Shown here: piece after piece, positions 1 to 64,000 of the stretch
Layout of the letters: each line of letters starts with the position of its first letter
How positions within the stretch are numbered: the stretch's first letter is position 1
IMG/VR virus record: IMGVR_UViG_3300021963_007958
Strand: one strand, 5' to 3'
Length of the DNA: 64,000 nucleotides
Source: a virus
Program-made: the position numbers and the translations under genes
The notes under the pieces: model-generated
Databases searched by the model: none
Told to the model about the DNA's origin: nothing
What the model saw: only the letters and a program-made list of their open reading frames with translations

Positions 1-102
1 GATTCTACCACGAACCATGTTGGAAAAGAATTCAAATTCAAATCCAATCACAGCTGCGTTTAAAGCATGTAGTTTATCAAAGTGATTTAGGTTATTGGAC
101 AT
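1..102 (-). CDS. 5' part of a gene running off the window; possible amidoligase-like (COOH-NH2 ligase) protein
   Basis: ATG at 102 opens MSNNLNHFDKLHALNAAVIGFEFEFFSNMVRGRI with no stop to base 1 and overlaps the S1 stop. The hG[FV]EhE motif is typical of phage amidoligase N-termini. Not in the ORF track. Confidence 0.4.
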   Translation of the reverse strand, partial: MSNNLNHFDKLHALNAAVIGFEFEFFSNMVRGRI

Positions 103-1264
103 CTACAGGTTTAGCGAATATTTTTCCCATTACTGGGTCAACTTCATAGATCAAGATTGCAATTCTGTCTCCAGGTTTAGCATTCTTTAAATCTGAAGTT
201 AGTCTATCTTGCGGGATCATAGCCATCATTCCAGTTTCAGGAACTTCAACTAAGCATCCGTTTTTTCTCTTGTATTTGATGATTGCAGCCATCGTCTCAA
301 TTGTTCCGTTTTCTACTTGGTCTTTAATCTCATAGATTTTAACAGTCTTTTCGATGGGTGCTCCAAAAGTTAGAGTCAATTTGTTGTCTTCTTTAACTTC
401 TTTAACGTAGAATTCTATATCGTCTCCAGGGTTAAATCCTTGAACAACCTGATCTTCAAATTCTGTCTTGTGGATAAGGCCGGTGTAAACGTCTTCCCAC
501 TCTACAAATAGACCGAATGGGGAAGAACCAGTTACGCATCCTTTGTATTTCCTGGTTAGATCAAGTTCTTGAATTTTTTGATCCATGATCTTACTAAGGT
601 ACTTCTTATAAGAAACTACGAATATGTCTTTTTGAGCAACATACCCATCAATCATAACATAGATCGTTTTTCCTAGATATGATTCGAAATCAGTAATCTT
701 GTTTGCTGCTGCAAGAGACCCAGGAAGGAAACACTTAACGCCAGAGATATCAACTAAATATCCTCCTTTGTTGATCGATTCAACTCTTGCTGGGTAAGCA
801 ACAGAAGCCTCTTTAATCTGTGCAAAAAATTCTGCTTTTAGCCCCTGTACGTAGCATTCAACTACTGAACCATAGTAGGTTCCGTTTATTTCTCTAACAA
901 TTGCTTCAAATTCAGAGGAAACTTTAAAGTCGATCCCTTCGATTCCTAATCTAACCGCATCTTTTCTTTCTTTCTTTAGATCGATAAAAATGGTCTGACC
1001 TGAATCTGTGTAGCCAAGGGCGCTTGTCTCGTTCAAGTTGGAAATTCTAAATCTGTAGATTTTTCCTTCTTCTAGATCTTTAGAGAATTCTAGAGTTCCA
1101 GGATTAGTTCCGCAATATAGAGAATATAAGGCAGAAGCATATCCTTCGTGAGAATAAATCTTAATGTGATTAGGGGTTTTGATTGTTTTGTTTACTGTCA
1201 GTCCACTGGGGATTTCCCAGTTAAAAGTTTCTGTTTCTTCTTTTAGTAAAGAGATTTTTTCCAT
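92..1264 (-). CDS. rpsA: ribosomal protein S1-like multi-S1-domain RNA-binding protein
   Basis: S1 repeats such as ARVESINKGGYLVDISGVKCFLPGS, GCVTGSSPFGLFVE..YTGLIHKTE and a C-terminal S1-like unit. Confidence 0.8.
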   Translation of the reverse strand: MEKISLLKEETETFNWEIPSGLTVNKTIKTPNHIKIYSHEGYASALYSLYCGTNPGTLEFSKDLEEGKIYRFRISNLNETSALGYTDSGQTIFIDLKKERKDAVRLGIEGIDFKVSSEFEAIVREINGTYYGSVVECYVQGLKAEFFAQIKEASVAYPARVESINKGGYLVDISGVKCFLPGSLAAANKITDFESYLGKTIYVMIDGYVAQKDIFVVSYKKYLSKIMDQKIQELDLTRKYKGCVTGSSPFGLFVEWEDVYTGLIHKTEFEDQVVQGFNPGDDIEFYVKEVKEDNKLTLTFGAPIEKTVKIYEIKDQVENGTIETMAAIIKYKRKNGCLVEVPETGMMAMIPQDRLTSDLKNAKPGDRIAILIYEVDPVMGKIFAKPVDVQ

Positions 1265-1332
1265 TATTTGTGTTGATTAAAAAGTGAGTCTGATTTATAT
1301 ATCTTCTCTCCTTCTGAAGTAATTTAATTTCC

Positions 1333-2214
1333 TTATGGTATAGCAGGAACAATCTCGATTTTAATTCCTGTCACTACACCATTAGCGTCTTTTACATTCT
1401 CTAATATTCTACCTGGCTGATTTTGTCTAGCCTGAACTATATTATTTGAAGTAACGATAGCATATCTTGGGTCAACAGACAATCGATACTCGCCGGTTTT
1501 AAGAGTAACCTGTGTTCCAGGAGGAGTTGGTGGAGGTGGTTGATCAACTTCAGACTCGCTAGGTCCGCTAATTCCAAGAGTTTTTTCTATGCTTAAAATT
1601 TGCTGGAGTGTGTTGGTAACAGAAGAAGGTAGAGCAAACTTAATCTTATCTGCAGCTATCAGCATATTAAGGAAAGCTGTTTTTATATTTCCAAGGGATC
1701 TTCTTATAGACTTAATAGTTTGATATAAAATTCCCAAATTAAAAATAGGGTTGGGCGCTGCTGCTCCAAGAGCTGCAGGCTGTAGAGAAGTTGTTGCTGC
1801 TAGGGTTATTGTTTTTGGTAACTCGGTCACTTCTTGTGAAATCACACCATAGTTAACTTCTATAACAGAGATCTGTTCTTGGATGAAGTCTCTCTGTGCT
1901 TCCACATACTTAGCAGCCATTTCATCCGCTTTTTTCAGAGCTTCATCTGTCTTCTTTTTTCTTCTTGCTTTCTTCTCCTCGTCAGTCTCTACAATTCCAG
2001 CATCTGCCTTTTCCTGCTCTTCTTTTGCTGCTTCCTGTTCCCCTAGAGTTTTATAGTAATCGATGGTATCTGCAAGATTCTGATCCAATTCTGCTAAATT
2101 TTTTGCAACTTCTTCCACACTCAAACCTGGTATCTGTGGACCAGAACTAGCTAGATCGGATATTAACTTTTTCTGGTCCTTAAGGGCCTTGATATATTCT
2201 GCTGTTACTGCCAT
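1333..2214 (-). CDS. hypothetical protein, baseplate module (coiled-coil)
   Basis: 293 aa ORF directly downstream of the gp5-like gene. Confidence 0.6.
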   Translation of the reverse strand: MAVTAEYIKALKDQKKLISDLASSGPQIPGLSVEEVAKNLAELDQNLADTIDYYKTLGEQEAAKEEQEKADAGIVETDEEKKARRKKKTDEALKKADEMAAKYVEAQRDFIQEQISVIEVNYGVISQEVTELPKTITLAATTSLQPAALGAAAPNPIFNLGILYQTIKSIRRSLGNIKTAFLNMLIAADKIKFALPSSVTNTLQQILSIEKTLGISGPSESEVDQPPPPTPPGTQVTLKTGEYRLSVDPRYAIVTSNNIVQARQNQPGRILENVKDANGVVTGIKIEIVPAIP

Positions 2215-2218
2215 ATTT

Positions 2219-2878
2219 TTACTTTGTCTTAGTTACCAAGCTCAAAAGATTAGGGATCATGGGAACAACAGGGGGGCTTCCCGCTCCTGCATGGACGTGG
2301 GTATCAAAGAATTGCTTAAACGCATCTCCTCTAATAACAGCCTGCGTGGCCCCTTCTCCTAATTCTATATTGTTAGAGTTGATTATGACTTTGCTGTTCT
2401 CCATTTTAATTTGGTCCTTTCCCATTTCTATAACTATTCTTAAATTTCCTCCGTCTTGCGTGTCGAGTTGAATTTTAGCATCTCCTAGTGAAAGAACCAT
2501 CCCTTTTTTCTTGGTGTAAAAAAGCTTTAGTGTACCAGGTTCGGCCTCAACGTCATACCAAATTGACTGTGCGCCCTCGTAGGAGTCAGAAATCTCTTCA
2601 AGAAGTGCCGAAGAAGACTCCTTTTCAAATTCATAAAAGCACTTATAATAGTTGGATCCATCAAACTGGACGTTTACTACTGCTCCAACTCTAGGAATAC
2701 TAATATTTCCATTTCCTCTCGCAGAAGAAAAAGAAAGTCCCGATATTTGCTCAGCCCATGGGATGTCTTCAATTTCCAATTCGTCGAAAAATCCAAAAAC
2801 TCTAATCCTTGCTCTCCCTTGCTTTAAAGGGTCGTTAATGTCTACTATTTCTCCAAGATGTACGTGAGGGTTACTCAT
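2219..2878 (-). CDS. baseplate central spike (gp5/VgrG/gpV OB-fold with C-terminal HxH apex)
   Basis: GEIVDINDPLKQGRARIRVFG..IPWA..IPRVGAVVNVQF OB-fold motif; C-terminal FDTHVH. Confidence 0.85.
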   Translation of the reverse strand: MSNPHVHLGEIVDINDPLKQGRARIRVFGFFDELEIEDIPWAEQISGLSFSSARGNGNISIPRVGAVVNVQFDGSNYYKCFYEFEKESSSALLEEISDSYEGAQSIWYDVEAEPGTLKLFYTKKKGMVLSLGDAKIQLDTQDGGNLRIVIEMGKDQIKMENSKVIINSNNIELGEGATQAVIRGDAFKQFFDTHVHAGAGSPPVVPMIPNLLSLVTKTK

Positions 2879-2882
2879 ATTC

Positions 2883-5282
2883 TTATTTGTTAGGAACTAT
2901 TACACCGTTTACGGGGTTTAAAACTCCAATATCGCTTCCAGAGTCAGGGGATGGGCCATTAGTCGTTCCCAGACTTATATTAAACTTATCTTCTCCTTTT
3001 GTGTTTCCTAAATCTACTGGAGCCATTGGGGTAAAGTCTCCGCTAGTGGGAGGATACACTTTCCCAATTTCACCTCTTTGATATGTAGGAGATATTGAAT
3101 TGTATACAGGAGAAGGAGGACTATCAAATACGTTAGAAGGGGATCTCAACTCTCCGCCCGGTGCAACAACTTTTTGCTCCGTCGCATAAACTCTTCCGAT
3201 ATTCTGATCTGCAAAAATATTAGTTCCAGGGTCAGGATAAAAATCCCCAGTCGGAATAGGATAAACCCTATCGGGGACTCCTAGATCCCCACCAGGAACA
3301 CTTGCATATTCGTCTATTCTGTCCGCCTTGTACATTCTATCTGGAACTCCAAGATCAGATCCCGGAACATTGGAATAAGCATCTCCTCCTGGGATAGGGT
3401 AAACTCTGTCTGGAGCCCCAAGATCAGATCCAGGAACATTAAAATATGCATCTCCGGTCGGAATAGGATAAACCCTATCCGGAACTCCGAGGTCTTTTCC
3501 TGGGACATCCGGGTATGCATCCCCACCAGGCACAGGATAAACTCTGTCTGGGACACCTAGATCTCCACCGGGAACATCTGGGTATGCATCTCCTGTTGGT
3601 ATTGGATAAACTCTGTCTGGGACACCTAGATCCCCGCCAGGAACATCAGGATATGCATCCCCGGTTGGAACTGGATAAACTCTTCCGGGAACTCCGAGAT
3701 CTCTTCCTGGGACATTAGGATATGCATCACCTCTAGCTGGGGGATAAACTCTTCCAGGAACTCCTAAGTCAGACCCCGGAACGTTTGCATAGACGTCAGT
3801 ATTTGTCTGGATAGGGGGATAAACTCTTTGAGGTGGACCACCAAGCCCCGTAGTCTGTGGATTTGGTAAAGCTCCTGCAAATATGTTATCAATTCCAACA
3901 TCTGAAGCTCCATTTAAAAAATTCTGAGCATCACTAAATCCTAAGTTTCCGCTAATAAATCCTTGAATTTGTGCTGGATTTAAACTGTAGATATTGCCCA
4001 GCAAAGTCTGGCTAGCTCCAGCTAGAGCTGGATTTATAAACTGAGATATTCCTTCGTTAATCAAGTCACTGATTGCTTGAGATGTAACGTTAGTTAAGAT
4101 TTCTCTTCCCAAGTTTACAATAGTTTCAAGATCTAAACTATCATTGTAGATCTGAACAGAACTTCTATTTTGGTCGTAGCTATCCCCTAAAACAAGATAA
4201 CTACCGTCTGTTCTAATATTAGGAAATTGGGTCCTCATTCGGACTTTTCCAACGTGAATTTTGAAAGATTGTGTAGCAGATCTAGGGTCTATTCCGACAT
4301 CGATATCAGCAAAAGGTTTACTAGCACTAAAATCAAATTCACACTGATGACACTCATAAATTAAAACCGGTTTAATACCGCTTTGGTCCTGCTGGTTTCT
4401 AAAAGCATCAATATCATTCATTAGGCCAGATTGATTGGCAACCCCCCTAACAAAAGAGTTGAACGAGTTACCAGGGGCTCCTGGTCCAGAAGGGAGTCTT
4501 TCCCCAACTGGTGTATTTGCAATGGATCCTCCGGGGTTTCTGTCGGAGGTCAAAAGAGAGGTAAGATCATCAAGAGCTGCAACTGCTGCAGATGATCCGG
4601 TTAGTCTAGTTGTCTTAAAGAAATTTCTAATCTCCGTTACATAAATCCACATCGTGAATTTACGAAGATTTCTTGGGACTAGCCATTTCATATTATCAGC
4701 ATCAAACATTGCCTGATTATACAAGTTTGCAAGTGCAGTCATCTTCATATTTAGAGACTCTAAACAATTGATAGTTAATACTTTTCCTGCAGTTCTAGCA
4801 GGATTGAAGTTGTCCATCCCCTGTTCACTCTGGAATCCTGATATTGCTATCTTTTCCAGATCATCCAATCCTGTTATAGATTGAAAAAACCAAGGAGAAT
4901 TATTGTTAATGTCTTGAAGTAGAATTTGGAATTGTCTTAAAGCATTAGCTCTTTTGAGGGCATTTCCTCTTAAGTAGCCCCCGTCTCTTTGAAGTAGATA
5001 ATTATATGCAGAATAGTAAACTACGTTTGTTGATGTGAACCCGTACTGAGGTTGGCCGAACATATTCTGGGGCATGTTAGCAGCCCCATCTGTGGTTGTG
5101 TAATTATTAACTCTCAGCAGAGGGCTAGGAGCCCATCCATTTTCCAGATTGACTGGGAGGGAGCCAAAGTCAAAAACAAATTTAAACCCAAGATAGGTTG
5201 GATCCTCATTTTCTCCGGATCTGGAAAGATTAAATCCTTTTAGAAATAAGGACCTATTTTTATCGGTTGCATTAATACCCAT
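2883..5282 (-). CDS. virion baseplate/tail protein with 23-aa Pro/Gly repeats
   Basis: 799 aa in the baseplate cluster; repeated DAYPDVPGGDLGVPDRVYPIPTG units; GATAAATA motif upstream. Confidence 0.65.
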   Translation of the reverse strand: MGINATDKNRSLFLKGFNLSRSGENEDPTYLGFKFVFDFGSLPVNLENGWAPSPLLRVNNYTTTDGAANMPQNMFGQPQYGFTSTNVVYYSAYNYLLQRDGGYLRGNALKRANALRQFQILLQDINNNSPWFFQSITGLDDLEKIAISGFQSEQGMDNFNPARTAGKVLTINCLESLNMKMTALANLYNQAMFDADNMKWLVPRNLRKFTMWIYVTEIRNFFKTTRLTGSSAAVAALDDLTSLLTSDRNPGGSIANTPVGERLPSGPGAPGNSFNSFVRGVANQSGLMNDIDAFRNQQDQSGIKPVLIYECHQCEFDFSASKPFADIDVGIDPRSATQSFKIHVGKVRMRTQFPNIRTDGSYLVLGDSYDQNRSSVQIYNDSLDLETIVNLGREILTNVTSQAISDLINEGISQFINPALAGASQTLLGNIYSLNPAQIQGFISGNLGFSDAQNFLNGASDVGIDNIFAGALPNPQTTGLGGPPQRVYPPIQTNTDVYANVPGSDLGVPGRVYPPARGDAYPNVPGRDLGVPGRVYPVPTGDAYPDVPGGDLGVPDRVYPIPTGDAYPDVPGGDLGVPDRVYPVPGGDAYPDVPGKDLGVPDRVYPIPTGDAYFNVPGSDLGAPDRVYPIPGGDAYSNVPGSDLGVPDRMYKADRIDEYASVPGGDLGVPDRVYPIPTGDFYPDPGTNIFADQNIGRVYATEQKVVAPGGELRSPSNVFDSPPSPVYNSISPTYQRGEIGKVYPPTSGDFTPMAPVDLGNTKGEDKFNISLGTTNGPSPDSGSDIGVLNPVNGVIVPNK
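3230..3830 (-). repeat. about 8 coding tandem repeats of 69 bp (23 aa)
   Basis: The RVY-encoding motif recurs with 69-bp spacing from about 3260 to 3750, with degenerate flanking copies. Confidence 0.9.
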
Positions 5283-5306
5283 GTCTTCTCTTTTATATTT
5301 ATCCTA

Positions 5307-6875
5307 TTATCTTCGCAATCTAGAAGCAGCATTTTGGACTCCGGCAGCAGCATTTTGGAATTTAGCAGCAGTGCTATTAGAAACAATGTTGATCGGGAAT
5401 GCTTTAGGTTGATTTCCTGCACTGTTAAGAATCCATTCTCTTTTGCATAGATTTAGAATTTGATAAAATCCTTTTTCCTCGCTCCAGCTAATGCTATACC
5501 CCATTAAAACGTATTGGCCAGAAAGAAACTGATCCATAACAAGACCCGCAGACTGCTGGGCTTTCTTATCGTTCGAAATACCGGTGTTCTCCATTCTGGT
5601 TCCTTTCTCCTTTACATAGAGCATTACAGGAACTACCTGACCTCTGTAAAATCCTCCAAAATAAGACTGAGTTTCTACCTGAAGGGTAAACTTAGTAACA
5701 TCACTAATATTTAGTGGATTTTGTACCCTAGCTTGAAAGTAGTTTTCATGAACGGATCCAGAATCTCCAGTGTCTAGAATTCCCATCCACTTTTTTCTAA
5801 CCTCCTTAAGGTATTCTTTCTCTGATGCTCTACCCCTTTGAAGAATCATATTTTCTCTAATGTCCTCGGTGGTTGTTGCTTGGATTGAATAATTAACGGA
5901 TTTTTCAGAAGGTTTGACTCTATATTCCGTGTTGTCGTTATAGAACTGAACAACTTGAACGTACCCCATTTTGTTTGTGGTGTTCCCGGCTTCACTAAGC
6001 ATAGTAAACTTCATAGCATAAAAGGGATATCCAAAAAATTGAGGGGCATTGGTAATCATCAGTGGGACCTCTGCCGGTTTAAGTTCAATTCCGGGAAACA
6101 ATGTATCGTCCGCTTTTCCAGTTGCAGATCCGGGAATGATTAATACATTTTGTACAATATCTTCTGCAGTTAATTGGTTGTTAATATTTACAAAATTTAA
6201 GTTATAGTAAGCATCTACCCAGGTAGCATAAAAACTCTGGTCATCTTTATAGGAGCTAATTGTCACATCTTTAATGAAATTATAATAGGAAAGATTTGGA
6301 TTGATCCAAGTCATCTTATCATTCATGTTGAAGTCGTTAGATGCAAATCCGAGATCTAAATCTTGGGAAACATCAAAAAGAGTCTGTGCAGATGTTTTAT
6401 TTCTGTATGCTTTACATACCTCAGTGTAAAATCCAGGAACTCTACATTCTCCCAGTATGGAAAAAACTATAGCGGTTCCTTCAGAATCTGTAGATCTGTT
6501 TGAGTCCACACTAAGAACAGTAAAATCCATCCGGATGGGTTTATAAACCGAGACATTAGATCTAATATAAATAGAAATAACATCACCGTCTTTAGGGTAG
6601 CTGACACCAATAAAGGTCGGATTTCCCGTGTAGAATTTAAAGCTAACGGTAGGTAGAATAGTGTTGAAGTCCAGATCAAAGTCCATCAAAAACTTCTGAA
6701 CAAAATAACCATTGATAAAGATAACTGGCTTGGAATATCCATACTCCTTATCGTCTGCATCTCTTAGATAAGTATCCGGAGAAGTAGTATTGCCAGAACG
6801 ATTTGGCACAGCTAGCTCGTCCATCGTAATCGATGTTTTTGAGTAGTTCCTTATTACAGCTTGTTCTGACGCCAT
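5307..6875 (-). CDS. baseplate hub protein (gp27/Mu gp44-like)
   Basis: Lies between the gp53-like and gp5-like genes; hub-like C-terminus FYRGQVVPV...FLSGQYVLMGYSISW. Confidence 0.6.
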   Translation of the reverse strand: MASEQAVIRNYSKTSITMDELAVPNRSGNTTSPDTYLRDADDKEYGYSKPVIFINGYFVQKFLMDFDLDFNTILPTVSFKFYTGNPTFIGVSYPKDGDVISIYIRSNVSVYKPIRMDFTVLSVDSNRSTDSEGTAIVFSILGECRVPGFYTEVCKAYRNKTSAQTLFDVSQDLDLGFASNDFNMNDKMTWINPNLSYYNFIKDVTISSYKDDQSFYATWVDAYYNLNFVNINNQLTAEDIVQNVLIIPGSATGKADDTLFPGIELKPAEVPLMITNAPQFFGYPFYAMKFTMLSEAGNTTNKMGYVQVVQFYNDNTEYRVKPSEKSVNYSIQATTTEDIRENMILQRGRASEKEYLKEVRKKWMGILDTGDSGSVHENYFQARVQNPLNISDVTKFTLQVETQSYFGGFYRGQVVPVMLYVKEKGTRMENTGISNDKKAQQSAGLVMDQFLSGQYVLMGYSISWSEEKGFYQILNLCKREWILNSAGNQPKAFPINIVSNSTAAKFQNAAAGVQNAASRLRR

Positions 6876-6881
6876 ATTAAA

Positions 6882-7469
6882 TTAGAGTGGAATTGCATTA
6901 GGATTTGGACCTGCAGAACTAACACTAGGACCAAGAGAGATAAATCCAGGAGTTTTGAGGGTTTGAACCTCCCCTTCTTGAAGGATATTTGGTGGAATAG
7001 CTTGAGACGTTGGACTCTTTATTCCAGCTTGGGATTCTAAGAAACTCTTCCTTGACTGACTAACCTTAAATGCTTTATTTTCTTGAGATTTTCTGAAAGT
7101 TGAATTAGGATTGGTTGTTGTATTATTTTGGGCAAGCAAAGTTCTCTTTTGGTCAAATGCTGCATCGATTCTATCCTGAACTGGAATAGCAAAGACAGTT
7201 CCAGTTTGGATTGCAAAGGGGTTCGAAATGGAATTAATTTTCATCAAAGATCCCGTATATGCTAGATCCCCGTAAGCTTGAAGAGCGACTAGATCAGGTC
7301 TCATCTGAGCATCCTCCGTTAAATTAATGAAAGATTGGATCTTTAAATTTATCAGTGAGAAGCTAACAGAGGATTTAGTAAGATCCCAAATTCCTATGCC
7401 TTGTTCCATCAGACCCCTGTTAGGATTAAAGATGGTTTTATTTCTTGAAAGAGTATCTATTTCTATCAT
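6882..7469 (-). CDS. baseplate wedge gp53-like LysM protein
   Basis: RPDLVALQAYGD....LMKINSISNPF..GTVFAIP motif. Confidence 0.75.
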   Translation of the reverse strand: MIEIDTLSRNKTIFNPNRGLMEQGIGIWDLTKSSVSFSLINLKIQSFINLTEDAQMRPDLVALQAYGDLAYTGSLMKINSISNPFAIQTGTVFAIPVQDRIDAAFDQKRTLLAQNNTTTNPNSTFRKSQENKAFKVSQSRKSFLESQAGIKSPTSQAIPPNILQEGEVQTLKTPGFISLGPSVSSAGPNPNAIPL

Positions 7470-7483
7470 TTTGTTAAATAAAT

Positions 7484-9445
7484 TTAAATATCGTCGGGCT
7501 GATATTGTTCAGTAGAAAGTCCAGGACCATAGAACGTAGACATATCTGTTGTTCCGTCCTTGTTTGGACTTGTGATAACCTGTCCAGTAGTTGTTCCAAA
7601 TGCTCCTGTAGACTGTGAATTTGAATAAACTGAAGTGACTGACTGATAAAGTCTTCCTCCTCCTCGGTTAAACATCGATTCAATTTCTCCTCTTTCCCTC
7701 GATCTAGCGTGTTTCAAAGTAACTTTAGCGGTCAATTCGGTAGGAAAGTCGTCCGGGCCTAAAGTCTCGCCAAAGGTAATATCTATATTTTTACAAATGA
7801 GGTTCCCCATCATTGCAATAGGATTACAGGGATTCCCAACAACTAGATGCCATTCTCCGGTTGGAAGGCCGGTTAAAACAGCAGCAGGAAAAACTAATTC
7901 CTTAGTGAATTTTTCAGTTAAAGCATACAATATAAGGTTATTTAACTGACTCGAGTTTCCAAGATCTTTAGCAAAATCTTTCAGAGTTTTATTTTGCATC
8001 TGGGTGATTAAGCTAGACCAAAGGTCTCTTGCCTTTCCAACCGAATTAATTGTTCCAGCAACTGCTTCAGCAACAGGATCTCCATTGGTCGTTTGGTTTG
8101 GGTCAACTGCAAATCTAATTAAAGTTTTTATAAACTGAACAGGGTCTGTATAAAATTGGGAAAGACCGTCATCTCCACCCGGGAAATTTACCGCGGGGAA
8201 ATTATTATCGTATCTAATCTCCGGGGTCAAAAAGTTTCCATAATTTGTAGTCAGGGACAAAAGGTTCCCGAGTATATCCACCATAGCAGCTTTAGAGTTA
8301 ACCTCTCCAACGGAGGTCAGTTCATAGTGGAAATTTAAAGTAAAGTCGTTGAAAACTCCATTTAGTCCTCTTGCTCTCACTACTGCTTGATCTACGGTAT
8401 CAACAGAAACCCAAATAAAATCACTTAATGGTCCTCCGGGAGAAATAGCTTTGTCTCTAAGAGCTTTGTTCCTTCTAGCTGCAACTGATTCCTGGTATCC
8501 GCTATCCGAAGCTGCTGCCATTGCATTTACTGCTGCACCAATTTTAGATCCTATTCCATCTGCAGCTCCAGCATCAGAACCAAAGGTCCCTCCTAAAAGA
8601 TCCCCTAATTGGTTTTTAAATAGACCCGATGCAAATCCATCTTGTTTTATAAAGTCTTGCCCACCTGCTTGAGACAAGCTTTCATTCCATCTTAGACCAG
8701 TAGAAATCTGAAGAATATCAGCTAGAGTATTTCCGGTATTCCCCCCAAACCAAGTTACTGCTTGAGAAACCGGCCTTCCTGCCCCTTGAACCTTATAAAT
8801 GTCCGAATTTTTAACCTTCGAAGGAAGAGAAAGATTATCCCTCATTGGAGAAGGAAATCTTCTCAAAGTAAGCATATAGTTGTTTGGTATCTGTCCATAG
8901 TACTTACAGTAGATAAAGTCCCTCCAGTAGTAAGGAGCAGATGCCCCTCCGATGATAAAAGATCCTTCATCACCAGGTCCAAAGAGATAACTAAAGATGT
9001 TATTTCTTCTTTGATTGGCAACCCCCAGATTAGACTGAGTTTGTCTGACTAGGAATCCTGCGCTTGGGTTTCTTGACCCCCCAGAGACGGAATTAGTTTC
9101 AGAAATCTTAGAGTTATACTGTGTTCTTTCCGAAAGATAGTAGTTTTCATAGAAATTAGGATCTTGATTTCCTACAATTGAATAGAAAAGATATTGACCA
9201 TACTTAGCACTATTATAGTCATAGATCGCAGCATTATAAAAAAGAGATCTAGCAGTTGGTCCAGCATAAGGATTTACATTACCTGAGTTGTACGCCTTAT
9301 CAATGACGTCCTTAGTGGAGTTTTGAAGAAGCTGCTGATTGTTCCCAAAGTTTATCGTGCCGTTTCGTTTCGGCAAACGATCCCCTGCGGTTGGGTTGTT
9401 CGTGGATAAACTAGGACCTTGTCTGGTGGGTTGATCTATTGGCAT
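7484..9445 (-). CDS. baseplate/tail tube initiator-like structural protein
   Basis: Tube-fold-like C-terminus (GNLICKNIDITFG..GPDDFPTELTAKVTLKH); immediately upstream of the LysM gene. Confidence 0.5.
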   Translation of the reverse strand: MPIDQPTRQGPSLSTNNPTAGDRLPKRNGTINFGNNQQLLQNSTKDVIDKAYNSGNVNPYAGPTARSLFYNAAIYDYNSAKYGQYLFYSIVGNQDPNFYENYYLSERTQYNSKISETNSVSGGSRNPSAGFLVRQTQSNLGVANQRRNNIFSYLFGPGDEGSFIIGGASAPYYWRDFIYCKYYGQIPNNYMLTLRRFPSPMRDNLSLPSKVKNSDIYKVQGAGRPVSQAVTWFGGNTGNTLADILQISTGLRWNESLSQAGGQDFIKQDGFASGLFKNQLGDLLGGTFGSDAGAADGIGSKIGAAVNAMAAASDSGYQESVAARRNKALRDKAISPGGPLSDFIWVSVDTVDQAVVRARGLNGVFNDFTLNFHYELTSVGEVNSKAAMVDILGNLLSLTTNYGNFLTPEIRYDNNFPAVNFPGGDDGLSQFYTDPVQFIKTLIRFAVDPNQTTNGDPVAEAVAGTINSVGKARDLWSSLITQMQNKTLKDFAKDLGNSSQLNNLILYALTEKFTKELVFPAAVLTGLPTGEWHLVVGNPCNPIAMMGNLICKNIDITFGETLGPDDFPTELTAKVTLKHARSRERGEIESMFNRGGGRLYQSVTSVYSNSQSTGAFGTTTGQVITSPNKDGTTDMSTFYGPGLSTEQYQPDDI

Positions 9446-9461
9446 TTCCTATATAGTACTT

Positions 9462-9794
9462 TTAAAGAAGTTCAATCGTATAAGAAACCTCTCCCTCCAT
9501 GTCGCTTAGAAAATGTTCTAAGTTTTCTTTGAAGGAATCTGAGATGTTCTTATGAACGACTAGAATTCCATTACTTTTAGTACTATATATTCCCTGTGTG
9601 ATTTTCTTCTGAACTGAGTAGTTTATTACAAATTCAGATTCTCTAGAAAGACTATTTATATCATAGCCTAGATCCTTGATTATTTTTCCAATATCAACGA
9701 TATACAGATCTTCTTCAGAGCAATATTTTTTCTTCGCTTCCTTCAAAGAACACTCAGCTAGAAAAAATCTTATCTCCTGCAATTCCGTTATCAT
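9462..9794 (-). CDS. hypothetical protein
   Basis: 110 aa ORF, translationally coupled to the upstream gene. Confidence 0.6.
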   Translation of the reverse strand: MITELQEIRFFLAECSLKEAKKKYCSEEDLYIVDIGKIIKDLGYDINSLSRESEFVINYSVQKKITQGIYSTKSNGILVVHKNISDSFKENLEHFLSDMEGEVSYTIELL

Positions 9795-10072
9795 TATTTT
9801 TTACCTAAGAATCCGAAAGGGTTGATTCCTTCATCTTCAGATTCCTGAGACGATTCAGGAAAAGTTGTTGGTTCTTTTTCGAGTTGTTGATTTTTTACTT
9901 CTTGTAAGTGATGGGTGTGTAGATATTCTCCCGCGGCGTTAGATCTTCTGAATCTCTCCATCATCTGTTCGTAGGACTCTTTTTTAGACAGAATCCCCAT
10001 TCTCTTTGCGTATTCTCTTCTTTCTCTTCTAGATAAGCTCATGTTCTTAGCCTTTTGTAGATCCAAAATCAA
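9794..10072 (-). CDS. hypothetical protein
   Basis: 92 aa ORF (probable start MSLSRRERR) in the operon. Confidence 0.55.
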   Translation of the reverse strand: MILDLQKAKNMSLSRRERREYAKRMGILSKKESYEQMMERFRRSNAAGEYLHTHHLQEVKNQQLEKEPTTFPESSQESEDEGINPFGFLGKK

Positions 10073-10625
10073 AGTCTGTCGATACCCCTTGAATGTCAGT
10101 TCCTAAAACATATTTAAATAGCTTTAAGAAAAGACCCGGGATGAAAATATCTTTTGCTTTCACGACATCGTTGGCAGCAATAAATTTAAATTCTGCAGAC
10201 TGCTCCATTTCGGACCCGTCTGTTTTTGGTTCTTCCTTTTTTACCCCGGTCACATCAACTGCGAAACAGGGCTGCTCGTGATCTACAAACTTTGAAGATG
10301 TAACAGATCCGAGATAGTACCATTTACTAATATCAGGAACGTTTAGGCCGGTTTCTTCATACAGTTCTCTCTGAGCTGTTGAAAGAAGGTCCCCGTCCTC
10401 ATCATCAGTTGTTCCGGTAACCAGGCTTATGTTTATCCCTCCCTCTCTAAATGGATTAGGTTCTTTAAGGACCCCAACTGCTAAAGGAAGCCCTTGGTCG
10501 TCTGAAATGAATGGCATTACAACCACGTTGGTAAAAAGGGCTTTAATCCCAACTAGATCCCCATATTCAACTAGTTGAAAGTGGCTGGTCTCATGTAAAG
10601 TTTTAGTCTTCGGAAAGTTCATCAT
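10047..10625 (-). CDS. Nudix hydrolase
   Basis: Nudix box GTTDDEDGDLLSTAQRELYEETGL. Confidence 0.85.
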   Translation of the reverse strand: MMNFPKTKTLHETSHFQLVEYGDLVGIKALFTNVVVMPFISDDQGLPLAVGVLKEPNPFREGGINISLVTGTTDDEDGDLLSTAQRELYEETGLNVPDISKWYYLGSVTSSKFVDHEQPCFAVDVTGVKKEEPKTDGSEMEQSAEFKFIAANDVVKAKDIFIPGLFLKLFKYVLGTDIQGVSTDFDFGSTKG

Positions 10626-11292
10626 CTATAGTCTGGATTTGTTTTTTAGGCTGAGAGGTAGAGGAGCTCTTTTTAGACTCATAAAAAGAGGTTCTAATCG
10701 ACTCTGCAATAGCCTCTTTAATGTCTTCTATATCAACTCCCTCTGTAACGTAGCTAGCAATCTCCGCTTCTGCATCTTCAAAAGAGGAGACCAAAACATT
10801 ATATAATGATTTGGTAGGGAGATTTAATTTCAAGCTAATATTCACGTTCACCCAGTTAGGTTTTTGTTTTTTGAGTAGCTTATATATCGGAGATTCTTCT
10901 ACCCCAACTTGGACAGTTTTTCCATAGTCAACCGAGTTAACAGATCCTTTTTTAGTAGAAGATGAAGATTGAGAGGGAACGGGAGAATTAGACTTTGGAA
11001 TATTTAATTCCTCGAACTGAACAGGGGTGGAAGGAAAAATATCCATAAATTCTCTTAAAATTTCAAGATTGATTCTTCCTCCACCTTGAAAATTTAGAAA
11101 CTTCATCCCGTTATTTTCTTCTACTCCTGAGTATTTTTCGATCATTCCGGCCTGTTCGCCCTTGATCCATTGGAAATCTGAATTTCTTAATTCGACATCG
11201 ATTTCTTCCAGAGATTTTTCTGCAAAGCTCATTTTATTCTTCTTTTTAAATATTCCACTTATTTTTGATAGCAAGCCCATTTTGGATTCCAA
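10603..11292 (-). CDS. hypothetical protein
   Basis: 229 aa ORF with a GAAACA-N16-TATAAT motif upstream. Confidence 0.6.
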   Translation of the reverse strand: MESKMGLLSKISGIFKKKNKMSFAEKSLEEIDVELRNSDFQWIKGEQAGMIEKYSGVEENNGMKFLNFQGGGRINLEILREFMDIFPSTPVQFEELNIPKSNSPVPSQSSSSTKKGSVNSVDYGKTVQVGVEESPIYKLLKKQKPNWVNVNISLKLNLPTKSLYNVLVSSFEDAEAEIASYVTEGVDIEDIKEAIAESIRTSFYESKKSSSTSQPKKQIQTIDDELSED

Positions 11293-11378
11293 TATTATAC
11301 TCGTTTTGCATATAATGTTTCTTTTTCAGGAACCAGAACATGTAGGTACTGACTTAAAATTATACAGCAAAAGTAAAA

Positions 11379-12365
11379 TTAGTTTCCCTTGGGTTTAGGA
11401 ACTATTGAGTATCTCTCTCTAGCCTTAGCATAAAGCTCGTCCAGATTTTCTTCCGTTAGAGTATTAGAAAGAATTTTCTTCAGTTGATCTATTTCTTTCC
11501 CTTTATCGGTAAAAGAATCCATCTGTTTAGAAGATTCTGGCTTCCAGTCGTGGGACTTAAGGATTGAGTTTAGATAGTTTATAACAGGCTCTTGATACAA
11601 GCTAGGATCTTTCTTTAAGCTAGCATTGAAAAGATATTGGTGAACTGGGTCTTTGGCCAGGTCTGTTAATTTTCCAGTTTTCCTGATAAATTTTCCCTTT
11701 GGAGTATTAAAGATGGTTTCAAACCCAGGCTTATCTCTATAGACCTCTATATCGGGAGAATATGAATCTGAATTGAGATAAATTTTTAGAATATTCAAAA
11801 AATCCTCTGCATCTTTCTTCTTCAGTTCAATTTCAGTTCCGTCCTCTAATTTTGCAATCCAGTGAAGATTTTTCTTCTTTGTGATCCCACCTATAGGAGA
11901 ATCCATTCCTAGAATTTCCAGAACTGTATTGATGTCTCCTGAAGCATCATCTTCGGGGGTTTGAAAATGTTTAGACTCGATGAAAGAATTTATAAATTCG
12001 TCCAGGTTTAATTGATTTTCTTCATTATCCCAAAATCTAACGCCGGGCTTTGTTTCTATGATTGGATTTTTAGAATCTCCAGAAACAACAAAAGCATCTT
12101 TTGGAAAATAGATCGGATCAGATTCCTGATTGTCCCCATAAATATATTTCAAGCACAAATTTGGTAGATCTGAAGACACGTCAGAGGCAAAAATAGAGTT
12201 AGCATCTGGATCTCCCCCCATTTCAGGACAGCAGGATTTCATCTTGTATCCCCATTTCTCAAAAGGACCTAATATTCCAAAATTTTTCTTATATGAATTT
12301 CCTTCATTTAGAGAATAAGAAAAATCCGAAAAGTTAGAAATCAAATTGTTCTTCATATTATTCAT
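11379..12365 (-). CDS. hypothetical protein with capsid-targeting-like leader
   Basis: N-terminus MKNNLISNFSDFSYSLNE. Confidence 0.6.
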   Translation of the reverse strand: MNNMKNNLISNFSDFSYSLNEGNSYKKNFGILGPFEKWGYKMKSCCPEMGGDPDANSIFASDVSSDLPNLCLKYIYGDNQESDPIYFPKDAFVVSGDSKNPIIETKPGVRFWDNEENQLNLDEFINSFIESKHFQTPEDDASGDINTVLEILGMDSPIGGITKKKNLHWIAKLEDGTEIELKKKDAEDFLNILKIYLNSDSYSPDIEVYRDKPGFETIFNTPKGKFIRKTGKLTDLAKDPVHQYLFNASLKKDPSLYQEPVINYLNSILKSHDWKPESSKQMDSFTDKGKEIDQLKKILSNTLTEENLDELYAKARERYSIVPKPKGN

Positions 12366-12798
12366 CTCTTCCGAACTCTACAATGACTTTAAAATCTTTC
12401 ACCTCCATGGATTTTCTCATGTCGATGATTATTTGTCTGGGATAAGTTGGTACTACAAAAGAAAGAATATCAGGAATTACGAGGCCTGGATCTATATTAA
12501 TCCCTGGCTGAATCTCAAACTCGAAGGTTTTTTTGTCATTTGGATAATCATCAACAGAAAGTTCAAGTTCAATCCTATGAATTCTAAAATCTATTCCGTC
12601 TATCCCTCTCTTGTTTCTCATAACAATAGCTTCATATTCAACCTCACATTTGGCATCATCTACATCCTGAATTTGTGGGGGATTTCCCTTCACGATAATA
12701 TCGGTATACTTTAAATCCGAGATAAAGTAGTGATCGTTAGAAAAGTTTTTGTCTTTTCCTGCAATGTAGCTATTATAGTCTTCAACTCTATTAATCAT
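12358..12798 (-). CDS. hypothetical protein
   Basis: 146 aa ORF preceded by GATATATA at 12822-12829. Confidence 0.6.
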   Translation of the reverse strand: MINRVEDYNSYIAGKDKNFSNDHYFISDLKYTDIIVKGNPPQIQDVDDAKCEVEYEAIVMRNKRGIDGIDFRIHRIELELSVDDYPNDKKTFEFEIQPGINIDPGLVIPDILSFVVPTYPRQIIIDMRKSMEVKDFKVIVEFGRDE

Positions 12799-12919
12799 CT
12801 TAAATGTTTAACAATTTTATGTATATATCCTTTTCTAATACACAATATGAAGGAAGAGATTTGAGATTAAAATTACAGGGAAGAATATATAAGTCATCCA
12901 ATAAAACTAAATTAAGACT

Positions 12920-13636
12920 ATGAAAAACCTCAGTCCTGTTTGGTTTCTTAAGTCTCCTATAGACACAGAACAAAAACACTACATTTTACTGGCATTCCTC
13001 CAAGAGGTCAATAAGGAGATCAGGAGCAATAACATCTATTCTCCAATCAAGAGGATATTTTCTCTGATTAAAGAACTTGATTATTTTCTCAAAAGTGATA
13101 GTTTAGACGGATTTAAAAAACTCCCCCTTACAGAAGACGACAGATCTATTATCGACTTCTACTCCAAAAATCCAATCTCTAAGGAAGATAGGGAGGAATT
13201 AGATTCTATTGCAAAATCTGCTCTAGTAATTTTATACAAATACGCAGACATGGGGATAAATCTATGGAAAGATTTAGAGAGTAGAATTAAAATGTATAGC
13301 TTAGAGATACAAGACCCTGAAAAGGATCACGGAATTACAATCTTTAGAAATATGTCAACGGATGAGGTTTTTCCCTACTGGTGGAAAAGAACAGAAATGA
13401 AATTAGGAGATCAAATTAAGAAGGGTATAATGCTAAAAAAAATACACATTCCTAACAGCTACTTCTCTATGTCTTATGAGTTTATCGTTCACGAGACTAT
13501 GGTTTCTATGGGATTGAGAAACGGAGGGAAAATCCCCTGTACAATCATAGAAATCTCCGAGGACTTCAATCAGAACTCGGAGATCTTCAAAATTGCTAAG
13601 GAAAAATTTATTCAAGAAATAGACCAGGAGAATTAA
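12920..13636 (+). CDS. hypothetical protein (only plus-strand gene)
   Basis: 238 aa ORF with A-rich leader and AATATATA upstream; convergent stop overlap with the 13633 gene. Confidence 0.7.
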   Translation: MKNLSPVWFLKSPIDTEQKHYILLAFLQEVNKEIRSNNIYSPIKRIFSLIKELDYFLKSDSLDGFKKLPLTEDDRSIIDFYSKNPISKEDREELDSIAKSALVILYKYADMGINLWKDLESRIKMYSLEIQDPEKDHGITIFRNMSTDEVFPYWWKRTEMKLGDQIKKGIMLKKIHIPNSYFSMSYEFIVHETMVSMGLRNGGKIPCTIIEISEDFNQNSEIFKIAKEKFIQEIDQEN

Positions 13637-13998
13637 AAATCCTCTAGTCTCAAGATCTCAAATCCTTCAGAGTCGTGATTCTCAGACTCGCTAGTGTCCA
13701 TGTTAAATACCGTGTTCGGATCCCCAGGATTAAGACCAACCATGTTGGTGTAATCTCTGTTTCCCTTATCATTATATCCAGGGAAGATGATACCAGCTTC
13801 GTCCGGACTCCAGATTGCATTTGCATATCCAACCCAGTCATAAGCAGGCTCTCTTTTAATCGTGTGTAGACCTGTCTTATCTCCACTTAAAGGATCTTGA
13901 ACATCCGGTGCTAAATAGTTGAATGTATCGTCCATTACTCTAGATCTAAATTGCTTAAAATCTAGAATTTCTCTTTTTGAAACGTCTTCTAAGTTCAT
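13633..13998 (-). CDS. hypothetical protein
   Basis: 121 aa ORF with ILDFKQF at the N-terminus and ILRLEDF at the C-terminus. Confidence 0.6.
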   Translation of the reverse strand: MNLEDVSKREILDFKQFRSRVMDDTFNYLAPDVQDPLSGDKTGLHTIKREPAYDWVGYANAIWSPDEAGIIFPGYNDKGNRDYTNMVGLNPGDPNTVFNMDTSESENHDSEGFEILRLEDF

Positions 13999-14009
13999 AG
14001 TTTTATTAT

Positions 14010-14687
14010 TTATTGTCCACCAACGGTTCCGAATGCTCCGCTTGGATTAGTTGATCCCCCCATCACTCCTTTTAAGATAGATGTTACATCCATACCGGAT
14101 TTTTCTGCTGCTTGTTTAACTGCAGGATCAGTAGAAATTTTCTTCTCTTCTGCTGAGGTCAATTCGAATGGATTTTTTCCGGATTTTACCTGTGCGAAAG
14201 GAGATTTGTCTTCTCCTCCTGCAATAGAGCTCAAAATCATAGTCCAGAAATTAAGAATATTCTCTCTGAACGTTGCCTGTTTAGCAGAATTTGAAATCAT
14301 CTCTTTAATTGTTCTGTAGATCCACCCATTTTTATCTTCAATTTTAAATCTGGTTGCTAGTCCATCTACTCCAAGTTCGGTAATAGTTTCCATCGTAACA
14401 TCAGTTAGCTTAGGGGCAAGAGTTTTAACAGAAATTCCGCCTTCACCTTTTATGATAAAATCATAAAGCTCAGAAACATCCACGGTTTCTGCAAAGTTTC
14501 TAATTATGGTACCAAATAAAGATTCGGGTTTAACTCCAAAGAAGCCAAGAAGATAATCCGACACCTTACCTTTTATAACATCTCCGACAGCAGTTGCTCC
14601 GCTTCCAAGAAGATTTGTAATAAAATCCATCGGTCCGTCTTCGTTAACTTTCTGAAACTCAGAAAAATTCTTAATCATTTTACTCAT
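14010..14687 (-). CDS. putative internal virion protein
   Basis: Leader MSKMIKNFSEFQKVNE; GATATATA at 14713-14720. Confidence 0.55.
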   Translation of the reverse strand: MSKMIKNFSEFQKVNEDGPMDFITNLLGSGATAVGDVIKGKVSDYLLGFFGVKPESLFGTIIRNFAETVDVSELYDFIIKGEGGISVKTLAPKLTDVTMETITELGVDGLATRFKIEDKNGWIYRTIKEMISNSAKQATFRENILNFWTMILSSIAGGEDKSPFAQVKSGKNPFELTSAEEKKISTDPAVKQAAEKSGMDVTSILKGVMGGSTNPSGAFGTVGGQ

Positions 14688-14737
14688 GTAGAAAAAATAT
14701 ATTATTTTGATCTATATATCTTTTCTCTTCAAAAGAT

Positions 14738-16138
14738 TTATATCTTTCCTAGGAACAGGTCGATTGATTTATATCGATAAGCAAGTTTATCCTCTTTAAT
14801 ACCTGGATTTTTTAGAGGTGCTTTTTTTCTATTGACTATCTCTTCAGGAAGGAGAGGGCCAAAAGTATCCTTCAAAATCTTTTTATCTTTTCTCCATTCT
14901 AAAGGAAGATGTAAAGCAAAATTAACTATCTCTAAATTCAAGAACGGATTTCTGAGTTCTAAAGTATGAGCCATCGACATTTTATCAAGTCTTGGCAGAT
15001 GATAGAAAGATAGCTCATCAAATATGTCAGATCCCTGTGAGTCATACTCGTGGATTCTCTTATATCCTCCAAATAGCTCATCCGCTCCATCCCCGCTTAA
15101 AACAATCCTATGATTACTATTTTCTCGGATAGCTTTGAATAGATGATATTGGGGAATGACAGAACCTAGATCGATTGGAGTTTCGTTCCAAATTTGATAG
15201 ATTTCTTGATTTAAATTTTCATTCATCTCATACTGAAGGAAATTTACTTTCTTGTTAAACTTCTCAGATAGGGTCTTTACAAATTCAGATTCTCCATTTT
15301 CTATGCTATACCAAGTGACATCAGATTCTGTAGATTCTAGAATGGCTGCAATAATGGATGAATCAAGTCCCCCGGAAATAAGAAGAGAAATTGGGTAGTT
15401 TTTAGAGATAAGCCTGTTCTTGACAGACTCAAACATTTTAGCCCATAGCCACTCCATGTGTTCCTCGTAGGATTTTCCAATCAATTGTGGGATTGGATGA
15501 TTCCAAAGCTTGTAATAGTCGGGGTAGGTCGTCTTAAATTCCGAACTATTCAGATTGTAGTAATAGATTGTATTAGGGAGGAATCTCTTAACATCGGTAT
15601 AAGGAGTTCTGTTATTAACATTATATCCCCATTTTTTAACCTCTGAGATGAAAGTGTGATCTATTGGACTTTGATTGTATGCAAGTCCTTTGATTTCAGA
15701 ACAAATTTCACCCCTCTCGTTATAGTAAAGGGGTTTCTTTCCTAGAGGATCTGTGAATGCAATCACATCCTGTGTTTTGGAATCATAAAGGGTAATTGCC
15801 CAGAATCCATCCCAGGTCTGAATGTGAGGGATAAACATTGCACAGAACATCTCAAAAGATCCTCCACGATAAACACTAAATAGATTGCAGAGATAATCGG
15901 TATCCGAAGAGTAGAACGATCTGTCGTAGTTGAAGATCTCCCCGTTAAACATCAGAAACATTCCAGGAGCAATTTCCTTAGGTTGATTCCAATCATCTCC
16001 ATCTGCTGTCTGAATAGGGAGTCTGTGGTGACATAAGAACACGCCATTCTTCTCGACCACTGTTTTCTCTATCCCTCTATGTTTGATCGCGTCTAGGCTT
16101 GCCTCAGATCCGTCTAACGTTAATAAAATTCCACACAT
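14738..16138 (-). CDS. asnB: asparagine synthetase B-like glutamine amidotransferase
   Basis: Ntn start MCGI, NGEIFN, LGKKPLYY, PP-loop SGGLDSS, SGDGADELFGGY, RLDKMSMAHTLELRNPFL. Confidence 0.85.
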   Translation of the reverse strand: MCGILLTLDGSEASLDAIKHRGIEKTVVEKNGVFLCHHRLPIQTADGDDWNQPKEIAPGMFLMFNGEIFNYDRSFYSSDTDYLCNLFSVYRGGSFEMFCAMFIPHIQTWDGFWAITLYDSKTQDVIAFTDPLGKKPLYYNERGEICSEIKGLAYNQSPIDHTFISEVKKWGYNVNNRTPYTDVKRFLPNTIYYYNLNSSEFKTTYPDYYKLWNHPIPQLIGKSYEEHMEWLWAKMFESVKNRLISKNYPISLLISGGLDSSIIAAILESTESDVTWYSIENGESEFVKTLSEKFNKKVNFLQYEMNENLNQEIYQIWNETPIDLGSVIPQYHLFKAIRENSNHRIVLSGDGADELFGGYKRIHEYDSQGSDIFDELSFYHLPRLDKMSMAHTLELRNPFLNLEIVNFALHLPLEWRKDKKILKDTFGPLLPEEIVNRKKAPLKNPGIKEDKLAYRYKSIDLFLGKI

Positions 16139-16141
16139 ATA

Positions 16142-16684
16142 TTATAGTTCTGTAATTATAGAAGTCTCGTCAAATTTGTTTTCAAAAGAGTAAATAGAAA
16201 AGTCGTCAAAGGAAGGATATTGATCTAAAATGTGTTGGATAAACTTTTTGTATAGGGTCTTTTCATCAGATGTATTGTCTCTGAAGTCCCAGTTGTCTTT
16301 ATTTCTATTGGATTTGTCAGGATTATCCCCATGAATGTAAAACACTTTGCAGTTTTTAAGTAGCCCGGAGGAGATGATCTTGTCGAGTTGTTCGATTGCT
16401 TCATCAAAATGGATTCTCTTAGAAAGAACTCCCCAGACCAAAACAGTTAAGAATCCTCGATCTAGAATAATAGGGTTAAGAATACCATCTCGATTTGCCT
16501 GTAGAAGTTGAAGTTCTTTTCCAAGGGCAAATAGATGGGATTCTCTGGAAGAATCTTCAAGACCGAGTTCATTAAACCATTTAACAAACTCGAATTTATA
16601 AAGTGAAATGTTGTTGTGTTCAGAAGCTTTCTGTGCAAGATATGTTTTGCCAGAGTTTCGAGCACCTTCAAATATTACGAGCAT
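16142..16684 (-). CDS. P-loop nucleoside monophosphate kinase (thymidylate-kinase-like)
   Basis: IFEGARNSGKT Walker A and ILDRG motif. Confidence 0.75.
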   Translation of the reverse strand: MLVIFEGARNSGKTYLAQKASEHNNISLYKFEFVKWFNELGLEDSSRESHLFALGKELQLLQANRDGILNPIILDRGFLTVLVWGVLSKRIHFDEAIEQLDKIISSGLLKNCKVFYIHGDNPDKSNRNKDNWDFRDNTSDEKTLYKKFIQHILDQYPSFDDFSIYSFENKFDETSIITEL

Positions 16685-16738
16685 ATAAGTTATAGAGGAA
16701 TTTTGTTATCTTGTTCCTCTATAAAAGATACGATCTAA

Positions 16739-19165
16739 TTAGTCAGCTGAGGGAAAATAGATTCCTTTAGATTCTCCTCTCGAAAGATCATCAGAAGTCT
16801 TAGCATTCATTCTCGAGACGTGTTTCTTGACGGAAGGCAAATGAACAGACTTAGCTCTTCTTAGATTTTCTTCGAAGACTTTTTTGTTTTTGCTTTCCCC
16901 AGATCCTTTGTCCTGTTTAGTAGCTTTTTTAATTCCATCTTTTTTATCCAGAATTGCAACTAAATCTCCGCTAGTTTCAGAAGATCCAATAGACTCTTCA
17001 GACTCCAACTTATTCAACTCTCCGTTGGTCAAAACTTCATCGAGAATAATATCAAGGACAGGAACGAATTTTTCTTCCTCTTTGTCGTAAGTGAACATAG
17101 TTGCAATAAAAGCAACTAGATTTGCAAGAAGCCCAAAGTCAGACTCGCTAAGATCCTGAATTTTTTCTTCCAGTTGTGCACCTCTAACAAAAGCAGATTT
17201 AACAGCTTCTAGGCCTTCAGACGAAAGGTAGTGGTTTTTATACCCCTTAGTTCCGAAGTGAGAATAAAGTTTATCGTAGGTTTTGCTATTCTCATCTTCT
17301 TCGTCTCTATTGTGGGAGAAAATCGTCTTAGCAAGAGAAGCTAGCTCGTCCGTGTCTATTCCACCAAAGTTAGAGTAATAGCTAGAATACCATTCCGCAA
17401 AGTCTTTTACATCATCCTCATCTACGTCTCCTACAACTTCTTTCCATTTTGGCCAGTTGCAAGGTCTCTTAGCATTAGTCATCAATCTCTTAGCAGCATA
17501 CAGCCCATCAATCTTACTTCCTTTATAGTCGACCCAGAAATAAAGAGGAAGGTTCCCCTCTTTAGCGTCTTCTGCAGTTTTGGTCCATGCGATCATAAAC
17601 TCTGGGGAATAAGAAGCTCTAAGCGTTCCATCCTCTCTTAAGAATGTCTCTTCTTCTGCTCCCTTTACGAACCCTTTGCCTCTTAAAAGTTTAGCAAGTT
17701 CATAAGCTTGATCTGTGTTGTCCGACCTGTCTCCCCTTCCAAGGGCAGATCTCCCACCTTTAGAATTTTCAGGTTCAGAAAGATCTTTAGCATATTTCTC
17801 CAGTTCAGTCTCCAGCTTATCCGCATCGATGTGAATAGAAGCCTCGTTAACAGATCCGAAGAACTCAAAAGAACTAAAAACATTAGATTCATTCAGTTTT
17901 CCACCAGTGTACAAATAACTCTCGTTAACATACTCTTTTCTTAAAATATCTAAACTATCAGCAATTGCTTCCTTATCTGCTTTGTTGATCTTATCTGCAT
18001 CTAGAATGGTATCAAGAAGTGCCCTGTCAATCTCTCCACTAACGTTCTTGTTTCCGAGAACCCCCTGAAGGGACTTAACCGCCACAGAAAATGCAGAAGT
18101 GTATTTACCATCTGCTCCTCCTCTTTTTGCAAGTAGATCCTTAATAGGAGGGAAAGCATTCATTAGAGCCTTTTGGGTATTTGCAATAATTAGAGATCCC
18201 TTAAACTTCTTATCAGAATCGTTGTCTCCAACTTTAAGAGGGAAAACTAAGGAAGCAACTTTGTGATCATAACCTTCGGTTTTTTCTCTCATCACATCCT
18301 CAACGTTAGACTCTTCAACAGTTGCTCTAGTTAGAACATCCATTGCAGAAGAAACTAAATCTTTAACGTCTTCGAACTTGCCGGAAATTTCATCGTCAGA
18401 AAGAATCTTTTTGAAAGGAGCTTCTGCTGCTCTCATGCAGTACGTGTAAAACTCTTTAGCAAGTTTATCGGTCTGGGATTCAAGATCCTTCAAAGACTTC
18501 TTCTCTTTATCATTTGAAATCTCTTTCTTATGATTAATAGCAGAAAGTTTCTGGTCTAGCTCAGTAAAGATTCTATACCAGTTTCTTCCATATCCATTAT
18601 CTGAAGTTTTCCCTGCAGATTCAGGAATAAGAACCATTCTAAGTTTATGTTTAAGAGCTTCAACTCTTCCTTTTAGTCCAAGGCCAAAAGACTCATTTAG
18701 TTCTTCCTCTTCTTCCTTCTTTCTCTTATAAGCACTCTCAAGTGAAGCAGCATATTTAGAGGTTCTCCCTTGGAAATATTTGATAACTTTATCTTCTAAT
18801 TTAGGGTCAATCTCAATAGCTCTCTTGATAGCATCAGCAAGCTGTTCCATCGAGTCAATATATAAAGACTTGACGTCGGCAAGGGCAGAATTTTCAATGT
18901 CGGTTTCTTTAGCATAGTCTTTCATCTTTGCAAGTAGAGTCTTGAAAGAGGAAGAATTTGCGGTGTCCTTTAATTTTTCTTTAATTGTGGACATCTTTCT
19001 CTGTTTTGCTGGTGCAAAATCAACGACTACCTTTTTAAATACATCAAAGAAAGAAGTTGACAATTTTTGAATTAGTTCATCAACAGACTCATTCTCAAAT
19101 ATTTTGAATGTCTCGATGGACATCATTTTTGCAATAGGGTTGATATTTAGATATTTTTGTGACAT
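16739..19165 (-). CDS. large putative internal virion protein with peptidoglycan-binding-like segment
   Basis: FPLKVGD...TQKAL...ADGKY...AVKSLQ...SGEID resembles PG_binding_1; several LNE/VNE motifs. Confidence 0.55.
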   Translation of the reverse strand: MSQKYLNINPIAKMMSIETFKIFENESVDELIQKLSTSFFDVFKKVVVDFAPAKQRKMSTIKEKLKDTANSSSFKTLLAKMKDYAKETDIENSALADVKSLYIDSMEQLADAIKRAIEIDPKLEDKVIKYFQGRTSKYAASLESAYKRKKEEEEELNESFGLGLKGRVEALKHKLRMVLIPESAGKTSDNGYGRNWYRIFTELDQKLSAINHKKEISNDKEKKSLKDLESQTDKLAKEFYTYCMRAAEAPFKKILSDDEISGKFEDVKDLVSSAMDVLTRATVEESNVEDVMREKTEGYDHKVASLVFPLKVGDNDSDKKFKGSLIIANTQKALMNAFPPIKDLLAKRGGADGKYTSAFSVAVKSLQGVLGNKNVSGEIDRALLDTILDADKINKADKEAIADSLDILRKEYVNESYLYTGGKLNESNVFSSFEFFGSVNEASIHIDADKLETELEKYAKDLSEPENSKGGRSALGRGDRSDNTDQAYELAKLLRGKGFVKGAEEETFLREDGTLRASYSPEFMIAWTKTAEDAKEGNLPLYFWVDYKGSKIDGLYAAKRLMTNAKRPCNWPKWKEVVGDVDEDDVKDFAEWYSSYYSNFGGIDTDELASLAKTIFSHNRDEEDENSKTYDKLYSHFGTKGYKNHYLSSEGLEAVKSAFVRGAQLEEKIQDLSESDFGLLANLVAFIATMFTYDKEEEKFVPVLDIILDEVLTNGELNKLESEESIGSSETSGDLVAILDKKDGIKKATKQDKGSGESKNKKVFEENLRRAKSVHLPSVKKHVSRMNAKTSDDLSRGESKGIYFPSAD

Positions 19166-19173
19166 AGTTATTC

Positions 19174-19461
19174 TTATCCTTTTAGTTCAGATATTTTTTT
19201 ATCTATCTGGGGTTTTAGAGCATTTAAAAGAGGGATCATTTTACCGTAGATCTGAGCTTGTTCTCCAATATACGCAGACTCAGCTAGAAGCTCTTTTGCT
19301 TCATCTCCTGCTGCAGATTTTTTTGAATCTAGCATTTTTATTTTTGCTGCTTTCAGCTGATCTTCTATTTTAGAAATCTCCAGCTTTGTATTACTAATTT
19401 CTGTATTAATACTATCAGCTTCAAATAAGAAGTCCTCGTATTTTTTTATTGTATTAAGCAT
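19174..19461 (-). CDS. small coiled-coil putative internal head protein
   Basis: Leader MLNTIKKYEDFLFE. Confidence 0.55.
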   Translation of the reverse strand: MLNTIKKYEDFLFEADSINTEISNTKLEISKIEDQLKAAKIKMLDSKKSAAGDEAKELLAESAYIGEQAQIYGKMIPLLNALKPQIDKKISELKG

Positions 19462-20317
19462 TTAAGTGGCTAATTTTTTCTCTTATTTTATCGATGAACT
19501 CACCAACTTCATAAATTCTTGAATTATATTTATTCAACGTAAGAGTTTTATCTTCTTTAGATTTAGCTTTATCTAAATCTCTACCCTTAGATCTTCTAAG
19601 AGTTCTAAGTTCATTTAAAGCAAGGTTCTTTCTGTCGATTAAAGATTTTTTAAGGGACTTTAACTGAGATGGACTGTAGTTTTTAATTTCAGATCTAAAA
19701 GAAGGTATACTCATTTTAATGAGAGAAGATAAACTTAGACCTTCTACAGAATCTTCCCCTTTCTTATCTTCTTTTTCAACATCTTTAGAGATAGAATCAA
19801 ATCCTTTCTCCTTTCTCTTCATATCCTCATAAGACTTTTTATAGTCCCCGTAAAGTTTATCCTCTAAATTTTTATCCGGAAACTTCTTAGAAATCTCATA
19901 AAGATTCTTCATTACTTCAACTTCAGCTTCGGATTTTTTTAATTCCCAGTATTTGTTAACCCTGGAATTTTTATCCACAATCTTTGTTGCCTGTTCGTTA
20001 TAAGATCTAATCTGTTGAATTTTTTTCCTATAGGCGTCAGCAACTCTTTCTTTGGCTTCCTTAACCTTTTTCCTAAAGTCCTTCTCTTCTTCAGGGGAAA
20101 GTTCACCCGTGTCAACCTGTCCTTTAAGATCATAGATTAAAGACTGGTCTTTCTCCCACTGGGTAGCATATTCTTTCTCCAAATAGGTTAGATCTGCTAA
20201 AATAGAATCTATCTTCTGGATTTTACCACCAAAAGTTCTGCTCAGCCAATTAACGATTCCTTCCTCAGATTCGTCGATAGAGTAATATTGTTTATCCCAC
20301 TCGGAAAAATTTAACAT
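19454..20317 (-). CDS. coiled-coil putative internal head protein (paralog of 20319..21422)
   Basis: EGIVNWLSRTFGG and KYWELKKSEAE match the neighbouring gene. Confidence 0.6.
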   Translation of the reverse strand: MLNFSEWDKQYYSIDESEEGIVNWLSRTFGGKIQKIDSILADLTYLEKEYATQWEKDQSLIYDLKGQVDTGELSPEEEKDFRKKVKEAKERVADAYRKKIQQIRSYNEQATKIVDKNSRVNKYWELKKSEAEVEVMKNLYEISKKFPDKNLEDKLYGDYKKSYEDMKRKEKGFDSISKDVEKEDKKGEDSVEGLSLSSLIKMSIPSFRSEIKNYSPSQLKSLKKSLIDRKNLALNELRTLRRSKGRDLDKAKSKEDKTLTLNKYNSRIYEVGEFIDKIREKISHLNA

Positions 20318-20318
20318 C

Positions 20319-21422
20319 TTACTTTTTATTTTTTACTGAAGTATTTACCTTATTGGAAGTTCCAGCCGGGGTTTCTTGTTTTTTAACCTCTTCCGCCTTC
20401 TCTTTTCCTTTCTCCTTTGCAGTTTCTTTTGAAACATTCTCGGTTCCAGGAATAGGAAATCCTATGCGTCTTCTTTCTGCTGGTTCCATCTTAGCTTCAA
20501 GAGAATCCATCTCTTTAGCGAGCTTATTGATATCATTAAAGTCTTGACTAGCAATAACCTTCTTGCCTTTGTTTTTTCTATCCAGCTCTTCAATATCCTC
20601 CTTAGTTCCCTTCAGTTTATCAATTTCTCTCTGGATTTGTTTTTTGTCGAAATCTTTCTTGGTGTTTTTGAGTTCCTTTTCGAGATCTATAATTTCGTGA
20701 TCGAGCTTAGCTATAGCTTCTATTCTTCCTTTTTTGTTCTTGAGAGATTCTCTATAGTCAGAAGAGTCTTCTTTTTCTCTCTTCTCTTGATTCTTAGCAT
20801 CAGTCTCTAGCTTCTTTTTGGACTTTTCTGCTTCATCTTTAGCCTTTTTGATTTCTGCTTCTAGATCTTTAAGATCTTCAGGGCTTGAAGATGCTCTCTG
20901 CTTAGCTAATCTATATTCAAATTCAGCAAGATCAAGTTCATCCTGTGATTTTCCAGCCTCCCAATATTCCATTCTTCTCTTGTTACCCTTGATAGCATCT
21001 TTAATTGTAGAGATTGCCTTCTCAATTCTCAGATTTATCATTTTATTATAAGACTGATGCTCTTTCGTTTTAGCCTCTAAAGTCTTATTAACTCTATCGA
21101 TACCAGCTTCATCTTTAGTTTTAGAAAGCTCCTTGATGCTATTCTTCAGAGAATTTATTTCATCTTCAAAGGTATATTTTTTTTGAAGTGATTCTTTCTC
21201 CATTTTTAGAACTTCTGCTCTAACTTTATCGATCATACTGATGTAAGAAAGTGATCCTAAAAAAGTCTTAGACAAAGTATTTTTTATTGAATCAAAAACT
21301 CCTTCATTAACAGATTCTTCTCCAGCAAAGTAATCTGCAAGAGATTCTGCAAGAGCCGGAGTTATTTTCCCATTTAAAGGATTATTTTCTTCAAATTCTT
21401 GAAAGCTTGGTATTAAAGTCAT
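20319..21422 (-). CDS. coiled-coil putative internal head protein
   Basis: Leader MTLIPSFQEFEE; VNEGVFDSIK..LSKTFLG and EYWEAGKSQDE; GATATATA at 21448-21455. Confidence 0.6.
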   Translation of the reverse strand: MTLIPSFQEFEENNPLNGKITPALAESLADYFAGEESVNEGVFDSIKNTLSKTFLGSLSYISMIDKVRAEVLKMEKESLQKKYTFEDEINSLKNSIKELSKTKDEAGIDRVNKTLEAKTKEHQSYNKMINLRIEKAISTIKDAIKGNKRRMEYWEAGKSQDELDLAEFEYRLAKQRASSSPEDLKDLEAEIKKAKDEAEKSKKKLETDAKNQEKREKEDSSDYRESLKNKKGRIEAIAKLDHEIIDLEKELKNTKKDFDKKQIQREIDKLKGTKEDIEELDRKNKGKKVIASQDFNDINKLAKEMDSLEAKMEPAERRRIGFPIPGTENVSKETAKEKGKEKAEEVKKQETPAGTSNKVNTSVKNKK

Positions 21423-21477
21423 ATCTACAGTTTAGTTATTTATGCTCTATATATCAACAGAAAAATAATTTCCACAG

Positions 21478-21507
21478 AAAAAAACCCCTGGAAGACCAGG
21501 GGTTTTT
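21478..21507 (-). terminator. intrinsic terminator after the major capsid gene
   Basis: AAAAACCCCTGG-AAGA-CCAGGGGTTTTT hairpin with a T7 tract on the minus strand. Confidence 0.9.
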
Positions 21508-21535
21508 ATAAAGGTAATCGTGTTATTGATTAAGA

Positions 21536-23242
21536 TTAAGCTAATCCACCAACTGGAACGTTTACGTAGAAAGTGAAGTAAAGAGTTTCTGGGTTGAAAC
21601 CTGCTTCTACTAGTGCGTATCTGCTCTTAACTGCGATCTTAGGAGACATAGTACCTTCAGAAATGGTTTGGATTGACTCCGCCATCATGTAAGGCATGAA
21701 CTTAAGACCTGGCTCGTCATCTCCACCTTTTCTACCGATACAAACTCTTGTGTCGCTGTATTGCATGTTTTGGTCAACATATACAGTCATACCAGCTAGA
21801 GAACCAACTGGGTAAAGAGTACCGTTATTCTGAGTTAGAGTGTTAGAGAATGGAGCAAAAGTGAATTGGCTGATGTCTTGCATCGCAGACGCTAGGTAAG
21901 CGTTAGTTACGATGAAGTTAGCAGGACCTCTTCTACCTCTGTTAGCTACAACGTTAGCAGCTGCTAGGATTCTAGAGAATAGTCTTCTCTGAAGAGTAGA
22001 CAAGTTCTCGTATCCACCGTTAGCAGGACCTGCTGGAAGAGACATAGTAGCTAGGTTGTCAGTCTTATCCATGTAAACTAGGGTGTTAGTACCAGTAGCA
22101 CCACCAAGAACCAAGTTCAAGTTAAGGTTTTGACCTTCAATTTGGTTGAAGTTGTAGCAGTTAGACCAACCTAGTTGGAATGCTCTTGACAAGATGTGCT
22201 TGTTGATAGACTGAGAAACTTCGTTAACAAGTGCGTTCTCGATCATAGAGATTACGTCGATACCGAACTGCTTGTTAAGATCTTGGATTTGCTCAGTTGT
22301 TACAGAAGCAGCAACTTGGAAAGTGTCAGCTTCTACGAACTTAGTGAAGGTTGTTAGACCCATTGAGTTGTAGTAAGTGCTTTCTGCAACTGATCTCAAC
22401 ATTGGGTTGTAAGTCTTCTGACCATTTACATAAGGACCTTGGAATGCTTGATCATCATAGAAACCAGCACCTGAGAAACCTTGGATGTGATCTTCTAGAG
22501 CTTTAACTAGTTGAGCAACACCTGCTGCGTTTCCGATGTCATTTGAGTTAACAGAAGTACCGATAAGAGCACCTGCAGTTACAACAGCAGCAACAGTTTC
22601 ACCTGCAGTGATAGCAGTAATTCTGAAGATTGGGTAGCCATCGATTCTTGAGTAACCAACGAAAGCGGTAGTGATGTAAGCACCAGCTGAACCAACTTGT
22701 GTGATGTAGTAAGTGCTTCCTACAGTCATAGCAGCAGCGGTAGATCCCATAGGAACCTTAATCATAGTAGGAGCAACTGCTAGAGCTTCAGCAGCTGTAG
22801 TTCCAACTTGGTTAGAATTAGGAGAAAGTTTACCACCTGCGTAAACGTAGTCTAGGTAAGAAAGAACTCCTGAAGGACCAGACATAGGAATAACTGGAAC
22901 GATGTCAAAACCAACAGTCTTCGCAGCAACTTGAATTGCCAATGGAAGAAGTGAAGGGAATTTGTCACCAGAACCTTGCCAGGTTGAGCTGTAGAAACCA
23001 GCGTTTGGAGAAAGTCCACCTACTGATCCAGCTTGAGTTGTTTGAGGGAATACAGGAGGTTGAACTGAACCCATACCGTTAACAACTGCTAGAGAGTTGT
23101 AAGCACCAGCTGATTCGTTCAATGAGTGGTAGTGGCAGTACTTAGAAAGCCATTGAGTTTTTGATGAATCGTTGATACCAGTCTTAGACTCGATGATAGG
23201 AGCCCAGGTATCGAAGATTTCTTTTTCGTTAATAAGTTTCAT
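21536..23242 (-). CDS. major capsid protein (T4 gp23-like)
   Basis: VPVIPMSGPSG, TTEQIQDL, EVSQSINK, RGRRGPANFIV, PGLKFMPY, PKIAVKSRYAL; follows the protease gene; strong codon bias. Confidence 0.92.
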   Translation of the reverse strand: MKLINEKEIFDTWAPIIESKTGINDSSKTQWLSKYCHYHSLNESAGAYNSLAVVNGMGSVQPPVFPQTTQAGSVGGLSPNAGFYSSTWQGSGDKFPSLLPLAIQVAAKTVGFDIVPVIPMSGPSGVLSYLDYVYAGGKLSPNSNQVGTTAAEALAVAPTMIKVPMGSTAAAMTVGSTYYITQVGSAGAYITTAFVGYSRIDGYPIFRITAITAGETVAAVVTAGALIGTSVNSNDIGNAAGVAQLVKALEDHIQGFSGAGFYDDQAFQGPYVNGQKTYNPMLRSVAESTYYNSMGLTTFTKFVEADTFQVAASVTTEQIQDLNKQFGIDVISMIENALVNEVSQSINKHILSRAFQLGWSNCYNFNQIEGQNLNLNLVLGGATGTNTLVYMDKTDNLATMSLPAGPANGGYENLSTLQRRLFSRILAAANVVANRGRRGPANFIVTNAYLASAMQDISQFTFAPFSNTLTQNNGTLYPVGSLAGMTVYVDQNMQYSDTRVCIGRKGGDDEPGLKFMPYMMAESIQTISEGTMSPKIAVKSRYALVEAGFNPETLYFTFYVNVPVGGLA

Positions 23243-23274
23243 AACTTTTTTTATTTTTTATTTGTTTTTTGGTT

Positions 23275-25347
23275 TTAGAATTTTCCTTCGAGAGCTTCAG
23301 CAATCGATCTTAGATAATCGTTAGAATATCCAATAGGAGTTACTGGTGTCTCGTTGGTTTCGATATTTTCGTTCTCAACAAGTTTTTGAAGACCAAGATT
23401 TCTGCCAAGTTGACGAGTTGACCAGAAGTTTTTGATTTGGTAAGGAGTTTCTAAGTTGTAGAAGGAAGCTTGAGCAATCAAAGATTGTCTGTGTCCTTCA
23501 CTTAGAGATTCCCAAACCTGAGCATATTCTTCAGGAGCTTCGTCTACAAATTTGTAACCTGCGCTTGGTTTAGATTCTTCTTCGTTCAAGTTCTCGTTTA
23601 GAACTAGGTCTGCCTTTTGGGTTTGAGCAGGCAACTGGAATCTTTCAGCTGCTTTGTTTGTAAGGGTTTCAGTTTTTTGGGTTTGAACTGATTCTATTAG
23701 TGCGTCAATTTTGCTAGAAACTGTTGAGTAATCTCCTGCAAAACCTGACTCAAATAGACCTGCATTAGAAGCTAGGTCTGCTTGTTCGATTGCGCTCTCG
23801 TTGATTGAATCACCAAGAGAGTTGTTTACGCTTTCTGCAATATATTCAGAATAAGCGATGTTGTTTTTAACTTTTTCTGCTAGATAGTCAGAATAAGCAA
23901 TTCCTTTATTTAGGTTTTCAGCCAGATACTCAGAGTAAGCAATTCCTTTATTTAGGTTTTCTGCTACATACTCGGTGTATCCGATACCTTGATCTAGTTT
24001 TTCTGCGATATATTCGCTGTAACCGATACCCTGATCTACTTTTTCTGCTAGGTACTCTGAATAAGAAATTCCTTTGTCAAGATTTTCTGCAAGATACTCA
24101 GAATAAGAAATGTTGGTGTCTACTTTTTCAGCCACATACTCAGAATACTGGATTGACTCGTCTACTTTTTCTGCTAGATATTTAGCGTATTCTACAGACT
24201 TATCAAGATTTTCAGCTACATACTCCGAATAAGAGATTGATTTATCCACGTTTTCAGCAAGATACTTAGAGTAAGAAATATTCTTGTCCAAGTTCTCAGC
24301 CAAATATTTAGAATAAGTGATGCTGTTGTCTAGATTTTCTGCCAAGTATTCTCCATACTTAATAGCTCCGCTTAGAGTTTCTGCTAGGTAGTTAGAATAT
24401 TTTTCTAGTTTAGCAACTCTGTCTTCCATAGATTCAGTAGAAGTAGCAGAAGGACCGTTGTTGTAACCGTTACCAAGAGCAGGCATAGGCTTGTTGAAGC
24501 TCAATGCTTGACCTTCTTCAACTCTTTCTGATCTTAAACTAGCAATTTCAGCCTTCATGGCGTCCATTTCTTTCTTTAAGAACATTGTGTACTGGTTAAG
24601 ATCATCAGCACTTACAAATTCTCTGTTAGGGGTATTCTCCATAATAGTGGATTTATTTTTATCTTTGTTGATTATTTTTTTAAATTCTTCGTTGTCGTTG
24701 ACATTATATATCCTCAAAGAATCGCTATTTTTTAGTCCTAGTGATTCATTTACACATTCTAGACCATTAATAACGCTTTTTTGTCTCTTATATATAACTT
24801 CATCGTGTGAAAAACCAGCACTTTCGTATACTCTCTCAAGCTGAGCGTCCTGAAATCCAGGGTCTGCTACAAGATCATAAGTGAAGATTTTCTTGATTTG
24901 AACCTTTTTATCTGGTCCTACATTACCAGCAGCTCTAGAAGAAATAGAAAGAGGAACTCCTGCATCTACAAGTCTTTTTGCAATTTGTCCTGCTGGGGTG
25001 TCTAGTAATCTAACTTTAATTCCAATTGTTCTTCCCTCTCTGTCATGAGTTAGATCCTCGATGACGTGGGAAACATTATTTAAAGAAATATCAAACTTCT
25101 CTGGGTGATCTAACTCACCAACAAGTCTTTTTTGTTTGATTTTATCCTTTAGATAATCTAAATGCGGAAGGTATTCACCTTCTTCGTAGATACGATTGTT
25201 ATTGTTTTCTTTCCCGAACTGAGCAGCAATACCCTTAAGGATATACTCTTTTCCTTCAGAAGTCATCTCTTTGGATGCTTCTAGGATTTGATTCTGCTTC
25301 TCCAGAATGAAAACCATATTTTCGTTAAGTGTTGAAGTTCTTGACAT
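23275..25347 (-). CDS. prohead protease (gp21-like) fused to scaffold (gp22-like)
   Basis: NNNNRIY, LVGELDHP, SISSRAAG, TYDLVADPGF protease motifs followed by a coiled-coil repeat region. Confidence 0.9.
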   Translation of the reverse strand: MSRTSTLNENMVFILEKQNQILEASKEMTSEGKEYILKGIAAQFGKENNNNRIYEEGEYLPHLDYLKDKIKQKRLVGELDHPEKFDISLNNVSHVIEDLTHDREGRTIGIKVRLLDTPAGQIAKRLVDAGVPLSISSRAAGNVGPDKKVQIKKIFTYDLVADPGFQDAQLERVYESAGFSHDEVIYKRQKSVINGLECVNESLGLKNSDSLRIYNVNDNEEFKKIINKDKNKSTIMENTPNREFVSADDLNQYTMFLKKEMDAMKAEIASLRSERVEEGQALSFNKPMPALGNGYNNGPSATSTESMEDRVAKLEKYSNYLAETLSGAIKYGEYLAENLDNSITYSKYLAENLDKNISYSKYLAENVDKSISYSEYVAENLDKSVEYAKYLAEKVDESIQYSEYVAEKVDTNISYSEYLAENLDKGISYSEYLAEKVDQGIGYSEYIAEKLDQGIGYTEYVAENLNKGIAYSEYLAENLNKGIAYSDYLAEKVKNNIAYSEYIAESVNNSLGDSINESAIEQADLASNAGLFESGFAGDYSTVSSKIDALIESVQTQKTETLTNKAAERFQLPAQTQKADLVLNENLNEEESKPSAGYKFVDEAPEEYAQVWESLSEGHRQSLIAQASFYNLETPYQIKNFWSTRQLGRNLGLQKLVENENIETNETPVTPIGYSNDYLRSIAEALEGKF
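23815..24402 (-). repeat. 14 tandem 42-bp (14-aa) coding repeats, consensus SYSEYLAENLDKGI
   Basis: Counted directly in the translation. Confidence 0.9.
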
Positions 25348-25371
25348 TCTTACTTTCTATTTTATGTTACT

Positions 25372-25379
25372 TATATATC
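25372..25379 (-). promoter_or_regulatory. putative late promoter GATATATA (protease/capsid operon; representative site)
   Basis: Same GAT(A/T)ATA-type octamer lies just upstream of many structural genes; resembles T4 late TATAAATA. Confidence 0.7.
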
Positions 25380-25442
25380 TAACGTTTTTAGAAAAAAATT
25401 GATTATTTTTTAACGTTTATAGGCTAGATATATTATTTTTTA

Positions 25443-27893
25443 TTAGTCTTCCTTCTCGTCTTTATCTTCTACCTCACGGAATCCTGCTTGAATTCTATTG
25501 GCAACCTTTAAAGCAGTATCAAAATTGGCATCATCAGATTTGATTTTTCTCTTTCTGTCTCCGGTAATTCCACCGGATTTAAACTTAATCATGATAGGTT
25601 CTCCAGTCTTTCCGTCTTTATAAATTTTAACTTTTTTGATGTAGTCCCAGTCCTCCATGTCAAGATCTTTCTTCTCTTCCGGTGTAACCATATCTAAAAG
25701 TTTAATGTTATCATCTTTATCTTTGTCCTTGATCTTATTTACATCAGGTATACCGATAGAATTTAGAGCATCCGGGTTGTCTTGATACTTGATCTTAACC
25801 TCGTCAGGAGTTATTTCTACGGGAACCCCTCCCTCTATATTTGGTCCGGTTGCCCCAGTTACGCCCTCTACACCAACTGGCACTGGCTCTGGAGCTTCCT
25901 CACTCTCGATAGAAATAGATCCTCTCTTTGGATCTTTAACGATTATATTTTGAACGGGATCTACTTTAATAGATGAATTGTCTTCTGCTTCTAGATAATC
26001 CGTTGGAACGATAAAAACCTTAAGTTCTGGAAGATCTTGACCTTCTAGTGAAGAATCTGCAAATTCGATTTTAGTTACTTCATATGCAGCAACCTTTTGA
26101 GCTTCAGTTAAACTAACTTTTGCTGCTTCTGCCTGTGCTGTCTCTACGTCTTCGGATTTCTCTTCCTCTTCAAAAATTTTAATTTCTTCATTTAGAGAGA
26201 TTTTCTGAAATTCTGAGAAGCTAAAAACTTCAAATTTATGAGACTCGTTCTTTGGAGCTTCTTCTGTCTTTCCTTCCGGTACATCAAATGTGGCTTTTAC
26301 CTTCTCTGCATCTTTTAGATTTTCTACCAGAGATCCAGTAACATTTACTTCTCTAGAGGACTTTCCGGACTTAAAGTAGAAAGAATACTCCTTAGGTGCA
26401 TTTTCAGGAACAACTAACATCTCATCGTCTGATGATTTATAAGCCTGATCAATTTCGTCCCATTTACAATACCCATGAAAGAAAGCAGCTGCTCCTGCAT
26501 CTTTTCCCCCCGGAGGAATAATCATTTCCATCTCAATATCGTCGTTATCAAAAACTCCGTGCTCAAATTTTGCATTCTGATCAAACGCAATAAAGATGGT
26601 TGGATTTTCCTTCAACATTTTATCATACATTTCAGAATGTATATTGATTAAGTAAAATAAAGCTTTTCCTTTAAAGTTACCAATCTTTAGAAGATTCATT
26701 GTAGTTCTGGTATCGTTGGTGACTAAAGCATTCCCGATAGCTGCCAGAATCCCGCTCTGTCCAGCTTCCTGGGTCCAACAAACTGTAATTTCTGACCCGT
26801 CTGGAATAGATCCCGGAGCAAAAGAATCATGTGCATCCACACCTTCATCTTCTATTTCTCCGTATCTAGGAGCCTGGTTATCGCTAAACCAATTGTATAG
26901 CTGTTGACCCGCCATTACTCCAGTAATGACCCAACCAACGGGATTTGATCCCTTTCCTACTCCGGCAGCAGCTCTTGCCATATTCGCAGTTTCGGCTCCG
27001 AACTTCAAAATTTCTAGACCTCTAAATCCAGTTTTATATGCAGTAATTGCTCCCTTAATAAAAGGAACCGCTCCGCCTAGGGATCTAACAAAGTACCAAG
27101 TGCTCTTTCCTAGAGTAGATAGAGTCTTCATTCCAGGAATAACTTCTCCGAGTATTTTTCCCCATCTCATCCTAGTAGCAAGATTAGCTGCAATTTTTAC
27201 TCCAAAGGCAACCCCTGCAATAGCAAGTGTTCCGCCAAGAGCAACTCTACCTATAATTTTTCCGGTTTTTATTAGGGTATCTGCTATAGAAGAATTTTCC
27301 GAGATTTTCCCAGTTAAAATGGTTTCGTCTATTTCTCCAATAACAAATTTAGAAGATGAAGAAGACTGGAAAGGTTTAAACTTATAAGCATTTCTGGATT
27401 GCTCAACGTCTTGGCCATTTTCGCCCTGAAGATCCAGAATAAGTGCATATTCTACATTTGCTTGCAGTTTCTCAAAAGAAATATTTAGAATGATTTTTCC
27501 TTCTTTTAGAAGTTTATTATAGGCAAAAACAAATTTGGTAAATCTCTTGGAAGCCTCCTCGTCCGAGATTTCAGATCCCGTTTCTTCTTTTCCCTCCTCT
27601 TCCATTAGGGAGGAAAATTCAGAAAAGCTAACAATCTGAGGATTTATCTCTCCAGAATCAACCAAAGACTCAAAAATTTCTTTAGTCGACCCTTTAAATA
27701 TTGGATGCTCACTTTCTGCCTTCCAATCTCTGGGATGAGATTTTAACCACTGATCCCACTTCGGAGTAGGTGCCCACCACTGGAAGTCATTCAGTTCTAC
27801 TTTCTCTCCTCCCTGATTAACAGGAATCTCTAGTAAAGGGAGAAGTTGGCCGTCTGTAAAATTACTCTTATCTTTTGGGAAAAAAACTACCAT
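25443..27893 (-). CDS. large putative internal/ejection virion protein with hydrophobic segments
   Basis: Gly/Ala-rich hydrophobic stretches (VALGGTLAIAGVAFGVKIA; SNPVGWVITGVMAG); internal FSEF..L(N/M)EE motifs. Confidence 0.55.
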   Translation of the reverse strand: MVVFFPKDKSNFTDGQLLPLLEIPVNQGGEKVELNDFQWWAPTPKWDQWLKSHPRDWKAESEHPIFKGSTKEIFESLVDSGEINPQIVSFSEFSSLMEEEGKEETGSEISDEEASKRFTKFVFAYNKLLKEGKIILNISFEKLQANVEYALILDLQGENGQDVEQSRNAYKFKPFQSSSSSKFVIGEIDETILTGKISENSSIADTLIKTGKIIGRVALGGTLAIAGVAFGVKIAANLATRMRWGKILGEVIPGMKTLSTLGKSTWYFVRSLGGAVPFIKGAITAYKTGFRGLEILKFGAETANMARAAAGVGKGSNPVGWVITGVMAGQQLYNWFSDNQAPRYGEIEDEGVDAHDSFAPGSIPDGSEITVCWTQEAGQSGILAAIGNALVTNDTRTTMNLLKIGNFKGKALFYLINIHSEMYDKMLKENPTIFIAFDQNAKFEHGVFDNDDIEMEMIIPPGGKDAGAAAFFHGYCKWDEIDQAYKSSDDEMLVVPENAPKEYSFYFKSGKSSREVNVTGSLVENLKDAEKVKATFDVPEGKTEEAPKNESHKFEVFSFSEFQKISLNEEIKIFEEEEKSEDVETAQAEAAKVSLTEAQKVAAYEVTKIEFADSSLEGQDLPELKVFIVPTDYLEAEDNSSIKVDPVQNIIVKDPKRGSISIESEEAPEPVPVGVEGVTGATGPNIEGGVPVEITPDEVKIKYQDNPDALNSIGIPDVNKIKDKDKDDNIKLLDMVTPEEKKDLDMEDWDYIKKVKIYKDGKTGEPIMIKFKSGGITGDRKRKIKSDDANFDTALKVANRIQAGFREVEDKDEKED

Positions 27894-27908
27894 TCTTATT
27901 TATGTCTT

Positions 27909-28703
27909 TTATTCTGAATATATTCTGTCGTAAGCCTCCGAGATGATGTTTATCAACTTTTCTATATATCCGTCATTTCTAAGCTTCTTAAAGGCTAAGT
28001 TCCCGACAGAAAACTCCCCTCCTTTTTCCAGTCCCTCTTTCCTCATCTTGTGAATCTTTTCCTTTAGTTTGTTTGCCCTCTTGTAAAGAGATCTAGCATC
28101 TTTTGGAAGAGTCGTAGAAGAAATCAACTTATCCCCAAACTGATTTATGTCCTGCTCGATTCCATCGGCTTTTTTATAAACATCGTCCTCGTCTACAGAC
28201 GGGGGATCAAACTTAGGCTTTCTAATCCATTCATTGTTCATTAGAGAGAAAAGACCCGATGAAGTGTGGGGCTCTTTTGAATCCTGAAGGTAAACCTCAA
28301 CATCGTGACCTCTCATCTTAATGTCATGTCTGATATTCCAGACAAACCTAATTCCATCTACAGCAGCTTTTAGAATCTTCTTGGGGGAATTAACTTTATC
28401 AAAATCCACCAGAACATGTAGATCTATATCTGATAAATCCGTGTAGTTATAATTTGCTAGAGATCCAGTTAGTTGAATATCAACTATGGGTTTCTTTCCA
28501 ATTGTGTCGTTGAATTTTTCATAAAATTCCTCTGCGATCTTAAGGAGTTTCTTCCTAATTACAGGATCTAAAATCCACTTTTCTTTCTTCCCATCCTTGG
28601 AAACCTTTTTGGTCCAGAACTTTGGATTTAGCTCATCGTGATAAAAAGCATTGATCTGCTTTTCAACTAAGAAGTAATCTTTAAAACTTTTTACTGACTC
28701 CAC
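27909..28703 (-). CDS. pol-beta superfamily nucleotidyltransferase
   Basis: LTGSLANYNYTDLSDIDLH (GS..DxD) and third acidic residue in DVEVY; GTG start. Confidence 0.8.
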   Translation of the reverse strand: MESVKSFKDYFLVEKQINAFYHDELNPKFWTKKVSKDGKKEKWILDPVIRKKLLKIAEEFYEKFNDTIGKKPIVDIQLTGSLANYNYTDLSDIDLHVLVDFDKVNSPKKILKAAVDGIRFVWNIRHDIKMRGHDVEVYLQDSKEPHTSSGLFSLMNNEWIRKPKFDPPSVDEDDVYKKADGIEQDINQFGDKLISSTTLPKDARSLYKRANKLKEKIHKMRKEGLEKGGEFSVGNLAFKKLRNDGYIEKLINIISEAYDRIYSE

Positions 28704-28706
28704 AAA

Positions 28707-28745
28707 AAAGGATTATTTGGATTTTATATATCCAAATAATCCTTT
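28707..28745 (-). terminator. 16-bp perfect hairpin (terminator-like) containing the GATATATA promoter motif
   Basis: AAAGGATTATTTGGAT-N7-ATCCAAATAATCCTTT, ending in a T6 run directly before the GTG on the minus strand. Confidence 0.75.
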
Positions 28746-28765
28746 CTTATTCTAAGATTAAAAAA

Positions 28766-29464
28766 TTATCTAGAGACTTTCTTTAGAACGTCCATCACCG
28801 TGACAACGTCTCTCTCACAATACTCTTTGATTCTCTCGTGATCTTTATCGTTCCAATAAGTTCCATGAACCTGAGACCCATCAATATCTTCCTTTGGGGA
28901 GTCTATTCCGAGGGAACAAGCCAGGAGATCAAGTCCTAAGAACTTCTGAGACCAGCTACCAAAAGAAAAGAATTCTGCAGTGTCCAAGATTGGTATCTCC
29001 CACGGTTTCTTATCCCAAAGCTGAAGATTAGAAGGAATATTTAAACCTTTAAATATCATTTTTTTTCCAAGAAATGGAATGTCAAACATCTTGATGTTAT
29101 GGCCGCATATCTTCATACCTTTAGCAGAAGCATTAGATAAAACTTTAGCACTCTTTTCTAAGATATCAGTTTCGTCCTCACCGTAGAAAGAAGTCATTCT
29201 ATGAGATCCAGATTCATCCCAAACACCAAAAGAGACACAGACAACTCTACCAAATTCTGGTTCAAGCCCAGCTTTCTGTGAGTAAATCTCCGAATCGGTT
29301 AGATCTTCCATACCCGGGGAATTTCCTCTAAAGTATTTTGCTCTTCTCTCCCAAAGCTTTGCAAGTCTAGGATTCTCAAGGACCATGTCCTCGTGGGTTC
29401 TATACCCTCCTGCCGTTTCAACGTCAAAGTAGAGGATGTTTTTTATATCGTCTTTTTTTATCAT
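28766..29464 (-). CDS. DEDD 3'-5' exonuclease (PolB-exo-like)
   Basis: YFDVET, GHNIKMFDIPFL, YCERDV; start moved to ATG at 29464. Confidence 0.85.
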   Translation of the reverse strand: MIKKDDIKNILYFDVETAGGYRTHEDMVLENPRLAKLWERRAKYFRGNSPGMEDLTDSEIYSQKAGLEPEFGRVVCVSFGVWDESGSHRMTSFYGEDETDILEKSAKVLSNASAKGMKICGHNIKMFDIPFLGKKMIFKGLNIPSNLQLWDKKPWEIPILDTAEFFSFGSWSQKFLGLDLLACSLGIDSPKEDIDGSQVHGTYWNDKDHERIKEYCERDVVTVMDVLKKVSR

Positions 29465-29465
29465 C

Positions 29466-30257
29466 TTATTTTTTCCATTTAGGGTCAAACCAAAATCTTC
29501 TTCCGATGTTGTCCACTTCAGAAGACATTTCTTTATTTCCGTAGCACTTCATCCAGTCAGTCCAAGAACCAAGGGAAGTGTGAATCTCTAGACCTTGTGG
29601 GGTCTCCCAGGTGTAGAGATTTCCCCCTCCCAAGAGGTATGCTTGGTGGGGTATATCCCTACACAAGTTTAATAACATCTGTCCTTTAGGTCCTTGGATT
29701 GCATCTCTCGCAGGCTGGAAAGGATTTACATCTTGCAATCTGTGAACAATCTCTGCTCTCAGATAATTTCCGATTCCATTAAAATACTTTTGATTCATTA
29801 AAACCTCGTGGAGGGGCTTAGAGAATGCCGACTTATTAATATTGTCCATTACATTCTTAACAAATAAGTCATGCTCATTAACTGGGTCGGGACCTCTCTC
29901 CTTATTCCAATCATTAAATCCCCACTTCCCAAATCTTCTAACATCAACAAAAGAAAGAGTTGTCCCATCAGTTGCATCAAACATTAGATGAGAGTGTTTT
30001 GTCTCTTCCCCAAATGGGGTTAACTTAAAATACCCTGACATCCCCATTGTCATTAGAAGATGCTCAGTTCCTCCTTTGTGTTCCAGAAGAAGCTTAAATT
30101 CTTTTCCTCTGGAAACTGCAGAAATCTCAAATGTTTCTGGGTGGGGAAATAATTTTCCCTTGTGACTCGGATTCTTTCTGACTCTGGCGAAGGTTTTTCC
30201 TTTGCACATTTTATTGACGTAGTCAGCCGTCAATCTAACTTCAGCTAGTTCTGGCAT
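29466..30257 (-). CDS. nei: Fpg/Nei-family DNA glycosylase, NEIL1-like
   Basis: MPELAEV, RGKE, GMSG, FVDVRRFG, H2TH FNGIGNYLRAEI; no four-Cys zinc finger. Confidence 0.9.
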   Translation of the reverse strand: MPELAEVRLTADYVNKMCKGKTFARVRKNPSHKGKLFPHPETFEISAVSRGKEFKLLLEHKGGTEHLLMTMGMSGYFKLTPFGEETKHSHLMFDATDGTTLSFVDVRRFGKWGFNDWNKERGPDPVNEHDLFVKNVMDNINKSAFSKPLHEVLMNQKYFNGIGNYLRAEIVHRLQDVNPFQPARDAIQGPKGQMLLNLCRDIPHQAYLLGGGNLYTWETPQGLEIHTSLGSWTDWMKCYGNKEMSSEVDNIGRRFWFDPKWKK

Positions 30258-30283
30258 ATATTTCTTTAATAGAATATACGGTC

Positions 30284-31171
30284 TTACTCTGGAACTTTAT
30301 TGATAATTATTGGCTTTAGGGATTTATTTTCTAGCATATATTTAACACATGCAAGATCTCTTTCCCCGCAATCTACAATAATATCAATCTCCAAATTAAA
30401 TGTTGGGATCCTATAGTGAAGATAGTCCGAAGGAGATGGACTAGAAGGAACCCCAAACTCGTCGCTAGACTCTGGCTCAGAGTGAATAAAGACTGGTTTA
30501 ACCCCAACTGGCCAGGTAGAAGAACTCAGAAATAAAGCCTCTCTAGAAGTTAATCCTCCGTTATTAAATTGGTGCGGGAGAAATCTAAAACATATTGGGG
30601 TTTTAGTAGTATAAAAAACTCCAGAAAGTAAATCTGTGACAGAGAAAAGACTTGGCTTTTCATCGTTCATAACAACTAATCTAGACGAGACCTCTTCAGA
30701 AAGAGAAGAAACTTCGGAACAAAATCTAGAAAGAGTCTCTTTTCTATTTCCATATGCACTTCCAACTCTAATTAAAACTGAAGGTCCTTTCTGCCCAATC
30801 ATTTCCAGAAATTCTGAAATCTTCTTTAGGATGTCTTTAGTCTCTAGAACAACCTCTGGAAGTTGGCTTCCGAGAAAATGAGTTTTACCTAAGAAAAAGA
30901 AAATTCTAGATTCCTTGAAAGATAGAAAATTTGAAATGATGTCAATCTTCTCTTGCTCTAAAGAATCCTCCTCAATTCGAGAAAAATCTATATCTCTAAA
31001 GTCGACGTTTATGGTGTCGACGCAGGTGATGTGAATCCCCCTGTGAATATTAGAATTAATATGAAGTATAATAAAGTCTAAGAATCGACCCAAAGATTCA
31101 ATCTTTTTATCTTCCCAGGACTTCATAGAGCCCACATAGCCTATTCTATGAGCTGTTCTATTTAAAAGCAT
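30284..31171 (-). CDS. UV-damage endonuclease UvsE-like protein, degenerate active site
   Basis: VGSAYGNRKETLSRF, RLVVMNDEKPSLFSVTDLL and PICF..PHQFN follow the UvsE pattern; start placed at ATG 31171 just downstream of the promoter motif. Confidence 0.7.
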   Translation of the reverse strand: MLLNRTAHRIGYVGSMKSWEDKKIESLGRFLDFIILHINSNIHRGIHITCVDTINVDFRDIDFSRIEEDSLEQEKIDIISNFLSFKESRIFFFLGKTHFLGSQLPEVVLETKDILKKISEFLEMIGQKGPSVLIRVGSAYGNRKETLSRFCSEVSSLSEEVSSRLVVMNDEKPSLFSVTDLLSGVFYTTKTPICFRFLPHQFNNGGLTSREALFLSSSTWPVGVKPVFIHSEPESSDEFGVPSSPSPSDYLHYRIPTFNLEIDIIVDCGERDLACVKYMLENKSLKPIIINKVPE

Positions 31172-31216
31172 ATAAGTTATATGCAATCTCCAAGACGGAG
31201 TTTCAATAAAGTCGAA

Positions 31217-31702
31217 TTAAGATCCGTCTACCTGCTCTCCACCAACGTTATTGTTGTAGACATAAGGTGAGTTGTAGACTTCGCCATCCGCAGCATCCAT
31301 GTTAAATCTAGCTCCTTTTTGGTTAAATCCTTTATCTCCACCTTCTACGAATTTAATAGTGCTAGGAACAACTTCAACTACATCTTCTTCTTTTTTGTTC
31401 TTGGTTTTAATTTGGACAAAATATTTGTAGTTCTTATTGTCACTACTAAGAGCAGTTTTCACCACCATTCCAATAATCTTCTTCTTAGAGTTGATCGGTT
31501 TAGCAGAAACATAGTCTCCTACTTGGAACTGAGATCCTTTTCTGTATCTAGGAACATTAGGGTCGGGTCCAACTGTAACAGAAAGGTCCTTATAAGGTTT
31601 ATAGGTAACTTTGAATACGCCATTAGCTCCTCCGTATCCGTAAGTGTCACCAAAGACCCCAACGTCTTGGAAAAATTCATTTATAGGAATAATGTGCTTC
31701 AA
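31217..31702 (-). CDS. hypothetical protein (SH3/KOW-like segment)
   Basis: FQVGDYVSAK..IIGMVV; GATAAATA at 31721-31728. Confidence 0.55.
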   Translation of the reverse strand: MKHIIPINEFFQDVGVFGDTYGYGGANGVFKVTYKPYKDLSVTVGPDPNVPRYRKGSQFQVGDYVSAKPINSKKKIIGMVVKTALSSDNKNYKYFVQIKTKNKKEEDVVEVVPSTIKFVEGGDKGFNQKGARFNMDAADGEVYNSPYVYNNNVGGEQVDGS

Positions 31703-31719
31703 ATCGAGATTTATTTTCT

Positions 31720-32265
31720 CTATTTATCTAATTTCTTTTCTTTATTTTGAGAAATTAGATCTCTAATTTTAGTAGCCAACTCATATTCTTCATTTTTGAT
31801 GGCTTTTTCTAGCATTTCTTCCAAATTTACGAACTCTTTTCCATCCCCTTCGGGTTGAGAAATTTCTCCAATTAGACTTATTCTCTGGGGGGAGAAGATG
31901 ACTTCTATCTGGGGTTCCATTACAAACTTAAACTCTTCCGGATTTAAATCTTCAATCTCCTCGTCATCCATCTCCTCCGGATAGTGCATGTCAACATCCC
32001 AATCATCGCTGACCCAATAGATGATCCAATTACCATAGCTCAATTGAGGAATGTGATTTTCTATCGCATGTTTAAGAAGAGCCTTTAGCTCGTTTTTAAA
32101 ATCATTCTTAGTTAAGGTTTCACCAAATGGTTTTTTCTTTAGCCCGGGAATAATCTCGTTACCTGTTCCCGTTCCTAGTCTAAGAACTTTATTTATTTCC
32201 AAGATGGAATCCCAGTCTAAACTCTGGAGAACTTTGTCCATCAGCTTTGAATGCTCTTTCTTCAT
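31720..32265 (-). CDS. protein with C-terminal UVR (UvrB/UvrC) coiled-coil motif
   Basis: LEEMLEKAIKNEEYELATKIRDLI. Confidence 0.7.
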   Translation of the reverse strand: MKKEHSKLMDKVLQSLDWDSILEINKVLRLGTGTGNEIIPGLKKKPFGETLTKNDFKNELKALLKHAIENHIPQLSYGNWIIYWVSDDWDVDMHYPEEMDDEEIEDLNPEEFKFVMEPQIEVIFSPQRISLIGEISQPEGDGKEFVNLEEMLEKAIKNEEYELATKIRDLISQNKEKKLDK

Positions 32266-32281
32266 TTTCTTATATATTGAA

Positions 32282-32710
32282 TCAATCTTTCTCGATAGAT
32301 TTTAGCTGGATTGAAATCTCTTTAATCCAAGACTCATACTTCTGGGGGTAGAATTTCTTAAGGTCCGAAATCTCCCTTTTGGAAATTTCAAACCTTTTCA
32401 AGATGAAAGCTTCTGCATCTTCATAGTCTGAAAAATCTATCTTTTTATCTTCCTTACCTTCTTTCTTCTTAGTCTTCGTAAAGATCCAAGAAGGGGACTT
32501 TGAATAATAATTTGACATTGTCCCGTGCCACCAGTCGACCACGGGTGCGGGGGAAATCTTAGTATGGTTAAATTGATTGGCTTGAATTGGCCACTGGATA
32601 GACATGATTCTGTTGATCATAAAGAAGTTTCGAACTTTGTCGTTCTTACCTACTTCCTCCCAGTCTTTCTTCTTTTTAAAGATTGTTTTTATGACGTCGA
32701 ATAGTTCCAT
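32282..32710 (-). CDS. clamp loader small subunit (gp62-like)
   Basis: FFMINRIMS..ANQFN..W.FTK pattern; in the replication cluster with gp44. Confidence 0.55.
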   Translation of the reverse strand: MELFDVIKTIFKKKKDWEEVGKNDKVRNFFMINRIMSIQWPIQANQFNHTKISPAPVVDWWHGTMSNYYSKSPSWIFTKTKKKEGKEDKKIDFSDYEDAEAFILKRFEISKREISDLKKFYPQKYESWIKEISIQLKSIEKD

Positions 32711-33846
32711 TAAAAGTTAGCAAAAGGATCAAATGCCTTAGGAACCGATTGGGTTGTAGCCCATGAAGTTCCTTCTAATATCTTTACTCTGTCTATAGTG
32801 ATACTCTTCCTAGGGATTTCAATTCCACGGGAAACTTCACCATCACAATTAGTGATTACAAACTCCGGCATTACACTTCTGTCGAGCCACATTAGAGTAT
32901 AGTTTCTTAAAAGATTCTTTGTCACCTTCTCTCTGTTCTCTTTATTATCTACGTCTTTTAAAATTCTAAGAATAAATCCGGAAACCCAGGATAAGAAGTT
33001 TTGGTCTTGTAGCATGTCAATAAATCTAGAATCTTTCCATTCGGATTGATTAAGAGATTCAAGAATCTGTTCTGCTTTCTTGGGAGAAATCCCATTGAAC
33101 TTTCCATTGGGTGCTTGAACATACCAAACCCCGGGAACTGCATCACCTTTATCTCCAGTTAACATCTTATTGAAGACAAAGTCTCTTCTTCTTACTTCTT
33201 CTACGGTCACTTTCTTTAGGAACTCTTTAATCTTTTCCTTGTCCGGGGAAATTGCAGCTGTCATGTCGAAAATAGAAACAGATTCTGCCTTATTAACCCA
33301 GTTATCTTCCCATCCCGGAGGAACAGCTAAGATGTTATTCTTAGAATTATTGTTCCAGATGATAGTCCATCCTCTGTCATTGTGTCTAGCAAGCTGGTGC
33401 ATATCTTTATCACCGCTGATAATAATACAATTTTCACCAATCGAGTTGAAGTAGTCAGACCAATAGTAGAGAAGATCATCACCTTCTGCACCTTTTACTT
33501 TCGAAAATACAAATCCTTGATTCTCCAGTTGATGACCAAACTCTGTCATTAGATCAAAGAAGATTGTCCAGTCTACGGTTTCGTCTTTTACCCGGTTGGA
33601 CTTATATCCTCCGTCCTCGATTTCAACATCTTTTCTCCACGATCTGCTATCTGAGGTGAAGATCAATCTTCCACCTTGGGGAAGCAATTTGAGTCCAGCA
33701 CACAAGTCCGTAGCAACCTTACGGATGAACATTGCCTGTTCTCCGGGAGTACCGAGAACCTTAGAAGGGTCTTTTGCCCCGAATCCACCGAAGACTCCAA
33801 AGGTCTTATGGAAAATATAGTTTCCGTCTACAAGTATATTAATCAT
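32710..33846 (-). CDS. rnh: T4 RNase H-like 5'-3' exonuclease / flap endonuclease
   Basis: ILVDGN, SWRK, YKSNR, EGDD, SGDKDMHQL, LTGDKGDAVPG. Confidence 0.88.
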   Translation of the reverse strand: MINILVDGNYIFHKTFGVFGGFGAKDPSKVLGTPGEQAMFIRKVATDLCAGLKLLPQGGRLIFTSDSRSWRKDVEIEDGGYKSNRVKDETVDWTIFFDLMTEFGHQLENQGFVFSKVKGAEGDDLLYYWSDYFNSIGENCIIISGDKDMHQLARHNDRGWTIIWNNNSKNNILAVPPGWEDNWVNKAESVSIFDMTAAISPDKEKIKEFLKKVTVEEVRRRDFVFNKMLTGDKGDAVPGVWYVQAPNGKFNGISPKKAEQILESLNQSEWKDSRFIDMLQDQNFLSWVSGFILRILKDVDNKENREKVTKNLLRNYTLMWLDRSVMPEFVITNCDGEVSRGIEIPRKSITIDRVKILEGTSWATTQSVPKAFDPFANF

Positions 33847-34360
33847 TTTTTCTTATATAGAAATATACGTTCCCAATGTCTCCAATATCAGTAAAGTTTG
33901 GATCTTTTATTTCACAATCATAGTCAGTAAAATTTAGGAAATCTGCATAGTCTGCTTCCAGTCTTCTCTTGACATCATCAGCATCCCTTCTTCCTTCTAA
34001 CCTCTTTCTTCTGGTTTCCTCATCTATATTCAGATAAACAATTGTGGACTCTTCTCTGTCTTTCTTACTCAATTTTGCTATCCCGCCCGGGGTCATAATG
34101 AAAAGATTTGACCTGTTAAACTCGTCCATCGAAGTCCCATAAAACCAGTTATTAAAGAAAACCCCTTCATAAAAGTCTTCCGCCATTTCTGTTAATTTAG
34201 AACTTTCTATAAACCAATAATCCTTTCCATTCTCCTCCCCTTCTCTTATTGGCCGGGTGGTATGAGATATACAGTACTTAAATCCCTTTCCTACTAAAAT
34301 TTTTCTTAGATGATCCTTCCCGGATCCTCCCTTTCCTACTATAATTAATCTTTTTTTCAT
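33839..34360 (-). CDS. gmk: guanylate kinase-like
   Basis: GKGGSGKD, SHTTRPIREGEENGKDYWFI, WFYGT. Confidence 0.85.
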   Translation of the reverse strand: MKKRLIIVGKGGSGKDHLRKILVGKGFKYCISHTTRPIREGEENGKDYWFIESSKLTEMAEDFYEGVFFNNWFYGTSMDEFNRSNLFIMTPGGIAKLSKKDREESTIVYLNIDEETRRKRLEGRRDADDVKRRLEADYADFLNFTDYDCEIKDPNFTDIGDIGNVYFYIRKND

Positions 34361-34363
34361 TTT

Positions 34364-34708
34364 TTATTTCCAAAAGGTCTGAATTAAAATGATCAGAATG
34401 GATAGACCTATACAAACTCCATTCTTGACCGAAATATCCTCATTTAAAAATACGTGGGTTAAATAGGTAAAGACAAATATCCCCACGGAGAACTGAATTA
34501 GCCTATAAGACCAAGCACTTCCGAAAGACTCCATTCCATATTTTGCTGCAAAAACGAAAGCGAAAGAAACAAAAGATCCAAAGACTAGAACATTAACCCA
34601 AAGATTGTTTCTCATCCATTCGAATCTAGCTTGGGCAAATTGCTGAAACCAAGCTCCTGCTTGTCCTAGGATTATTAAAACAACAGACAGAATAGCTGCC
34701 TTATTCAT
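34364..34708 (-). CDS. small four-helix membrane protein (SMR/DMT-like)
   Basis: Four hydrophobic segments in 114 aa; FLNEDIS..NGVCIGL resembles a DMT C-terminus. Confidence 0.55.
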   Translation of the reverse strand: MNKAAILSVVLIILGQAGAWFQQFAQARFEWMRNNLWVNVLVFGSFVSFAFVFAAKYGMESFGSAWSYRLIQFSVGIFVFTYLTHVFLNEDISVKNGVCIGLSILIILIQTFWK

Positions 34709-35042
34709 CGTCTTCTTCCTCTAAAGATTCCTCGACAGTTTCTTCTGGTTGTTCCACCTCTATCTCGCTTTCCAGAAATTCAAACTTCTTCAAAGCTCTC
34801 TCTAGACTAGGGCAAGACCAAGCCCATTTTCCAAAGTCTTCATTAGCAGGAAAAATCTCCCTCTCATTTAATTGGATCCCAAATACAACTTTGGGTTGGT
34901 CGACTTTGATCTTAAAGACCTCATAGGCAGCAACATATCCGTCTTCCGAATCTGTTTGTTTATAGATTAGAGATTTAGTTCCTCTCTTTTCTAAAGTATA
35001 GAAGAAACCTTTTCTTCTGATTGTTTCTGGTAGTAGTTCCAT
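34701..35042 (-). CDS. hypothetical protein
   Basis: 113 aa ORF coupled to both neighbours. Confidence 0.6.
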   Translation of the reverse strand: MELLPETIRRKGFFYTLEKRGTKSLIYKQTDSEDGYVAAYEVFKIKVDQPKVVFGIQLNEREIFPANEDFGKWAWSCPSLERALKKFEFLESEIEVEQPEETVEESLEEEDDE

Positions 35043-35989
35043 TAGTCGACTAGTTTTTGAATTTGAAAAAATAAAGAAAGTAGAGAGACTACTGGGTCAA
35101 TTACTGTAGTTCTCTGAGATTGATGAGAAGCAACCAATACAATAGTGGCAGGGATAATCTTAGCCTTGTCTGGATGATTTTTTACTATCCAGTCGATGAA
35201 CTCTCCTCCTAAAGAAGTCATAACATCATCAACTTTAGTCGAGTATTGACCGACGAGGACCTGATAGTTATTTACAGGATCTTTGGAAGTCATTATCATC
35301 TTGTAAAGATCTTCATAAGACCAGTTTGCTTCCTTAACTTTGGCAAGATCTAGCTGGGTCACCCCTTCGATTGACCACGACTGGATTCTGTTTAAAGCTG
35401 ATCTAAAATCTGGAAAATAAGTCTTTTCAAATGCAGTCAAGGAATCGTCATCAATAGATATCCCAAGCTTTCCTAGAATCAATCTTACTCTGGATCTCCA
35501 TTCTTCCTTGATTAGTTCTTCTTCCTCTGAAGTTGAAGGGTCGAAATTAATGACCTCGAATCTACTTTGGATTGCATCTGGAACCTTATTAATATAATTG
35601 CACGTAGCAACGAATCTCGTGTTGCCTGCAAACTTTTCGATCGTTCCCCTTAGTGCTTTATAGAATTGATCTGAAGCTCCGTCAAACTCGTCTAAAATGA
35701 CTACCTTCTTGGAGGATTTTCCATCTAATACCGAGATATTAGAGCAGAAGTCGTTGATCTTGTTTCTGATCGTATCTACAGAACTTTCGTCGGATACGTT
35801 AATGAACATGTGAGGAAGATCCTTGGCTAGAATCTTAGCGAGAGTTGTTTTTCCGCATCCCGGAGAACCTGCTAGAAGGACGTTTTGATTCAGTCCTTTG
35901 TCTTCAAATAGAACACGGATTCTCGGTGGGAGGATCATGTGTCTTATTTCTTTAGGTCTTAATTTTTCTGTTAATAGATCTTGGATCAT
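35042..35989 (-). CDS. clamp loader AAA+ subunit (T4 gp44/RFC-like)
   Basis: EKLRP, GSPGCGKTT, ILDEFD, ATCNY, IQSRF, PDFR. Confidence 0.92.
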   Translation of the reverse strand: MIQDLLTEKLRPKEIRHMILPPRIRVLFEDKGLNQNVLLAGSPGCGKTTLAKILAKDLPHMFINVSDESSVDTIRNKINDFCSNISVLDGKSSKKVVILDEFDGASDQFYKALRGTIEKFAGNTRFVATCNYINKVPDAIQSRFEVINFDPSTSEEEELIKEEWRSRVRLILGKLGISIDDDSLTAFEKTYFPDFRSALNRIQSWSIEGVTQLDLAKVKEANWSYEDLYKMIMTSKDPVNNYQVLVGQYSTKVDDVMTSLGGEFIDWIVKNHPDKAKIIPATIVLVASHQSQRTTVIDPVVSLLSLFFQIQKLVD

Positions 35990-35997
35990 AGATGATG

Positions 35998-36026
35998 ATT
36001 ATAGTGTTCTGGGGGTCGTTAGTTTC
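35998..36026 (-). promoter_or_regulatory. putative GAAACT-N17-TATAAT promoter (clamp loader operon; representative site)
   Basis: Bipartite motif with conserved spacing at 7 gene starts. Confidence 0.7.
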
Positions 36027-36032
36027 TGATTT

Positions 36033-37373
36033 TTAGAACATCTTAGACATATCATCTGCCTGAGTCTTATCATTTCGAATCTCGATGAAGCGGGGTAAGA
36101 ATAAGCTACGTCCCCCGAATTTATCTGTGATTGGTTCGTTGTATTGAATTGCTGCAATCTTACCAATTAGAGAATCTGCATCTTGACTGAGTTCATGAAG
36201 GTCTTTATCAGTGAATCCAGATCCAATTCTAACCTCCAGAGTTCCACTGGCATCTTTACAGATGAATCCTCCAATGAATCCTTCTCTCTTTCCTTCTCCG
36301 GGAAACCATCCGGTAATCTCCAGGTCGCAGTCTTGAATCTGCTTTAGCTTCACCCAATTTCTGCTCCTTTTACACTCATAGACGTGATCTGCTGGCTTTA
36401 AAATAACTCCTTCCCCTCCCATTGAAACAATCAGTCCGTAGATCTTTTGAGTTTCCTCAATAGAATCTACTACCCATTGACGTGCCAGTTTTACTTTGGA
36501 ATCCTCTTTGAGGAACCCAAGTAGAAACTCGAGTTCTTGTCTTCTCTTGAGGAAAGGAACGTTGCCTTTTCCTATTTTTAATGTCTCCGATTTTTCGATG
36601 TCAAACACATTAAAGAGGAAATCTTTATCTATATCATTTGAAGCGGTGCCTTTTAGGATCTGAGTTACCTTACCAGATACAGATTTTCTATTTAGATCCG
36701 TTAATTCCCCGTCAAAAAAGACCTCGCTAGTTGTGTTAGAGTTGTGTAAAGCCTGAATCAGCTCGGACTCGATTCTAGAAAGTTTAGACTTGTCTAACTC
36801 ATTAAAAGCTCTAGTATAAAACTGAAATCCTTTTTCTCTGTCTCCTACTGCTATTACACGAACTCCATCATACTTTTCCTCGCAGTAGATTTTATCCCAT
36901 CCGGCTACTTCCTTCCGGTCATCAGAAGCTAGCATTACCGACGGATCGGGAATTAATTCTCTCCCTACCGCCTTGTTGATGAGTTTAGCCCCAATTCCAA
37001 TGTTCATTCTCTTTGTCAGAATCTTCATTAGAATTACTCTAAGAGCCATATCCTCAGCTAGATCTTTTTCATGTATGACGGAATTAATAAGAGCATTAGC
37101 TCTAGATCTCAAAGAGTCATTTGCAGCAGGAGCTTTTTTAAGATCCTCCACTAGAGACTTAAAAGTTTCAAACCCTGGAAATTCAGGGACATCTAGATTT
37201 TGAGATAACTCTAGCTTATGAAGTTTAGTTGTAATGAATGGATTAAAGCAGACATCTAAGATGTAAAGCATTTCCTCCGATAAATTCTCGGAAATTAATC
37301 TCTGTTTTTCTTTCTGGGATCCGTTTCCTTCCATGGATTCAACGGACAATAGGACTCTGAGTTCTTGTTTCAT
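36033..37373 (-). CDS. lig: ATP-dependent DNA ligase
   Basis: EEKYDGVR, FDGEL, EGVILK, WVKLK, GSGFTD, SLFLPRF..IRNDK. Confidence 0.93.
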   Translation of the reverse strand: MKQELRVLLSVESMEGNGSQKEKQRLISENLSEEMLYILDVCFNPFITTKLHKLELSQNLDVPEFPGFETFKSLVEDLKKAPAANDSLRSRANALINSVIHEKDLAEDMALRVILMKILTKRMNIGIGAKLINKAVGRELIPDPSVMLASDDRKEVAGWDKIYCEEKYDGVRVIAVGDREKGFQFYTRAFNELDKSKLSRIESELIQALHNSNTTSEVFFDGELTDLNRKSVSGKVTQILKGTASNDIDKDFLFNVFDIEKSETLKIGKGNVPFLKRRQELEFLLGFLKEDSKVKLARQWVVDSIEETQKIYGLIVSMGGEGVILKPADHVYECKRSRNWVKLKQIQDCDLEITGWFPGEGKREGFIGGFICKDASGTLEVRIGSGFTDKDLHELSQDADSLIGKIAAIQYNEPITDKFGGRSLFLPRFIEIRNDKTQADDMSKMF

Positions 37374-37396
37374 GTAGAATGTTTGTTATCTACATA

Positions 37397-37407
37397 AATA
37401 TACGGTC
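37397..37407 (-). promoter_or_regulatory. putative GACCGTATATT promoter element (ligase; representative site)
   Basis: Identical at 30273-30283 and nearly identical at 52025-52035. Confidence 0.6.
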
Positions 37408-37411
37408 TCGA

Positions 37412-39010
37412 TTATAGAGTGAATGATCCTCCCTCAGCTTCTCCCTCTTTTCCACCTTCTTTTTTAGCTTTTTCTGCTTCTTTTGCTTCGTCTTCTTTAT
37501 AGACTTTATTCTTATCAAATTCGTCTCTAGACAAAGGAAGGAATCTTCTAATCAAGAAATCCTTGTCGAAGTAAGGTTTTTCTTCCTCTCCAACTTTCAT
37601 CTTGATTTCTCCTAGTGAAGTAACAAAGTCGGTTGCTTTAGTTAGGTGAGCCAAATCTAAAAGCTTTGAGAATTGATTTTCGCTATAGTAATCTAAACCG
37701 AGATTCGCCTTGAAGCTTCTGTCTTTAGAAAGCTCGGGAAAGTCTAAACACATCTGAATATAAAGGGGTTTAACTACTATCTCCTGGAAAATAGATCTAA
37801 GTCTAGTTAAGAATTTTTCAAACCTAATTTCATCTCTTTCAAGCTGATCGATTGAGATTTGATAGTTAGCAGGAGTTGCTCCTCTACCTGCAAATCTCGC
37901 ATATGGGATTTTAGAATCTAGTTTTAGCTTGTTATAGAAATAAATTACATTTTCCATTACGTTAAAGTCCGGACCATTTGCGTTTAGAACATCAATTTGT
38001 GGGGACTGTCCATCTTTCTCAGGAAACAGATAATTCTTATAAAACTGTATCTTGGGTGTTCCGTTAACCAGAAGCTCACCCGATGTGTCGTTAATACTAA
38101 CCTCTTCCTTATAAGAAGACATTAACTGACCCAGAGTTTGCATTGCTTTCTGTTGAGATTGGGTTCCAACCGGAATGACAAATTTCAATCTATAAGAAGC
38201 ATTCATTACGTTCCAGATAACTCTGGTGTTCTCCATTACTCTTAAAATGTTGTAAGATCTGATAAGTCGTTCAACGTAGCTAACTCTAGAAATAGAATTT
38301 CCCTTAGCGTAAGAAATGTAGATGATCTGTTCAGACTTTAATTTTCTAGAAAGTTGAGAGTCTTTAGGATATTGAATCCAAATCTGTTCAAAGGATCCGT
38401 CGGGAGCTTTCTCCGTATGGGGTTGGAGTGAAGTTGGATCGAGTTCTTTAAACCCAACTATCTTTTTACCGTCTGTGGAATAAACAATTTCAAAAGCAAG
38501 AAATCCATCGATCAAGAACTGCTTAAAAAGCTGCCAAGCTAAGTTGTTCTGTTGGAATGCATAGAGCATGTAAATAGTTTTAAAGTTCTCGTGAACTTTA
38601 TCTATGATTTTATCCTTCAGATCTATGTTATTTAGAAGTGGCTGGCAGAAGAAGTTTTTATCGTCATAGTTAACTGCCTCGTCTGAGATGGTTTCTAGAA
38701 TGAAATCGATCTCTCCGTTCAGTGCAAACTTTCTTAAAAAGTCCCTTTTACCTAAATAGTCCTTATCGAAATAAGCAATATATTTTCTTATTCTTGTATC
38801 CTGGTATCCAAGAGTCCAATAAAAAGCACTATCGTTGGTGAACCCATTTCCCTCTTCTGAGAACATCTGAGATTCAGTTTGCCCAATAGTCTGAGAATTA
38901 CGAATGACCATGTCTTCGTATTGCATTCCAAATTTACCAATTCTACTCAGATTTTTGTAGAGCTGGGTAATGAATCTATTCTGTGGGTTTGAATCTAAAA
39001 ATCCTGCCAT
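37412..39010 (-). CDS. portal protein, copy 2 (T4 gp20-like)
   Basis: FLIDG, SYVERLIRSYNILRVMEN, IPYARF, RDEIRFEKFLTRLR (gp20 RDE+KF.KF+.RLR motif). Confidence 0.88.
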   Translation of the reverse strand: MAGFLDSNPQNRFITQLYKNLSRIGKFGMQYEDMVIRNSQTIGQTESQMFSEEGNGFTNDSAFYWTLGYQDTRIRKYIAYFDKDYLGKRDFLRKFALNGEIDFILETISDEAVNYDDKNFFCQPLLNNIDLKDKIIDKVHENFKTIYMLYAFQQNNLAWQLFKQFLIDGFLAFEIVYSTDGKKIVGFKELDPTSLQPHTEKAPDGSFEQIWIQYPKDSQLSRKLKSEQIIYISYAKGNSISRVSYVERLIRSYNILRVMENTRVIWNVMNASYRLKFVIPVGTQSQQKAMQTLGQLMSSYKEEVSINDTSGELLVNGTPKIQFYKNYLFPEKDGQSPQIDVLNANGPDFNVMENVIYFYNKLKLDSKIPYARFAGRGATPANYQISIDQLERDEIRFEKFLTRLRSIFQEIVVKPLYIQMCLDFPELSKDRSFKANLGLDYYSENQFSKLLDLAHLTKATDFVTSLGEIKMKVGEEEKPYFDKDFLIRRFLPLSRDEFDKNKVYKEDEAKEAEKAKKEGGKEGEAEGGSFTL

Positions 39011-39019
39011 TTATCTTTT

Positions 39020-40639
39020 TTATGCTGGTGGGGCTTCTGCTGCTGCCGGTGCTGCTGCCGGTGCTGCTGCCGGTGCTGCTGGGGTAGCTCCTGCTGCCGG
39101 TGCTGCTCCCTCTTTTTTCTTCTCCTCTGCTTTCTTTCTAGCTTCTGCGTTTGCTCTGATATCGTCGCTAGTAAGACCCAAATAATTTTCAACTAGGTAT
39201 GGAACTGAGAAGAATCCTCCACCCGTGTCGTCGGTTAGAGTCATCAATTTATCAACAGATTCCTTTTTCTTTAGGATAATCTCCATTTCCTGATTTCTCT
39301 TAAATGGGTTATCCGAGACGTAATCAAGACCAAGTTGACTTTTAAACATGTAATCTTTCTCCAGTTCCGGGAAATCTTTACACATTTGAATCCACAGAGG
39401 CTTAATTAAAATGTCCTGAAAAGCAGTTCTAAGTCTATTGATAAACTTAGCAAATCTAATTTCCTGTTTGTCTAAACCCTCCGCTGCATTTGCATACTTT
39501 CCCATCGATCCCCCATCTGGACCATTAAATCTAGAATTAGGAACTTTAGATTCGTTAATCAGTTTGTCAAAAAAGTATGCTAAGGGTGCAGGGTCATTAA
39601 GGTTCGGCCCTACATTATTTAGAGGTTCAATAGTGGGGGTTCCGTTCACACCGGAAGGCATTAAGTAGTTTTTAAAGAACTGAATCTTCGGTGCTCCATT
39701 TACAAATAATTCTCCACTTTGATCGTTTAGGGAGATATCTTCTTTATAGATACTCATCAACTCTCCTAACGTCTGCATTCCTTTTTGTTGAGATCTAGTT
39801 CCGATTGGAACTGTCATCTTCATTCTGAAAGAAGCATTCATTACAGACCAAATAACCCTTGTGTATTCTATAATTCTAAGGATGTTATAAGGTCTAATAA
39901 GTCTTTCGGTGTAGCTGACTCTCGAAACTGTATTCCCCTTTGCATAAGAAATGTAGATAATCTGGGAGTCATATAGCATTCTTTTTCTCCTTGGATCTTT
40001 GAAATATTGCCACCAAACGTTCAGATAGCTTCCGTCATTTTGTTTTTCGACAGAAGGCATCAAAGTCATAGCATCGATCTCTTTGAATCCGATGATGTTT
40101 TTTCCTTTGTCGTCGTAGATAATTTCAAATGCAACATATCCGTCTACCAGGAATTGTCTGAAATACTGCCAAGCACTAATGTCGTCAGTGAATCCAAACA
40201 TGTCATACAATTTCTTGTAATTTTCGTTGATCTTATCGATGACTTTTTCCTTCAGTCCAGTTAGATTTAAGAAAGCAGGATATGCAAAAAAGTTATGAGA
40301 ATCGTATGTGATTGACTCGTCATTAACTACATCCAGGATGAATTCAATCTCAGGGTTTAGTGAAAATTTTCTAAGATAATCCCTTTTACCTTTGTAGTCC
40401 TTGTCAAAATAAGAAACATACTGTCTCGACGTGGTATCTTGTCTAGCCAGAGCATAGAGCATCGTCTCGTCCTCAATCATTCCTTTTTTGAGGAATGCTG
40501 CTTCGGTTTGACCGATGGCTTGAGAATTTTTAACCACCATGTCTCCATAGTTTAACCCAAAGTTACTTAGATTCTTTACTGAATCTCTAATTCTTTGGAA
40601 GATAGGACTACCTTGTGGATTTTCTAAAAAACCTGCCAT
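39020..40639 (-). CDS. portal protein, copy 1 (T4 gp20-like)
   Basis: FRQFLVDG, SYTERLIRPYNILRIIE, KVPNSRF, QEIRFAKFINRLR; Ala/Pro-rich C-terminal tail. Confidence 0.88.
   Translation of the reverse strand: MAGFLENPQGSPIFQRIRDSVKNLSNFGLNYGDMVVKNSQAIGQTEAAFLKKGMIEDETMLYALARQDTTSRQYVSYFDKDYKGKRDYLRKFSLNPEIEFILDVVNDESITYDSHNFFAYPAFLNLTGLKEKVIDKINENYKKLYDMFGFTDDISAWQYFRQFLVDGYVAFEIIYDDKGKNIIGFKEIDAMTLMPSVEKQNDGSYLNVWWQYFKDPRRKRMLYDSQIIYISYAKGNTVSRVSYTERLIRPYNILRIIEYTRVIWSVMNASFRMKMTVPIGTRSQQKGMQTLGELMSIYKEDISLNDQSGELFVNGAPKIQFFKNYLMPSGVNGTPTIEPLNNVGPNLNDPAPLAYFFDKLINESKVPNSRFNGPDGGSMGKYANAAEGLDKQEIRFAKFINRLRTAFQDILIKPLWIQMCKDFPELEKDYMFKSQLGLDYVSDNPFKRNQEMEIILKKKESVDKLMTLTDDTGGGFFSVPYLVENYLGLTSDDIRANAEARKKAEEKKKEGAAPAAGATPAAPAAAPAAAPAAAEAPPA
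39039..39107 (-). repeat. 12-bp tandem repeat encoding the (PAAA)n tail of portal 1
   Basis: gctgctgccggt repeated three times plus a partial copy. Confidence 0.8.
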
Positions 40640-40672
40640 TTAATGCTTTTTGTCTTTAAGTTATAGATCTTT

Positions 40673-41281
40673 TTATTGAATTAATTTCGACCTATAGTTA
40701 GTATATATCTCGTTAATAGATAACCCCTGGATCGAAGAATATTTTAGAAAGGGTAATTTTGACCAATCAGAATAGGATACCCACTTAATGTCTTTCATAA
40801 ATCTATATTTAAATCCGGTAAAAGATGTATTATATCCAGTTCCTTTAAATAATGGAGGGATACTTCTAGATTCTACCCTAATAACACTGGGAGATCCTCC
40901 CTTCTCAACTTTTTTAGTCCCCTCTTCTACTAGAGGTTTAAATTGATCATAGAACTTCTGGATTATCTCTAATCTTTGCTCCGGAGGGGTCACAGTTAAA
41001 TCAATTGACTTGATAACTATGTTTTCCCCTACCTTCTCTGAGGATAGGTAAAGGATAAGGGGGTTCCTATCTATAAACTGGACCTTTTCGCTAAGCTCGG
41101 TGTTCGTGTCATAGGTAAAGAAATAAATATTTCCGGGGATCAAAGTTCCGTCAAATTTATACTCCGCACCTGGACCATTAACTCCATACTTCTCCAAAAA
41201 ATATAAATCGGTATTTGTTGAAAGAGCAGAAACTGAGGGAGCAGATTTTCTGTATTCTATAACTTGTTCTCTGAAATCCAT
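40673..41281 (-). CDS. DNA end protector gp2-like protein
   Basis: PGNIYFFTYD..IDRNPLIL motif; adjacent to gp4. Confidence 0.6.
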   Translation of the reverse strand: MDFREQVIEYRKSAPSVSALSTNTDLYFLEKYGVNGPGAEYKFDGTLIPGNIYFFTYDTNTELSEKVQFIDRNPLILYLSSEKVGENIVIKSIDLTVTPPEQRLEIIQKFYDQFKPLVEEGTKKVEKGGSPSVIRVESRSIPPLFKGTGYNTSFTGFKYRFMKDIKWVSYSDWSKLPFLKYSSIQGLSINEIYTNYRSKLIQ

Positions 41282-41285
41282 TTAT

Positions 41286-41768
41286 TTATGGGCTTTTAAA
41301 TAGGAAATTCTCGTCTATAACTCCAAAATTATAGTCTCTTTTTAAAGCCCATTCCTTTGCCGCCTTAAATTTAGCCTGGTTGGTAATCCAAATTTGCATC
41401 TTTTGATTATATGCTTTTAATTTCGCAAGGGTTTCCGGCGGGGTTATCACAGGTTTTTTATATTGAGATTCGGGTTTAATCTCTACGATCCATTCGGCTT
41501 CAGTACCATCATCTTTTAGAACCCTCATGTAAAAATCCACATTATAGGTGTGTTCTTTTTTATCAAGGGGATTATAATAGGGAATTTGGAGAGGCTCTGA
41601 AGACCACTTTAGAATCTTCTCGTTGGTGTCACAATATTTACAAAATCTAAATTCCCAGGAGGATCTAAAGATAATGTTGTGTGGATCTCCAATATATTTG
41701 TCAGGATAAAGAGGTTCGTAAAGGCCTGACTTGTATAATCCATTTGGCTTTACTTTCTTAATCGACAT
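41286..41768 (-). CDS. head completion nuclease (T4 gp4 / TnsA-like)
   Basis: YIGDPHNIIFRSSWE, WSSEPLQIPY, YNVDF, VEIKP, NQAKFKAA. Confidence 0.9.
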   Translation of the reverse strand: MSIKKVKPNGLYKSGLYEPLYPDKYIGDPHNIIFRSSWEFRFCKYCDTNEKILKWSSEPLQIPYYNPLDKKEHTYNVDFYMRVLKDDGTEAEWIVEIKPESQYKKPVITPPETLAKLKAYNQKMQIWITNQAKFKAAKEWALKRDYNFGVIDENFLFKSP

Positions 41769-41771
41769 AAT

Positions 41772-42128
41772 TTAAACGTTGTATGAATTTTCTTCTCCTG
41801 TGATATGAGAAAAAGGAATGGTTTTAGGAGCTTTTGGGGGATGTATTTTCTTCCATCCTTTTGCAAATCCATTCTTAGCAATCTGTGTATAGTATGCAAA
41901 TGGATTATTTGATTTAGCAGGATCAAATCTGTTCCAGTATTTGCAGAGATCCTCCATAGCAAAAGCCATACAGTCCTCCTTGTCTTCTGGGTCTTTATAA
42001 GCCATCTTTTTAGAGATACCATTGATCATAAGATAAAACATTCTTATGGTTTCGGGAGTCAAAGCTCCCTTTTCTTTGGACTCTAAAATCGCCTTCATCA
42101 ATTCTGAGTTTTTAACGTAGTCTGCCAT
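41772..42128 (-). CDS. late transcription sigma factor (T4 gp55-like), short
   Basis: YVKNSEL start and RFDPAKSNNPFAYYTQIAKN, characteristic of gp55. Confidence 0.82.
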   Translation of the reverse strand: MADYVKNSELMKAILESKEKGALTPETIRMFYLMINGISKKMAYKDPEDKEDCMAFAMEDLCKYWNRFDPAKSNNPFAYYTQIAKNGFAKGWKKIHPPKAPKTIPFSHITGEENSYNV

Positions 42129-42152
42129 CTTTAATATTTTAGTGTAAAAAAT

Positions 42153-42192
42153 AAATCCGCACTTAATGTATTATATCATTTAGTGCGGATTT
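42153..42192 (-). terminator. terminator-like hairpin with TATAAT in its loop
   Basis: AAATCCGCACT-T-AATG / CATT-T-AGTGCGGATTT, followed by ATTTTTT on the minus strand. Confidence 0.7.
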
Positions 42193-42212
42193 GGTTTCGG
42201 GAAGTTTCCCTA

Positions 42213-42851
42213 TTAGTCCATGTCGAACCAGCTCTTTTCTCCAGGCTCTGGAGCTTTTACTGCTGGTCTATAAGCTCTATCCGTTGTTCCGGTTAGAATT
42301 TTATTGATACTTCTATCGATCGCATCATAGTCAACTTGTTGAGATCCAGAAGGTTCTTTAACTACTTTTCTCATTAATTGATTATTAGCTCCAAGAAGTC
42401 TTGTTTTAATTAGCGTTCTAAGATTACCGTAAATCTGACCGTCCGTTAGGTTTGGTTTATCTACACTCTTGTGCCAGTCTTGAAGAACATCTTTTAGAGT
42501 TGTAGCAATTACTTCATCAAACTGCTCGTCGCTCAAATTGGACCATCTTCTTCTGAACTCGCCATAAGCTACAGAATTGATTAACTCGACAAGCATTTTA
42601 GCGAGTTTGTGGGTTACTGTTCTAACAGGTCTGCGGGGATTGCCTAGAACTTTAATATAAACTGTTTCCCCTTCTGCAAGAGATTTCTTAACCTCATCTG
42701 CAAGTTCTTTCTGGTCAATAAACTTTTTAGCCTCGAGAATAACCCCTTCAAAGTAGTTATCCGGCTGAACATCAATGAAGATATTTTCTCCTAAGTATAG
42801 AGGTTTAGATTCTACTAAGAAATTTTCAAAATTTGATAAGTTTTTCATCAT
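42213..42851 (-). CDS. divergent gp55-sigma-like paralog with capsid-targeting-like leader
   Basis: FIDQKELADEVKKSLAEG..VTHKLAKMLVELINSVA aligns by eye with YVKNSELMKAILESKEKG..LTPETIRMFYLMINGIS of the neighbour. Confidence 0.55.
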   Translation of the reverse strand: MMKNLSNFENFLVESKPLYLGENIFIDVQPDNYFEGVILEAKKFIDQKELADEVKKSLAEGETVYIKVLGNPRRPVRTVTHKLAKMLVELINSVAYGEFRRRWSNLSDEQFDEVIATTLKDVLQDWHKSVDKPNLTDGQIYGNLRTLIKTRLLGANNQLMRKVVKEPSGSQQVDYDAIDRSINKILTGTTDRAYRPAVKAPEPGEKSWFDMD

Positions 42852-42862
42852 TTAGTTCAGAA

Positions 42863-43198
42863 TTATTTCTTAATTGCTTTTTTAGCTTGTTTTCTAGCTT
42901 CATCTCCAATTTTATTTAGGAACTTCACATAGTCAACTGACTTAGTTTTTGTCAATGGATAATCTCCAATAAGATCGGATTTAATTCCAGAATCTTTTAC
43001 AGTGATTGAAGATTTTATTCCATCAATGTCTCTAGAAAGGGTTTCTCCACTCTCTTTATATCCATATGCCTTGGTAGCCATGTCGATGAAGTTCTTTTTG
43101 AATAAAGGATTAACAGCTGCTTTTCCTGCAGGTCCTTTTCCAAAAGCTTCGAATAATTCAGATTCGTTAATTTCTGAGTAAGATTTTAAATTTTTCAT
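42863..43198 (-). CDS. small putative internal head protein
   Basis: Leader MKNLKSYSEINESELFE; GATATATA at 43206-43213. Confidence 0.6.
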   Translation of the reverse strand: MKNLKSYSEINESELFEAFGKGPAGKAAVNPLFKKNFIDMATKAYGYKESGETLSRDIDGIKSSITVKDSGIKSDLIGDYPLTKTKSVDYVKFLNKIGDEARKQAKKAIKK

Positions 43199-43217
43199 AG
43201 TTATCTATATATCAATT

Positions 43218-43402
43218 TTATTCTTTGTCTTCTCCCTCTTCGTCTTCACGAGAAATGAGTGTATCTTCAGATTTTTTCGGTTTCCCGTCTGGAGCTACAC
43301 TCATTTTTCCTTCAGAACTTTCAATATCAGGTTGGGATTTTTTTCCTTCTGCTTCCTCATTTTCGGGAGCAAAAGCCCAAACTTTGCTAAGAGCTGACTT
43401 TA
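43218..43402 (-). CDS. probable -1 frameshift extension of the 989-aa protein
   Basis: Open frame LKSALSKVWAFAPENEEAEGKKSQPDIESSEGKMSVAPDGKPKK...KE* begins after an A9 run and fills the gap to the next promoter. Confidence 0.6.
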
Positions 43403-46369
43403 ATTTTTTTTTAATTCTGGACTAGGTCTGTCAAATCCTTCATTTACGAAAATCGATTGAAGCATTTTTTGTACCTCTTCAGAATCTTTATTCTCCATGA
43501 TGAAGTTCTTAATTCCATCTAGAGTTAATTCGGTTGGAGATGAATTTTCTCCTTCTCCAATATTGTAACCCATTTCAGCGTTAAGCTCATAATCAACTTC
43601 TCCGTCTGCACCTTTTGAAGGTGTTTCTGCTAAGTCTGCAGTATCCAAATTGTCAATATCTGCATTATTAGAAGCTTTAGCATCCAAATATTCAACTTCA
43701 TATCCTGCGTCTCCTTCTACTTTCCCTGGGGAAGTAGCGAAGTTTGGATCTGTTGTGTCTTTAGAAGGAACCTTAGAACCTTTTTCTGGAGCTGTTACTA
43801 GCTCTGCAGTATCAAGATTGTCGATCTCTGGACTGCTAGCTTTAGGAAGGTCGATCTTAATTGCATATCCTGAGTCTCCGACTTGTGCGCCTGGTGCAGT
43901 AGCAAGAGCTGGATCTAATTTAGAAAGATCCGACTCGTCCATTTTAGATTTTCCCGATCCCGGAGCAACCGCCATGTTGGAATTTCCAGTGATCTCAGGC
44001 TTCTTAGAAGCTTTAGGATCTGGATATTCAACTTTATAATCTGCATCTCCCTCTTCTTTACCGGGGGTAGAAGCTAAATTCATAGCCTTTAGTCCAGACT
44101 TTTCCCATTCTGTAGCCATGTTAGTTCCTTTAGGTTTTCCTTGAGGAGCAGTAGCTAGTGAAGGTTGGTTAGATTCTTCTAGATTATACCCGTTTTCGTC
44201 GTTTACTTCGTAGTCGGTAGGCTTATTTTTGCTTTCTGGTGCTTCTTCTAGATTTGCATCTTTAAGATTTTCAACGTCTTTCTTTCCGTCTTGGTCTTGA
44301 GTCTTAGCAGATGGAGCTGCAGAAGTGCTAGCTTTTAACACTTGAGCTGGAGTTTTACCGTGAACTAATTTACCAGTAGATGGGGCTTTTGCTAAAGGAG
44401 TGCTAGACTCTTTTACACCTTCGCCTTCTTCTGCGTTCTCGTCTGAAGATTTTTGGAATGCATCTTCAAGATCAACGATATCTTCTACTCCAAAATCACC
44501 GGTCTTTCCACTATCCAAAAGAACAGTGTAAGAACCTGATGTAGTATCTACTGAAATAATCTTTCCAGTATTTCCGTTTTCTTTAACTTTAACGTAATCC
44601 CCAACTGTGAATTTAGAATCTTCCATTAGATCTTCAATCACGGTAGGATTATTTTCAATAGAATCTAATTCTGCATTGATAGTAGACCATTTAGACTTAA
44701 GAGTCTGAAGTTCTTTTTCAAGAATAGAATAAGCTTGTGAAAGCTGGTTAGATCCTTTGAATAGAGGATTTGAAGCCACTAGGGTTTCGATCTTCTTCAT
44801 TTCACCTTCTACGATAGCAATGTTATCTATAACTTTCTTTCTATCGTTAATCATGATGGACTTAATCTTTCTCTCGCCATCCAAGAATTCAGTTAAACCT
44901 TCTGAAACGTCGTATTTCAAGAAGTCTTTAACGATGTTAGCTGCTTGAGATCCGTTAACTGCAAATAGAGAATTTTCTCTCATTGCTTCGTTAACCTTCT
45001 GAAGATACATCTTTCCGTCCCACTTAATCAAACTAACAGAAGCACCTTCGTAAACCTTAGAAACGATAGACTTAGCAAAGTCTAGATCTACAATTTTATC
45101 AAAGTTTTCGTAAAGTCTAATTGTATCAGAGATGAGTTTATTTTCGTTGGTTGCAAGTCCTCTTGAAACCTTCAAAGTGATAAGCTTTGCAAGCTGGTTG
45201 TAATCACCAAATTTAGCAAGATCATCATTTAGGTAGATTCTAGTTTCTTCGTTTTCTTCAACAATAGAAATTCTAGTGTCTCCAGCATAAATGGAAATTC
45301 CATTCTCGTTAACTTTAACACCTTCTGTGTAGAAAGTCTCAAGGAGACCCAAGAATTCTTTGTCCATATTAGCAACATCTCTATTAGAAAGTTTTCTAAC
45401 TCCTTCAGAGCTACCTTCAAATAAAGTTTTACCGATTGCAAAAATAGTTTTATTGTTTTCAACTAGTACAGGAGAATAAATTTTTCTGATTTCAGAATTT
45501 CCGTTGATAGTAGGAATATTCATTTTAGAATCATTTGTCTCAAGAAGAGTTAAATTATTAATAAGGTTCTTAACAACTGGGTTGAAAGACCAAACTCTAA
45601 GTTCTTTTGAAAGGGCAGGAATAGATTTGGATTCAGAAACTAACCATTTAGAGATTGATTCTTTAACAGGAGTATAGAAGTCAGAGCTTCCTGTGTTCTC
45701 GATTTGATACAAAGCTTTAGAAACTTCGATTTCTGGTCTAAGAGTATTGCAAGACTCAGCAACTCTATTTACTGCAGCTTTAACGCTGCTGTCCCACGAG
45801 AAGTTAGAGAAGTCAGAGATGAAATTCTCAGCAACCCAATACTCAGGAACGTTTTTGTTCTTTAGAATATTAACGTAGTTCTCGCAAAGAATTTTAAAAT
45901 TACCATGCTCGTAGATACCTCTCTTAGAAAGTTCTAGGATAGATTCTAGAATCCCTAAGTTTTCAACTTTGTTGGAATCAACAAATGAAGCAGCAGACTT
46001 GTCGAACTTCGCCATTCCCTCAAGAGCTTCGTTTAATTTATTTTGAATCTCGCTAGATGGCTTTTGCTCTTCTTCTGCCCCGTCTACATAAGAACCAGAG
46101 TTCTTAGAAGGATTGAAGGAATTAAGTCCTCCCCAAGATTCAGCAAGCATTTTAGCTCTAGATTTAGATCTCTCTAGCTCTTCATTTCTTAGAGCTTCGA
46201 TTGGAGAGATTGTGTTCTCTTCTCTAGATTCTATGGCTTCCACAACCTGAGATTCAGTAATAGAAGTGTTTCCCTTCTTCAGTTCAGTGATGTAGGTTTC
46301 ACACAAATCTTTAACTTCTCTGGATTGAGTAGTTTCTTTTAGATTTTGTAGTTTGTTTATTAAATCCAT
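43400..46369 (-). CDS. large prohead core/internal protein with acidic LATAP-type repeats
   Basis: 989 aa; many (L/I)xE motifs, KOW-like FTVGDYVKVK and degenerate C-terminal repeats; GATATATA at 46393-46400. Confidence 0.6.
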   Translation of the reverse strand: MDLINKLQNLKETTQSREVKDLCETYITELKKGNTSITESQVVEAIESREENTISPIEALRNEELERSKSRAKMLAESWGGLNSFNPSKNSGSYVDGAEEEQKPSSEIQNKLNEALEGMAKFDKSAASFVDSNKVENLGILESILELSKRGIYEHGNFKILCENYVNILKNKNVPEYWVAENFISDFSNFSWDSSVKAAVNRVAESCNTLRPEIEVSKALYQIENTGSSDFYTPVKESISKWLVSESKSIPALSKELRVWSFNPVVKNLINNLTLLETNDSKMNIPTINGNSEIRKIYSPVLVENNKTIFAIGKTLFEGSSEGVRKLSNRDVANMDKEFLGLLETFYTEGVKVNENGISIYAGDTRISIVEENEETRIYLNDDLAKFGDYNQLAKLITLKVSRGLATNENKLISDTIRLYENFDKIVDLDFAKSIVSKVYEGASVSLIKWDGKMYLQKVNEAMRENSLFAVNGSQAANIVKDFLKYDVSEGLTEFLDGERKIKSIMINDRKKVIDNIAIVEGEMKKIETLVASNPLFKGSNQLSQAYSILEKELQTLKSKWSTINAELDSIENNPTVIEDLMEDSKFTVGDYVKVKENGNTGKIISVDTTSGSYTVLLDSGKTGDFGVEDIVDLEDAFQKSSDENAEEGEGVKESSTPLAKAPSTGKLVHGKTPAQVLKASTSAAPSAKTQDQDGKKDVENLKDANLEEAPESKNKPTDYEVNDENGYNLEESNQPSLATAPQGKPKGTNMATEWEKSGLKAMNLASTPGKEEGDADYKVEYPDPKASKKPEITGNSNMAVAPGSGKSKMDESDLSKLDPALATAPGAQVGDSGYAIKIDLPKASSPEIDNLDTAELVTAPEKGSKVPSKDTTDPNFATSPGKVEGDAGYEVEYLDAKASNNADIDNLDTADLAETPSKGADGEVDYELNAEMGYNIGEGENSSPTELTLDGIKNFIMENKDSEEVQKMLQSIFVNEGFDRPSPELKKN

Positions 46370-46463
46370 TTTCCTGTTATTTTTTTACAGATTATATATC
46401 TTTCCTCAGTTGAGGAAATTTTTCTCTTATATATTCAATCTTTTTCTAAAAATTGTTATTTTT

Positions 46464-47009
46464 TTATCTTGCTACCATTATTTCTAACTTAACGTTCATG
46501 GCATCGTGAGGGTTTGTGATTGTTATTCCACCACCAGGGAAAGCAATGTCCTGGTCCGAAAGGTTCCATCCAATAAGTTCAGAGTTGATGGATCCAGCAG
46601 GATTACCGGATAAAATCATCAATTCACCAAGAGGATACGTGTTTCCTTCATATGTCCAGGTTAAATACTTCTGGTTCTGAGGAGTTCCGTTCGTTGGTCT
46701 TGGATATCCAGGGACAAAAGGGAGTTCCGAATTATAAAGAATCGGATTTACTGGTGCGGGATAAATAACCTTAATTGCAATCCATCTAACAAATCCTTCA
46801 TTATCTACCAGATCGGTCTGACTTAGCATTACCGAGGTACTTGCCTTTAAACTTATTTTAATTCTAGAGTAAGCACTAACTCCCAAAAGAATATCAGAAA
46901 GATTAAAGAATGTAGTTTTTACTCCTCCTTCTTCCAGCACAAATTTATCTTTGAAGAAGATAAATCCAGGAACTGTTCCAGGAGGACATATAATAGGTCT
47001 AGTTGCCAT
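46464..47009 (-). CDS. virion structural protein (paralog of 47009..47689)
   Basis: Shared W.Y...Y.+G++M+L+G...GW...G..+TNP.D..V+L.I+.A pattern. Confidence 0.55.
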   Translation of the reverse strand: MATRPIICPPGTVPGFIFFKDKFVLEEGGVKTTFFNLSDILLGVSAYSRIKISLKASTSVMLSQTDLVDNEGFVRWIAIKVIYPAPVNPILYNSELPFVPGYPRPTNGTPQNQKYLTWTYEGNTYPLGELMILSGNPAGSINSELIGWNLSDQDIAFPGGGITITNPHDAMNVKLEIMVAR

Positions 47010-47689
47010 TAGTTAGCGGTTAATATTGTTAATCTCACCGTAAAGTCTGTAGGATTAGTAAAGACAAATCCAGGAGTAATTCCATCGTAATCGGGTTCTA
47101 GAGTAGGATCTACCTGCCATCCCTTCCAATTGGAACTGGTTTTAACTGCTCCGGTTAAAACCATAAATTGACCCATCGCATATCTAGGGGAGTTTTTATA
47201 GTTCCAATAGATAATATTATATGGATCTTCTACTAAATGAGGTAGATATTCGGCCTGAGCCATTAAAAGGCTAACTTCTCCAAACGTCTCGTCAAAGTTT
47301 CCGATGTCAAAGTTGATAGAGGAAAGAGGGGCAAGATTAAAAGTTTGCTTTTGATAGTTACTGAAAGACTGAATTGGGTGAAAGAAAGAAACCAAATTTA
47401 AAGTCTCTTCTGTGTATTTCTGCCAAGAAACATTGATTGCAGTATTATAAAATCTAACATTATGAGGATCATTAAAATCTGCAAATGTTAAATTTACTCT
47501 TCTCAGAGCTGTTTTATTTATCGCTATGATTGCATAGTCGACTTTAAATGCTGCAGAAGCACCAGGAGGAAGAACAGAGGTGCTATTTCCGTCTGCAAGC
47601 TCCAATAAGCTTGTATTGTACGCGTTTCCTCCGTCGTAGTTATATCCAGTTGTTCCTAGATACGATGCAAATTCTCCTGTTGCTGACAT
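47009..47689 (-). CDS. virion structural protein (paralog of 46464..47009)
   Basis: WNYKNSPRYAMGQFMVLTG..GW..GFVFTNPTDFTVRLTILTAN. Confidence 0.55.
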   Translation of the reverse strand: MSATGEFASYLGTTGYNYDGGNAYNTSLLELADGNSTSVLPPGASAAFKVDYAIIAINKTALRRVNLTFADFNDPHNVRFYNTAINVSWQKYTEETLNLVSFFHPIQSFSNYQKQTFNLAPLSSINFDIGNFDETFGEVSLLMAQAEYLPHLVEDPYNIIYWNYKNSPRYAMGQFMVLTGAVKTSSNWKGWQVDPTLEPDYDGITPGFVFTNPTDFTVRLTILTAN

Positions 47690-47693
47690 CTTG

Positions 47694-48539
47694 TTATAAT
47701 CTTGTTGGGCTTATGTAAACTTTACTAGCTGAGTCTATCTGTGGAACCCCCCTGTTAGAATTAACGGGTAAAACCTGAGATTCTTCTGTTTGAGTCGAAG
47801 GTCCGTTACCATCAATCAAGATATCTCCATAGTATCCACCTACAAAATCAGAAGAAGTATTATTTTCCTCCGGCGCAGATGTTTCGAGATCTTCCACCAT
47901 TTCATTTAAAACCAGGTCTAATTCGTGATCTTCGTCTCTCTTTTCCTTGATTTCTTCAACTATCGGTTCATCTTCTAATCCATCCTCTAAAGTTACATCC
48001 CATTCTTTCGTCTCTTCCAGTTCTTCAGGGGTATAAGAAAACTTTTCCTCTTTGGTTTCAACTGGGGTTTCCTCTATTTTAGACTCTTCTTTAGTCGTGA
48101 ATTCTGACTGTGGTTTAATATAATCAACTAGAGATTTAATAAATCCAAGAGCTACTAATGGAAGAATTGCTCCAGAAACTGCAGAAAGAACTCTTTTTTG
48201 ATAAACTACATCTTCTTCGATGAGACCAAACAGCTCAGACCATCCCTGGAAGTTTTCCATGTGGACGAATGCATAATACATGTTTCCTTGCATCTGCATA
48301 AGAGTAATAGTCCCGAATAGCATCCAAACAAGAGTTTTGTTCATCTTATCTAGAATAATCAAAGAAGCTAGAGAAGCTGCTGCTCCCAGCTCAAATCCAA
48401 TTGCAAGGGAAACTGCTAACCAATAGGGGTTAGACAGCTTGAAGAATTCTATTACGTGAATCGTAGAAATGATACTAACAAGCAAATACAAGGACACAAA
48501 AGTTCCAATAATGAACCTATGTACAAGTTTGTCTTTCAT
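47694..48539 (-). CDS. multi-pass membrane protein with acidic C-terminal tail
   Basis: About 4 N-terminal hydrophobic helices. Confidence 0.6.
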   Translation of the reverse strand: MKDKLVHRFIIGTFVSLYLLVSIISTIHVIEFFKLSNPYWLAVSLAIGFELGAAASLASLIILDKMNKTLVWMLFGTITLMQMQGNMYYAFVHMENFQGWSELFGLIEEDVVYQKRVLSAVSGAILPLVALGFIKSLVDYIKPQSEFTTKEESKIEETPVETKEEKFSYTPEELEETKEWDVTLEDGLEDEPIVEEIKEKRDEDHELDLVLNEMVEDLETSAPEENNTSSDFVGGYYGDILIDGNGPSTQTEESQVLPVNSNRGVPQIDSASKVYISPTRL

Positions 48540-48829
48540 TAGTTTTTTGTTTGTAATTTCTTAATTTCGAGGTCAATCTCAGATTGTCTATTTACATCTA
48601 AGATTTTTCTATCTACCGACTGGATCATTCTTTTTTCTGCCTTTAGACCTTCTATTTCAATGTCCTTTCTATTTGGAAGTGCATCGATGATGGTTTTTTG
48701 AGCCTGGAATTCTTTCTTAACTTTGTGCAGTTCGGAACTGGTTCCACAAGATTTAAGATAGGTAAGGAACAAAAGGATAATTATGATCTTTGTCCCGTGT
48801 TTCGATAAAAAATTGTCTATTTTATTCAT
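48539..48829 (-). CDS. small membrane-anchored coiled-coil protein (spanin-like?)
   Basis: IIIILLFLTYLKSC followed by a coiled coil; GATATATA at 48854-48861. Confidence 0.5.
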   Translation of the reverse strand: MNKIDNFLSKHGTKIIIILLFLTYLKSCGTSSELHKVKKEFQAQKTIIDALPNRKDIEIEGLKAEKRMIQSVDRKILDVNRQSEIDLEIKKLQTKN

Positions 48830-48889
48830 GACTTGATTTTTAATTATATTCTGTATATATCCTCCGGAAAAATAAATCCCTAAGAAACA

Positions 48890-48916
48890 GAAAAGAGCAC
48901 GAGATGTGCTCTTTTC
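48890..48916 (-). terminator. intrinsic terminator
   Basis: GAAAAGAGCAC-GAGAT-GTGCTCTTTTC. Confidence 0.8.
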
Positions 48917-48941
48917 CGAAAGATTTAATTTTTACTATTTA

Positions 48942-49469
48942 TTAGGCTGTTTCAATTCCTTGTTGAGCAGCTACTAGATCTTTTTCTAGAGATTGGATAG
49001 CTTCTGCATCTTTTTTAACTTCTTCCAAAGCAATCGAAATTGGCTTAAATAAAGAAATAAAGTTTTGTGCTTCCTTTAGACCTTTTCCTCTAACCTTAGA
49101 AAGAAAATAGTGAACTGCTTCTAATGGAAGTGATTCAATAAAGATCGTATTGTCTTTCACCCCTTCTTTCTTAAGACCAGTAAGAATTTTGTGGACTTCG
49201 ATTACTCCCAAAGACTCAGTCTGAGACCATTCGGCATTCTTTTCTACAAAATCGATTAGGGTAACCAAAAGATCTGCATTCATTTTTACTGCATAAACTT
49301 TCTTAGAATTTTTCTCTTTTAGATCTTTGATCTGATCTTCGAGAGATTTAATTTTCTTGTGATCTAGCGTGTCGATGAAAGAATCTGCATAATCTACAGA
49401 AGCTCCAGAAAATGTAGTTGGGATTTCGCTAGAAGCAAGAGGAGTAGGAGTTGATTTCTTGTTGCTCAT
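48942..49469 (-). CDS. hypothetical protein
   Basis: 175 aa helical ORF followed by a terminator. Confidence 0.65.
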   Translation of the reverse strand: MSNKKSTPTPLASSEIPTTFSGASVDYADSFIDTLDHKKIKSLEDQIKDLKEKNSKKVYAVKMNADLLVTLIDFVEKNAEWSQTESLGVIEVHKILTGLKKEGVKDNTIFIESLPLEAVHYFLSKVRGKGLKEAQNFISLFKPISIALEEVKKDAEAIQSLEKDLVAAQQGIETA

Positions 49470-49514
49470 TTTATATTTTTATTATTCTATTTATATTTAA
49501 CTAAAAAGTTTCAT

Positions 49515-50318
49515 TTATACATCAAAGATATCAGAATCTTCTCTGTTGTGCTGAAGATAAACTCTTAAGGGTTCTCTCAAATCTTTAATCGGGTGAATTT
49601 TAGCTGGACCTTCTGGTCCAATGTGACACAAAAAACCTCCGTGAGATTCTATTCCGATTTCTTCCTCGAGCATCAGTCTATATAAACTAACCTGGATAGA
49701 ATATTCATTTAAATGATTCTCCCAAAGGTGAGAGAATGGATGGAGTAATTTTTTATATCTTCCCTTCGGATGTTCGTCAGATCTAAACTCTTTGTTAGTC
49801 TTCCAGTCTCCTATCAGAAAAAGAACCATTTTCTGTTTTTCGTCCCACATTAGGAAAGGCTGATCTATAGTTCCAGCGAGCTTCCATTTTCTGCAGAATA
49901 TTTTAAGCTCTGAAGATAAGGGAACTAGATTCTTAAATCTTTTTTCATAGAGATCCATAAATTTTCCAATTCTCTCTACAAAAGCGGGTTCGTCATCTTC
50001 GGTTAGTTCTCTGACATTACCTGACCAAAAATCCTCTATCCATTTATGAACTCTTGTTCCAAGATCATTAGCAACATCTGCCTTTCCCTGCCATTCATCT
50101 AAAACTACAGAAACATCAACTCCTCTTTCTGCTGCTTTCTTTTTAGACCAGTATTCCTTATCGAATGGAGTTTTAAATCTCTTAATGTAGGAAGTTACCG
50201 AATCATACTTTATGTCCCTATAGTGGTAAGTGTGAGCTTCTTCTTCAAAGATAAAGTTTGGATCTTTAAAGACAGAAAGCTTTTTAATTAGATCTTTTCT
50301 AATCGGCTTTAAGTCCAT
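49515..50318 (-). CDS. PD-(D/E)XK exonuclease (Cas4/RecB-like)
   Basis: SVT, GTRVH, LAGTIDQ, IGDWKTN, YSIQVSLY. Confidence 0.85.
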   Translation of the reverse strand: MDLKPIRKDLIKKLSVFKDPNFIFEEEAHTYHYRDIKYDSVTSYIKRFKTPFDKEYWSKKKAAERGVDVSVVLDEWQGKADVANDLGTRVHKWIEDFWSGNVRELTEDDEPAFVERIGKFMDLYEKRFKNLVPLSSELKIFCRKWKLAGTIDQPFLMWDEKQKMVLFLIGDWKTNKEFRSDEHPKGRYKKLLHPFSHLWENHLNEYSIQVSLYRLMLEEEIGIESHGGFLCHIGPEGPAKIHPIKDLREPLRVYLQHNREDSDIFDV

Positions 50319-50320
50319 AA

Positions 50321-50770
50321 TTATTTACCGATGGAAGGGAATAAAGAAGAGATCCAGTCCCAGTGATTATAAGCTAAAACTAGTAGAGTAATTTCTAATA
50401 TCAGTCTAGCCATCCATAAAATAGAGAGTTGTCTAAATACGAAAGAGTAAACGACCAAGAATGATTCCTCATCAGTACCCTCAACGGGATTCATAAGAGG
50501 GGCAATTAATTCTTGGAGGCTTAGCTTAGTTAAGTATTCGTTAATCGGCTTAATTTGATCAAACACAAATGCTGGTCTAGCATATTTTGGGAAGTCCGGA
50601 GATTTAGTGACTTCAGGGGGAAGATTAAAGACGGTATAGATCCTTCCAAACCAATCTCTTCTAAGTCTTAATTTGCTCCATTCAGGAGAATCTAAAGACT
50701 CTTTTTTAATCACCTTCAGATATTCCCTATATAGTCTTATTTCTTTTAATACTTTAAAAATTCTGAACAT
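50321..50770 (-). CDS. hypothetical protein with C-terminal transmembrane helix
   Basis: Hydrophobic C-terminus ILWMARLILEITLLVLAY. Confidence 0.6.
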   Translation of the reverse strand: MFRIFKVLKEIRLYREYLKVIKKESLDSPEWSKLRLRRDWFGRIYTVFNLPPEVTKSPDFPKYARPAFVFDQIKPINEYLTKLSLQELIAPLMNPVEGTDEESFLVVYSFVFRQLSILWMARLILEITLLVLAYNHWDWISSLFPSIGK

Positions 50771-50798
50771 AAAAATAGTTTATAAGTTATAGACGGAA

Positions 50799-51410
50799 TT
50801 ACTTGTTTTCCTCCATCTTTAGACGAATTTTATTTCTAGCTCGTCTGATTCTAGTGGCAATAGATCTTTTTTTGATGCCATATTTTTCCGCTATGTCTTT
50901 ATATTTCATCCCATTAATTTCTCTATCTATCATAATGTCCCGGTAGAGAGAAGGGAGGGACCTAATTTCTTCAATTGCTGTTTCGTACATATCATCTATA
51001 GACTCTCCTTCGCTAGCAAAGCTCCAGAGGGGATCTTCGTCTATATTATATGAAGGATTCTTCTCCTCGTTCTTAGAGGAAGAATAGTCTAGGTCTTCTA
51101 TAGAAAGATGGACATATTTCTTTCTAGTCTTTAGAAGAAGAAGAGATTCATTTCTAGCAATATTATAACACCACGTAGAAAAATTTCCTCTAGAACTATC
51201 ATATTGATCTATCTTTTGCCAGACTTTGGCCATTGCATTCAAGAATGCATCCTCTGCTAACTCCGGGTCTTTTAGAATCCCATAGCAATGATTTAATACC
51301 CCGGGTTTAACTCTTTCATAAAGTGATTTAAAACTTCTTTCATCCCTAGTCTCAATAAAATTGTTTGCAAGTACTTGGATGTTCTTTTCTTTCTTAATTT
51401 CTTTTTGCAT
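50799..51410 (-). CDS. sigma-70 family ECF-type RNA polymerase sigma factor
   Basis: Region 2 AEDAF..VWQKIDQYD..GNFSTWCYNIARNE; region 4 LPSLYRDIM..GMKYKDIAEKYGI..IATRIRRAR. Confidence 0.9.
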   Translation of the reverse strand: MQKEIKKEKNIQVLANNFIETRDERSFKSLYERVKPGVLNHCYGILKDPELAEDAFLNAMAKVWQKIDQYDSSRGNFSTWCYNIARNESLLLLKTRKKYVHLSIEDLDYSSSKNEEKNPSYNIDEDPLWSFASEGESIDDMYETAIEEIRSLPSLYRDIMIDREINGMKYKDIAEKYGIKKRSIATRIRRARNKIRLKMEENK

Positions 51411-51440
51411 TTCTCTTTATAATTTTCTTAGTTTATAATT

Positions 51441-51995
51441 TTATAGTTCTCCAATTCTGACCACCTCGATTCCAGCTTGAAACAGGAAACTAAGAGATTC
51501 TGTTTTTCTGTAAAGGTCCTTAAATACAACTCTCTTGATTCCCGACTGAATGATAAGTTTAGAGCATTCAAAACAAGGGGAAGCTGTAATATAAACTGTG
51601 GATCCATCCGAGCTATTTGTGCTCTTTGCGAGTTTAGTGATTGCATTTGCTTCTGCATGAAGAACATACGGTAGAGTTGTATTGCTATCATCTTCACACT
51701 GATTTGGAAACCCAGACGGACTCCCATTATACCCATCGGAAATGATGGACTTGTTTTTTACCATTAAGCATCCGACCTGCATTCTTTTGCAGTGTGAATT
51801 GGTTCCCCAAATTTCTGCCATCTTGAGATAGACTAAGTCTGTCTTAAGAGTCTTCACATCTAGATCTAGGTCTTCTATAGAATTTCCATATTTAAAAGTC
51901 CATCCTCCCGGGGAAGCCTTCCAGAAGGGGAGAGCTAATTTATCGGTGTCCCCAAAAGTCAGATGGAGAAATGTTTTTCTTTGGTTGTCTGTCAT
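51441..51995 (-). CDS. dCMP deaminase
   Basis: SHCKRMQVGC, GYNG, HAEANAI, SPCFECSK. Confidence 0.9.
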   Translation of the reverse strand: MTDNQRKTFLHLTFGDTDKLALPFWKASPGGWTFKYGNSIEDLDLDVKTLKTDLVYLKMAEIWGTNSHCKRMQVGCLMVKNKSIISDGYNGSPSGFPNQCEDDSNTTLPYVLHAEANAITKLAKSTNSSDGSTVYITASPCFECSKLIIQSGIKRVVFKDLYRKTESLSFLFQAGIEVVRIGEL

Positions 51996-52067
51996 TTAGT
52001 AGTTCTTTAGATCTCTTACCATCTAATATACGGACCTAAATTCTATAAGCTGAAAAAATCTTGAAAT

Positions 52068-53378
52068 TTATTCTAGCATGCTAGACTTTGGTCTAAACGG
52101 TTTATTGTCTTTAATAGTTAAAGGACCATTTAGGGTAGAATTAATAGCAGAAAGTAAAGACTTAATGTCTTGAATATCCTGTGGGGAAATTCCTTCCGGA
52201 GACTGCGTTGGTGTCGAAGGAGATGTAGATTTAGCTGAAGGAGACGGAGTAGAAGACGGAGTAGAGGGAGAGGAATCTGCTGTAGAGGTCTTAGTAGATT
52301 CAGACTCCGTGGTAGAAGAATCCTTAGCATTTTTTTCAGAAGAAGGAGTAGAAGGAGTCCCTTTAGATACCTCAGATTTTAGAGCTTGTTCTTCTTTTTT
52401 CATTTCTGACTTTGCTTCTTTTCTCTCTTTTTCTTTTTTGACTAGGGATTTAACCCCAGCAACAGTTTTTCCGAGGGAGCTTTCTTCGTAAGACTTTTTA
52501 AGTCCTTCTTTTATCTTTTGAACTTCTGTTAATTCTGGACTTTTTTTAATCTCTTGAGAAGAAGATTTTTCTGTCTCCAAAGTTGTTTTTGTCTCGCTTT
52601 TTTTAGAGTCATCATTTTTAGATTCCCCTTTGGGTTTTGTCTTCTCGAATAGGGAAGAGAAGAATCCCTTCTTCTCAGATTTTTTAACTGATTCGGGACT
52701 GCTAGGCTTATTTTCATTTCCTGGGGAAGATCCATCTTTCTTATCCTCAGTTTTCTTAGGAGAAATCTTATCCATTAATTTCTCGAAGAATCCTTTGTTA
52801 TCGTCCTTTTTTACTTCTGTAGATTTATTATCATCTTCTGATTTTTCTTTCCTCTTAAATGGATTCAGTTTATCTAAAACCGATTCTTTCCCTTCCTTCT
52901 TTTCCTCCGAAGAAATTTTCTCCTTAGCCTTCAATTCGTCTCTTCTTGTTTGAATTGTAGAAACCCCTCCAATTGCCTCCTTTACTAAACCTTTCTTTCC
53001 TTCCGAAATTCCCCCCTTTAATCCAGAGGATATTATATCCTTAATGGACCCTCCTTTTAGAAAGGACATTCCAGCAGCTTTTAGTGATCCTAGCCCGGCT
53101 TGTTTAGCAACCCTACCGGTTGCATCCGATGATGCAGACCTGGATGATTTTTCAGAAGAGGTAGAAGAAGTAGAGGTCGAGCTTGTTGGTTTAGACTCCG
53201 ATGCGGACTTCTTTGCAGCATCTGCTTCTTTCTTAACAGAATTTTCTAATTTTGTAGATAGAGTCTTTTGAGATTCAGAATTTATCTTATTTGATTCCCT
53301 AATCTCTTTAATCAGAACATCCAAGTTCCTGGTAAGGTTTGACAATTCTTGGAGTAACTTTGGGGAGGATTCCATCAA
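52068..53378 (-). CDS. Lys/Ser/Glu-rich tail protein in tape-measure position
   Basis: Directly after the chaperone pair; helical termini and a low-complexity middle; GATATATA at 53391-53398. Confidence 0.45.
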   Translation of the reverse strand: MMESSPKLLQELSNLTRNLDVLIKEIRESNKINSESQKTLSTKLENSVKKEADAAKKSASESKPTSSTSTSSTSSEKSSRSASSDATGRVAKQAGLGSLKAAGMSFLKGGSIKDIISSGLKGGISEGKKGLVKEAIGGVSTIQTRRDELKAKEKISSEEKKEGKESVLDKLNPFKRKEKSEDDNKSTEVKKDDNKGFFEKLMDKISPKKTEDKKDGSSPGNENKPSSPESVKKSEKKGFFSSLFEKTKPKGESKNDDSKKSETKTTLETEKSSSQEIKKSPELTEVQKIKEGLKKSYEESSLGKTVAGVKSLVKKEKERKEAKSEMKKEEQALKSEVSKGTPSTPSSEKNAKDSSTTESESTKTSTADSSPSTPSSTPSPSAKSTSPSTPTQSPEGISPQDIQDIKSLLSAINSTLNGPLTIKDNKPFRPKSSMLE

Positions 53379-53407
53379 TTATTTTTTCTTTATATATCAG
53401 CAAATTG

Positions 53408-53596
53408 CTATTTGGTAAAATTGAAAAGTTCAATCTTACCCGATTCCTCTAGAGCTTCTTTGTTGTCTTTTTCGACTGCTTGATTTAACTTTTCAATCCA
53501 AATTTGATATTCATAGAATGGAATGGACTCAACCCAATTTGGATCTAGGTCATGTTCTTTCCACATTCTGAACTTCAGATCAAAGAAGTTCTCCAA
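53408..53596 (-). CDS. tail/baseplate chaperone C-terminal ORF (probable frameshift partner)
   Basis: SLENFFDLKFRMWKEH..VESIPFYEYQIWIEKL resembles the small ORF after T4-like hub chaperones; only a TTG start; overlaps the upstream gene. Confidence 0.6.
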   Translation of the reverse strand: MENFFDLKFRMWKEHDLDPNWVESIPFYEYQIWIEKLNQAVEKDNKEALEESGKIELFNFTK

Positions 53597-54692
53597 AGAT
53601 ATCTGAAATAACGAAAAGAGATTTGAACCCTCCGGGAAAGGTTATGGGTGCGGTGACCTCGGCACCGCAGGTAGGACATTTGATGTTAATATCTAGTTCT
53701 GTCCCAATTTTTATAGTTTCACAAAGTTCATAGTAAAGAGAGAATTCTTCTTTAGACCAGTTGTCTGATTCTCTCATTCTTAGAACAATCTCATTAAATC
53801 CTAGATTTCTCCATTCACCAAAAATGAAAGGAGCAATTTTAATAAAGCTCTCGTCCACCTCAATACCTCTTTTATCACACTCAAATATAAAATCAGAAAC
53901 TGCACCCATTACTCCGATAGAAGGAACGGACATTGTAATTTCTTTTCCGATTTTTCTAACAGGAAAAACGAAATTTCTGGTTATAGGAGAATAATACTTC
54001 ATTACCCTTGGATCAATATCATAGGAAGAAAGAACTCCAGTTCTTAGTTCTATCCCGTTATTGATTGGGCAGGAATTCTTATCTTTACACTTAGACTCGG
54101 GAGTAATGATAATTCTGTTTTCTCCCTGGATAAAAGTCAAATCCCTAATTGCCATTACGAGAAAAAATCTGTCCTCGTGTTTTAAATCTTTATATGAAAC
54201 AACACCTTCGCTAGGAAAATGCATAGTGCTACACTTGCTAAGGATGAAATTTAGTTTCTCGTCAAGATCGATTAGATCGTCTTCGTCAATAGTTGAAAAG
54301 TGTCTAATCTCTTTAACTTCGGCAGATCTAATTGCAATCTTTGTTCCCTCGGGATAAAAAAATCCTCTGGAAGGAAGAACTGTTAATGGAAGATTTTTCC
54401 AGCCAAAATCCAGCCCAGGAGAAAACTCCGGCTGTGGGATTCTTTTTGGTTCAATTCTTCCCAAGTCAGGAGCTTGCTGAACAGGAGGGGCGACAGGTTC
54501 TTCTCTGGGTTCTTCGAAGATAGGAGGGGAATATAAAGGGGTTTGTCTTGCCTTTAAATCTTCCGGGGTTGGATTAATTGGGGTTTGAGGTATAAAAGGA
54601 TCATCATATACAATTCCCCCTTCCATCTCTTTTCTAGCTAGGATTTCTTCTGGGGAGAGACCTTTTAAAATTCCACTTTCGTTTGGATTCAT
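53580..54692 (-). CDS. baseplate hub assembly / tail chaperone (gp26/gp51-like)
   Basis: LPSRGFFYP, DRFFLVMAIRDLT, C-terminal CPTCG. Confidence 0.75.
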   Translation of the reverse strand: MNPNESGILKGLSPEEILARKEMEGGIVYDDPFIPQTPINPTPEDLKARQTPLYSPPIFEEPREEPVAPPVQQAPDLGRIEPKRIPQPEFSPGLDFGWKNLPLTVLPSRGFFYPEGTKIAIRSAEVKEIRHFSTIDEDDLIDLDEKLNFILSKCSTMHFPSEGVVSYKDLKHEDRFFLVMAIRDLTFIQGENRIIITPESKCKDKNSCPINNGIELRTGVLSSYDIDPRVMKYYSPITRNFVFPVRKIGKEITMSVPSIGVMGAVSDFIFECDKRGIEVDESFIKIAPFIFGEWRNLGFNEIVLRMRESDNWSKEEFSLYYELCETIKIGTELDINIKCPTCGAEVTAPITFPGGFKSLFVISDIFGELL

Positions 54693-54730
54693 AATTATTT
54701 ACTTTATACTTTATATACTCATCCACATAA

Positions 54731-54765
54731 AAAGACGAATATTCTTTTTTAGAATATTCGTCTTT
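54731..54765 (-). terminator. 15-bp hairpin terminator
   Basis: AAAGACGAATATTCT-TTTTT-AGAATATTCGTCTTT. Confidence 0.75.
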
Positions 54766-54786
54766 GGAAAGTTTCGTTAATTTATG

Positions 54787-55281
54787 CTAAGCGTTAATGT
54801 TAGAAATTGCAGCTTTAGATCTTTTTACAGAATCTCTTTTTGCTGATTCTATTGGATTACACCAAATAAGTCTATCTTGATCCTCCGTAGCCTTTAGATC
54901 ATCATATAAAGGTTTTACAGCCTTTAATAGTGCTTCTGAGAAATTATTCATCTTTTTATTCTGATCAGCATTTCCTTGGTACATGCTTAAGGTTGTATTC
55001 CCGAAACGTTCTTTGGCTTTATCCGGGGTTGGAAACTCCATAGAAGTAGGGAAAAAATCTTTCCCCGCTAATTTTAGGGCCCAAGCAATCAAATATCTAT
55101 TATTAAAAGAGGTGTCGCCAAAAACTTTTTTAATATTATCAAAAGTGAGACTGGTCTGTTGTTCATCTTTTGTATTTTTTCTAAGCTCCTCGATGGCAGC
55201 CTGTGCTCTTTTTGGATCCCATTCTTGTACTCCCTCGTTTAGAGCCTGAACAAATGAATCGAAATATGATAAATTTTTCAT
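54787..55281 (-). CDS. putative internal virion protein
   Basis: Leader MKNLSYFDSFVQALNE. Confidence 0.55.
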   Translation of the reverse strand: MKNLSYFDSFVQALNEGVQEWDPKRAQAAIEELRKNTKDEQQTSLTFDNIKKVFGDTSFNNRYLIAWALKLAGKDFFPTSMEFPTPDKAKERFGNTTLSMYQGNADQNKKMNNFSEALLKAVKPLYDDLKATEDQDRLIWCNPIESAKRDSVKRSKAAISNINA

Positions 55282-55283
55282 TT

Positions 55284-55862
55284 TTAGATGAATTGATCTT
55301 GCCAGTAGTCTGCCTTCCAGCTAGTAGCTAATGTGTATAGAGTTTCTCCTGCATCATAGTTTAGATCCATTGGATTCAAATCTGCAGTCAGGAAGCAGTT
55401 ATTTAGGCTGATTCTTCTAAATACATCTCCCTGTTTATTGAAGATCGAAACCACGATAGATCCAACATAGTCTTTTTTTAGACCCATTGCACCAGTTAGT
55501 GGGTTATAAATCAAATCCGCCCATTGTCTCATGATTTTATAAACAATCATGGAATTCTGTTCATTCAAGTTAACCTCGAAATCTATGCTAAATGCAACAG
55601 AAGTATCTGAAGGAGCACCTCCTGCATATCTTCTTTCTGCAAACTTATAAAACTGACTAGCAGCTCCTGCAGGTTGAATATCAACCGCAAGACCTGATAT
55701 CTTCTTCACCTGCTGGGTTAGAATACCTTCTCCTCTGAATCTAGTATTAGCTAAAGTAACACTAGCGGGAGGGGTAATCAAAACCTCAAACTGGTTGAGA
55801 TAAACTGGTTCGTACAGTTTTACTCCGGCTGCCGAGTTGGTAAAATGTGGTAATCCTGCCAT
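55284..55862 (-). CDS. tail tube protein, copy 2 (gp19-like)
   Basis: EPVYLNQFEV, FEVNLN, RQWADLIYNPLTG, WKADYW; follows the sheath gene. Confidence 0.85.
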   Translation of the reverse strand: MAGLPHFTNSAAGVKLYEPVYLNQFEVLITPPASVTLANTRFRGEGILTQQVKKISGLAVDIQPAGAASQFYKFAERRYAGGAPSDTSVAFSIDFEVNLNEQNSMIVYKIMRQWADLIYNPLTGAMGLKKDYVGSIVVSIFNKQGDVFRRISLNNCFLTADLNPMDLNYDAGETLYTLATSWKADYWQDQFI

Positions 55863-55876
55863 TTATTTTAATTTTT

Positions 55877-56428
55877 TTATGAGAATTGGTCGTCCCAGTA
55901 ATCTACTGCCCACTGTAAGCTAATGTCATATAGTTCAGTTCCTCCATAGTCTAGTTCCATCGCACCGATAGGGGCGATAGGGAAGCAGTCTCTGCAGGTA
56001 ATTCTTCTAAATACATCTCCTTGTTTGTTAAAGACAGAAATAACAATAGTTCCGGTATAATCTCTCTTTAGACCCATCGCACCTGTGAGAGGGTTGTAAA
56101 TAAGGTCTGTCCATTGTCTCAAAGTCTTGAACACGTACATGGAGTTTGCATCGTTCAAGTTGACGGTAAAGTTAACCGTTAGATCAAAAACTGTGCTATC
56201 GGGTTTTGCACCTGCATAGTTTCTAACCGCAAACTTATATTTCTGCTGTGTTGCAGCAGGAGTTTTATCCACGCCCAAACCTGAAATGCTTGTCACCTGT
56301 TCAACCAGAATTGGTCCTCCCAGGACTGCTGCCGGGGGCGTAATAAGAACTTCAAACTGGTTGAGATAAACGGGTTCGTATTTGTTTATCCCAAACAGTG
56401 AATTCTGATAGTGTGGTAATCCAGCCAT
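55877..56428 (-). CDS. tail tube protein, copy 1 (gp19-like)
   Basis: EPVYLNQFEV, RQWTDLIYNPLTG, CFPI, WAVDYW. Confidence 0.85.
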   Translation of the reverse strand: MAGLPHYQNSLFGINKYEPVYLNQFEVLITPPAAVLGGPILVEQVTSISGLGVDKTPAATQQKYKFAVRNYAGAKPDSTVFDLTVNFTVNLNDANSMYVFKTLRQWTDLIYNPLTGAMGLKRDYTGTIVISVFNKQGDVFRRITCRDCFPIAPIGAMELDYGGTELYDISLQWAVDYWDDQFS

Positions 56429-56486
56429 TTAGTTCTTTTTCTTTTTTCTTCTATTTATCCTTTTCCTTCTTTCCGTCAAAAATTAA

Positions 56487-59400
56487 TTAGACGAACTGAA
56501 TGAATCCTCCAGCTGCAATTCCTCCGGTTCTAGTAACAGTAATTCTGTTGATGAACTTCTGAATACCTCTAGCAGGTTCAAGAATAACGTCGATGATACC
56601 TATGTTTTGGTCGATTACTGAAGGAGGGTTGTTTGAAGCATCCATGATTACTTGGTAAGCATAGATTCCTCCACCAGATCTAACACCGTCAAGGTAGTTG
56701 TCCACCAGAGTCTTGATTTCAAGTCTGATAGAATCCTCGTTAAAGTCGAACAAGTAGTTAGAAAGAATTTGTTCTACGTCGTTCTCTACGCTGATCAGTA
56801 GATCTCTTACGTGAACCAAGCTGAATGCGGAATTAACCGTTTGATAAGCAGTTTGGTTACCGAAGATAACAACTCCTAGTCCTCTCTTTTTGATGATTGG
56901 GTTGATACCGAAAGGTTCTAACCATCCTCTATCTTCTTGAGTGAAGTCATACTCAACTCCAACTAGGTTTGTTCCTGCGATTGTTCCTCTCTTCTGACCT
57001 GCTACGATAGCGTATGGTTCACCGTTTGCAAATTTAGCAACGAAGTTGTTAGAAACAAATGCTGCTGGTGGGACGTTTACGTTTCTGTTGTTTTCTCTTA
57101 GAGTGATATAAGGAGCATAGAATGCTGCGAATGATGCTCCAAGAGGTTGAGAAGGTAGAGAGAAAGTATAAGTTGGGTTCAGAGATAAGTTACCTCCGTC
57201 TGCAATGTATTGAGTTTGTAGTGCCGGATATGGATCAGCTGCGGTCGGTGCTGCAGTAAATCTAGGATCTACAGAAGCTTGGAACTGAGCCATCGAAGGA
57301 GCGTTGATCAGTGCAAGAGCTTGTCCTCTCATCATTGCCAACTTACTCAATTGATATTTAGAGTTAGGAAGAATTACCCCACTGAATGTATCAACGATGT
57401 ATCTGAACGAAATAACGTCTTTAGTTGCGAGAGTTGCTGCGATGTTTGTGTTGTACATAACATCTAGAATTGCATTTACTCTAGCATCTGTTCCGTCTGG
57501 TCTGTGATAATCGCTAAGCTGGAATCCTTCTAGATAAGTGAAGTCAAAAGATGTTGTAAACTGAGGAATAGACTGGAATTTTTGAACTTGAAGTCCGCTG
57601 CTTCCTCCTGAATAGAAGTAAATTGGTCTTGCAGTCGTAACTGTCACGATCCCAGAAATTGAAGTTGTAGCTACAGAGGTAACCTTAGTTAGTCTCTGTT
57701 GTCTATTTGTATTCTCGATTTGGCATAGATCCTGATCCGTTGAAACTAGAAGATCCCCTACAGAGATTGTATATAGATCACTGTTCATCTTAAAGGATGT
57801 AACACTAATTTTCCCTCCAATTCCTCCCGCAACTTCGATGAATTCGTTAATGCTTCCAGTGGAAGAAACTATGTCAAGCTTATAAGTAGCTGGGTATCCT
57901 GCTATTTGTCCGGTCGTATTAGAAGCATATGTTGCACCAAAATTAGCAATCGGGGTTAAGGTTGTTGCTGTTCTAGAAACATTAGTGTAAGCAAAAGCAT
58001 AATAGATCGAATATTGATCTCTATCAACTCCAAGTGCATAAGTTAAATACTGCTCCTGGGTTTGGGAAGCATTTGTGTAAATCAAATCTCCATTTTGAAG
58101 TTCTTCATACAAGACATTCTGATAGAAAGAAGTAGTAAGTTGCCCGGTTAGAGCATTTACATATCCTCCGGTTGCAGCAGATGAGGTTGCTCCGGTTCCT
58201 CCGGGATTTAAAGAATATGATATTCCGAGAGCATCTGAAGCTGCAAAGATATATGCAGTTCCTCCGATTACATCTCCAGTAGCTCCACTAGGCTTATAAT
58301 CTGTAGTTGAATAATCTGTTGCATAAGGTGTAACTACAATACCTAGATCTCTATATTTCGTAATATCTAGAGGGTGACTGAAAGCAATTTGAAGTCTTCC
58401 ACTAACCTCATTAACATTAGCAACCTGAAGCTTAATTAGATCCCCGTTGCTGAACTGGCTGATCACGTTGTCGGTGTATCCTGCAGTAATACCATTTACA
58501 GTACCTACAATATAAGGAGCTGAAGTTGAACTTGGGGTTAAAAAGTCCTTCATATTCAGAAGATCTGCAGATGTGAGTCCCGCAAAAGATCCAGAAGCAC
58601 CAGTGGCAGCAGTTAAAAAGTGAAGTCCTGCAACATATTGAGTTGGATCATAAGCTAGAAATCCCTCATAAGGAACCCCTGCTGTTCCACCTAAATTGGT
58701 AGAATCTACACCTGGCTTATATCCAGGTAAACAGTATAGGGTACCAACCGGTCCAGTTTCTCCACTGTTTGCAGTTAGAATTGAATAATTCTTAGAGTAA
58801 AGATAATCTTGTAGAAGATTCTGATCATAGCTTAAGAAATTAAGCTTAGCATCTTGAATGTCTCGGTCTCCAGAAAGTTCATCGATCAAGTGGTTACCAA
58901 CCAAATCAACTTTATATGGGTTTGTGCAAAGATTTTCTAAAGCATCCTCGTCAACCGCACAGAATAGACCCGTTGAAGGGGTATTATTATTGATTAGTGT
59001 TTGGATGTACTCGTTGTTTCCGTTTAGATTAACAAAGTCGATAATTAAACATCCAGTTTGAATAGTAACGAGATTAACATCTGCATTGTTCAGGAAGTTA
59101 GTAATTTGGCTCTTAATAAATCCATTTGGAGTGAAATATGAACTCCATTGAGGATCTTGAGAAAGAGCTGTATAGTTTGTCCAATCCCCTGCTACTGCAA
59201 TAACATCAATAAACCAGTCAGAAATATAGTCGTATGGGTTAACATAAGACGGAACATTTCCTGGTCCGTACCAGTCAATTGCAAAAATATCATATCCCTG
59301 TAGAGGAGGATTAGCATCTGTAGATTTTCTAACAATGATAGACATTGGAGTGTTTCCAAGGTTTACCAGGTTAAAGATTCTTCCTTGATCTACTATAGAT

Positions 59401-59855
59401 CTAGTTGCTAAGAAGTATTTAGTGTCTGCATACCAGAATCTCTCCTTGTTATAGTAAGAAGCTAGAAGTTTATCTGTTAAAATACCATTCTTTTGCTCGG
59501 TATCTACAGAATAACCAAAGTAAGGAACGACGTCTGCAGTTGGACTATCTACATCGTTATTTAATCTTAGCAGATTTAGAGCAAATACCGGACCTGCATT
59601 CAAACAGGTGAAGATAGATCTTTGAAAGAAAGATCCTTTTGCTTCTAGATTTTTATCTATATCCCCGAAGATGGCTAAAGCTGTTGTAACGTCTGGAATA
59701 TAGACGGGAGCGTTGAACGGGCCTTTGTTGGAAAATCCAACTACTAAACGGATAGTCTGAGTAGTTAGAATTACATTTGCCGACGCATCAAACTCCAAGG
59801 TGTAAACTCCAGAAGCTTTAAATTGGGATAAATCAAGTTTGACTTTTTGTGCCAT
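56487..59855 (-). CDS. tail sheath protein (gp18-like) with large insertion
   Basis: ASGVYTLEFD, GFSNKGPFNAPV, VPPAAFVS, AGQKRG, GINPI, HVRDLLI, LFDFN, MDASNNPP. Confidence 0.92.
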   Translation of the reverse strand: MAQKVKLDLSQFKASGVYTLEFDASANVILTTQTIRLVVGFSNKGPFNAPVYIPDVTTALAIFGDIDKNLEAKGSFFQRSIFTCLNAGPVFALNLLRLNNDVDSPTADVVPYFGYSVDTEQKNGILTDKLLASYYNKERFWYADTKYFLATRSIVDQGRIFNLVNLGNTPMSIIVRKSTDANPPLQGYDIFAIDWYGPGNVPSYVNPYDYISDWFIDVIAVAGDWTNYTALSQDPQWSSYFTPNGFIKSQITNFLNNADVNLVTIQTGCLIIDFVNLNGNNEYIQTLINNNTPSTGLFCAVDEDALENLCTNPYKVDLVGNHLIDELSGDRDIQDAKLNFLSYDQNLLQDYLYSKNYSILTANSGETGPVGTLYCLPGYKPGVDSTNLGGTAGVPYEGFLAYDPTQYVAGLHFLTAATGASGSFAGLTSADLLNMKDFLTPSSTSAPYIVGTVNGITAGYTDNVISQFSNGDLIKLQVANVNEVSGRLQIAFSHPLDITKYRDLGIVVTPYATDYSTTDYKPSGATGDVIGGTAYIFAASDALGISYSLNPGGTGATSSAATGGYVNALTGQLTTSFYQNVLYEELQNGDLIYTNASQTQEQYLTYALGVDRDQYSIYYAFAYTNVSRTATTLTPIANFGATYASNTTGQIAGYPATYKLDIVSSTGSINEFIEVAGGIGGKISVTSFKMNSDLYTISVGDLLVSTDQDLCQIENTNRQQRLTKVTSVATTSISGIVTVTTARPIYFYSGGSSGLQVQKFQSIPQFTTSFDFTYLEGFQLSDYHRPDGTDARVNAILDVMYNTNIAATLATKDVISFRYIVDTFSGVILPNSKYQLSKLAMMRGQALALINAPSMAQFQASVDPRFTAAPTAADPYPALQTQYIADGGNLSLNPTYTFSLPSQPLGASFAAFYAPYITLRENNRNVNVPPAAFVSNNFVAKFANGEPYAIVAGQKRGTIAGTNLVGVEYDFTQEDRGWLEPFGINPIIKKRGLGVVIFGNQTAYQTVNSAFSLVHVRDLLISVENDVEQILSNYLFDFNEDSIRLEIKTLVDNYLDGVRSGGGIYAYQVIMDASNNPPSVIDQNIGIIDVILEPARGIQKFINRITVTRTGGIAAGGFIQFV

Positions 59856-59953
59856 TATTTATAATGATATTTTTTGCTTTGTATATATCCATCCGACTTC
59901 CCGTAAATGTGGGCTTACAGATTTGATTTATATATCTAAGCTAGAAATGATTT

Positions 59954-61762
59954 TTAGAGGAGGGAATTAAAAGAATTGTAGAATCCTCCATCCTTCGTTT
60001 TCATTTTGCCGTTATCCTGGCCAGTATTTTCTCCTTCTACCTTTTTCTCGATCATTCTTCTGTAAGTTGGGTCAATTTCATCATAGAGATCCTCTATTAG
60101 ATCGTTAAAATCGGTCGAATCAAATAGGGCAGCTAAGTTCACTAGGGTCATAGCAACATCGTCATGGCCAGACTGAGAAGAATATGTTCCCCTTCCATTC
60201 ATACCAAAAGAGAATAATTCGGAAATTGTCCATTTTTTCTCGTTTACCAGAGCTCTATTCTTTCTGATGATCTGCCTTAGGTTCTCACAATACTTTAGTT
60301 TATTGTTTCCGCTATATTTGATTCCGGGCTTTTTAATCCTTGCAGTTTCGCTGTGTTTAGTGTAGACAAAGACTTCTTCACTAATAGACTCATTGTTCAG
60401 AAGCTTGTCCATCAGGAGTTCCCCTTTATAATTTAATTCTAAAAGAACTTTAACTCTTTCAGATCCGAAAATATCCACGATTAAAGATTCTACAACTTTT
60501 TTAAAGTCTTCAACCTCAATGGAATTGTCTCTAAAAACACCCACCTGGAGAAGTCCAAAGAAATCTGACTCATCTTCAAAGTCATCTAGTTCTTCGATTG
60601 CTTTTTTAGGTAAGGGAACAACTTTGAAAACATTTAGAACTGTAAAGTCCCCTCCTCCCCCACCGGCTAAGTCTATCGATAGGACATATTTCTTTCCGGT
60701 TTGATCTGTTAGATTTGGATCAAATTTAGGATGCCAAATAAAATTTCTATAGTTAAGACCAAGATCGTCGAAAGCATCAACATCCTTCCAAACATACTCG
60801 GTTTCGTTGCTTTTTAGCTTCTGAAGTTCTTTCGATCCTAGAAGAAGTGTGGAAGAACTCAAGAACTGATTTCCATATTCCTGATTGAACAGTTCCTCAC
60901 TACCCAAGTTAGCAATCTCGTCTTTTTTCCAATTTTCATCCCTTCCCGGAACCTGCCACCAGTCAACTCTAATTGGGTTGAAAGTGTTTTCTCCAGTCAT
61001 TGCTCCTTGATAGATCTCCCAGAATTTATTCTGTCCATTTGGTGTTGAAGTAATGATAATTCTTGATACCTTAGAAGAAGAAACCGTTGGGTATGTTGAT
61101 CTAAAGAATGATTCGATGAAGTTTGGATGAATATGTGCAAACTCGTCCATGTATAGAAAGTGGATAGTAAAACCAATCGCAGATGTCTTAGTCGTGGTTT
61201 TAGCAATTGCTCTACATCCATTGTCAAATTTAAGAGACATGACGTTGTTTACTACAATACCGGGTTTCAAAAACCAAGGAAGACCCCTAATGATCTCCTT
61301 GATCTTACCCATTAATTCTTCTGCAGTTGCCCCGACGTTTGCCAGGATCATTGCATTTTTATCGTGATTGAAAAGGAGGTACCAAACTAGCATAACTCCA
61401 GACATGATGGATTTACCAACCTGTCTAGGGGCTAAAAACACATTGAATCTATTTGCCTGATATTCTTTTAGGACCGAGGTTTGATAATCTCTAAGTCTAA
61501 TATAGTCCAGACCATGATCCATCATTACCTGACAGTACTTAGCAAAGTAAGTTACATCTCTAGCACACTTTTGAATTTCTAAAATTTCATCCGTGGTGTA
61601 TTCCCAGAGAATATTGGCTCTCTTTAACTCAGGATCCCCATCGTGGAAAGGGTTGTCGACTTGTTTATAATCCAGACCTTCTTCTTCGACCTTCCAAAGA
61701 AGTTCTTCGACTCGCTTCGTCGACCAATAATTACTTTCGGACTCTAACTCTTCTGCTGCCAT
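59954..61762 (-). CDS. terminase large subunit (T4 gp17-like)
   Basis: LRDYQ, PRQVGKS, LYMDEFAHI, ITSTPNG, FNQEY, SIDLAGG, GHDDVAM. Confidence 0.95.
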   Translation of the reverse strand: MAAEELESESNYWSTKRVEELLWKVEEEGLDYKQVDNPFHDGDPELKRANILWEYTTDEILEIQKCARDVTYFAKYCQVMMDHGLDYIRLRDYQTSVLKEYQANRFNVFLAPRQVGKSIMSGVMLVWYLLFNHDKNAMILANVGATAEELMGKIKEIIRGLPWFLKPGIVVNNVMSLKFDNGCRAIAKTTTKTSAIGFTIHFLYMDEFAHIHPNFIESFFRSTYPTVSSSKVSRIIITSTPNGQNKFWEIYQGAMTGENTFNPIRVDWWQVPGRDENWKKDEIANLGSEELFNQEYGNQFLSSSTLLLGSKELQKLKSNETEYVWKDVDAFDDLGLNYRNFIWHPKFDPNLTDQTGKKYVLSIDLAGGGGGDFTVLNVFKVVPLPKKAIEELDDFEDESDFFGLLQVGVFRDNSIEVEDFKKVVESLIVDIFGSERVKVLLELNYKGELLMDKLLNNESISEEVFVYTKHSETARIKKPGIKYSGNNKLKYCENLRQIIRKNRALVNEKKWTISELFSFGMNGRGTYSSQSGHDDVAMTLVNLAALFDSTDFNDLIEDLYDEIDPTYRRMIEKKVEGENTGQDNGKMKTKDGGFYNSFNSLL

Positions 61763-61773
61763 AAGAAATGGGA

Positions 61774-62556
61774 TTAATTAAAAAGATCATCATCAACCTC
61801 GAGAGTGTTCTCGTCGTTGATCTCGATGTCATTTCTGGTGATTGCTAGCTCCTCTTTCCTCCTAGCATTTACTATAGAGTTCTCGTTGCTCTCGTCTATC
61901 TGAATGTCTTCTATCTCAGTTCCAAGAATATCCCTAAGTCCTTCCATCAGTCCCTTTGTTCCTCTAACCTTTAGTCCTTCGCTCTGTCCTAGACTAGGGG
62001 TGGACCCTAATGTTGATGTTTTATTTGCAGGATCATATTCCATTTGAACCCCTCCTGCATATGCTTTTCTTTCCCCCTCTCCTCTTAGTCTAACATAACT
62101 TTCTTCCATCTTGGTGAGATAGTTCTGATAGTCTTTAGGCATCTGCATAATTTGAGATTGGAGCTGAGCAAGAACCTCGAACATTCTTGGGTTTGCATTC
62201 CCGAGATCTATCTCTTCGAGAAGCTTTGTAATAGCGTGCTGGGCCGTCTTTAGCTGGAGCATCATAGAAGAGACATTCATCGCATCTATTTTCTGCTTAT
62301 ACGCGATGTAATCGGACTTCTCAATGTAGTTTTCTTTCAAATAGAAGTCCACGATAGACTCCATCAGTTTTCTAGCATCGTTTCCGACATCGGATTTTGC
62401 AGTTGCAAAGTCCATCATGTCAGTGGTTTTTAATCTGGGAAGATCGGAAGGCTGAAGGGTATCCGAATCTAAACCTTCGTCCATCAGAATTTGATCCAAG
62501 GTGGACTTGATGTTCTCCTGGACAATCTTCTCTGGTTTTGGTTTTCTTCTTGGCAT
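61774..62556 (-). CDS. possible terminase small subunit
   Basis: Directly upstream of terL; helical core with PRMFEVLAQL, reminiscent of the gp16 PR.+EV motif. Confidence 0.5.
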   Translation of the reverse strand: MPRRKPKPEKIVQENIKSTLDQILMDEGLDSDTLQPSDLPRLKTTDMMDFATAKSDVGNDARKLMESIVDFYLKENYIEKSDYIAYKQKIDAMNVSSMMLQLKTAQHAITKLLEEIDLGNANPRMFEVLAQLQSQIMQMPKDYQNYLTKMEESYVRLRGEGERKAYAGGVQMEYDPANKTSTLGSTPSLGQSEGLKVRGTKGLMEGLRDILGTEIEDIQIDESNENSIVNARRKEELAITRNDIEINDENTLEVDDDLFN

Positions 62557-62574
62557 ATAATTGTTGTTTAGAAG

Positions 62575-63999
62575 TTACTTTCTGTTAGCAAATTTAGGCA
62601 GTTTAAGAAGAGGCTGAGCGTTGTCGATGATGTGAGCAAGCTGAGCATCTCTAACAATATTCTGATTTAGAATGATAGACTGCTTATCTATATCTATCAT
62701 CTTCTTGAATAATCTAATATTAGTGATGTATAGAGGGGATGTTATAACCTTATATGAGTTATTGTCTGTTCCATAATAAGGACTGTTTAAGTCCGTGTTT
62801 AGATCGGGCTCGGCTGCAAATTCATAGGTTGTAGAAAGGGATCTAACATACTCGTGGACATTTCTAAGATCACTAGATTGTTCCTGAGGATTTGTTGGAT
62901 CATAGGACATCTCCCACATATTAATAGCAACCTGTTTATACTTGTTTGAGATGTTAACAGTAATTGCATACCAGTCACCAAAGACCGGGGTAAACTGGAA
63001 TGGGGAATTTAGAACTAGATCATTCAAGACAACTTCAACAGATCCAACCTGAAGATAGCTTGTGTTTGCAGGTTCATTTAGACCGGAATGGATCATATCA
63101 ATTCTCAGTCCTTTCGTTACACCATTGGAATCTAAATAAAGCCCATTTAATAAGTTTCTAGCCTGGGCCTTCTGCATCCTCCATGCAGATCTATTCTCTT
63201 GTATTGGAAGATTTGGATTTTCTACCGAGAACTGATATTCATTAATAACAGACTTAACTCTAAATCCTCCGGTGTGATTAGCATCTGCTAGAATAGCAAC
63301 ATAGCCTTCAGGATTTTCGGAATAAGATCTCCAAACTTGAAGACCGTGTCTATATGGATGTGTAGTGTAGACTATTCTTTGTTCATCATAAGAAACAACA
63401 GTTATTGGTAAAGAAGGATAAGCCTTTTTGGATAACTTTGATTGGTCATAGTAGTTTCTAATATTAAACCAAGCCGTGTATGAAAGTTCTCCGACCGAGG
63501 TTAAGATTGGAAGTGTCTTATATCTTACTGCTTGTCTATATTCCGAAGGATCGTAAATGAATTCTGCATCATATCTAAAAGAGTCTGACATATCATAATA
63601 TTGATTAGATACTATTGTCCAGTTGTTATTCAGGTCGTAACTAACTATTGGAAGATCCTTATACAAATAAGATCTAACTGGATCCGGAGATCTATCTTGA
63701 GTGCTAGTTACATACTGTTGAGGTTTGGTTAATTTTTCCTCTTCGGCATTGGTTTCTTCCCCAAAGAGCTTCTGGGTATTCAGAGATATCCCATCTAACT
63801 CTTCTTTGTAAGCAGGATCTGCATAGTAAGTGTTCGACTTTGGCTGGTATTTCTTTAATTCGATTTTGAAGTAGACTGGGGAATACATGAAGTCTCTGAA
63901 CAAATACATCGAGTTAATCTCGTATATTCTGTTGGTCAGAGGAAAATAAATAATGTCTCTCTTTCTAGGCTGGGATCCTCTTCCAAAGAAAGACTCAAA
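62575..63999 (-). CDS. neck protein (gp14-like) with large C-terminal extension; 5' end outside window
   Basis: Frame is open upstream of 63909 to the window edge: FESFFGRGSQPRKRDIIYFPLTNRIYEI matches gp14 P..GD+IYFP...+EI. Confidence 0.65.
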   Translation of the reverse strand, partial: FESFFGRGSQPRKRDIIYFPLTNRIYEINSMYLFRDFMYSPVYFKIELKKYQPKSNTYYADPAYKEELDGISLNTQKLFGEETNAEEEKLTKPQQYVTSTQDRSPDPVRSYLYKDLPIVSYDLNNNWTIVSNQYYDMSDSFRYDAEFIYDPSEYRQAVRYKTLPILTSVGELSYTAWFNIRNYYDQSKLSKKAYPSLPITVVSYDEQRIVYTTHPYRHGLQVWRSYSENPEGYVAILADANHTGGFRVKSVINEYQFSVENPNLPIQENRSAWRMQKAQARNLLNGLYLDSNGVTKGLRIDMIHSGLNEPANTSYLQVGSVEVVLNDLVLNSPFQFTPVFGDWYAITVNISNKYKQVAINMWEMSYDPTNPQEQSSDLRNVHEYVRSLSTTYEFAAEPDLNTDLNSPYYGTDNNSYKVITSPLYITNIRLFKKMIDIDKQSIILNQNIVRDAQLAHIIDNAQPLLKLPKFANRK

Positions 64000-64000
64000 G

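Follow-up and report, generated by a model that had tools for sequence, protein, structure and literature searches.

T4-like N-terminal leaders on varied late proteins of an uncultured huge phage

Results

Leader-bearing genes

We analysed a 64,000-nt stretch of DNA (the window) from IMGVR_UViG_3300021963_007958, the genome of an uncultured huge T4-type phage with a G+C content of 38%. A preliminary description had placed strong copies of a common leader at nine gene starts, and all nine were present there, on the minus strand. The leader consists of an aromatic pair, F-x-[DE]-[FWY], followed after 0–10 residues by [LIV]-x-E, which is mostly [LIV]-N-E. The putative docking element, two aromatics at a distance of three residues that enclose an acidic one, is usually preceded by M-[KN]-x-[ILV]-x-[SKN]. 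Across the window the leaders are 10–21 residues long.

A 328-aa protein (11379–12365) opens with a leader of 21 residues (12303–12365), with the core F-S-D-F and a predicted cut after L-N-E, and its orthologs keep the motif. The 16-residue leader (14640–14687) of a 225-aa protein (14010–14687) has the core F-S-E-F and a predicted cut after V-N-E. In a 95-aa protein the core Y-E-D-F is followed at once by L-F-E, giving a leader of 14 residues (19420–19461). A 287-aa protein carries 16 residues (20270–20317) with the core F-S-E-W and a predicted cut after I-D-E, where its orthologs mostly have L-N-E. Its paralog of 367 aa, encoded just downstream of the capsid gene, has a leader of at least 12 residues (21387–21422) with the core F-Q-E-F. 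The 14-residue leader (42810–42851) of a 212-aa protein has the core F-E-N-F, again with the cut motif, L-V-E, at once behind it. A 111-aa protein (leader 43148–43198, core Y-S-E-I) has two sites, I-N-E and L-F-E, and thus a leader of either 10 or 17 residues; in some of its orthologs there is no leader and the protein starts close to the second site. Finally, a 164-aa protein encoded just downstream of the tail-tube genes bears 16 residues (55234–55281) with the core F-D-S-F and a predicted cut after L-N-E.

The remaining leader, 14 residues beginning at a GTG start (28662–28703), belongs to a 264-aa nucleotidyltransferase of the Pol-beta type (27909–28703), with a predicted cut after L-V-E. 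In an alignment of 29 orthologs the P1 Glu is nearly invariant and conservation of the mature part begins directly after the predicted cut. Residues 1–20 are disordered in the AF2 model, which leaves the leader outside the fold.

Internal, weak and additional copies

The preliminary description had counted a family of about 14 proteins, of which ten are robust, two plausible and two unsupported. The two internal copies that it had reported in an 816-aa protein (25443–27893) were both found, at residues 87–98 (27600–27635, ending in L-M-E) and 556–569 (26187–26228, ending in L-N-E), and these positions are kept in orthologs at 25–30% identity. Among the weaker copies, those at 19165 and 31702 have a cut-like site only. 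The 808-aa protein starting at 19165 may have a propeptide of 24 residues (19094–19165), in which only an L/I-[FN]-E site near residue 24 is conserved; this candidate is weak. Equally weak is a possible 9-residue leader in a 161-aa protein (31676–31702), where I-N-E lacks a preceding aromatic pair and orthologs retain only a short M-K-x-I-x-x-[IL]-N-E. The copies at 12798 and 13998 show conserved aromatic patterns and were not counted because they have no cut site. A possible leader missing from the earlier list lies on a gp2-like DNA-end protector (40673–41281; leader 41255–41281), with F at residue 3 and V-I-E at residues 7–9. The copy is weak, and 36% of the orthologs fit the strict pattern. 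The internal copies and these three weak candidates all lie on the minus strand.

Head module genes

The tagged genes lie in a T4-type head module. A prohead protease of 690 aa (23275–25347, minus strand) is encoded next to the capsid gene and consists of a gp21-type domain (residues ~35–170) and a long helical C-terminal extension. It belongs to Peptidase S77, the family of the T4 gp21 prohead protease, with profile matches to phrog_207 (E=5e-39), Pfam S77 (31.0 bits, cut-off 27) and also S80. BLASTP against T4 gp21 gave E=9e-8 and aligned the GELDHP/GELNHP and SSR motifs, which we take to hold the catalytic His and Ser.

The extension contains a tandem array (residues 317–512; 23812–24399) built from 14 units, each of them 14 residues long and composed of Y-x-x-Y-[LIV]-A-E followed by seven more residues. 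This array, absent from the preliminary description, is the strongest local clue. Its units show the same residue classes as the leaders, and in about 50 orthologs there are 12–14 units with a strict 14-residue period. The array is predicted to be helical with low-to-moderate confidence, in a model of the C-terminal half that has low confidence. A PSSM built from the exact residues of the array failed to retrieve the leaders; the link between the array and the leaders therefore lies in residue class and spacing only.

The C-terminal half was also compared with the T4 gp22 scaffold family, to which it shows no detectable homology by BLASTP (E=0.66, one local match of 14 residues) or by phrog_237, which gave no match while scoring T4 gp22 itself at 1.6e-92. 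The major capsid protein (21536–23242, minus strand) has a predicted propeptide of 43 residues (23114–23242), its cut site, L-N-E before S-A-G, being assigned from the motif only.

Enrichment and conservation of the leader

The strict full-leader pattern occurs in seven ORFs of the window against 0.53 expected. The maximum in any of 2000 shuffles was four, and internal-window controls agree. An aromatic core starting at residue 6–8 is found in six ORFs (0.81 expected). In ortholog families drawn from 240 IMG/VR loci, 38–91% of the members of tagged families fit the strict pattern, compared with 0–3% in untagged families. The family of the 164-aa protein (55281) scores 0 because its core Ser sits where the pattern demands D/E/N, yet its leader is conserved by eye. 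Orthologs at 25–60% identity retain the leader as a motif, and selection is seen at the level of the peptide, with synonymous codons varying freely at the conserved positions.

Among 169 unique leaders, retrieved with a search pattern that itself demands Glu at P1, the core is F/Y/W-x-[ED]-F/W/Y, P3 is L in 54%, I in 25% and V in 15% (94% together), and P2 is mostly Asn. Individual cut sites are uncertain because [LIV]-x-E is short and common.

The claim that the tagged proteins are unrelated holds for their mature parts, which showed no relatedness in an all-against-all BLASTP apart from the paralogous 367-aa and 287-aa proteins. Equal frequency of the motif in replication proteins had been named as a refutation; the leader was found in none of the approximately 13 replication or nucleotide-metabolism proteins of the window.

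Late-type promoter motif

A late-type promoter motif, GATATATA, is present in 16 copies in the window where 2.5 would be expected, and every copy is on the coding strand. It immediately precedes the genes starting at 14687 (14713–14720), 21422 (21448–21455), 28703 (28725–28732) and 43198 (43206–43213), as well as those for the protease, the sheath and a portal protein. The remaining tagged genes follow within gene runs headed by the motif. The late-type motif described earlier is borne out. In the complete genome of a relative, GATATATA directly precedes 10 of 31 tagged genes compared with 56/607 (p=5e-4); a classification of the tagged genes there by nearest promoter was not significant (p=0.14).

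Tagged proteins in related phages

The complete 434-kb relative has about 22–31 tagged genes. Among their products are cell-wall hydrolases. SLT, CHAP, glucosaminidase and OmpA-type proteins all occur in this set, which includes three peptidoglycan hydrolases and also a MoxR-type ATPase. The suggestion that the tag is modular is well illustrated by the nucleotidyltransferase domain: elsewhere it occurs bearing the leader seen here, bearing a related dialect, without any leader, or placed after other domains.

The cultured T4-like cyanophage S-CREM2 encodes, as ORF156, a protein homologous to the tagged nucleotidyltransferase of the window (35% identical), and this protein was detected in the proteome of purified virions (PMC10665884). 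S-CREM2 virion proteins that open with a T4-type 10-mer are a SAM hydrolase, a kinase, a cytidylyltransferase, ORF13 and ORF136. In total, 5 of 27 non-structural virion proteins are tagged versus 3 of 180 non-virion ORFs (odds ratio 13, p=0.001), and the canonical tail and baseplate proteins of this phage lack the tag. The S-CREM2 paper is silent on targeting sequences and propeptides (PMC10665884).

Discussion

In T4, the internal proteins IPI, IPII and IPIII and Alt carry a capsid targeting sequence (CTS) that is removed by gp21 (Mullaney and Black 1996, as cited in PMC9026906 and PMC3012670). Residues 4 and 7 of the CTS act in targeting and residues 8 and 10 in processing, and gp21 cuts with the specificity L/I-x-E (PMC9026906). 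IPII and IPIII have Y at position 4, F at 7, I at 8 and E at 10. The likeness to this system that the preliminary description had drawn is well founded at the level of sequence. The window leaders are likewise N-terminal extensions of 10–20 residues with aromatics three apart, equivalent to IPIII positions 4 and 7, and an [LI]-x-E end. They are common to otherwise unrelated proteins, and a gp21-family protease adjoins the capsid gene. The T4 spacing is reproduced exactly in the leaders at 19461 and 42851 and, off by one, in that at 28703. We therefore consider the leaders likely to be capsid-targeting propeptides of the T4 type, in which a docking element is combined with a cut site.

The clade also differs from T4: its spacer may be anything from 0 to 10 residues long, Asn predominates at P2, a polyprotein contains internal copies, and its protease, unlike T4 gp21, gp22, gp67 and gp68, bears a tandem series of 14 units that belong to the motif class. 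The scale is also much greater, with at least nine tagged proteins in 64 kb and the larger set of the 434-kb relative, as known here from sequence.

Other phages share parts of this arrangement. Tenacibaculum phage PTm1 has an ORF-300 annotated as 'prohead core scaffolding protein and protease', which resembles the window protease in its gp21-type domain, its long repetitive helical region rich in [L]-x-E and its position directly upstream of the capsid gene, and differs in its repeat unit. The phiKZ group also comprises huge phages in which a gp21-related protease processes many head proteins and has a C-terminal region, removable in that group. Propeptides of phiKZ, 201phi2-1 and SPN3US are cut by gp175/gp245 (PMC5694885, PMC10052503) and presumed to direct ejection proteins to the prohead; they are mostly longer than 100 residues and cut after S/A/G-x-E (PMC5694885). 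The window leaders are not of this long type, given their 10–21 residues and the predominance of L/I/V at P3. S-CREM2 shares the nucleotidyltransferase cargo family, and its virion enzymes begin with M-K-x-F-x-x-F-L-x-E, a fixed 10-mer unlike the variable window leaders, in a phage that is only distantly related. Support from virion proteomics would thus extend to the window phage by analogy with a distant T4-like cyanophage and its fixed form of the tag.

A simpler account, which we consider unlikely, is that the leader is only a propeptide removed by the protease, for instance one that holds enzymes inactive or marks where to cut, with packaging set by other parts of the proteins or by co-assembly and the aromatic pair serving in substrate recognition. 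The best conserved features are indeed [LIV]-x-E and the nearly invariant Glu, the copies at 31702 and 19165 show a cut-like site but no clear aromatic pair, and head propeptides are known from giant phages, where a targeting role has been inferred only (PMC5694885). Against this, an aromatic pair at 0–10 residues from the cut is hard to fit to fixed protease subsites, which favours a separate docking role; in T4 residues 4 and 7 act in targeting apart from processing (PMC9026906); and unrelated mature domains have just the leader in common. The position of the tagged gene at 55281 beside the tail-tube genes could point instead to a docking tag that serves something else late in infection, for instance assembly of the tail or baseplate, a chaperone or a compartment, with the proximity of the protease being coincidental. 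This is quite improbable, as the head protease contains 14 copies of the motif and the adjoining 816-aa protein two, the leader ends in a gp21-type cut motif, and in S-CREM2 it is virion enzymes that are tagged and not canonical tail and baseplate proteins.

The SLT, CHAP, glucosaminidase and OmpA-type proteins tagged in the 434-kb relative might suggest an export or membrane-targeting signal. Leaders of the kind found here make very poor candidates for one: they contain acidic residues and lack the core of ~7–15 apolar residues that stands behind a basic N-region in Sec, Tat or lipoprotein signal peptides (longest apolar run 3, maximum 10-residue Kyte-Doolittle mean 0.73), cytoplasmic-type enzymes (nucleotidyltransferase, AAA ATPase) are tagged as well, and internal copies lie far from any N-terminus. 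That F, N, K, E and I all have AT-rich codons, in a genome of this G+C content, raises chance, composition or a translation-start signal at the nucleotide level as a source of the pattern. This is refuted by the shuffled N-terminal residues (0.5 matches versus 7 observed) and by ortholog conservation with substitutions within residue classes and free synonymous codon choice; the conserved internal copies speak against it too.

Returning to T4-type capsid targeting, nine unrelated late proteins with a T4-like N-terminal tag suggest that a varied protein cargo, enzymes included, is probably packed into the particle of this phage. Late-made proteins with the leader would be drawn into the assembling prohead core, which would be built around the gp21-type protease, with the 14-unit array of its C-terminal half acting as a helical, scaffold-like region. 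On firing, the protease would cut after the Glu and free the mature cargo, presumably including the Pol-beta-type nucleotidyltransferase, inside the head; the array in the protease itself and the 816-aa polyprotein may be fragmented as well. At least some of the cargo probably exits with the DNA at infection. More tentatively, and with considerable doubt, the tag may be a mimic of the scaffold repeat, each leader amounting to one copy of the aromatic-x-x-aromatic-[LIV]-x-E unit of the array, such that cargo would co-assemble through the kind of contacts by which the array itself is held together and be freed by the same cut that dismantles it.

The T4 tag serves as a tool for packing foreign proteins into phage heads; to our knowledge, what the CTS binds and how it is docked to the core have not been established. 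In this clade, hundreds of leader variants form a natural series in which the docking element is separable from the cut site, and the 14-unit protease array is a candidate docking partner. The evidence suggests that tag-driven loading of enzymes reaches well beyond the T-even phages, to cyanophages in culture and to huge freshwater phages that are uncultured, and it includes the S-CREM2 virion enzymes whose tag went unremarked in PMC10665884. It may also yield a rule by which virion cargo, and proteins likely to be injected, could be predicted solely from the sequence of metagenomic phage genomes. If the scaffold-mimic reading is true, the clade would reveal what the CTS binds, and CTS loading of dozens of enzymes, among them cell-wall hydrolases, nucleotidyltransferases, ATPases and kinases, would be ancestral and widespread in the T4 superfamily, over a range that extends from the cyanophages to phages of 400 kb.

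Leaders in the window and their conservation

The nine strong leaders described previously, N-terminal peptides with an aromatic core F-x-[DE]-[FWY], a spacer and a cut-like [LIV]-x-E site, were all found at their starts on the minus strand (12365, 14687, 19461, 20317, 21422, 28703, 42851, 43198 and 55281), as were two internal copies in the 816-aa protein (25443-27893, minus strand). The strict full-leader pattern occurs in seven of the 66 window ORFs, where 0.53 were expected; shuffling these N-terminal residues 2000 times gave at most 4 matches, and the same held when internal windows served as pseudo-N-termini. Six ORFs have the aromatic core starting at residue 6-8, against 0.81 expected. 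The leader observation is thus real. The four weaker copies stood less well: among orthologs, those at 31702 and 19165 keep the cut-like site and nothing more, and those at 12798 and 13998, which were not counted, have aromatic patterns but lack a cut site. A further leader may be present on the gp2-like protein. The preliminary description had the tagged proteins as unrelated, which is borne out once the leaders are removed, apart from the 367-aa and 287-aa proteins, which are related to each other. Replication proteins are not equally tagged, as the leader is in none of the approximately 13 window proteins of replication or nucleotide metabolism.

A logo of 169 unique leaders from the window and its relatives reads M-[KN]-[NK]-[ILV]-[LK]-[SKN], then F (86%)-x-[E/D]-[F/W/Y], followed after 0-10 residues by [L/I/V]-[N 43%]-E, with mostly A or S next. 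Among orthologs from 240 loci, 38-91% of the members of tagged families match the strict pattern vs 0-3% in untagged families, and spacer length and surrounding leader residues vary freely. When 29 members of the 264-aa family are aligned, the predicted P1 Glu hardly varies, and strong conservation starts directly behind it. The internal copies of the 816-aa family hold their positions (residues ~100 and ~600) in orthologs that are only 25-30% identical. Since synonymous codons are free at conserved positions (GAA encodes the P1 Glu in 89 cases and GAG in 69), selection on the leader acts at the peptide level. The window leaders lack a hydrophobic core and are therefore not export signals.

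The aromatic leader is missing from some orthologs of the tagged 111-aa protein, which begin close to the second predicted cut site (L104 3458-3757, L094 3453-3770 and L095 1632-1949), so that the tag was gained or lost within one family. The window leader has no clear copy in the LR756500 and Lak-B5 head regions, and none in that of PTm1. Two Lak-B5 proteins (locus L245, 8464-9702 on the plus strand and 34933-35997 on the minus strand) have in common a different N-terminus, M-N-K-L-I-K-K-L-[VM]-E-[SG]-L-F-D-D, and K-x-L-x-E-S-like stretches begin several other proteins of this phage; Lak may have its own leader dialect. The coding density of the Lak-B5 locus reaches 91% when TAG is read as Gln vs 70% with standard stops.

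Gene content and promoter motifs

The minus strand encodes every window gene except one, and the G+C content is ~38%. The sole sizeable plus-strand ORF (12920-13636, 238 aa), which fills a gap of 450 nt between genes of the minus strand, gave no Pfam match. Profile and homology searches identified a T4-type morphogenesis core that includes the large terminase, a sheath protein of 1122 aa, a gp4-like head-closure protein, a gp2-like DNA-end protector, a gp55-like late sigma factor, and a gp21-family protease followed directly by the major capsid protein. Two tail-tube paralogs with near-identical N-termini stand in tandem (55284-55862 and 55877-56428, minus strand), as do two full-length portal paralogs (37412-39010 and 39020-40639, minus strand), which both match phrog_213 and are both retained in relatives; the upstream portal paralog has an Ala/Pro-rich tail at its end. 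Capsid protein identity is 45% with a 462-kb uncultured phage, 38% with Lak megaphages and 31% with Tenacibaculum jumbo phages. At least 169 related IMG/VR loci, on contigs up to 434 kb, have capsid identities of 69-89%, and no near-identical DNA was found in the phage collection.

The late-type motif GATATATA occurs 16 times in the window, always on the coding strand, where 2.5 copies were expected. Copies stand 15-30 nt ahead of the genes for the protease, the sheath and one portal protein, and ahead of four tagged genes; the remaining tagged genes follow within the same gene runs. The late-type motif described previously is real, and a gp55-like sigma factor is encoded in the window. A second promoter-like motif, CCGTATATT, has three copies (30273-30281, 37397-37405 and 52025-52033, minus strand) vs 0.22 expected. 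Because each copy just precedes a gene of DNA metabolism (an Fpg-like gene, a ligase and a dCMP deaminase), it may mark an earlier gene class.

The protease and its tandem array

The 690-aa protease (23275-25347, minus strand) matches Pfam S77 above the cut-off, and also S80, and aligns with T4 gp21 over the conserved motifs that contain His and Ser (E=9e-8). Its residues 317-512 form 14 tandem 14-residue units, each beginning Y-x-x-Y-[LIV]-A-E, a feature absent from the preliminary description. Approximately 50 orthologs (56-89% identity) have 12-14 such units at a strict 14-residue period, the 462-kb relative retains a degenerate version, and PTm1 has a different repeat at the array position in a protein annotated 'scaffolding protein and protease'. 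No comparable array was found in the T4 core proteins gp67, gp68 and gp22.

The array and the leaders have residue classes and spacing in common, but not the residues themselves. An exact-residue PSSM of the 14 repeats did not retrieve the leaders, and none of its top five hits was near an N-terminus. The array is predicted with modest confidence to be helical; the AF2 model of the whole protease (pLDDT 49.6) was too low for a fold search, and only this predicted helicity was retained. Because the interval between protease and capsid gene holds no separate scaffold gene, the protease extension is, by analogy, likely the scaffold. Homology of the C-terminal half of the protease to the T4 scaffold gp22 was tested and not found.

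Tagged proteins in a complete relative and in S-CREM2 virions

The IMG/VR genome behind locus L077 (434,509 bp) has terminal repeats and is rated complete. The strict leader pattern is present in 31 of its 638 ORFs, ~22 of them clear by eye, and among ORFs of at least 140 aa there are 21 matches vs 6.9 in controls (control maximum 13). GATATATA stands directly ahead of 10 of the 31 tagged genes vs 56 of the 607 others (odds ratio 4.7, p=5e-4) in the direct test, which takes motifs at most 60 nt upstream; when genes were classed by their nearest upstream promoter motif, the association was not significant (p=0.14). Among the tagged proteins of this genome are an SLT transglycosylase, a CHAP hydrolase, a glucosaminidase, an OmpA-type protein and a MoxR-type AAA ATPase. 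Enzymes that act on the cell wall and bear a head-loading tag are consistent with virion-delivered proteins; the T7 internal core protein gp16 has a transglycosylase domain.

The nucleotidyltransferase family to which the 264-aa tagged protein (start 28703) belongs is also found in cultured T4-type phages. Its homolog in the cyanophage S-CREM2, ORF156, was detected in the virion proteome with 6 unique peptides (PMC10665884, Table 3). We inspected the N-termini of all 52 S-CREM2 virion proteins. A T4-type 10-mer opens the SAM hydrolase, the APH-like kinase, the cytidylyltransferase, ORF13 and ORF136, a window-type leader opens ORF15, and none of the canonical tail and baseplate proteins among the 52 has a leader. 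An automatic pattern marks as tagged 5 of the 27 virion proteins classed as non-structural or hypothetical vs 3 of the 180 ORFs outside the virion set (odds ratio 13, p=0.001), and two more tagged virion proteins escape the pattern solely through a GTG start and an N-terminal extension. Leader-type N-termini in this genome (OR473000.1) belong to ORFs 6, 13, 14, 15, 136, 154 and 175. ORF175 (55 aa) bears a T4-type tag, yet was undetected in virions, perhaps owing to its small size. The S-CREM2 paper (PMC10665884) makes no mention of targeting sequences or propeptides.

Probable tagged cargo

The 264-aa protein has a Pol-beta nucleotidyltransferase signature and a confident model (pLDDT 83). Since its fold matches are all Pol-beta-class nucleotidyltransferases at low TM-score (~0.23), no specific activity can be assigned; a PDB profile search gave only a weak match to DrrA (E=0.03). 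The family is very large, with 4414 cluster representatives. Its members have the window-type leader, a W-x-x-[YF]-L-x-E dialect, no leader, or other domains in front, and distant relatives (P0049, P0055, P0057, P0060 and P0061) begin with a double-glycine-type leader (…E-L-S-D-E-E-L-E-Q-V-V-G-G-S). Such leaders are normally on bacteriocin-like peptides, and here form a different removable leader on the same domain. This variety shows that the tag is modular.

The two predicted cut sites of the 816-aa polyprotein flank a piece with hydrophobic stretches rich in Gly and Ala (residues ~215-235 and ~300-330). By analogy with SPN3US gp47, a membrane-inserting ejection protein (PMC5694885), this middle piece could be one too. 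Paralogy of the 212-aa tagged protein (start 42851) with the gp55 late sigma factor was unsupported (no BLASTP alignment; hhalign probability 1.5% with shallow alignments).

Comparison with the T4 capsid targeting sequence

The first ten residues of T4 IPII and IPIII are M-K-T-Y-Q-E-F-I-A-E. In the T4 tag, residues 4 and 7 chiefly govern targeting and residues 8 and 10 processing, and gp21 cuts after L/I-x-E (review PMC9026906). Like the T4 capsid targeting sequence (CTS), the window leaders and array units have two aromatics three apart, an aliphatic, any residue and Glu. Because the spacer in the window clade spans 0-10 residues, the aromatic pair is not a fixed protease subsite; a spacer so variable in length favours a separate docking role for the pair, as in T4. 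Capsid targeting is the best supported reading of the leaders, and we consider it probable; targeting itself, injection, the precise positions of cleavage and the array's role as a scaffold are inferred. A literature search found nothing tying the CTS to cyanophages or huge phages, and no virion proteomics for PTm1 or the clade of the window.

The system is of a known kind, that of the T4 CTS, from which this variant differs in four respects: the leader of the window clade is two-part with a variable spacer, internal copies occur within a polyprotein, the protease-scaffold fusion bears a tandem array of the motif class, and the cargo list is much larger.

Follow-up and report, generated by a model that had tools for sequence, protein, structure and literature searches.

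A NEIL1-type DNA glycosylase gene in a conserved repair and replication block of a T4-like phage

The stretch of DNA analyzed here (the window) comprises 64,000 nucleotides of the IMG/VR virus record IMGVR_UViG_3300021963_007958. Its ORFs, nearly all on the minus strand, are tightly packed, and its G+C content is ~37%. Pfam identified these genes of a virus particle in it:

21536-23242: major capsid protein gp23
23275-25347: prohead protease fusion
37412-39010 and 39020-40639, minus strand: tandem, full-length gp20 T4-type portal genes (Pfam 2e-60 and 3e-58)
56487-59855: tail sheath protein
59954-61762: T4-type large terminase

Because T4-type capsid, portal, terminase and sheath genes are all present, the window is a T4-like tailed phage (myovirus), as an earlier note made from the sequence alone had proposed in calling the DNA phage. 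Among the structural genes, just after the portal pair, lies a gene for a protein with a TnsA-like endonuclease N-terminal domain (41286-41768, minus strand; 6.5e-17), which may be a homing-type or mobile nuclease. Elsewhere, at 14738-16138 on the minus strand, an asparagine-synthase-like amidotransferase is encoded (Asn_synthase 6e-38 plus GATase domains).

The gene under study is that of a DNA glycosylase, with the following features:

29466-30257, minus strand: NEIL1-type Fpg/Nei DNA glycosylase/AP lyase gene (ORF of 263 aa plus stop; ATG start, TAA stop)
29922-30257, minus strand: N-terminal catalytic β-sandwich domain, residues 1-112 (Pfam Fapy_DNA_glyco)
30240-30254, minus strand: Pro2, Glu3 and Glu6, in the N-terminal domain
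30102-30104, minus strand: Lys52, in the N-terminal domain
30039-30041, minus strand: Met73, in the N-terminal domain
29931-29939, minus strand: Arg107 and Phe109, in the N-terminal domain
29739-29792, minus strand: helix-two-turn-helix (H2TH) DNA-binding motif, residues 156-173, with Asn164 and Tyr165 (invariant residues, model helix)
29484-29552, minus strand: zincless finger, residues 236-258, a β-hairpin with Arg253 and no Cys4 (PF09292, model strands)

The protein begins with MPELAEV, and all the glycosylase motifs quoted in the earlier note are present in the translation of 29466-30257: SRGKE (residues 49-53), GMSGYF (72-77), HSHLMF (88-93), the FVDVRRFGKW block (103-112), the long H2TH block (132-170) and the C-terminal block (235-257). 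The translation contains no CxxC pair, and its last 30 residues have a single Cys. Pfam placed PF01149 (Fapy_DNA_glyco) on residues 1-112 (2e-17, above cut-off) and PF09292 (Neil1-DNA_bind) on residues 232-258 (29.6 bits against a cut-off of 25), while the H2TH family scored weakly, at 25 bits, under its cut-off of 34.7.

The glycosylase lies near the end of a block of co-oriented genes extending from 37373 to 28766. In order, the first half of this block contains an ATP-dependent DNA ligase, a clamp loader, two small ORFs, a guanylate-kinase-like kinase and a FEN-type 5'-3' exonuclease; the second half contains an ORF, a UvrB/C-motif protein, another ORF, a UvdE-like protein, the glycosylase and a 3'-5' exonuclease. 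The assigned features are:

36033-37373, minus strand: ATP-dependent DNA ligase (Pfam DNA_ligase_A_M 9e-21, OB_2)
35042-35989, minus strand: clamp-loader AAA+ subunit, gp44-like (Pfam AAA, Rad17, Gp44_lid)
33839-34360, minus strand: guanylate-kinase-like P-loop kinase (Pfam Guanylate_kin 6e-17; PHROG 1815 2.7e-34)
32710-33846, minus strand: 5'-3' exonuclease/FEN, RNase H-type (Pfam 5_3_exonuc_N; syntenic)
30284-31186, minus strand: UvdE-like protein, directly upstream of the glycosylase (Pfam UvdE 1.7e-9)
28766-29464, minus strand: 3'-5' exonuclease, PolB-exo/RNase H-like (DNA_pol_B_exo2 1.2e-11; PHROG 25228 "3'-5' exonuclease" 1.5e-29)
28707-28745: perfect 16-bp hairpin ending the block (terminator-like scan)

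The 3'-5' exonuclease is translationally coupled to the glycosylase, its ATG lying 1 nt past the glycosylase stop (junction TAA-G-ATG), and it is syntenic in 23 loci. After the hairpin comes a nucleotidyltransferase-fold protein (27909-28703, minus strand; weak Pfam NTP_transf_2, PHROG 36119 2e-46) that is kept with the block in 20 loci. A promoter scan of the block returned 19 sites against 20.9 in shuffled sequence, with no excess.

The entire block is kept in 23 fetched related contigs, whose glycosylases are ~51-86% identical to that of the window. Megablast of the locus against 50,697 GenBank phage records gave no match, and tblastn against the same records gave only seven, at 26-28% identity, to Listeria and Enterococcus phages, with no close relative among them. 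Related phage contigs with a glycosylase at 53% identity were found in a Saprospirales MAG (L083, 70 kb) and in a Flavobacteriaceae MAG (L084, 42 kb); the former shares synteny with the window across 14 genes, whereas the latter has another gene order, with a guanylate-kinase-like gene near the glycosylase. The binning of these contigs in Bacteroidota MAGs gives a weak hint of a Bacteroidota bacterium as host of the phage group.

The UvdE-like protein, kept in 22 related loci, matches Sulfolobus UVDE (3tc3) at 1.1e-15, and in that alignment its ligand motifs have R for H, M for E and R..P for D..H. Its metal ligands therefore appear to be replaced and, judged by these substitutions, it may be a catalytically dead damage-binding protein, so that repair activity cannot be assumed for each gene of the block. 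We considered this neighbor as a remover of 3'-phosphates and dropped it on account of the ligands. No 3'-phosphatase or PNK was found among the ORFs scanned in the 64-kb window.

When we searched all PDB chains with the window protein using HMMER, human NEIL1 matched with an E value of 3.3e-44, query residues 1-258 aligning with NEIL1 residues 1-282, a similarity that greatly exceeds chance, and the human NEIL1 segments that the earlier note had quoted appear letter for letter in the alignment to the NEIL1 chains. The best chain other than NEIL1 was T. thermophilus MutM (1.6e-12), followed by Mimivirus Nei1 (3.6e-9, aligned to residues 1-179 alone), further Fpg chains (from 1e-8 upwards) and E. 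coli Nei (0.16); up to E 1, no NEIL2 or NEIL3 chain matched. The window protein is NEIL1-type and not an ordinary bacterial Fpg/Nei.

Among the residues that are invariant across phage, eukaryotic and E. coli Nei/Fpg sequences in our alignment are P2, E3, E6, K52, G163, N164, E169 and R253; M73, R107 and F109 are invariant within the phage and eukaryotic NEIL1-type sequences. By position in the HMMER alignment, P2, E3, E6, K52 and M73 of the window protein correspond to P2, E3, E6, K54 and M81 of human NEIL1, and R107, F109, N164 and R253 correspond to R118, F120, N176 and R277. We take the roles of these NEIL1 residues, from published NEIL1 work, to be those of nucleophile, acid, void-filling triad, H2TH Asn and finger Arg. 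None of the aligned NEIL1-type sequences has the Cys-bearing segment, 8 residues long, that E. coli Nei and Fpg carry. The C-terminal tail of the phage glycosylase measures 5 residues, and those of the eukaryotic rows 29-383 residues.

The AlphaFold2 model of the glycosylase has a mean pLDDT of 91.7, with a predicted helix at residues 164-173 and C-terminal hairpin strands at 245-248 and 254-257. When this predicted fold was compared with the PDB by Foldseek, the best 50 matches were all human NEIL1, with TM scores of 0.85-0.87. Together with the HMMER E value and the PF09292 score above its cut-off, this bears out the earlier claim of a full-length likeness to NEIL1 that includes the zincless finger. 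The sole uncertain part of the model is a loop at about residues 211-230 (pLDDT 57-62), which contains Asn213, at the position of K/R242 in the lesion-recognition loop of human NEIL1; Tyr215 corresponds to Y244. With Asn213 in place of K/R242 and a loop of such low confidence, the substrate preference of the phage enzyme may differ from that of human NEIL1.

Two observations could be taken to mean that the glycosylase is a pseudo-enzyme, or a mere DNA-binding or AP-lyase protein: its UvdE-like neighbor has replaced metal ligands, and its own H2TH score falls under the Pfam cut-off. This is very improbable, however, as all catalytic and DNA-contact residues checked are conserved, the fold is predicted with confidence, and dN/dS against four orthologs (L001-L004; 66-86% identity) is 0.03-0.12, with synonymous sites near saturation. 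The phage protein combines NEIL1-type family membership with intact residues, the expected fold, purifying selection and conserved synteny, and we consider it probable that this T4-like phage encodes in it an active bifunctional DNA glycosylase/AP lyase of the NEIL1 type.

The most likely function of such an enzyme would be the base-excision repair of oxidized bases in phage DNA. Its substrate range, elimination chemistry and cooperation with its neighbors we infer from the family, as follows. Removal of the initiator Met would free the N-terminal Pro2, which, aided by Glu3 and Lys52, would attack C1' of a flipped-out damaged base to form a Schiff base, while the gap left in the helix would be filled by Met73, Arg107 and Phe109 and the phosphates would be held by the H2TH motif (Asn164) and by Arg253 of the zincless finger. 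β,δ-Elimination would then leave a one-nucleotide gap with a 3'-phosphate. Oxidized pyrimidines, formamidopyrimidines and hydantoins are the likely substrates, in duplex DNA and possibly also in DNA that is single-stranded or forked. Products of the neighboring genes (coupled 3'-5' exonuclease, FEN, clamp loader and ATP-dependent ligase) could complete the repair together with the phage polymerase. Because the ORFs scanned in the window included no 3'-phosphatase and one neighbor looks inactive, the pathway downstream of the glycosylase is uncertain.

The same chemistry could serve another purpose, such as acting on single-stranded or fork DNA formed as an intermediate of replication or recombination, on modified or defense-damaged bases, or in the processing of host DNA. 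The gene lies among replication genes for a clamp loader, a FEN and a ligase, and human NEIL1 has a preference for bubble and fork substrates and interacts with PCNA and FEN1. In 74 of the 124 fetched IMG/VR loci from other phages, moreover, the NEIL1-type gene is found by a guanylate-kinase-like nucleotide-metabolism gene rather than in the repair block, the two being within ~1-3 kb of each other and mostly adjoining. (In the window the guanylate-kinase-like gene lies in the same block, 3.6 kb from the glycosylase; an example from elsewhere is L023:6855-7334.) Against another purpose, no base-modification genes were found beside the glycosylase in the window, there is no sign of modified DNA, and the tail that holds the partner contacts of human NEIL1 is absent from the phage protein. 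We regard such a purpose as unlikely, and the suggestion in the earlier note that the enzyme repairs modified phage bases finds no support in the window. Repair of oxidized bases is the function that we prefer.

The NEIL1-type family is widely spread. A collection of proteins clustered at 90% identity gave 2399 matches at E 1e-5 or better, of which the best 120 are metagenomic proteins of 171-288 aa (most of them 250-290), often named "endonuclease VIII-like 1" by JGI. An exhaustive search of representatives at 50% identity gave 162 clusters at E 1e-30 or better, and from ~1e-47 down tail-less proteins of ~250-300 aa are interleaved with longer ones of 350-690 aa. By their cluster names (the look-ups returned names for eukaryotic members only), the long proteins are eukaryotic, from Branchiostoma, a crab, a tardigrade, the sponge Sycon, the choanoflagellate Mylnosiga, three amoebozoans (Planoprotostelium, Endostelium and Mastigella), the euglenid Ploeotia, and Paulinella. 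With members in Amoebozoa, a choanoflagellate, a euglenid and Paulinella, NEIL1 is not confined to animals, and the "metazoan NEIL1" of the earlier note was right as to NEIL1 and too narrow as to metazoan.

Among prokaryotes and viruses, the ESM Atlas labels of the nearest clusters are 86-95% viral, mostly Uroviricota, and at least 405 IMG/VR contigs, the longest of 318 kb, encode relatives. A scan of prokaryotes, with one genome per species, found full-length NEIL1-type genes of 38-44% identity in many single-cell genomes and MAGs of Marinimicrobia (SAR406), on contigs of up to 643 kb, and in MAGs labeled "Poribacteria":

L106:5001-5783, L097, L103 and L105: Marinimicrobia NEIL1-type genes
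L085:5001-5813 and L086-L092: "Poribacteria" MAG NEIL1-type genes

The Marinimicrobia genes are flanked by PhoD, a metallophosphatase, HupE and a luciferase-like oxidoreductase, and the "Poribacteria" genes by sulfatases, RlmL, an L,D-transpeptidase and a GFO oxidoreductase; these copies are chromosomal. All remaining bacterial matches are ordinary Nei/Fpg of at most 30% identity at E 1e-11 or weaker, leaving a clean gap. Automatic annotation already names the phage and Marinimicrobia members, and a literature search, to whose coverage most subscription journals did not belong, returned no paper dealing with NEIL1-type enzymes of phages or of Marinimicrobia.

In every tree, the NEIL1-type family was split from 10-14 bacterial Nei/Fpg outgroup sequences with support of 99-100; the trees were built without NEIL2, NEIL3, plant and fungal Fpg and Mimivirus sequences. 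Phylogeny, which the earlier note had named among the checks on its reading, places the window protein with NEIL1 against bacterial Nei/Fpg, and branching within ordinary Fpg/Nei was not seen. The protein pairs with L004 (100/100) within a clade of 21 sequences, namely 19 phage rows including the window and the two MAG contigs (99/98). In an 80-row tree restricted to sequences of known origin (IQ-TREE, C20 PMSF, careful search), a single clade without eukaryotes (100/97) unites all 42 sequences from phages and bacteria, and within it the Marinimicrobia and Poribacteria genes form one group (100/98) nested among phage sequences. One IMG/VR contig, L238, falls together with the Marinimicrobia genes.

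These trees already contradict a recent capture of the gene from an animal or another eukaryote, and with it the reading of the contig as eukaryotic or giant-virus contamination, to which the identity of ~40-46% to eukaryotic NEIL1 might otherwise point. The window protein lies deep in the 42-sequence clade, its nearest relatives are syntenic phage contigs, the window carries T4-type capsid, portal, sheath and terminase genes, and the protein has neither the eukaryotic C-terminal tail nor the post-H2TH insert found in many, though not all, eukaryotes. We find a recent capture, or contamination, scarcely credible.

The position of the root is another matter. In the 80-row tree, the outgroup joins two long eukaryotic rows (Mylnosiga and P0230) through a branch of 1.93 substitutions per site, by which attachment the eukaryotes would be a grade. 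Eukaryote monophyly was not rejected by the AU test (p 0.64), and the tree constrained to it was better than the unconstrained quick tree by 4.96 log-likelihood units. In a larger tree to which 31 tail-less representatives were added (most tail-less representatives at 50% identity carry no assigned origin), all 21 eukaryotes form one clade (SH-aLRT 99) nested in a weak tail-less grade with backbone support of 34-88, and a 150-row FastTree gives the same picture, with the eukaryote clade at 98. Three tail-less representatives branch first in two trees; viral contigs scanned from these three gave none above 37% identity. We tried the post-H2TH insert as a rooting character, and it failed, as Endostelium, Mastigella, Sycon and others are short-form like the phages. 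Across the trees the outgroup branch measures 1.4-1.9 substitutions per site, and its attachment point shifts with sampling.

What is robust is that the window encodes a NEIL1-type enzyme outside eukaryotic NEIL1 and that the phage and bacterial copies are intermixed. Because the root moves with taxon sampling, the donor and the direction of transfer cannot be read from these trees, although better sampling leans towards a phage/bacterial origin of eukaryotic NEIL1. A tentative reading, which may well be wrong, is that eukaryotic NEIL1 goes back to a single ancient capture, from a marine phage or bacterial lineage, of a tail-less NEIL1-type glycosylase, with the phage family as the ancestral reservoir and not a derivative; its basis is the single eukaryote clade (98-99) among tail-less sequences in the two better-sampled trees, on a weak backbone. 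Of the phage/eukaryote transfer that the earlier note had envisaged, the kinship with NEIL1 stands, while a private event does not, given relatives on at least 405 IMG/VR contigs and chromosomal genes in Marinimicrobia and "Poribacteria".

A published phylogeny of Fpg/Nei describes NEIL1 as a metazoan clade ("MeNeil1") whose only viral relatives are the Mimivirus enzymes, with a zincless finger (PMC3188539). Our analysis places the nearest kin of NEIL1 in a large family of uncultured tailed phages and two marine bacterial groups, a family far nearer to human NEIL1 than is Mimivirus Nei1, and this offers a concrete basis for inquiring into the origin of NEIL1. The family would also supply compact, tail-less and probably soluble NEIL1-type enzymes for structural and substrate studies, and, if the proposed function is right, it would be evidence that large phages encode their own base-excision step for oxidized bases. 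The gain from this window alone is modest. What it contributes is the conserved setting in a repair block, the chromosomal members in bacteria together with their flanks, and the dependence of the root on sampling.

Of the known systems, eukaryotic NEIL1 (human 1TDH, 4NRV, 5ITQ-5ITY, 6LWA-6LWR and 8FTJ) has a glycosylase core that is colinear with the phage protein over its full length at ~35-46% identity, and both have the Pro2/Glu3/Lys set, Met/Arg/Phe as void fillers, the H2TH motif and a zincless finger that bears the conserved Arg. The phage protein differs in lacking the disordered C-terminal tail of ~100 aa or more and the post-H2TH insert present in many, but not all, eukaryotic NEIL1 sequences, in having Asn where human NEIL1 has K/R242, and in belonging to a separate phage/bacterial clade. 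Mimivirus Nei1 (MvNei1, L315; PDB 3A42/3A45/3A46/3VK7) has been published as a viral NEIL1 ortholog with a zincless finger (PMC3188539). Like the phage protein, it is a virus-encoded Fpg/Nei with such a finger; its distance from the window protein, however, is far greater than that of human NEIL1, and it comes from a giant virus of amoebae, whereas the window gene comes from a tailed phage. E. coli Nei (PDB 1K3W) and Fpg/MutM share the superfamily, the catalytic N-terminus, the H2TH motif and the finger Arg with the phage protein, but are only 22-23% identical to it and have a Cys4 zinc finger, which it lacks. The NEIL1-like genes of Marinimicrobia (SAR406) and "Poribacteria" encode tail-less, full-length proteins that are 38-44% identical to the window protein and fall in the same clade as the phage proteins; they are flanked by ordinary cellular genes, whereas the window gene resides in a phage.

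Follow-up and report, generated by a model that had tools for sequence, protein, structure and literature searches.

The ORF for a 212-residue protein (p212) lies immediately 5' of the gene for a gp55-like late sigma factor (gp55L), which raised the question whether it encodes a second sigma-like protein and whether such a protein would travel in the phage head. The original prediction had proposed a divergent gp55-like paralogue with a capsid-targeting-like leader that is packaged and injected, either to redirect host RNA polymerase or to block it. Its description of the site proved accurate, with an 84-nt spacer between the two genes (Table 1). The source phage of the window, i.e. the whole stretch of 64,000 nucleotides that was analysed, is uncultured, giant and T4-like. 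The p212 ORF is genuine and has at least 45 metagenomic homologues with 56–98% identity; as every one of them starts with MKNL, the real start of p212 is probably its second Met. Synteny of the locus is kept in 19 IMG/VR loci. The family is narrow, since only five members emerged when 1.8 billion representatives were searched exhaustively by HMM; tblastn against 50,697 phage records gave no match, and no relatives of p212 were found in five related viral fragments, the records of which are only 12–45% complete. None of the sequence profiles of Pfam, PHROG or the PDB identifies p212 as a sigma factor: Sigma70_r2 (PF04542) was not matched at E up to 1, PDB sequence profiles gave no match at E up to 10, and PHROG 234, the gp55 family, was not matched either. 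An assignment as baseplate hub (T4_baseplate, E 0.014; phrog_150, E 0.043) was rejected, both matches being below threshold and contradicted by the predicted fold.

Table 1. Positions of the p212 cassette, its parts and related elements in the window.
Feature	Position	Strand	Basis or remark
GATATATA late-type promoter motif heading the p111–p212 unit	43206..43213	minus	7 nt before p111
p111, first cassette gene, 111 aa, leader-tagged (MKNLKSYSEINE)	42863..43198	minus	ORF list; predicted to be co-transcribed with p212
p212 coding sequence, 212 aa	42213..42851	minus	ORF list; true start probably second ATG at 42848
N-terminal leader MMKNLSNFENFLVE, capsid-targeting-like, ending at L-x-E protease-type site	42810..42851	minus	Translation
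Sigma region-2-like helical core, residues 44–165	42357..42722	minus	AF2 pLDDT 78–95 over core; VIA-align; hhalign
Basic beta-hairpin insert, 18 residues, between helices 1 and 2, residues 62–79	42615..42668	minus	Strands 63–68 and 71–77 in model; gp55-like proteins without insert
Most conserved block SVDKPNLTDGQIYGNLRTLIKTR, residues 129–151, loop and start of helix 4	42399..42467	minus	Sits where sigma regions 2.3/2.4 are
C-terminal tail GEKSWFDMD	42216..42242	minus	Conserved; preceded by disordered linker (pLDDT below 50)
Terminator-like hairpin closing the cassette, 11-bp stem, T-run, loop with TGATATAAT	42141..42193	minus	-24.5 kcal/mol, z -6.9
gp55-like late sigma (gp55L), 118 aa, neighbour of p212	41772..42128	minus	phrog_234 2e-15; PF04542 (Sigma70_r2) 4.8e-5
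14 tandem 14-residue repeats IxYSEY[LIV]AE[NK][LV]Dxx	23818..24405	minus	C-terminal half of prohead protease ORF

A likeness between p212 and gp55L had been seen by eye in three blocks. BLASTP of p212 against gp55L gave no alignment, and hhalign of the two family alignments returned exactly these blocks, pairing p212 residues 43–129 with gp55L residues 3–68 (probability 81.9%, E 1.1e-5), which makes the likeness genuine, though distant. With T4 gp55 alone, hhalign of p212 was uninformative (probability 0.05%). gp55L aligns with T4 gp55, NPFAYYTQ of the former standing against NPHAYITQ of the latter, and both carry the NPxAYxTQ pocket motif (H95, Y97 and T99 of T4 gp55); p212 is without it, and the translation confirms the predicted lack of NPFAY. 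When the p212 model was compared with the PDB by Foldseek, as had been suggested, T4 gp55 (7d7c_F) was the best match. VIA-align gave Z 9.5 for gp55, followed by sigma32 and sigmaS and then a fall to 4.8. A wide VIA-align search independent of Foldseek, covering 48,161 solved chains, returned only sigma factors in its top 25, led by T4 gp55 (Z 9.3, rmsd 2.5 Å over 97 residues; by the tool's own guidance, Z 9–10 is under the level regarded as safe for helical matches), with pro-sigmaK (8VJL_B) second at Z 8.2 and sigma32 at Z 7.4. For a second model, that of the 56%-identical relative P0045, the top 32 were sigma factors without exception, with gp55 at Z 10.6 and pro-sigmaK again second-best at 10.1. 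Helical bundles can converge, and at such Z values p212 might be an internal head protein reusing a sigma-2-like bundle, for example for binding packaged DNA, with no role in transcription. This is highly improbable in view of the uniform sigma matches from two independent models, the profile–profile match to a true sigma family and the specific predicted clamp-helix docking with clean controls described below; moreover, mature p212 is not basic (pI 6.7). The comparisons support, in silico, a sigma region-2 fold for the body of p212, closest to that of T4 gp55.

A complex model with the beta' clamp helices had likewise been suggested as a check. In this model helix 3 of p212 docks on the clamp helices with ipSAE 0.78 (best control, 0.03), a mark which 58 of 80 solved complexes attained, compared with 2 of 110 mismatched pairs; the beta' is a Flavobacterium stand-in, and the score may reflect likeness to solved sigma–beta' complexes. 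Three runs shared at least 69% of contacts, partner pLDDT was at least 80, and the predicted interface joins beta' 273–319 to p212 residues 113–124 (helix 3), 84–88 and the hairpin (62–66 and 76–81). The model mirrors the helix-3/clamp-helix contact made by gp55 (PMC7892883). Docking on the beta' clamp helices is a prediction with support in silico, and a sigma-2 fold combined with polymerase binding is very probable for p212 from these models.

When p212 and gp55L are aligned by hhalign, the beta-hairpin falls in a gap (a 16-residue insert there), and hairpin residues Y65, P72, R74, V76 and T78 are invariant across the p212 family. Almost all residues of the SVDKPNLTDGQIYGNLRTLIKTR block are invariant too, including Y141, while R145, K149 and R151 are highly conserved. 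In the ungapped register that we infer, p212 SVDKPNLTDGQIYGNLRTLIKTR stands against gp55L FDPAKSNNPFAYYTQ and T4 FDETKYKNPHAYITQ, and Y141 falls on Y97, the base-stacking residue of T4 gp55 (PMC7892883). This conservation bears on whether p212 is a packaged and injected decoy, which would occupy the clamp helices without promoter recognition and so shut off host transcription or exclude host sigmas at the start of infection. The missing gp55 pocket motif, the predicted binding to the clamp helices, the loss of a sigma-4-like domain found in relatives (see below) and the accessory nature of p212, usual for phage take-over effectors, would all suit a decoy. However, the most conserved block corresponds to the loop/helix-4 segment that in sigmas reads and melts the −10 element, with the invariant Tyr and basic residues, a segment for which a pure decoy would have no use; in addition, gp55 acts promoter-specifically with no sigma domain other than sigma-2 (PMC7892883). 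We consider a decoy quite unlikely; if p212 were one, it would represent a new class of sigma-mimicking polymerase blocker.

In p212 the sigma-2 core is followed by a long helix 4, a short helix 5, a disordered linker and a conserved short C-terminal motif, in which the residues from G204 to W208 reach at least 90% conservation and D210 never varies. The C-terminal SLDFLYEAND motif of T4 gp55 tethers gp55 to the sliding clamp; the p212 tail GEKSWFDM is not alignable with it, and no sliding clamp gene was detected in the window. In the deeper relatives (P0045 and the P0047 clade), a sigma-2 domain is followed by a linker and an extra C-terminal helical domain. The ten named clusters nearest to this domain are all Sigma70_r4 (scores 0.83–0.87, a lead only), and the domain is probably sigma-4-like. 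The ECF sigmas SigH and SigL align with P0045-type relatives over both domains; Pfam found neither Sigma70_r2 nor Sigma70_r4 in P0045/P0047 even at E 10, and collection scans found no loci of two-domain relatives. An ECF-type sigma is also encoded in the window; hhalign of the relatives' C-terminal domain with it, a single-sequence comparison of no power, gave nothing informative. Alignment places the p212 tail at the start of the extra domain, which p212 has lost save for a 9-residue remnant. Of the proposed paralogy, the sigma region-2 fold and the remote homology to gp55L hold, whereas a recent duplication of gp55 is not supported, the deeper relatives being two-domain proteins with a probable sigma-4 domain.

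Turning to the head, the translation bears out the leader on p212. Its tag FENFLVE shares the architecture [FY]xx[FY][LIV]xE with YQEFIAE of T4 (IPII/IPIII, MKTYQEFIAE) and also matches the YSEYLAE repeat of the phage's own protease–scaffold protein. The corresponding prohead protease ORF (23275–25347) has a protease domain matching phrog_207 (gp21 family) at 5e-39, and its tandem repeats are presumed to be the scaffold unit mimicked by the leaders. At least eight unrelated late ORFs carry the same tag. The leader pattern was found at 9 of 66 N-termini versus 0.9 expected (P 3e-7, with the pattern chosen post hoc), two earlier leader regular expressions reached only P 0.04–0.08, and an unbiased N-terminal similarity test gave only an approximately 1.7-fold excess. 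Within the p212 family the exact leader residues are 68% conserved, and E14 is not invariant. The capsid-targeting sequence (CTS) of T4 alone suffices for loading foreign proteins into heads (PMC3012670, PMC9958956). Support in silico is thus obtained for the p212 leader as a T4-CTS-like tag, alongside a gp21-type protease and a scaffold with the same motif in this phage, and we lean slightly towards p212 being loaded into heads. With its protease-type site at the end of the leader and pro-sigmaK as second-best structural match, p212 could also be imagined as a checkpoint, in which leader and linker hold the sigma inactive until the head protease cuts, coupling a late transcription switch to head assembly. 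Processing of pro-sigmaK and pro-sigmaE plays a comparable part in Bacillus sporulation. For p212 this is very unlikely: because the T4-type prohead protease works inside the prohead (PMC9958956), a sigma cleaved there would be trapped, and the same tag is present on many unrelated proteins.

p212 had also been placed downstream of a late-type promoter. A GATATATA motif does head the unit, but it precedes p111 and not p212 directly, and p212 is therefore the second gene of a two-gene unit. GATATATA occurs 16 times in the window, every time on the coding strand, versus 2.5 expected; it precedes the protease, the sheath and other structural and leader-tagged genes, and 10 of 12 related loci retain it ahead of p111. 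Together with CCGTATATT and CTATAACTTA it makes up three classes of upstream motifs in the window, where TGNTATAAT is not enriched. p111 has no family match in Pfam or PHROG and adjoins p212 in all 17 related loci that reach that far upstream. The terminator-like hairpin lies in the spacer between p212 and gp55L, and its stem is kept in 12 related loci. In phages with a gp55-like gene 81–86% identical, the cassette is missing at this site; it is therefore accessory, as putative cargo, and not core transcription machinery, and p212 cannot be essential to the transcription programme of the clade. In distant relatives, other leader-tagged genes occupy the site upstream of the gp55-like gene, which may be likened to the variable internal-protein genes of T-even phages.

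Its place beside a late sigma, of which it is a remote homologue, would also suit p212 as a cytoplasmic, unpackaged second sigma-like factor acting late in infection, which would either confer promoter specificity at very late times or modulate gp55-like-dependent transcription. Its N-terminal segment would then be merely a helix or autoinhibitory, and its C-terminal tail may tether p212 to a partner, e.g. a sliding clamp. Predicted polymerase binding fits this equally well, and the layout of core, helix 4, helix 5, linker and tail parallels that of T4 gp55. We nevertheless regard it as unlikely, as the leader matches not only the scaffold repeat but also the tags on the unrelated late ORFs, a likeness that a sigma-specific N-terminal region would not have, and is retained in relatives with only 27% overall identity. 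Furthermore, it is the beginning of the lost C-terminal domain, not a clamp-binding motif, with which the tail aligns, and a strong terminator insulates the cassette from the late sigma gene.

Our preferred reading, held at slightly less than even confidence, is that p212 is a lineage-specific, late-expressed cargo with a sigma region-2 body, which is packaged, ejected and acts on the host polymerase. It would be transcribed together with p111 from the late-type promoter, and because its N-terminal helix would imitate the YSEYLAE repeat of the protease–scaffold protein, we propose that it co-assembles with the prohead core, like T4 internal proteins do via the capsid-targeting sequence. The gp21-type protease would then cut off the tag after L-V-E14, or possibly G-E22, and mature p212 of ~22 kDa would be ejected along with the DNA, bind the beta' clamp helices of the host RNA polymerase via helix 3 and the extra beta-hairpin, and either steer the polymerase to phage promoters or displace the host sigma. 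We infer all of these steps, from packaging and cleavage to ejection and the influence on transcription, and redirection of the polymerase is mildly favoured over mere blocking. Given a sigma-like fold and a head-loading tag, p212 may thus arrive ready-made with the DNA to act on host polymerase. A p212 made late would compete with the working gp55-like factor unless sequestered or inactive. Rather doubtful is the bolder claim that this is the first phage with a capsid-packed sigma, i.e. a tag-loaded, protease-trimmed, gp55-like sigma-2-only factor that immediately reprogrammes the host polymerase to a phage promoter class; no report of a virion-packaged sigma factor was found in the literature, which is not proof of absence.

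To our knowledge, the way in which giant phages begin transcribing in a newly infected cell is established mainly for the phiKZ and N4 groups, which inject whole polymerases. If the bolder claim is true, early transcription would have a third route, next to the injection of whole polymerases and that of enzymes modifying the polymerase. Delivering a sigma-like subunit in the capsid would cost less and would put the host enzyme to use from the first second of infection. The known cargo of T4-type capsid targeting, which comprises defence inhibitors and Alt, would then extend to promoter-specificity factors. The case ties a portable loading tag and the phage's own scaffold repeat unit to the choice of cargo, a link of use where phage heads are engineered to deliver proteins.

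Among known systems, T4 gp55 (PDB 7D7C/7D7D; PHROG 234) is closest in fold, as a stand-alone sigma region-2 domain (best structural match, Z 9.3–10.6) with a long helix 4, a short helix, a disordered linker and a conserved short C-terminal motif, and with the helix 3–clamp helix contact that is predicted for p212. Unlike gp55, p212 has neither a match to the gp55-family profile nor the pocket motif, adds the 18-residue beta-hairpin and ~43 N-terminal residues including the capsid-targeting-like tag, stands under a late-type promoter whereas gp55 must precede late genes, and is accessory in its clade, not universal. With T4 IPI–III and Alt (CTS MKTYQEFIAE), p212 shares the short aromatic-x-x-aromatic-[LIV]-x-E tag, predicted expression at late times, a gene locus that is variable and accessory, and a genome encoding a gp21-family protease. 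Alt, an enzyme that T4 packages, modifies the RNA polymerase of the host when it is injected; the p212 cargo, in contrast, would be a sigma-like polymerase-binding domain and not an ADP-ribosyltransferase or restriction inhibitor. Moreover, its tag matches a 14-copy repeat in a protease–scaffold fusion that T4 does not have. The group 4 (ECF-type) sigmas resemble P0045 and the P0047 clade in having a sigma-2 domain, a linker and a C-terminal helical domain nearest Sigma70_r4, but these relatives are without Pfam sigma matches and p212 keeps just the C-terminal remnant. Like pro-sigmaK and pro-sigmaE of Bacillus, p212 would be a sigma with a removable N-terminal pro-sequence; there, however, membrane proteases of the sporangium act, whereas the p212 site fits a capsid maturation protease and its tag is common to non-sigma proteins. 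Finally, capsid-carried transcription proteins that are ejected to start infection are represented by the vRNAP of N4, the multisubunit vRNAP of phiKZ and SPN3US and the vRNAP of crAss-like phages (PMC5694885). Whereas these phages inject whole RNA polymerases, p212 would be no more than a subunit that binds the host enzyme or gives it specificity.

By BLASTP, p212 (the 212-aa ORF under study) showed no similarity to gp55L, the neighbouring gp55-like late sigma (phrog_234 2e-15, Sigma70_r2 4.8e-5), and no sigma match was found among Pfam, PHROG or PDB sequence profiles. Profile-profile comparison of the p212 family (A1) with the gp55L family (A2) led to a probability of 81.9% (E 1.1e-5), pairing p212 residues 43-129, with a 16-residue insert, with gp55L residues 3-68 and returning exactly the three blocks that the original prediction had matched by eye. 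The AlphaFold model of p212 (mean pLDDT 70.5; core 78-95) gave T4 gp55 in the late-promoter open complex as top Foldseek match in the PDB, and VIA-align ranked gp55 (Z 9.5), sigma32 (7.2) and sigmaS (6.9) before a drop to 4.8. When 48,161 representative chains were searched independently of Foldseek, the first 25 places were taken by sigma factors only, with gp55 at the head (Z 9.3, rmsd 2.5 A, 97 residues), followed by pro-sigmaK (8.2) and sigma32 (7.4). The result was repeated with P0045, a metagenomic relative 56% identical to p212: an independent model of it reached Z 10.6 with gp55, and its top 32 matches were all sigma factors. Taken one by one, these Z values are modest for proteins made of helices. 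Uniform match lists, agreement between two models and the match of the profiles combine to make the predicted sigma region-2 fold of the p212 body secure.

For complex modelling, p212 residues 40-175 with the family alignment were combined with residues 1-420 of the Flavobacterium johnsoniae beta' subunit as stand-in. The median run scored 0.78, a mark that was attained for 58 of 80 solved complexes and, among mismatched pairs, in 2 of 110 cases; none of the three controls scored above 0.03. The score may gain from solved sigma-beta' complexes. All runs had at least 69% of contacts in common and a partner pLDDT of at least 80. The predicted interface comprises the clamp helices of beta' (273-319) and, in p212, helix 3 (113, 116, 117, 119, 120, 123, 124), helix 2 (84, 85, 88) and the inserted hairpin. 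The predicted contact is the canonical one between sigma-2 and the clamp helices, as known for helix 3 of T4 gp55 (PMC7892883). The modelling supports a putative binding of p212 to the clamp helices, and we consider fold and polymerase binding jointly as highly probable.

The gp55 pocket motif, NPHAYITQ in T4 and NPFAYYTQ in gp55L, is absent from p212, as had been noted for NPFAY. The most conserved p212 block, SVDKPNLTDGQIYGNLRTLIKTR (residues 129-151), forms a loop and the start of helix 4 at the place of sigma regions 2.3/2.4, and its invariant Y141 may be, in an ungapped register that we infer, the counterpart of T4 Y97, which stacks on the flipped -12 adenine (PMC7892883). P0045 (269 aa) and the more distant P0047 clade (267-270 aa) have an additional C-terminal helical domain with the signature IPLxxRxE...C[ST]Y, for which Pfam searches of P0045 and P0047 gave nothing. 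The ECF sigmas SigH and SigL align over both domains, and the ten named clusters nearest to the C-terminal domain by language-model features all contained Sigma70_r4 (scores 0.83-0.87), which gives no more than a lead. The beginning of this domain is where the conserved p212 tail GEKSWFDM aligns. Most likely, p212 descends from a leader-tagged sigma with two domains, whose sigma-4 part disappeared in the lineage of the window, resulting in a gp55-style sigma-2-only protein. Loss of both sigma-4 and the pocket motif leans toward a decoy that blocks polymerase; strong conservation of the region 2.3/2.4 equivalent and the presence of sigma-4 in relatives lean toward a promoter-reading factor redirecting polymerase, which we hold slightly more probable. 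A third sigma gene in the window encodes a 203-aa two-domain ECF-type protein (phrog_1740 1e-25) without leader, amid nucleotide-metabolism genes.

T4 gp21 prefers [LIV]-x-E sites. The T4 internal proteins IPII and IPIII start with MKTYQEFIAE (T4 record), and this capsid targeting sequence is sufficient for loading foreign proteins into T4 heads and is removed by gp21 (PMC3012670, PMC9958956). As originally proposed, p212 carries a similar leader: its start, MMKNLSNFENFLVE, shares the T4 layout aromatic-x-x-aromatic-aliphatic-x-Glu, and judged by sequence it ends in the site type of the gp21 protease family. The T4 tag also conforms to the pattern [FYW]xx[FYW]x(0-4)[LIV]xE. Of the 66 minus-strand ORFs, 9 have a match to it beginning no later than residue 16, among them the one for the major capsid protein and those at 11379, 14010, 19174, 27909 and 54787; p111, the 111-aa gene heading the p111-p212 cassette, is also tagged under a slightly looser pattern. 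With the prohead protease ORF left out, 9 N-terminal matches were observed versus 0.9 expected (P 3e-7, for a pattern picked post hoc), and an unbiased N-terminal similarity test gave an excess of only about 1.7-fold. Among internal matches, 14 of 30 lie in the C-terminal half of this protease ORF, a fusion of a gp21-like domain (residues 8-234; phrog_207 5e-39) with 14 tandem 14-residue units IxYSEY[LIV]AE[NK][LV]Dxx, each resembling the T4 tag and ending in an [LIV]-A-E site; the product is probably a protease-scaffold protein. By pattern counts and repeats, the p212 tag copies the unit that is repeated in this probable protease-scaffold protein of the phage itself. It is kept as MKNLKxFxxxxLES in relatives only 27% identical overall. 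In the main rival, a cytoplasmic late regulator, the likeness to gp55 in layout (a long helix 4, then a short helix 5, a disordered linker and a conserved motif at the C-terminus) would serve late transcription; this reading is weakened by a tag common to unrelated proteins and the scaffold.

All 45 metagenomic homologues of p212 (56-98% identity) start with MKNL, the second Met of the ORF in the window, and searching 1.8 billion cluster representatives exhaustively by HMM added only the P0047 clade (267 aa), so the family is narrow. The minus-strand order p989 (a repetitive protein of 989 aa), p111, p212, gp55L, gp4-like, gp2-like and two portals is conserved in 19 IMG/VR loci, as far as each reaches. 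The two portals are about 50% identical, and both are present in all related loci that extend far enough. As the closest GenBank phage relatives of the portal are 460-735 kb "huge phages" and Lak phages, the window comes from an uncultured megaphage. Tail-tube genes (phrog_32623) are also tandem paralogues, followed by a leader-tagged ORF. In several replication/repair enzymes the sequence closes with a short acidic-aromatic tail (KAFDPFANF, DDMSKMF, DSDIFDV), which might be a sliding-clamp-binding motif; no sliding-clamp gene was identified within the window.

Features of the window discussed in the text
Feature	Position	Strand	Description
p212	42213-42851	minus	212-codon ORF in T4-like morphogenesis block
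gp55L	41772-42128	minus	118 aa, gp55-like
gp4-like, then gp2-like	3' of gp55L	minus	head completion protein; DNA end protector
Portals	37412-39010; 39020-40639	minus	full-length, tandem, T4-type
Hairpin	42141-42193		between p212 and gp55L
Prohead protease ORF	23275-25347		gp21-like domain, then repeats
Protease-ORF repeats	23818-24405		
Third sigma gene	50799-51410		
Tail-tube paralogues	55284-55862; 55877-56428		tandem
Leader-tagged ORF	54787-55281		164 aa
Enzymes with acidic-aromatic tails	32710-33846; 36033-37373; 49515-50318		
'Gap' after p989	43218-43412	minus	about 200 nt, coding in -1 frame
A9 run	43404-43412		just ahead of p989 stop
p989 stop	43400-43402		
End of -1 frame	43218-43220		
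CCGTATATT	30273-30281; 37397-37405; 52025-52033		before glycosylase, ligase, dCMP deaminase genes
CTATAACTTA	6198; 16686; 40657; 50783		before portal, 180-aa ORF, 149-aa ORF

GATATATA occurs 16 times in the window, always on the coding strand (2.5 expected), and lies 7-31 nt upstream of the start codons of protease, sheath, p989, p111 and several leader-tagged genes; it is very probably the counterpart of the T4 late promoter. The late-type promoter originally placed upstream of p212 was found to head the p111-p212 unit, where it is conserved in 10 of 12 related loci, and not to lie immediately 5' of p212. Behind p212, the hairpin (11-bp stem, T-run, -24.5 kcal/mol, z -6.9) is conserved in relatives, and with both elements the cassette forms a late unit of its own, set apart from the late-sigma gene. 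The hairpin loop carries TGATATAAT, a perfect extended -10-like element just upstream of gp55L, which would place a promoter inside a terminator; TGNTATAAT showed no other enrichment within the window. CCGTATATT (3 copies, 0.22 expected) and CTATAACTTA (4 copies, 0.17 expected) bring the candidate promoter classes to three, alongside three sigma-like genes. Beyond the p989 stop, the -1 frame is open for about 60 codons (...KVWAFAPENEE...MSVAPDGKP...EDKE*) and conserved at the protein level in L023-L027, which suggests a C-terminally extended p989 made by programmed -1 frameshifting or transcriptional slippage.

In related loci L024-L027 (gp55-like gene 81-86% identical), terminator and gp55L directly follow p989, without p111 and p212. 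More distant relatives have unrelated leader-tagged genes at this site: two ORFs in L031 (127-483 and 546-1028, starting MKNLQTFSEFINE and MKTFKHFHEFINE), one in L036 (1546-1881) starting MKSYQEFVNE, nearly the T4 tag, and another in L030 (997-1959). This position looks like a cargo-gene hot spot, and from these absences and replacements we regard the p111-p212 cassette as accessory and its site as one of variable cargo. As close relatives manage without it, p212 would be an accessory take-over factor and not the essential early sigma of the clade. The observations fit a late-made, tag-loaded cargo whose sigma-2 body binds the polymerase clamp helices. Head loading we hold slightly better than even; the complete series of steps, up to delivery and an effect as infection begins, is more tentative, at slightly less than even. 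In its variability the site is reminiscent of the internal-protein genes of T-even phages, which are hypervariable (PMC3012670). With p212, a sigma-like subunit would serve as tagged cargo of the capsid; this would be new, on purely computational support, no description of such cargo having been found in the literature searched. Each of its elements is known separately, from phage sigma factors, capsid-targeting tags and injected transcription proteins such as Alt and the virion polymerases.
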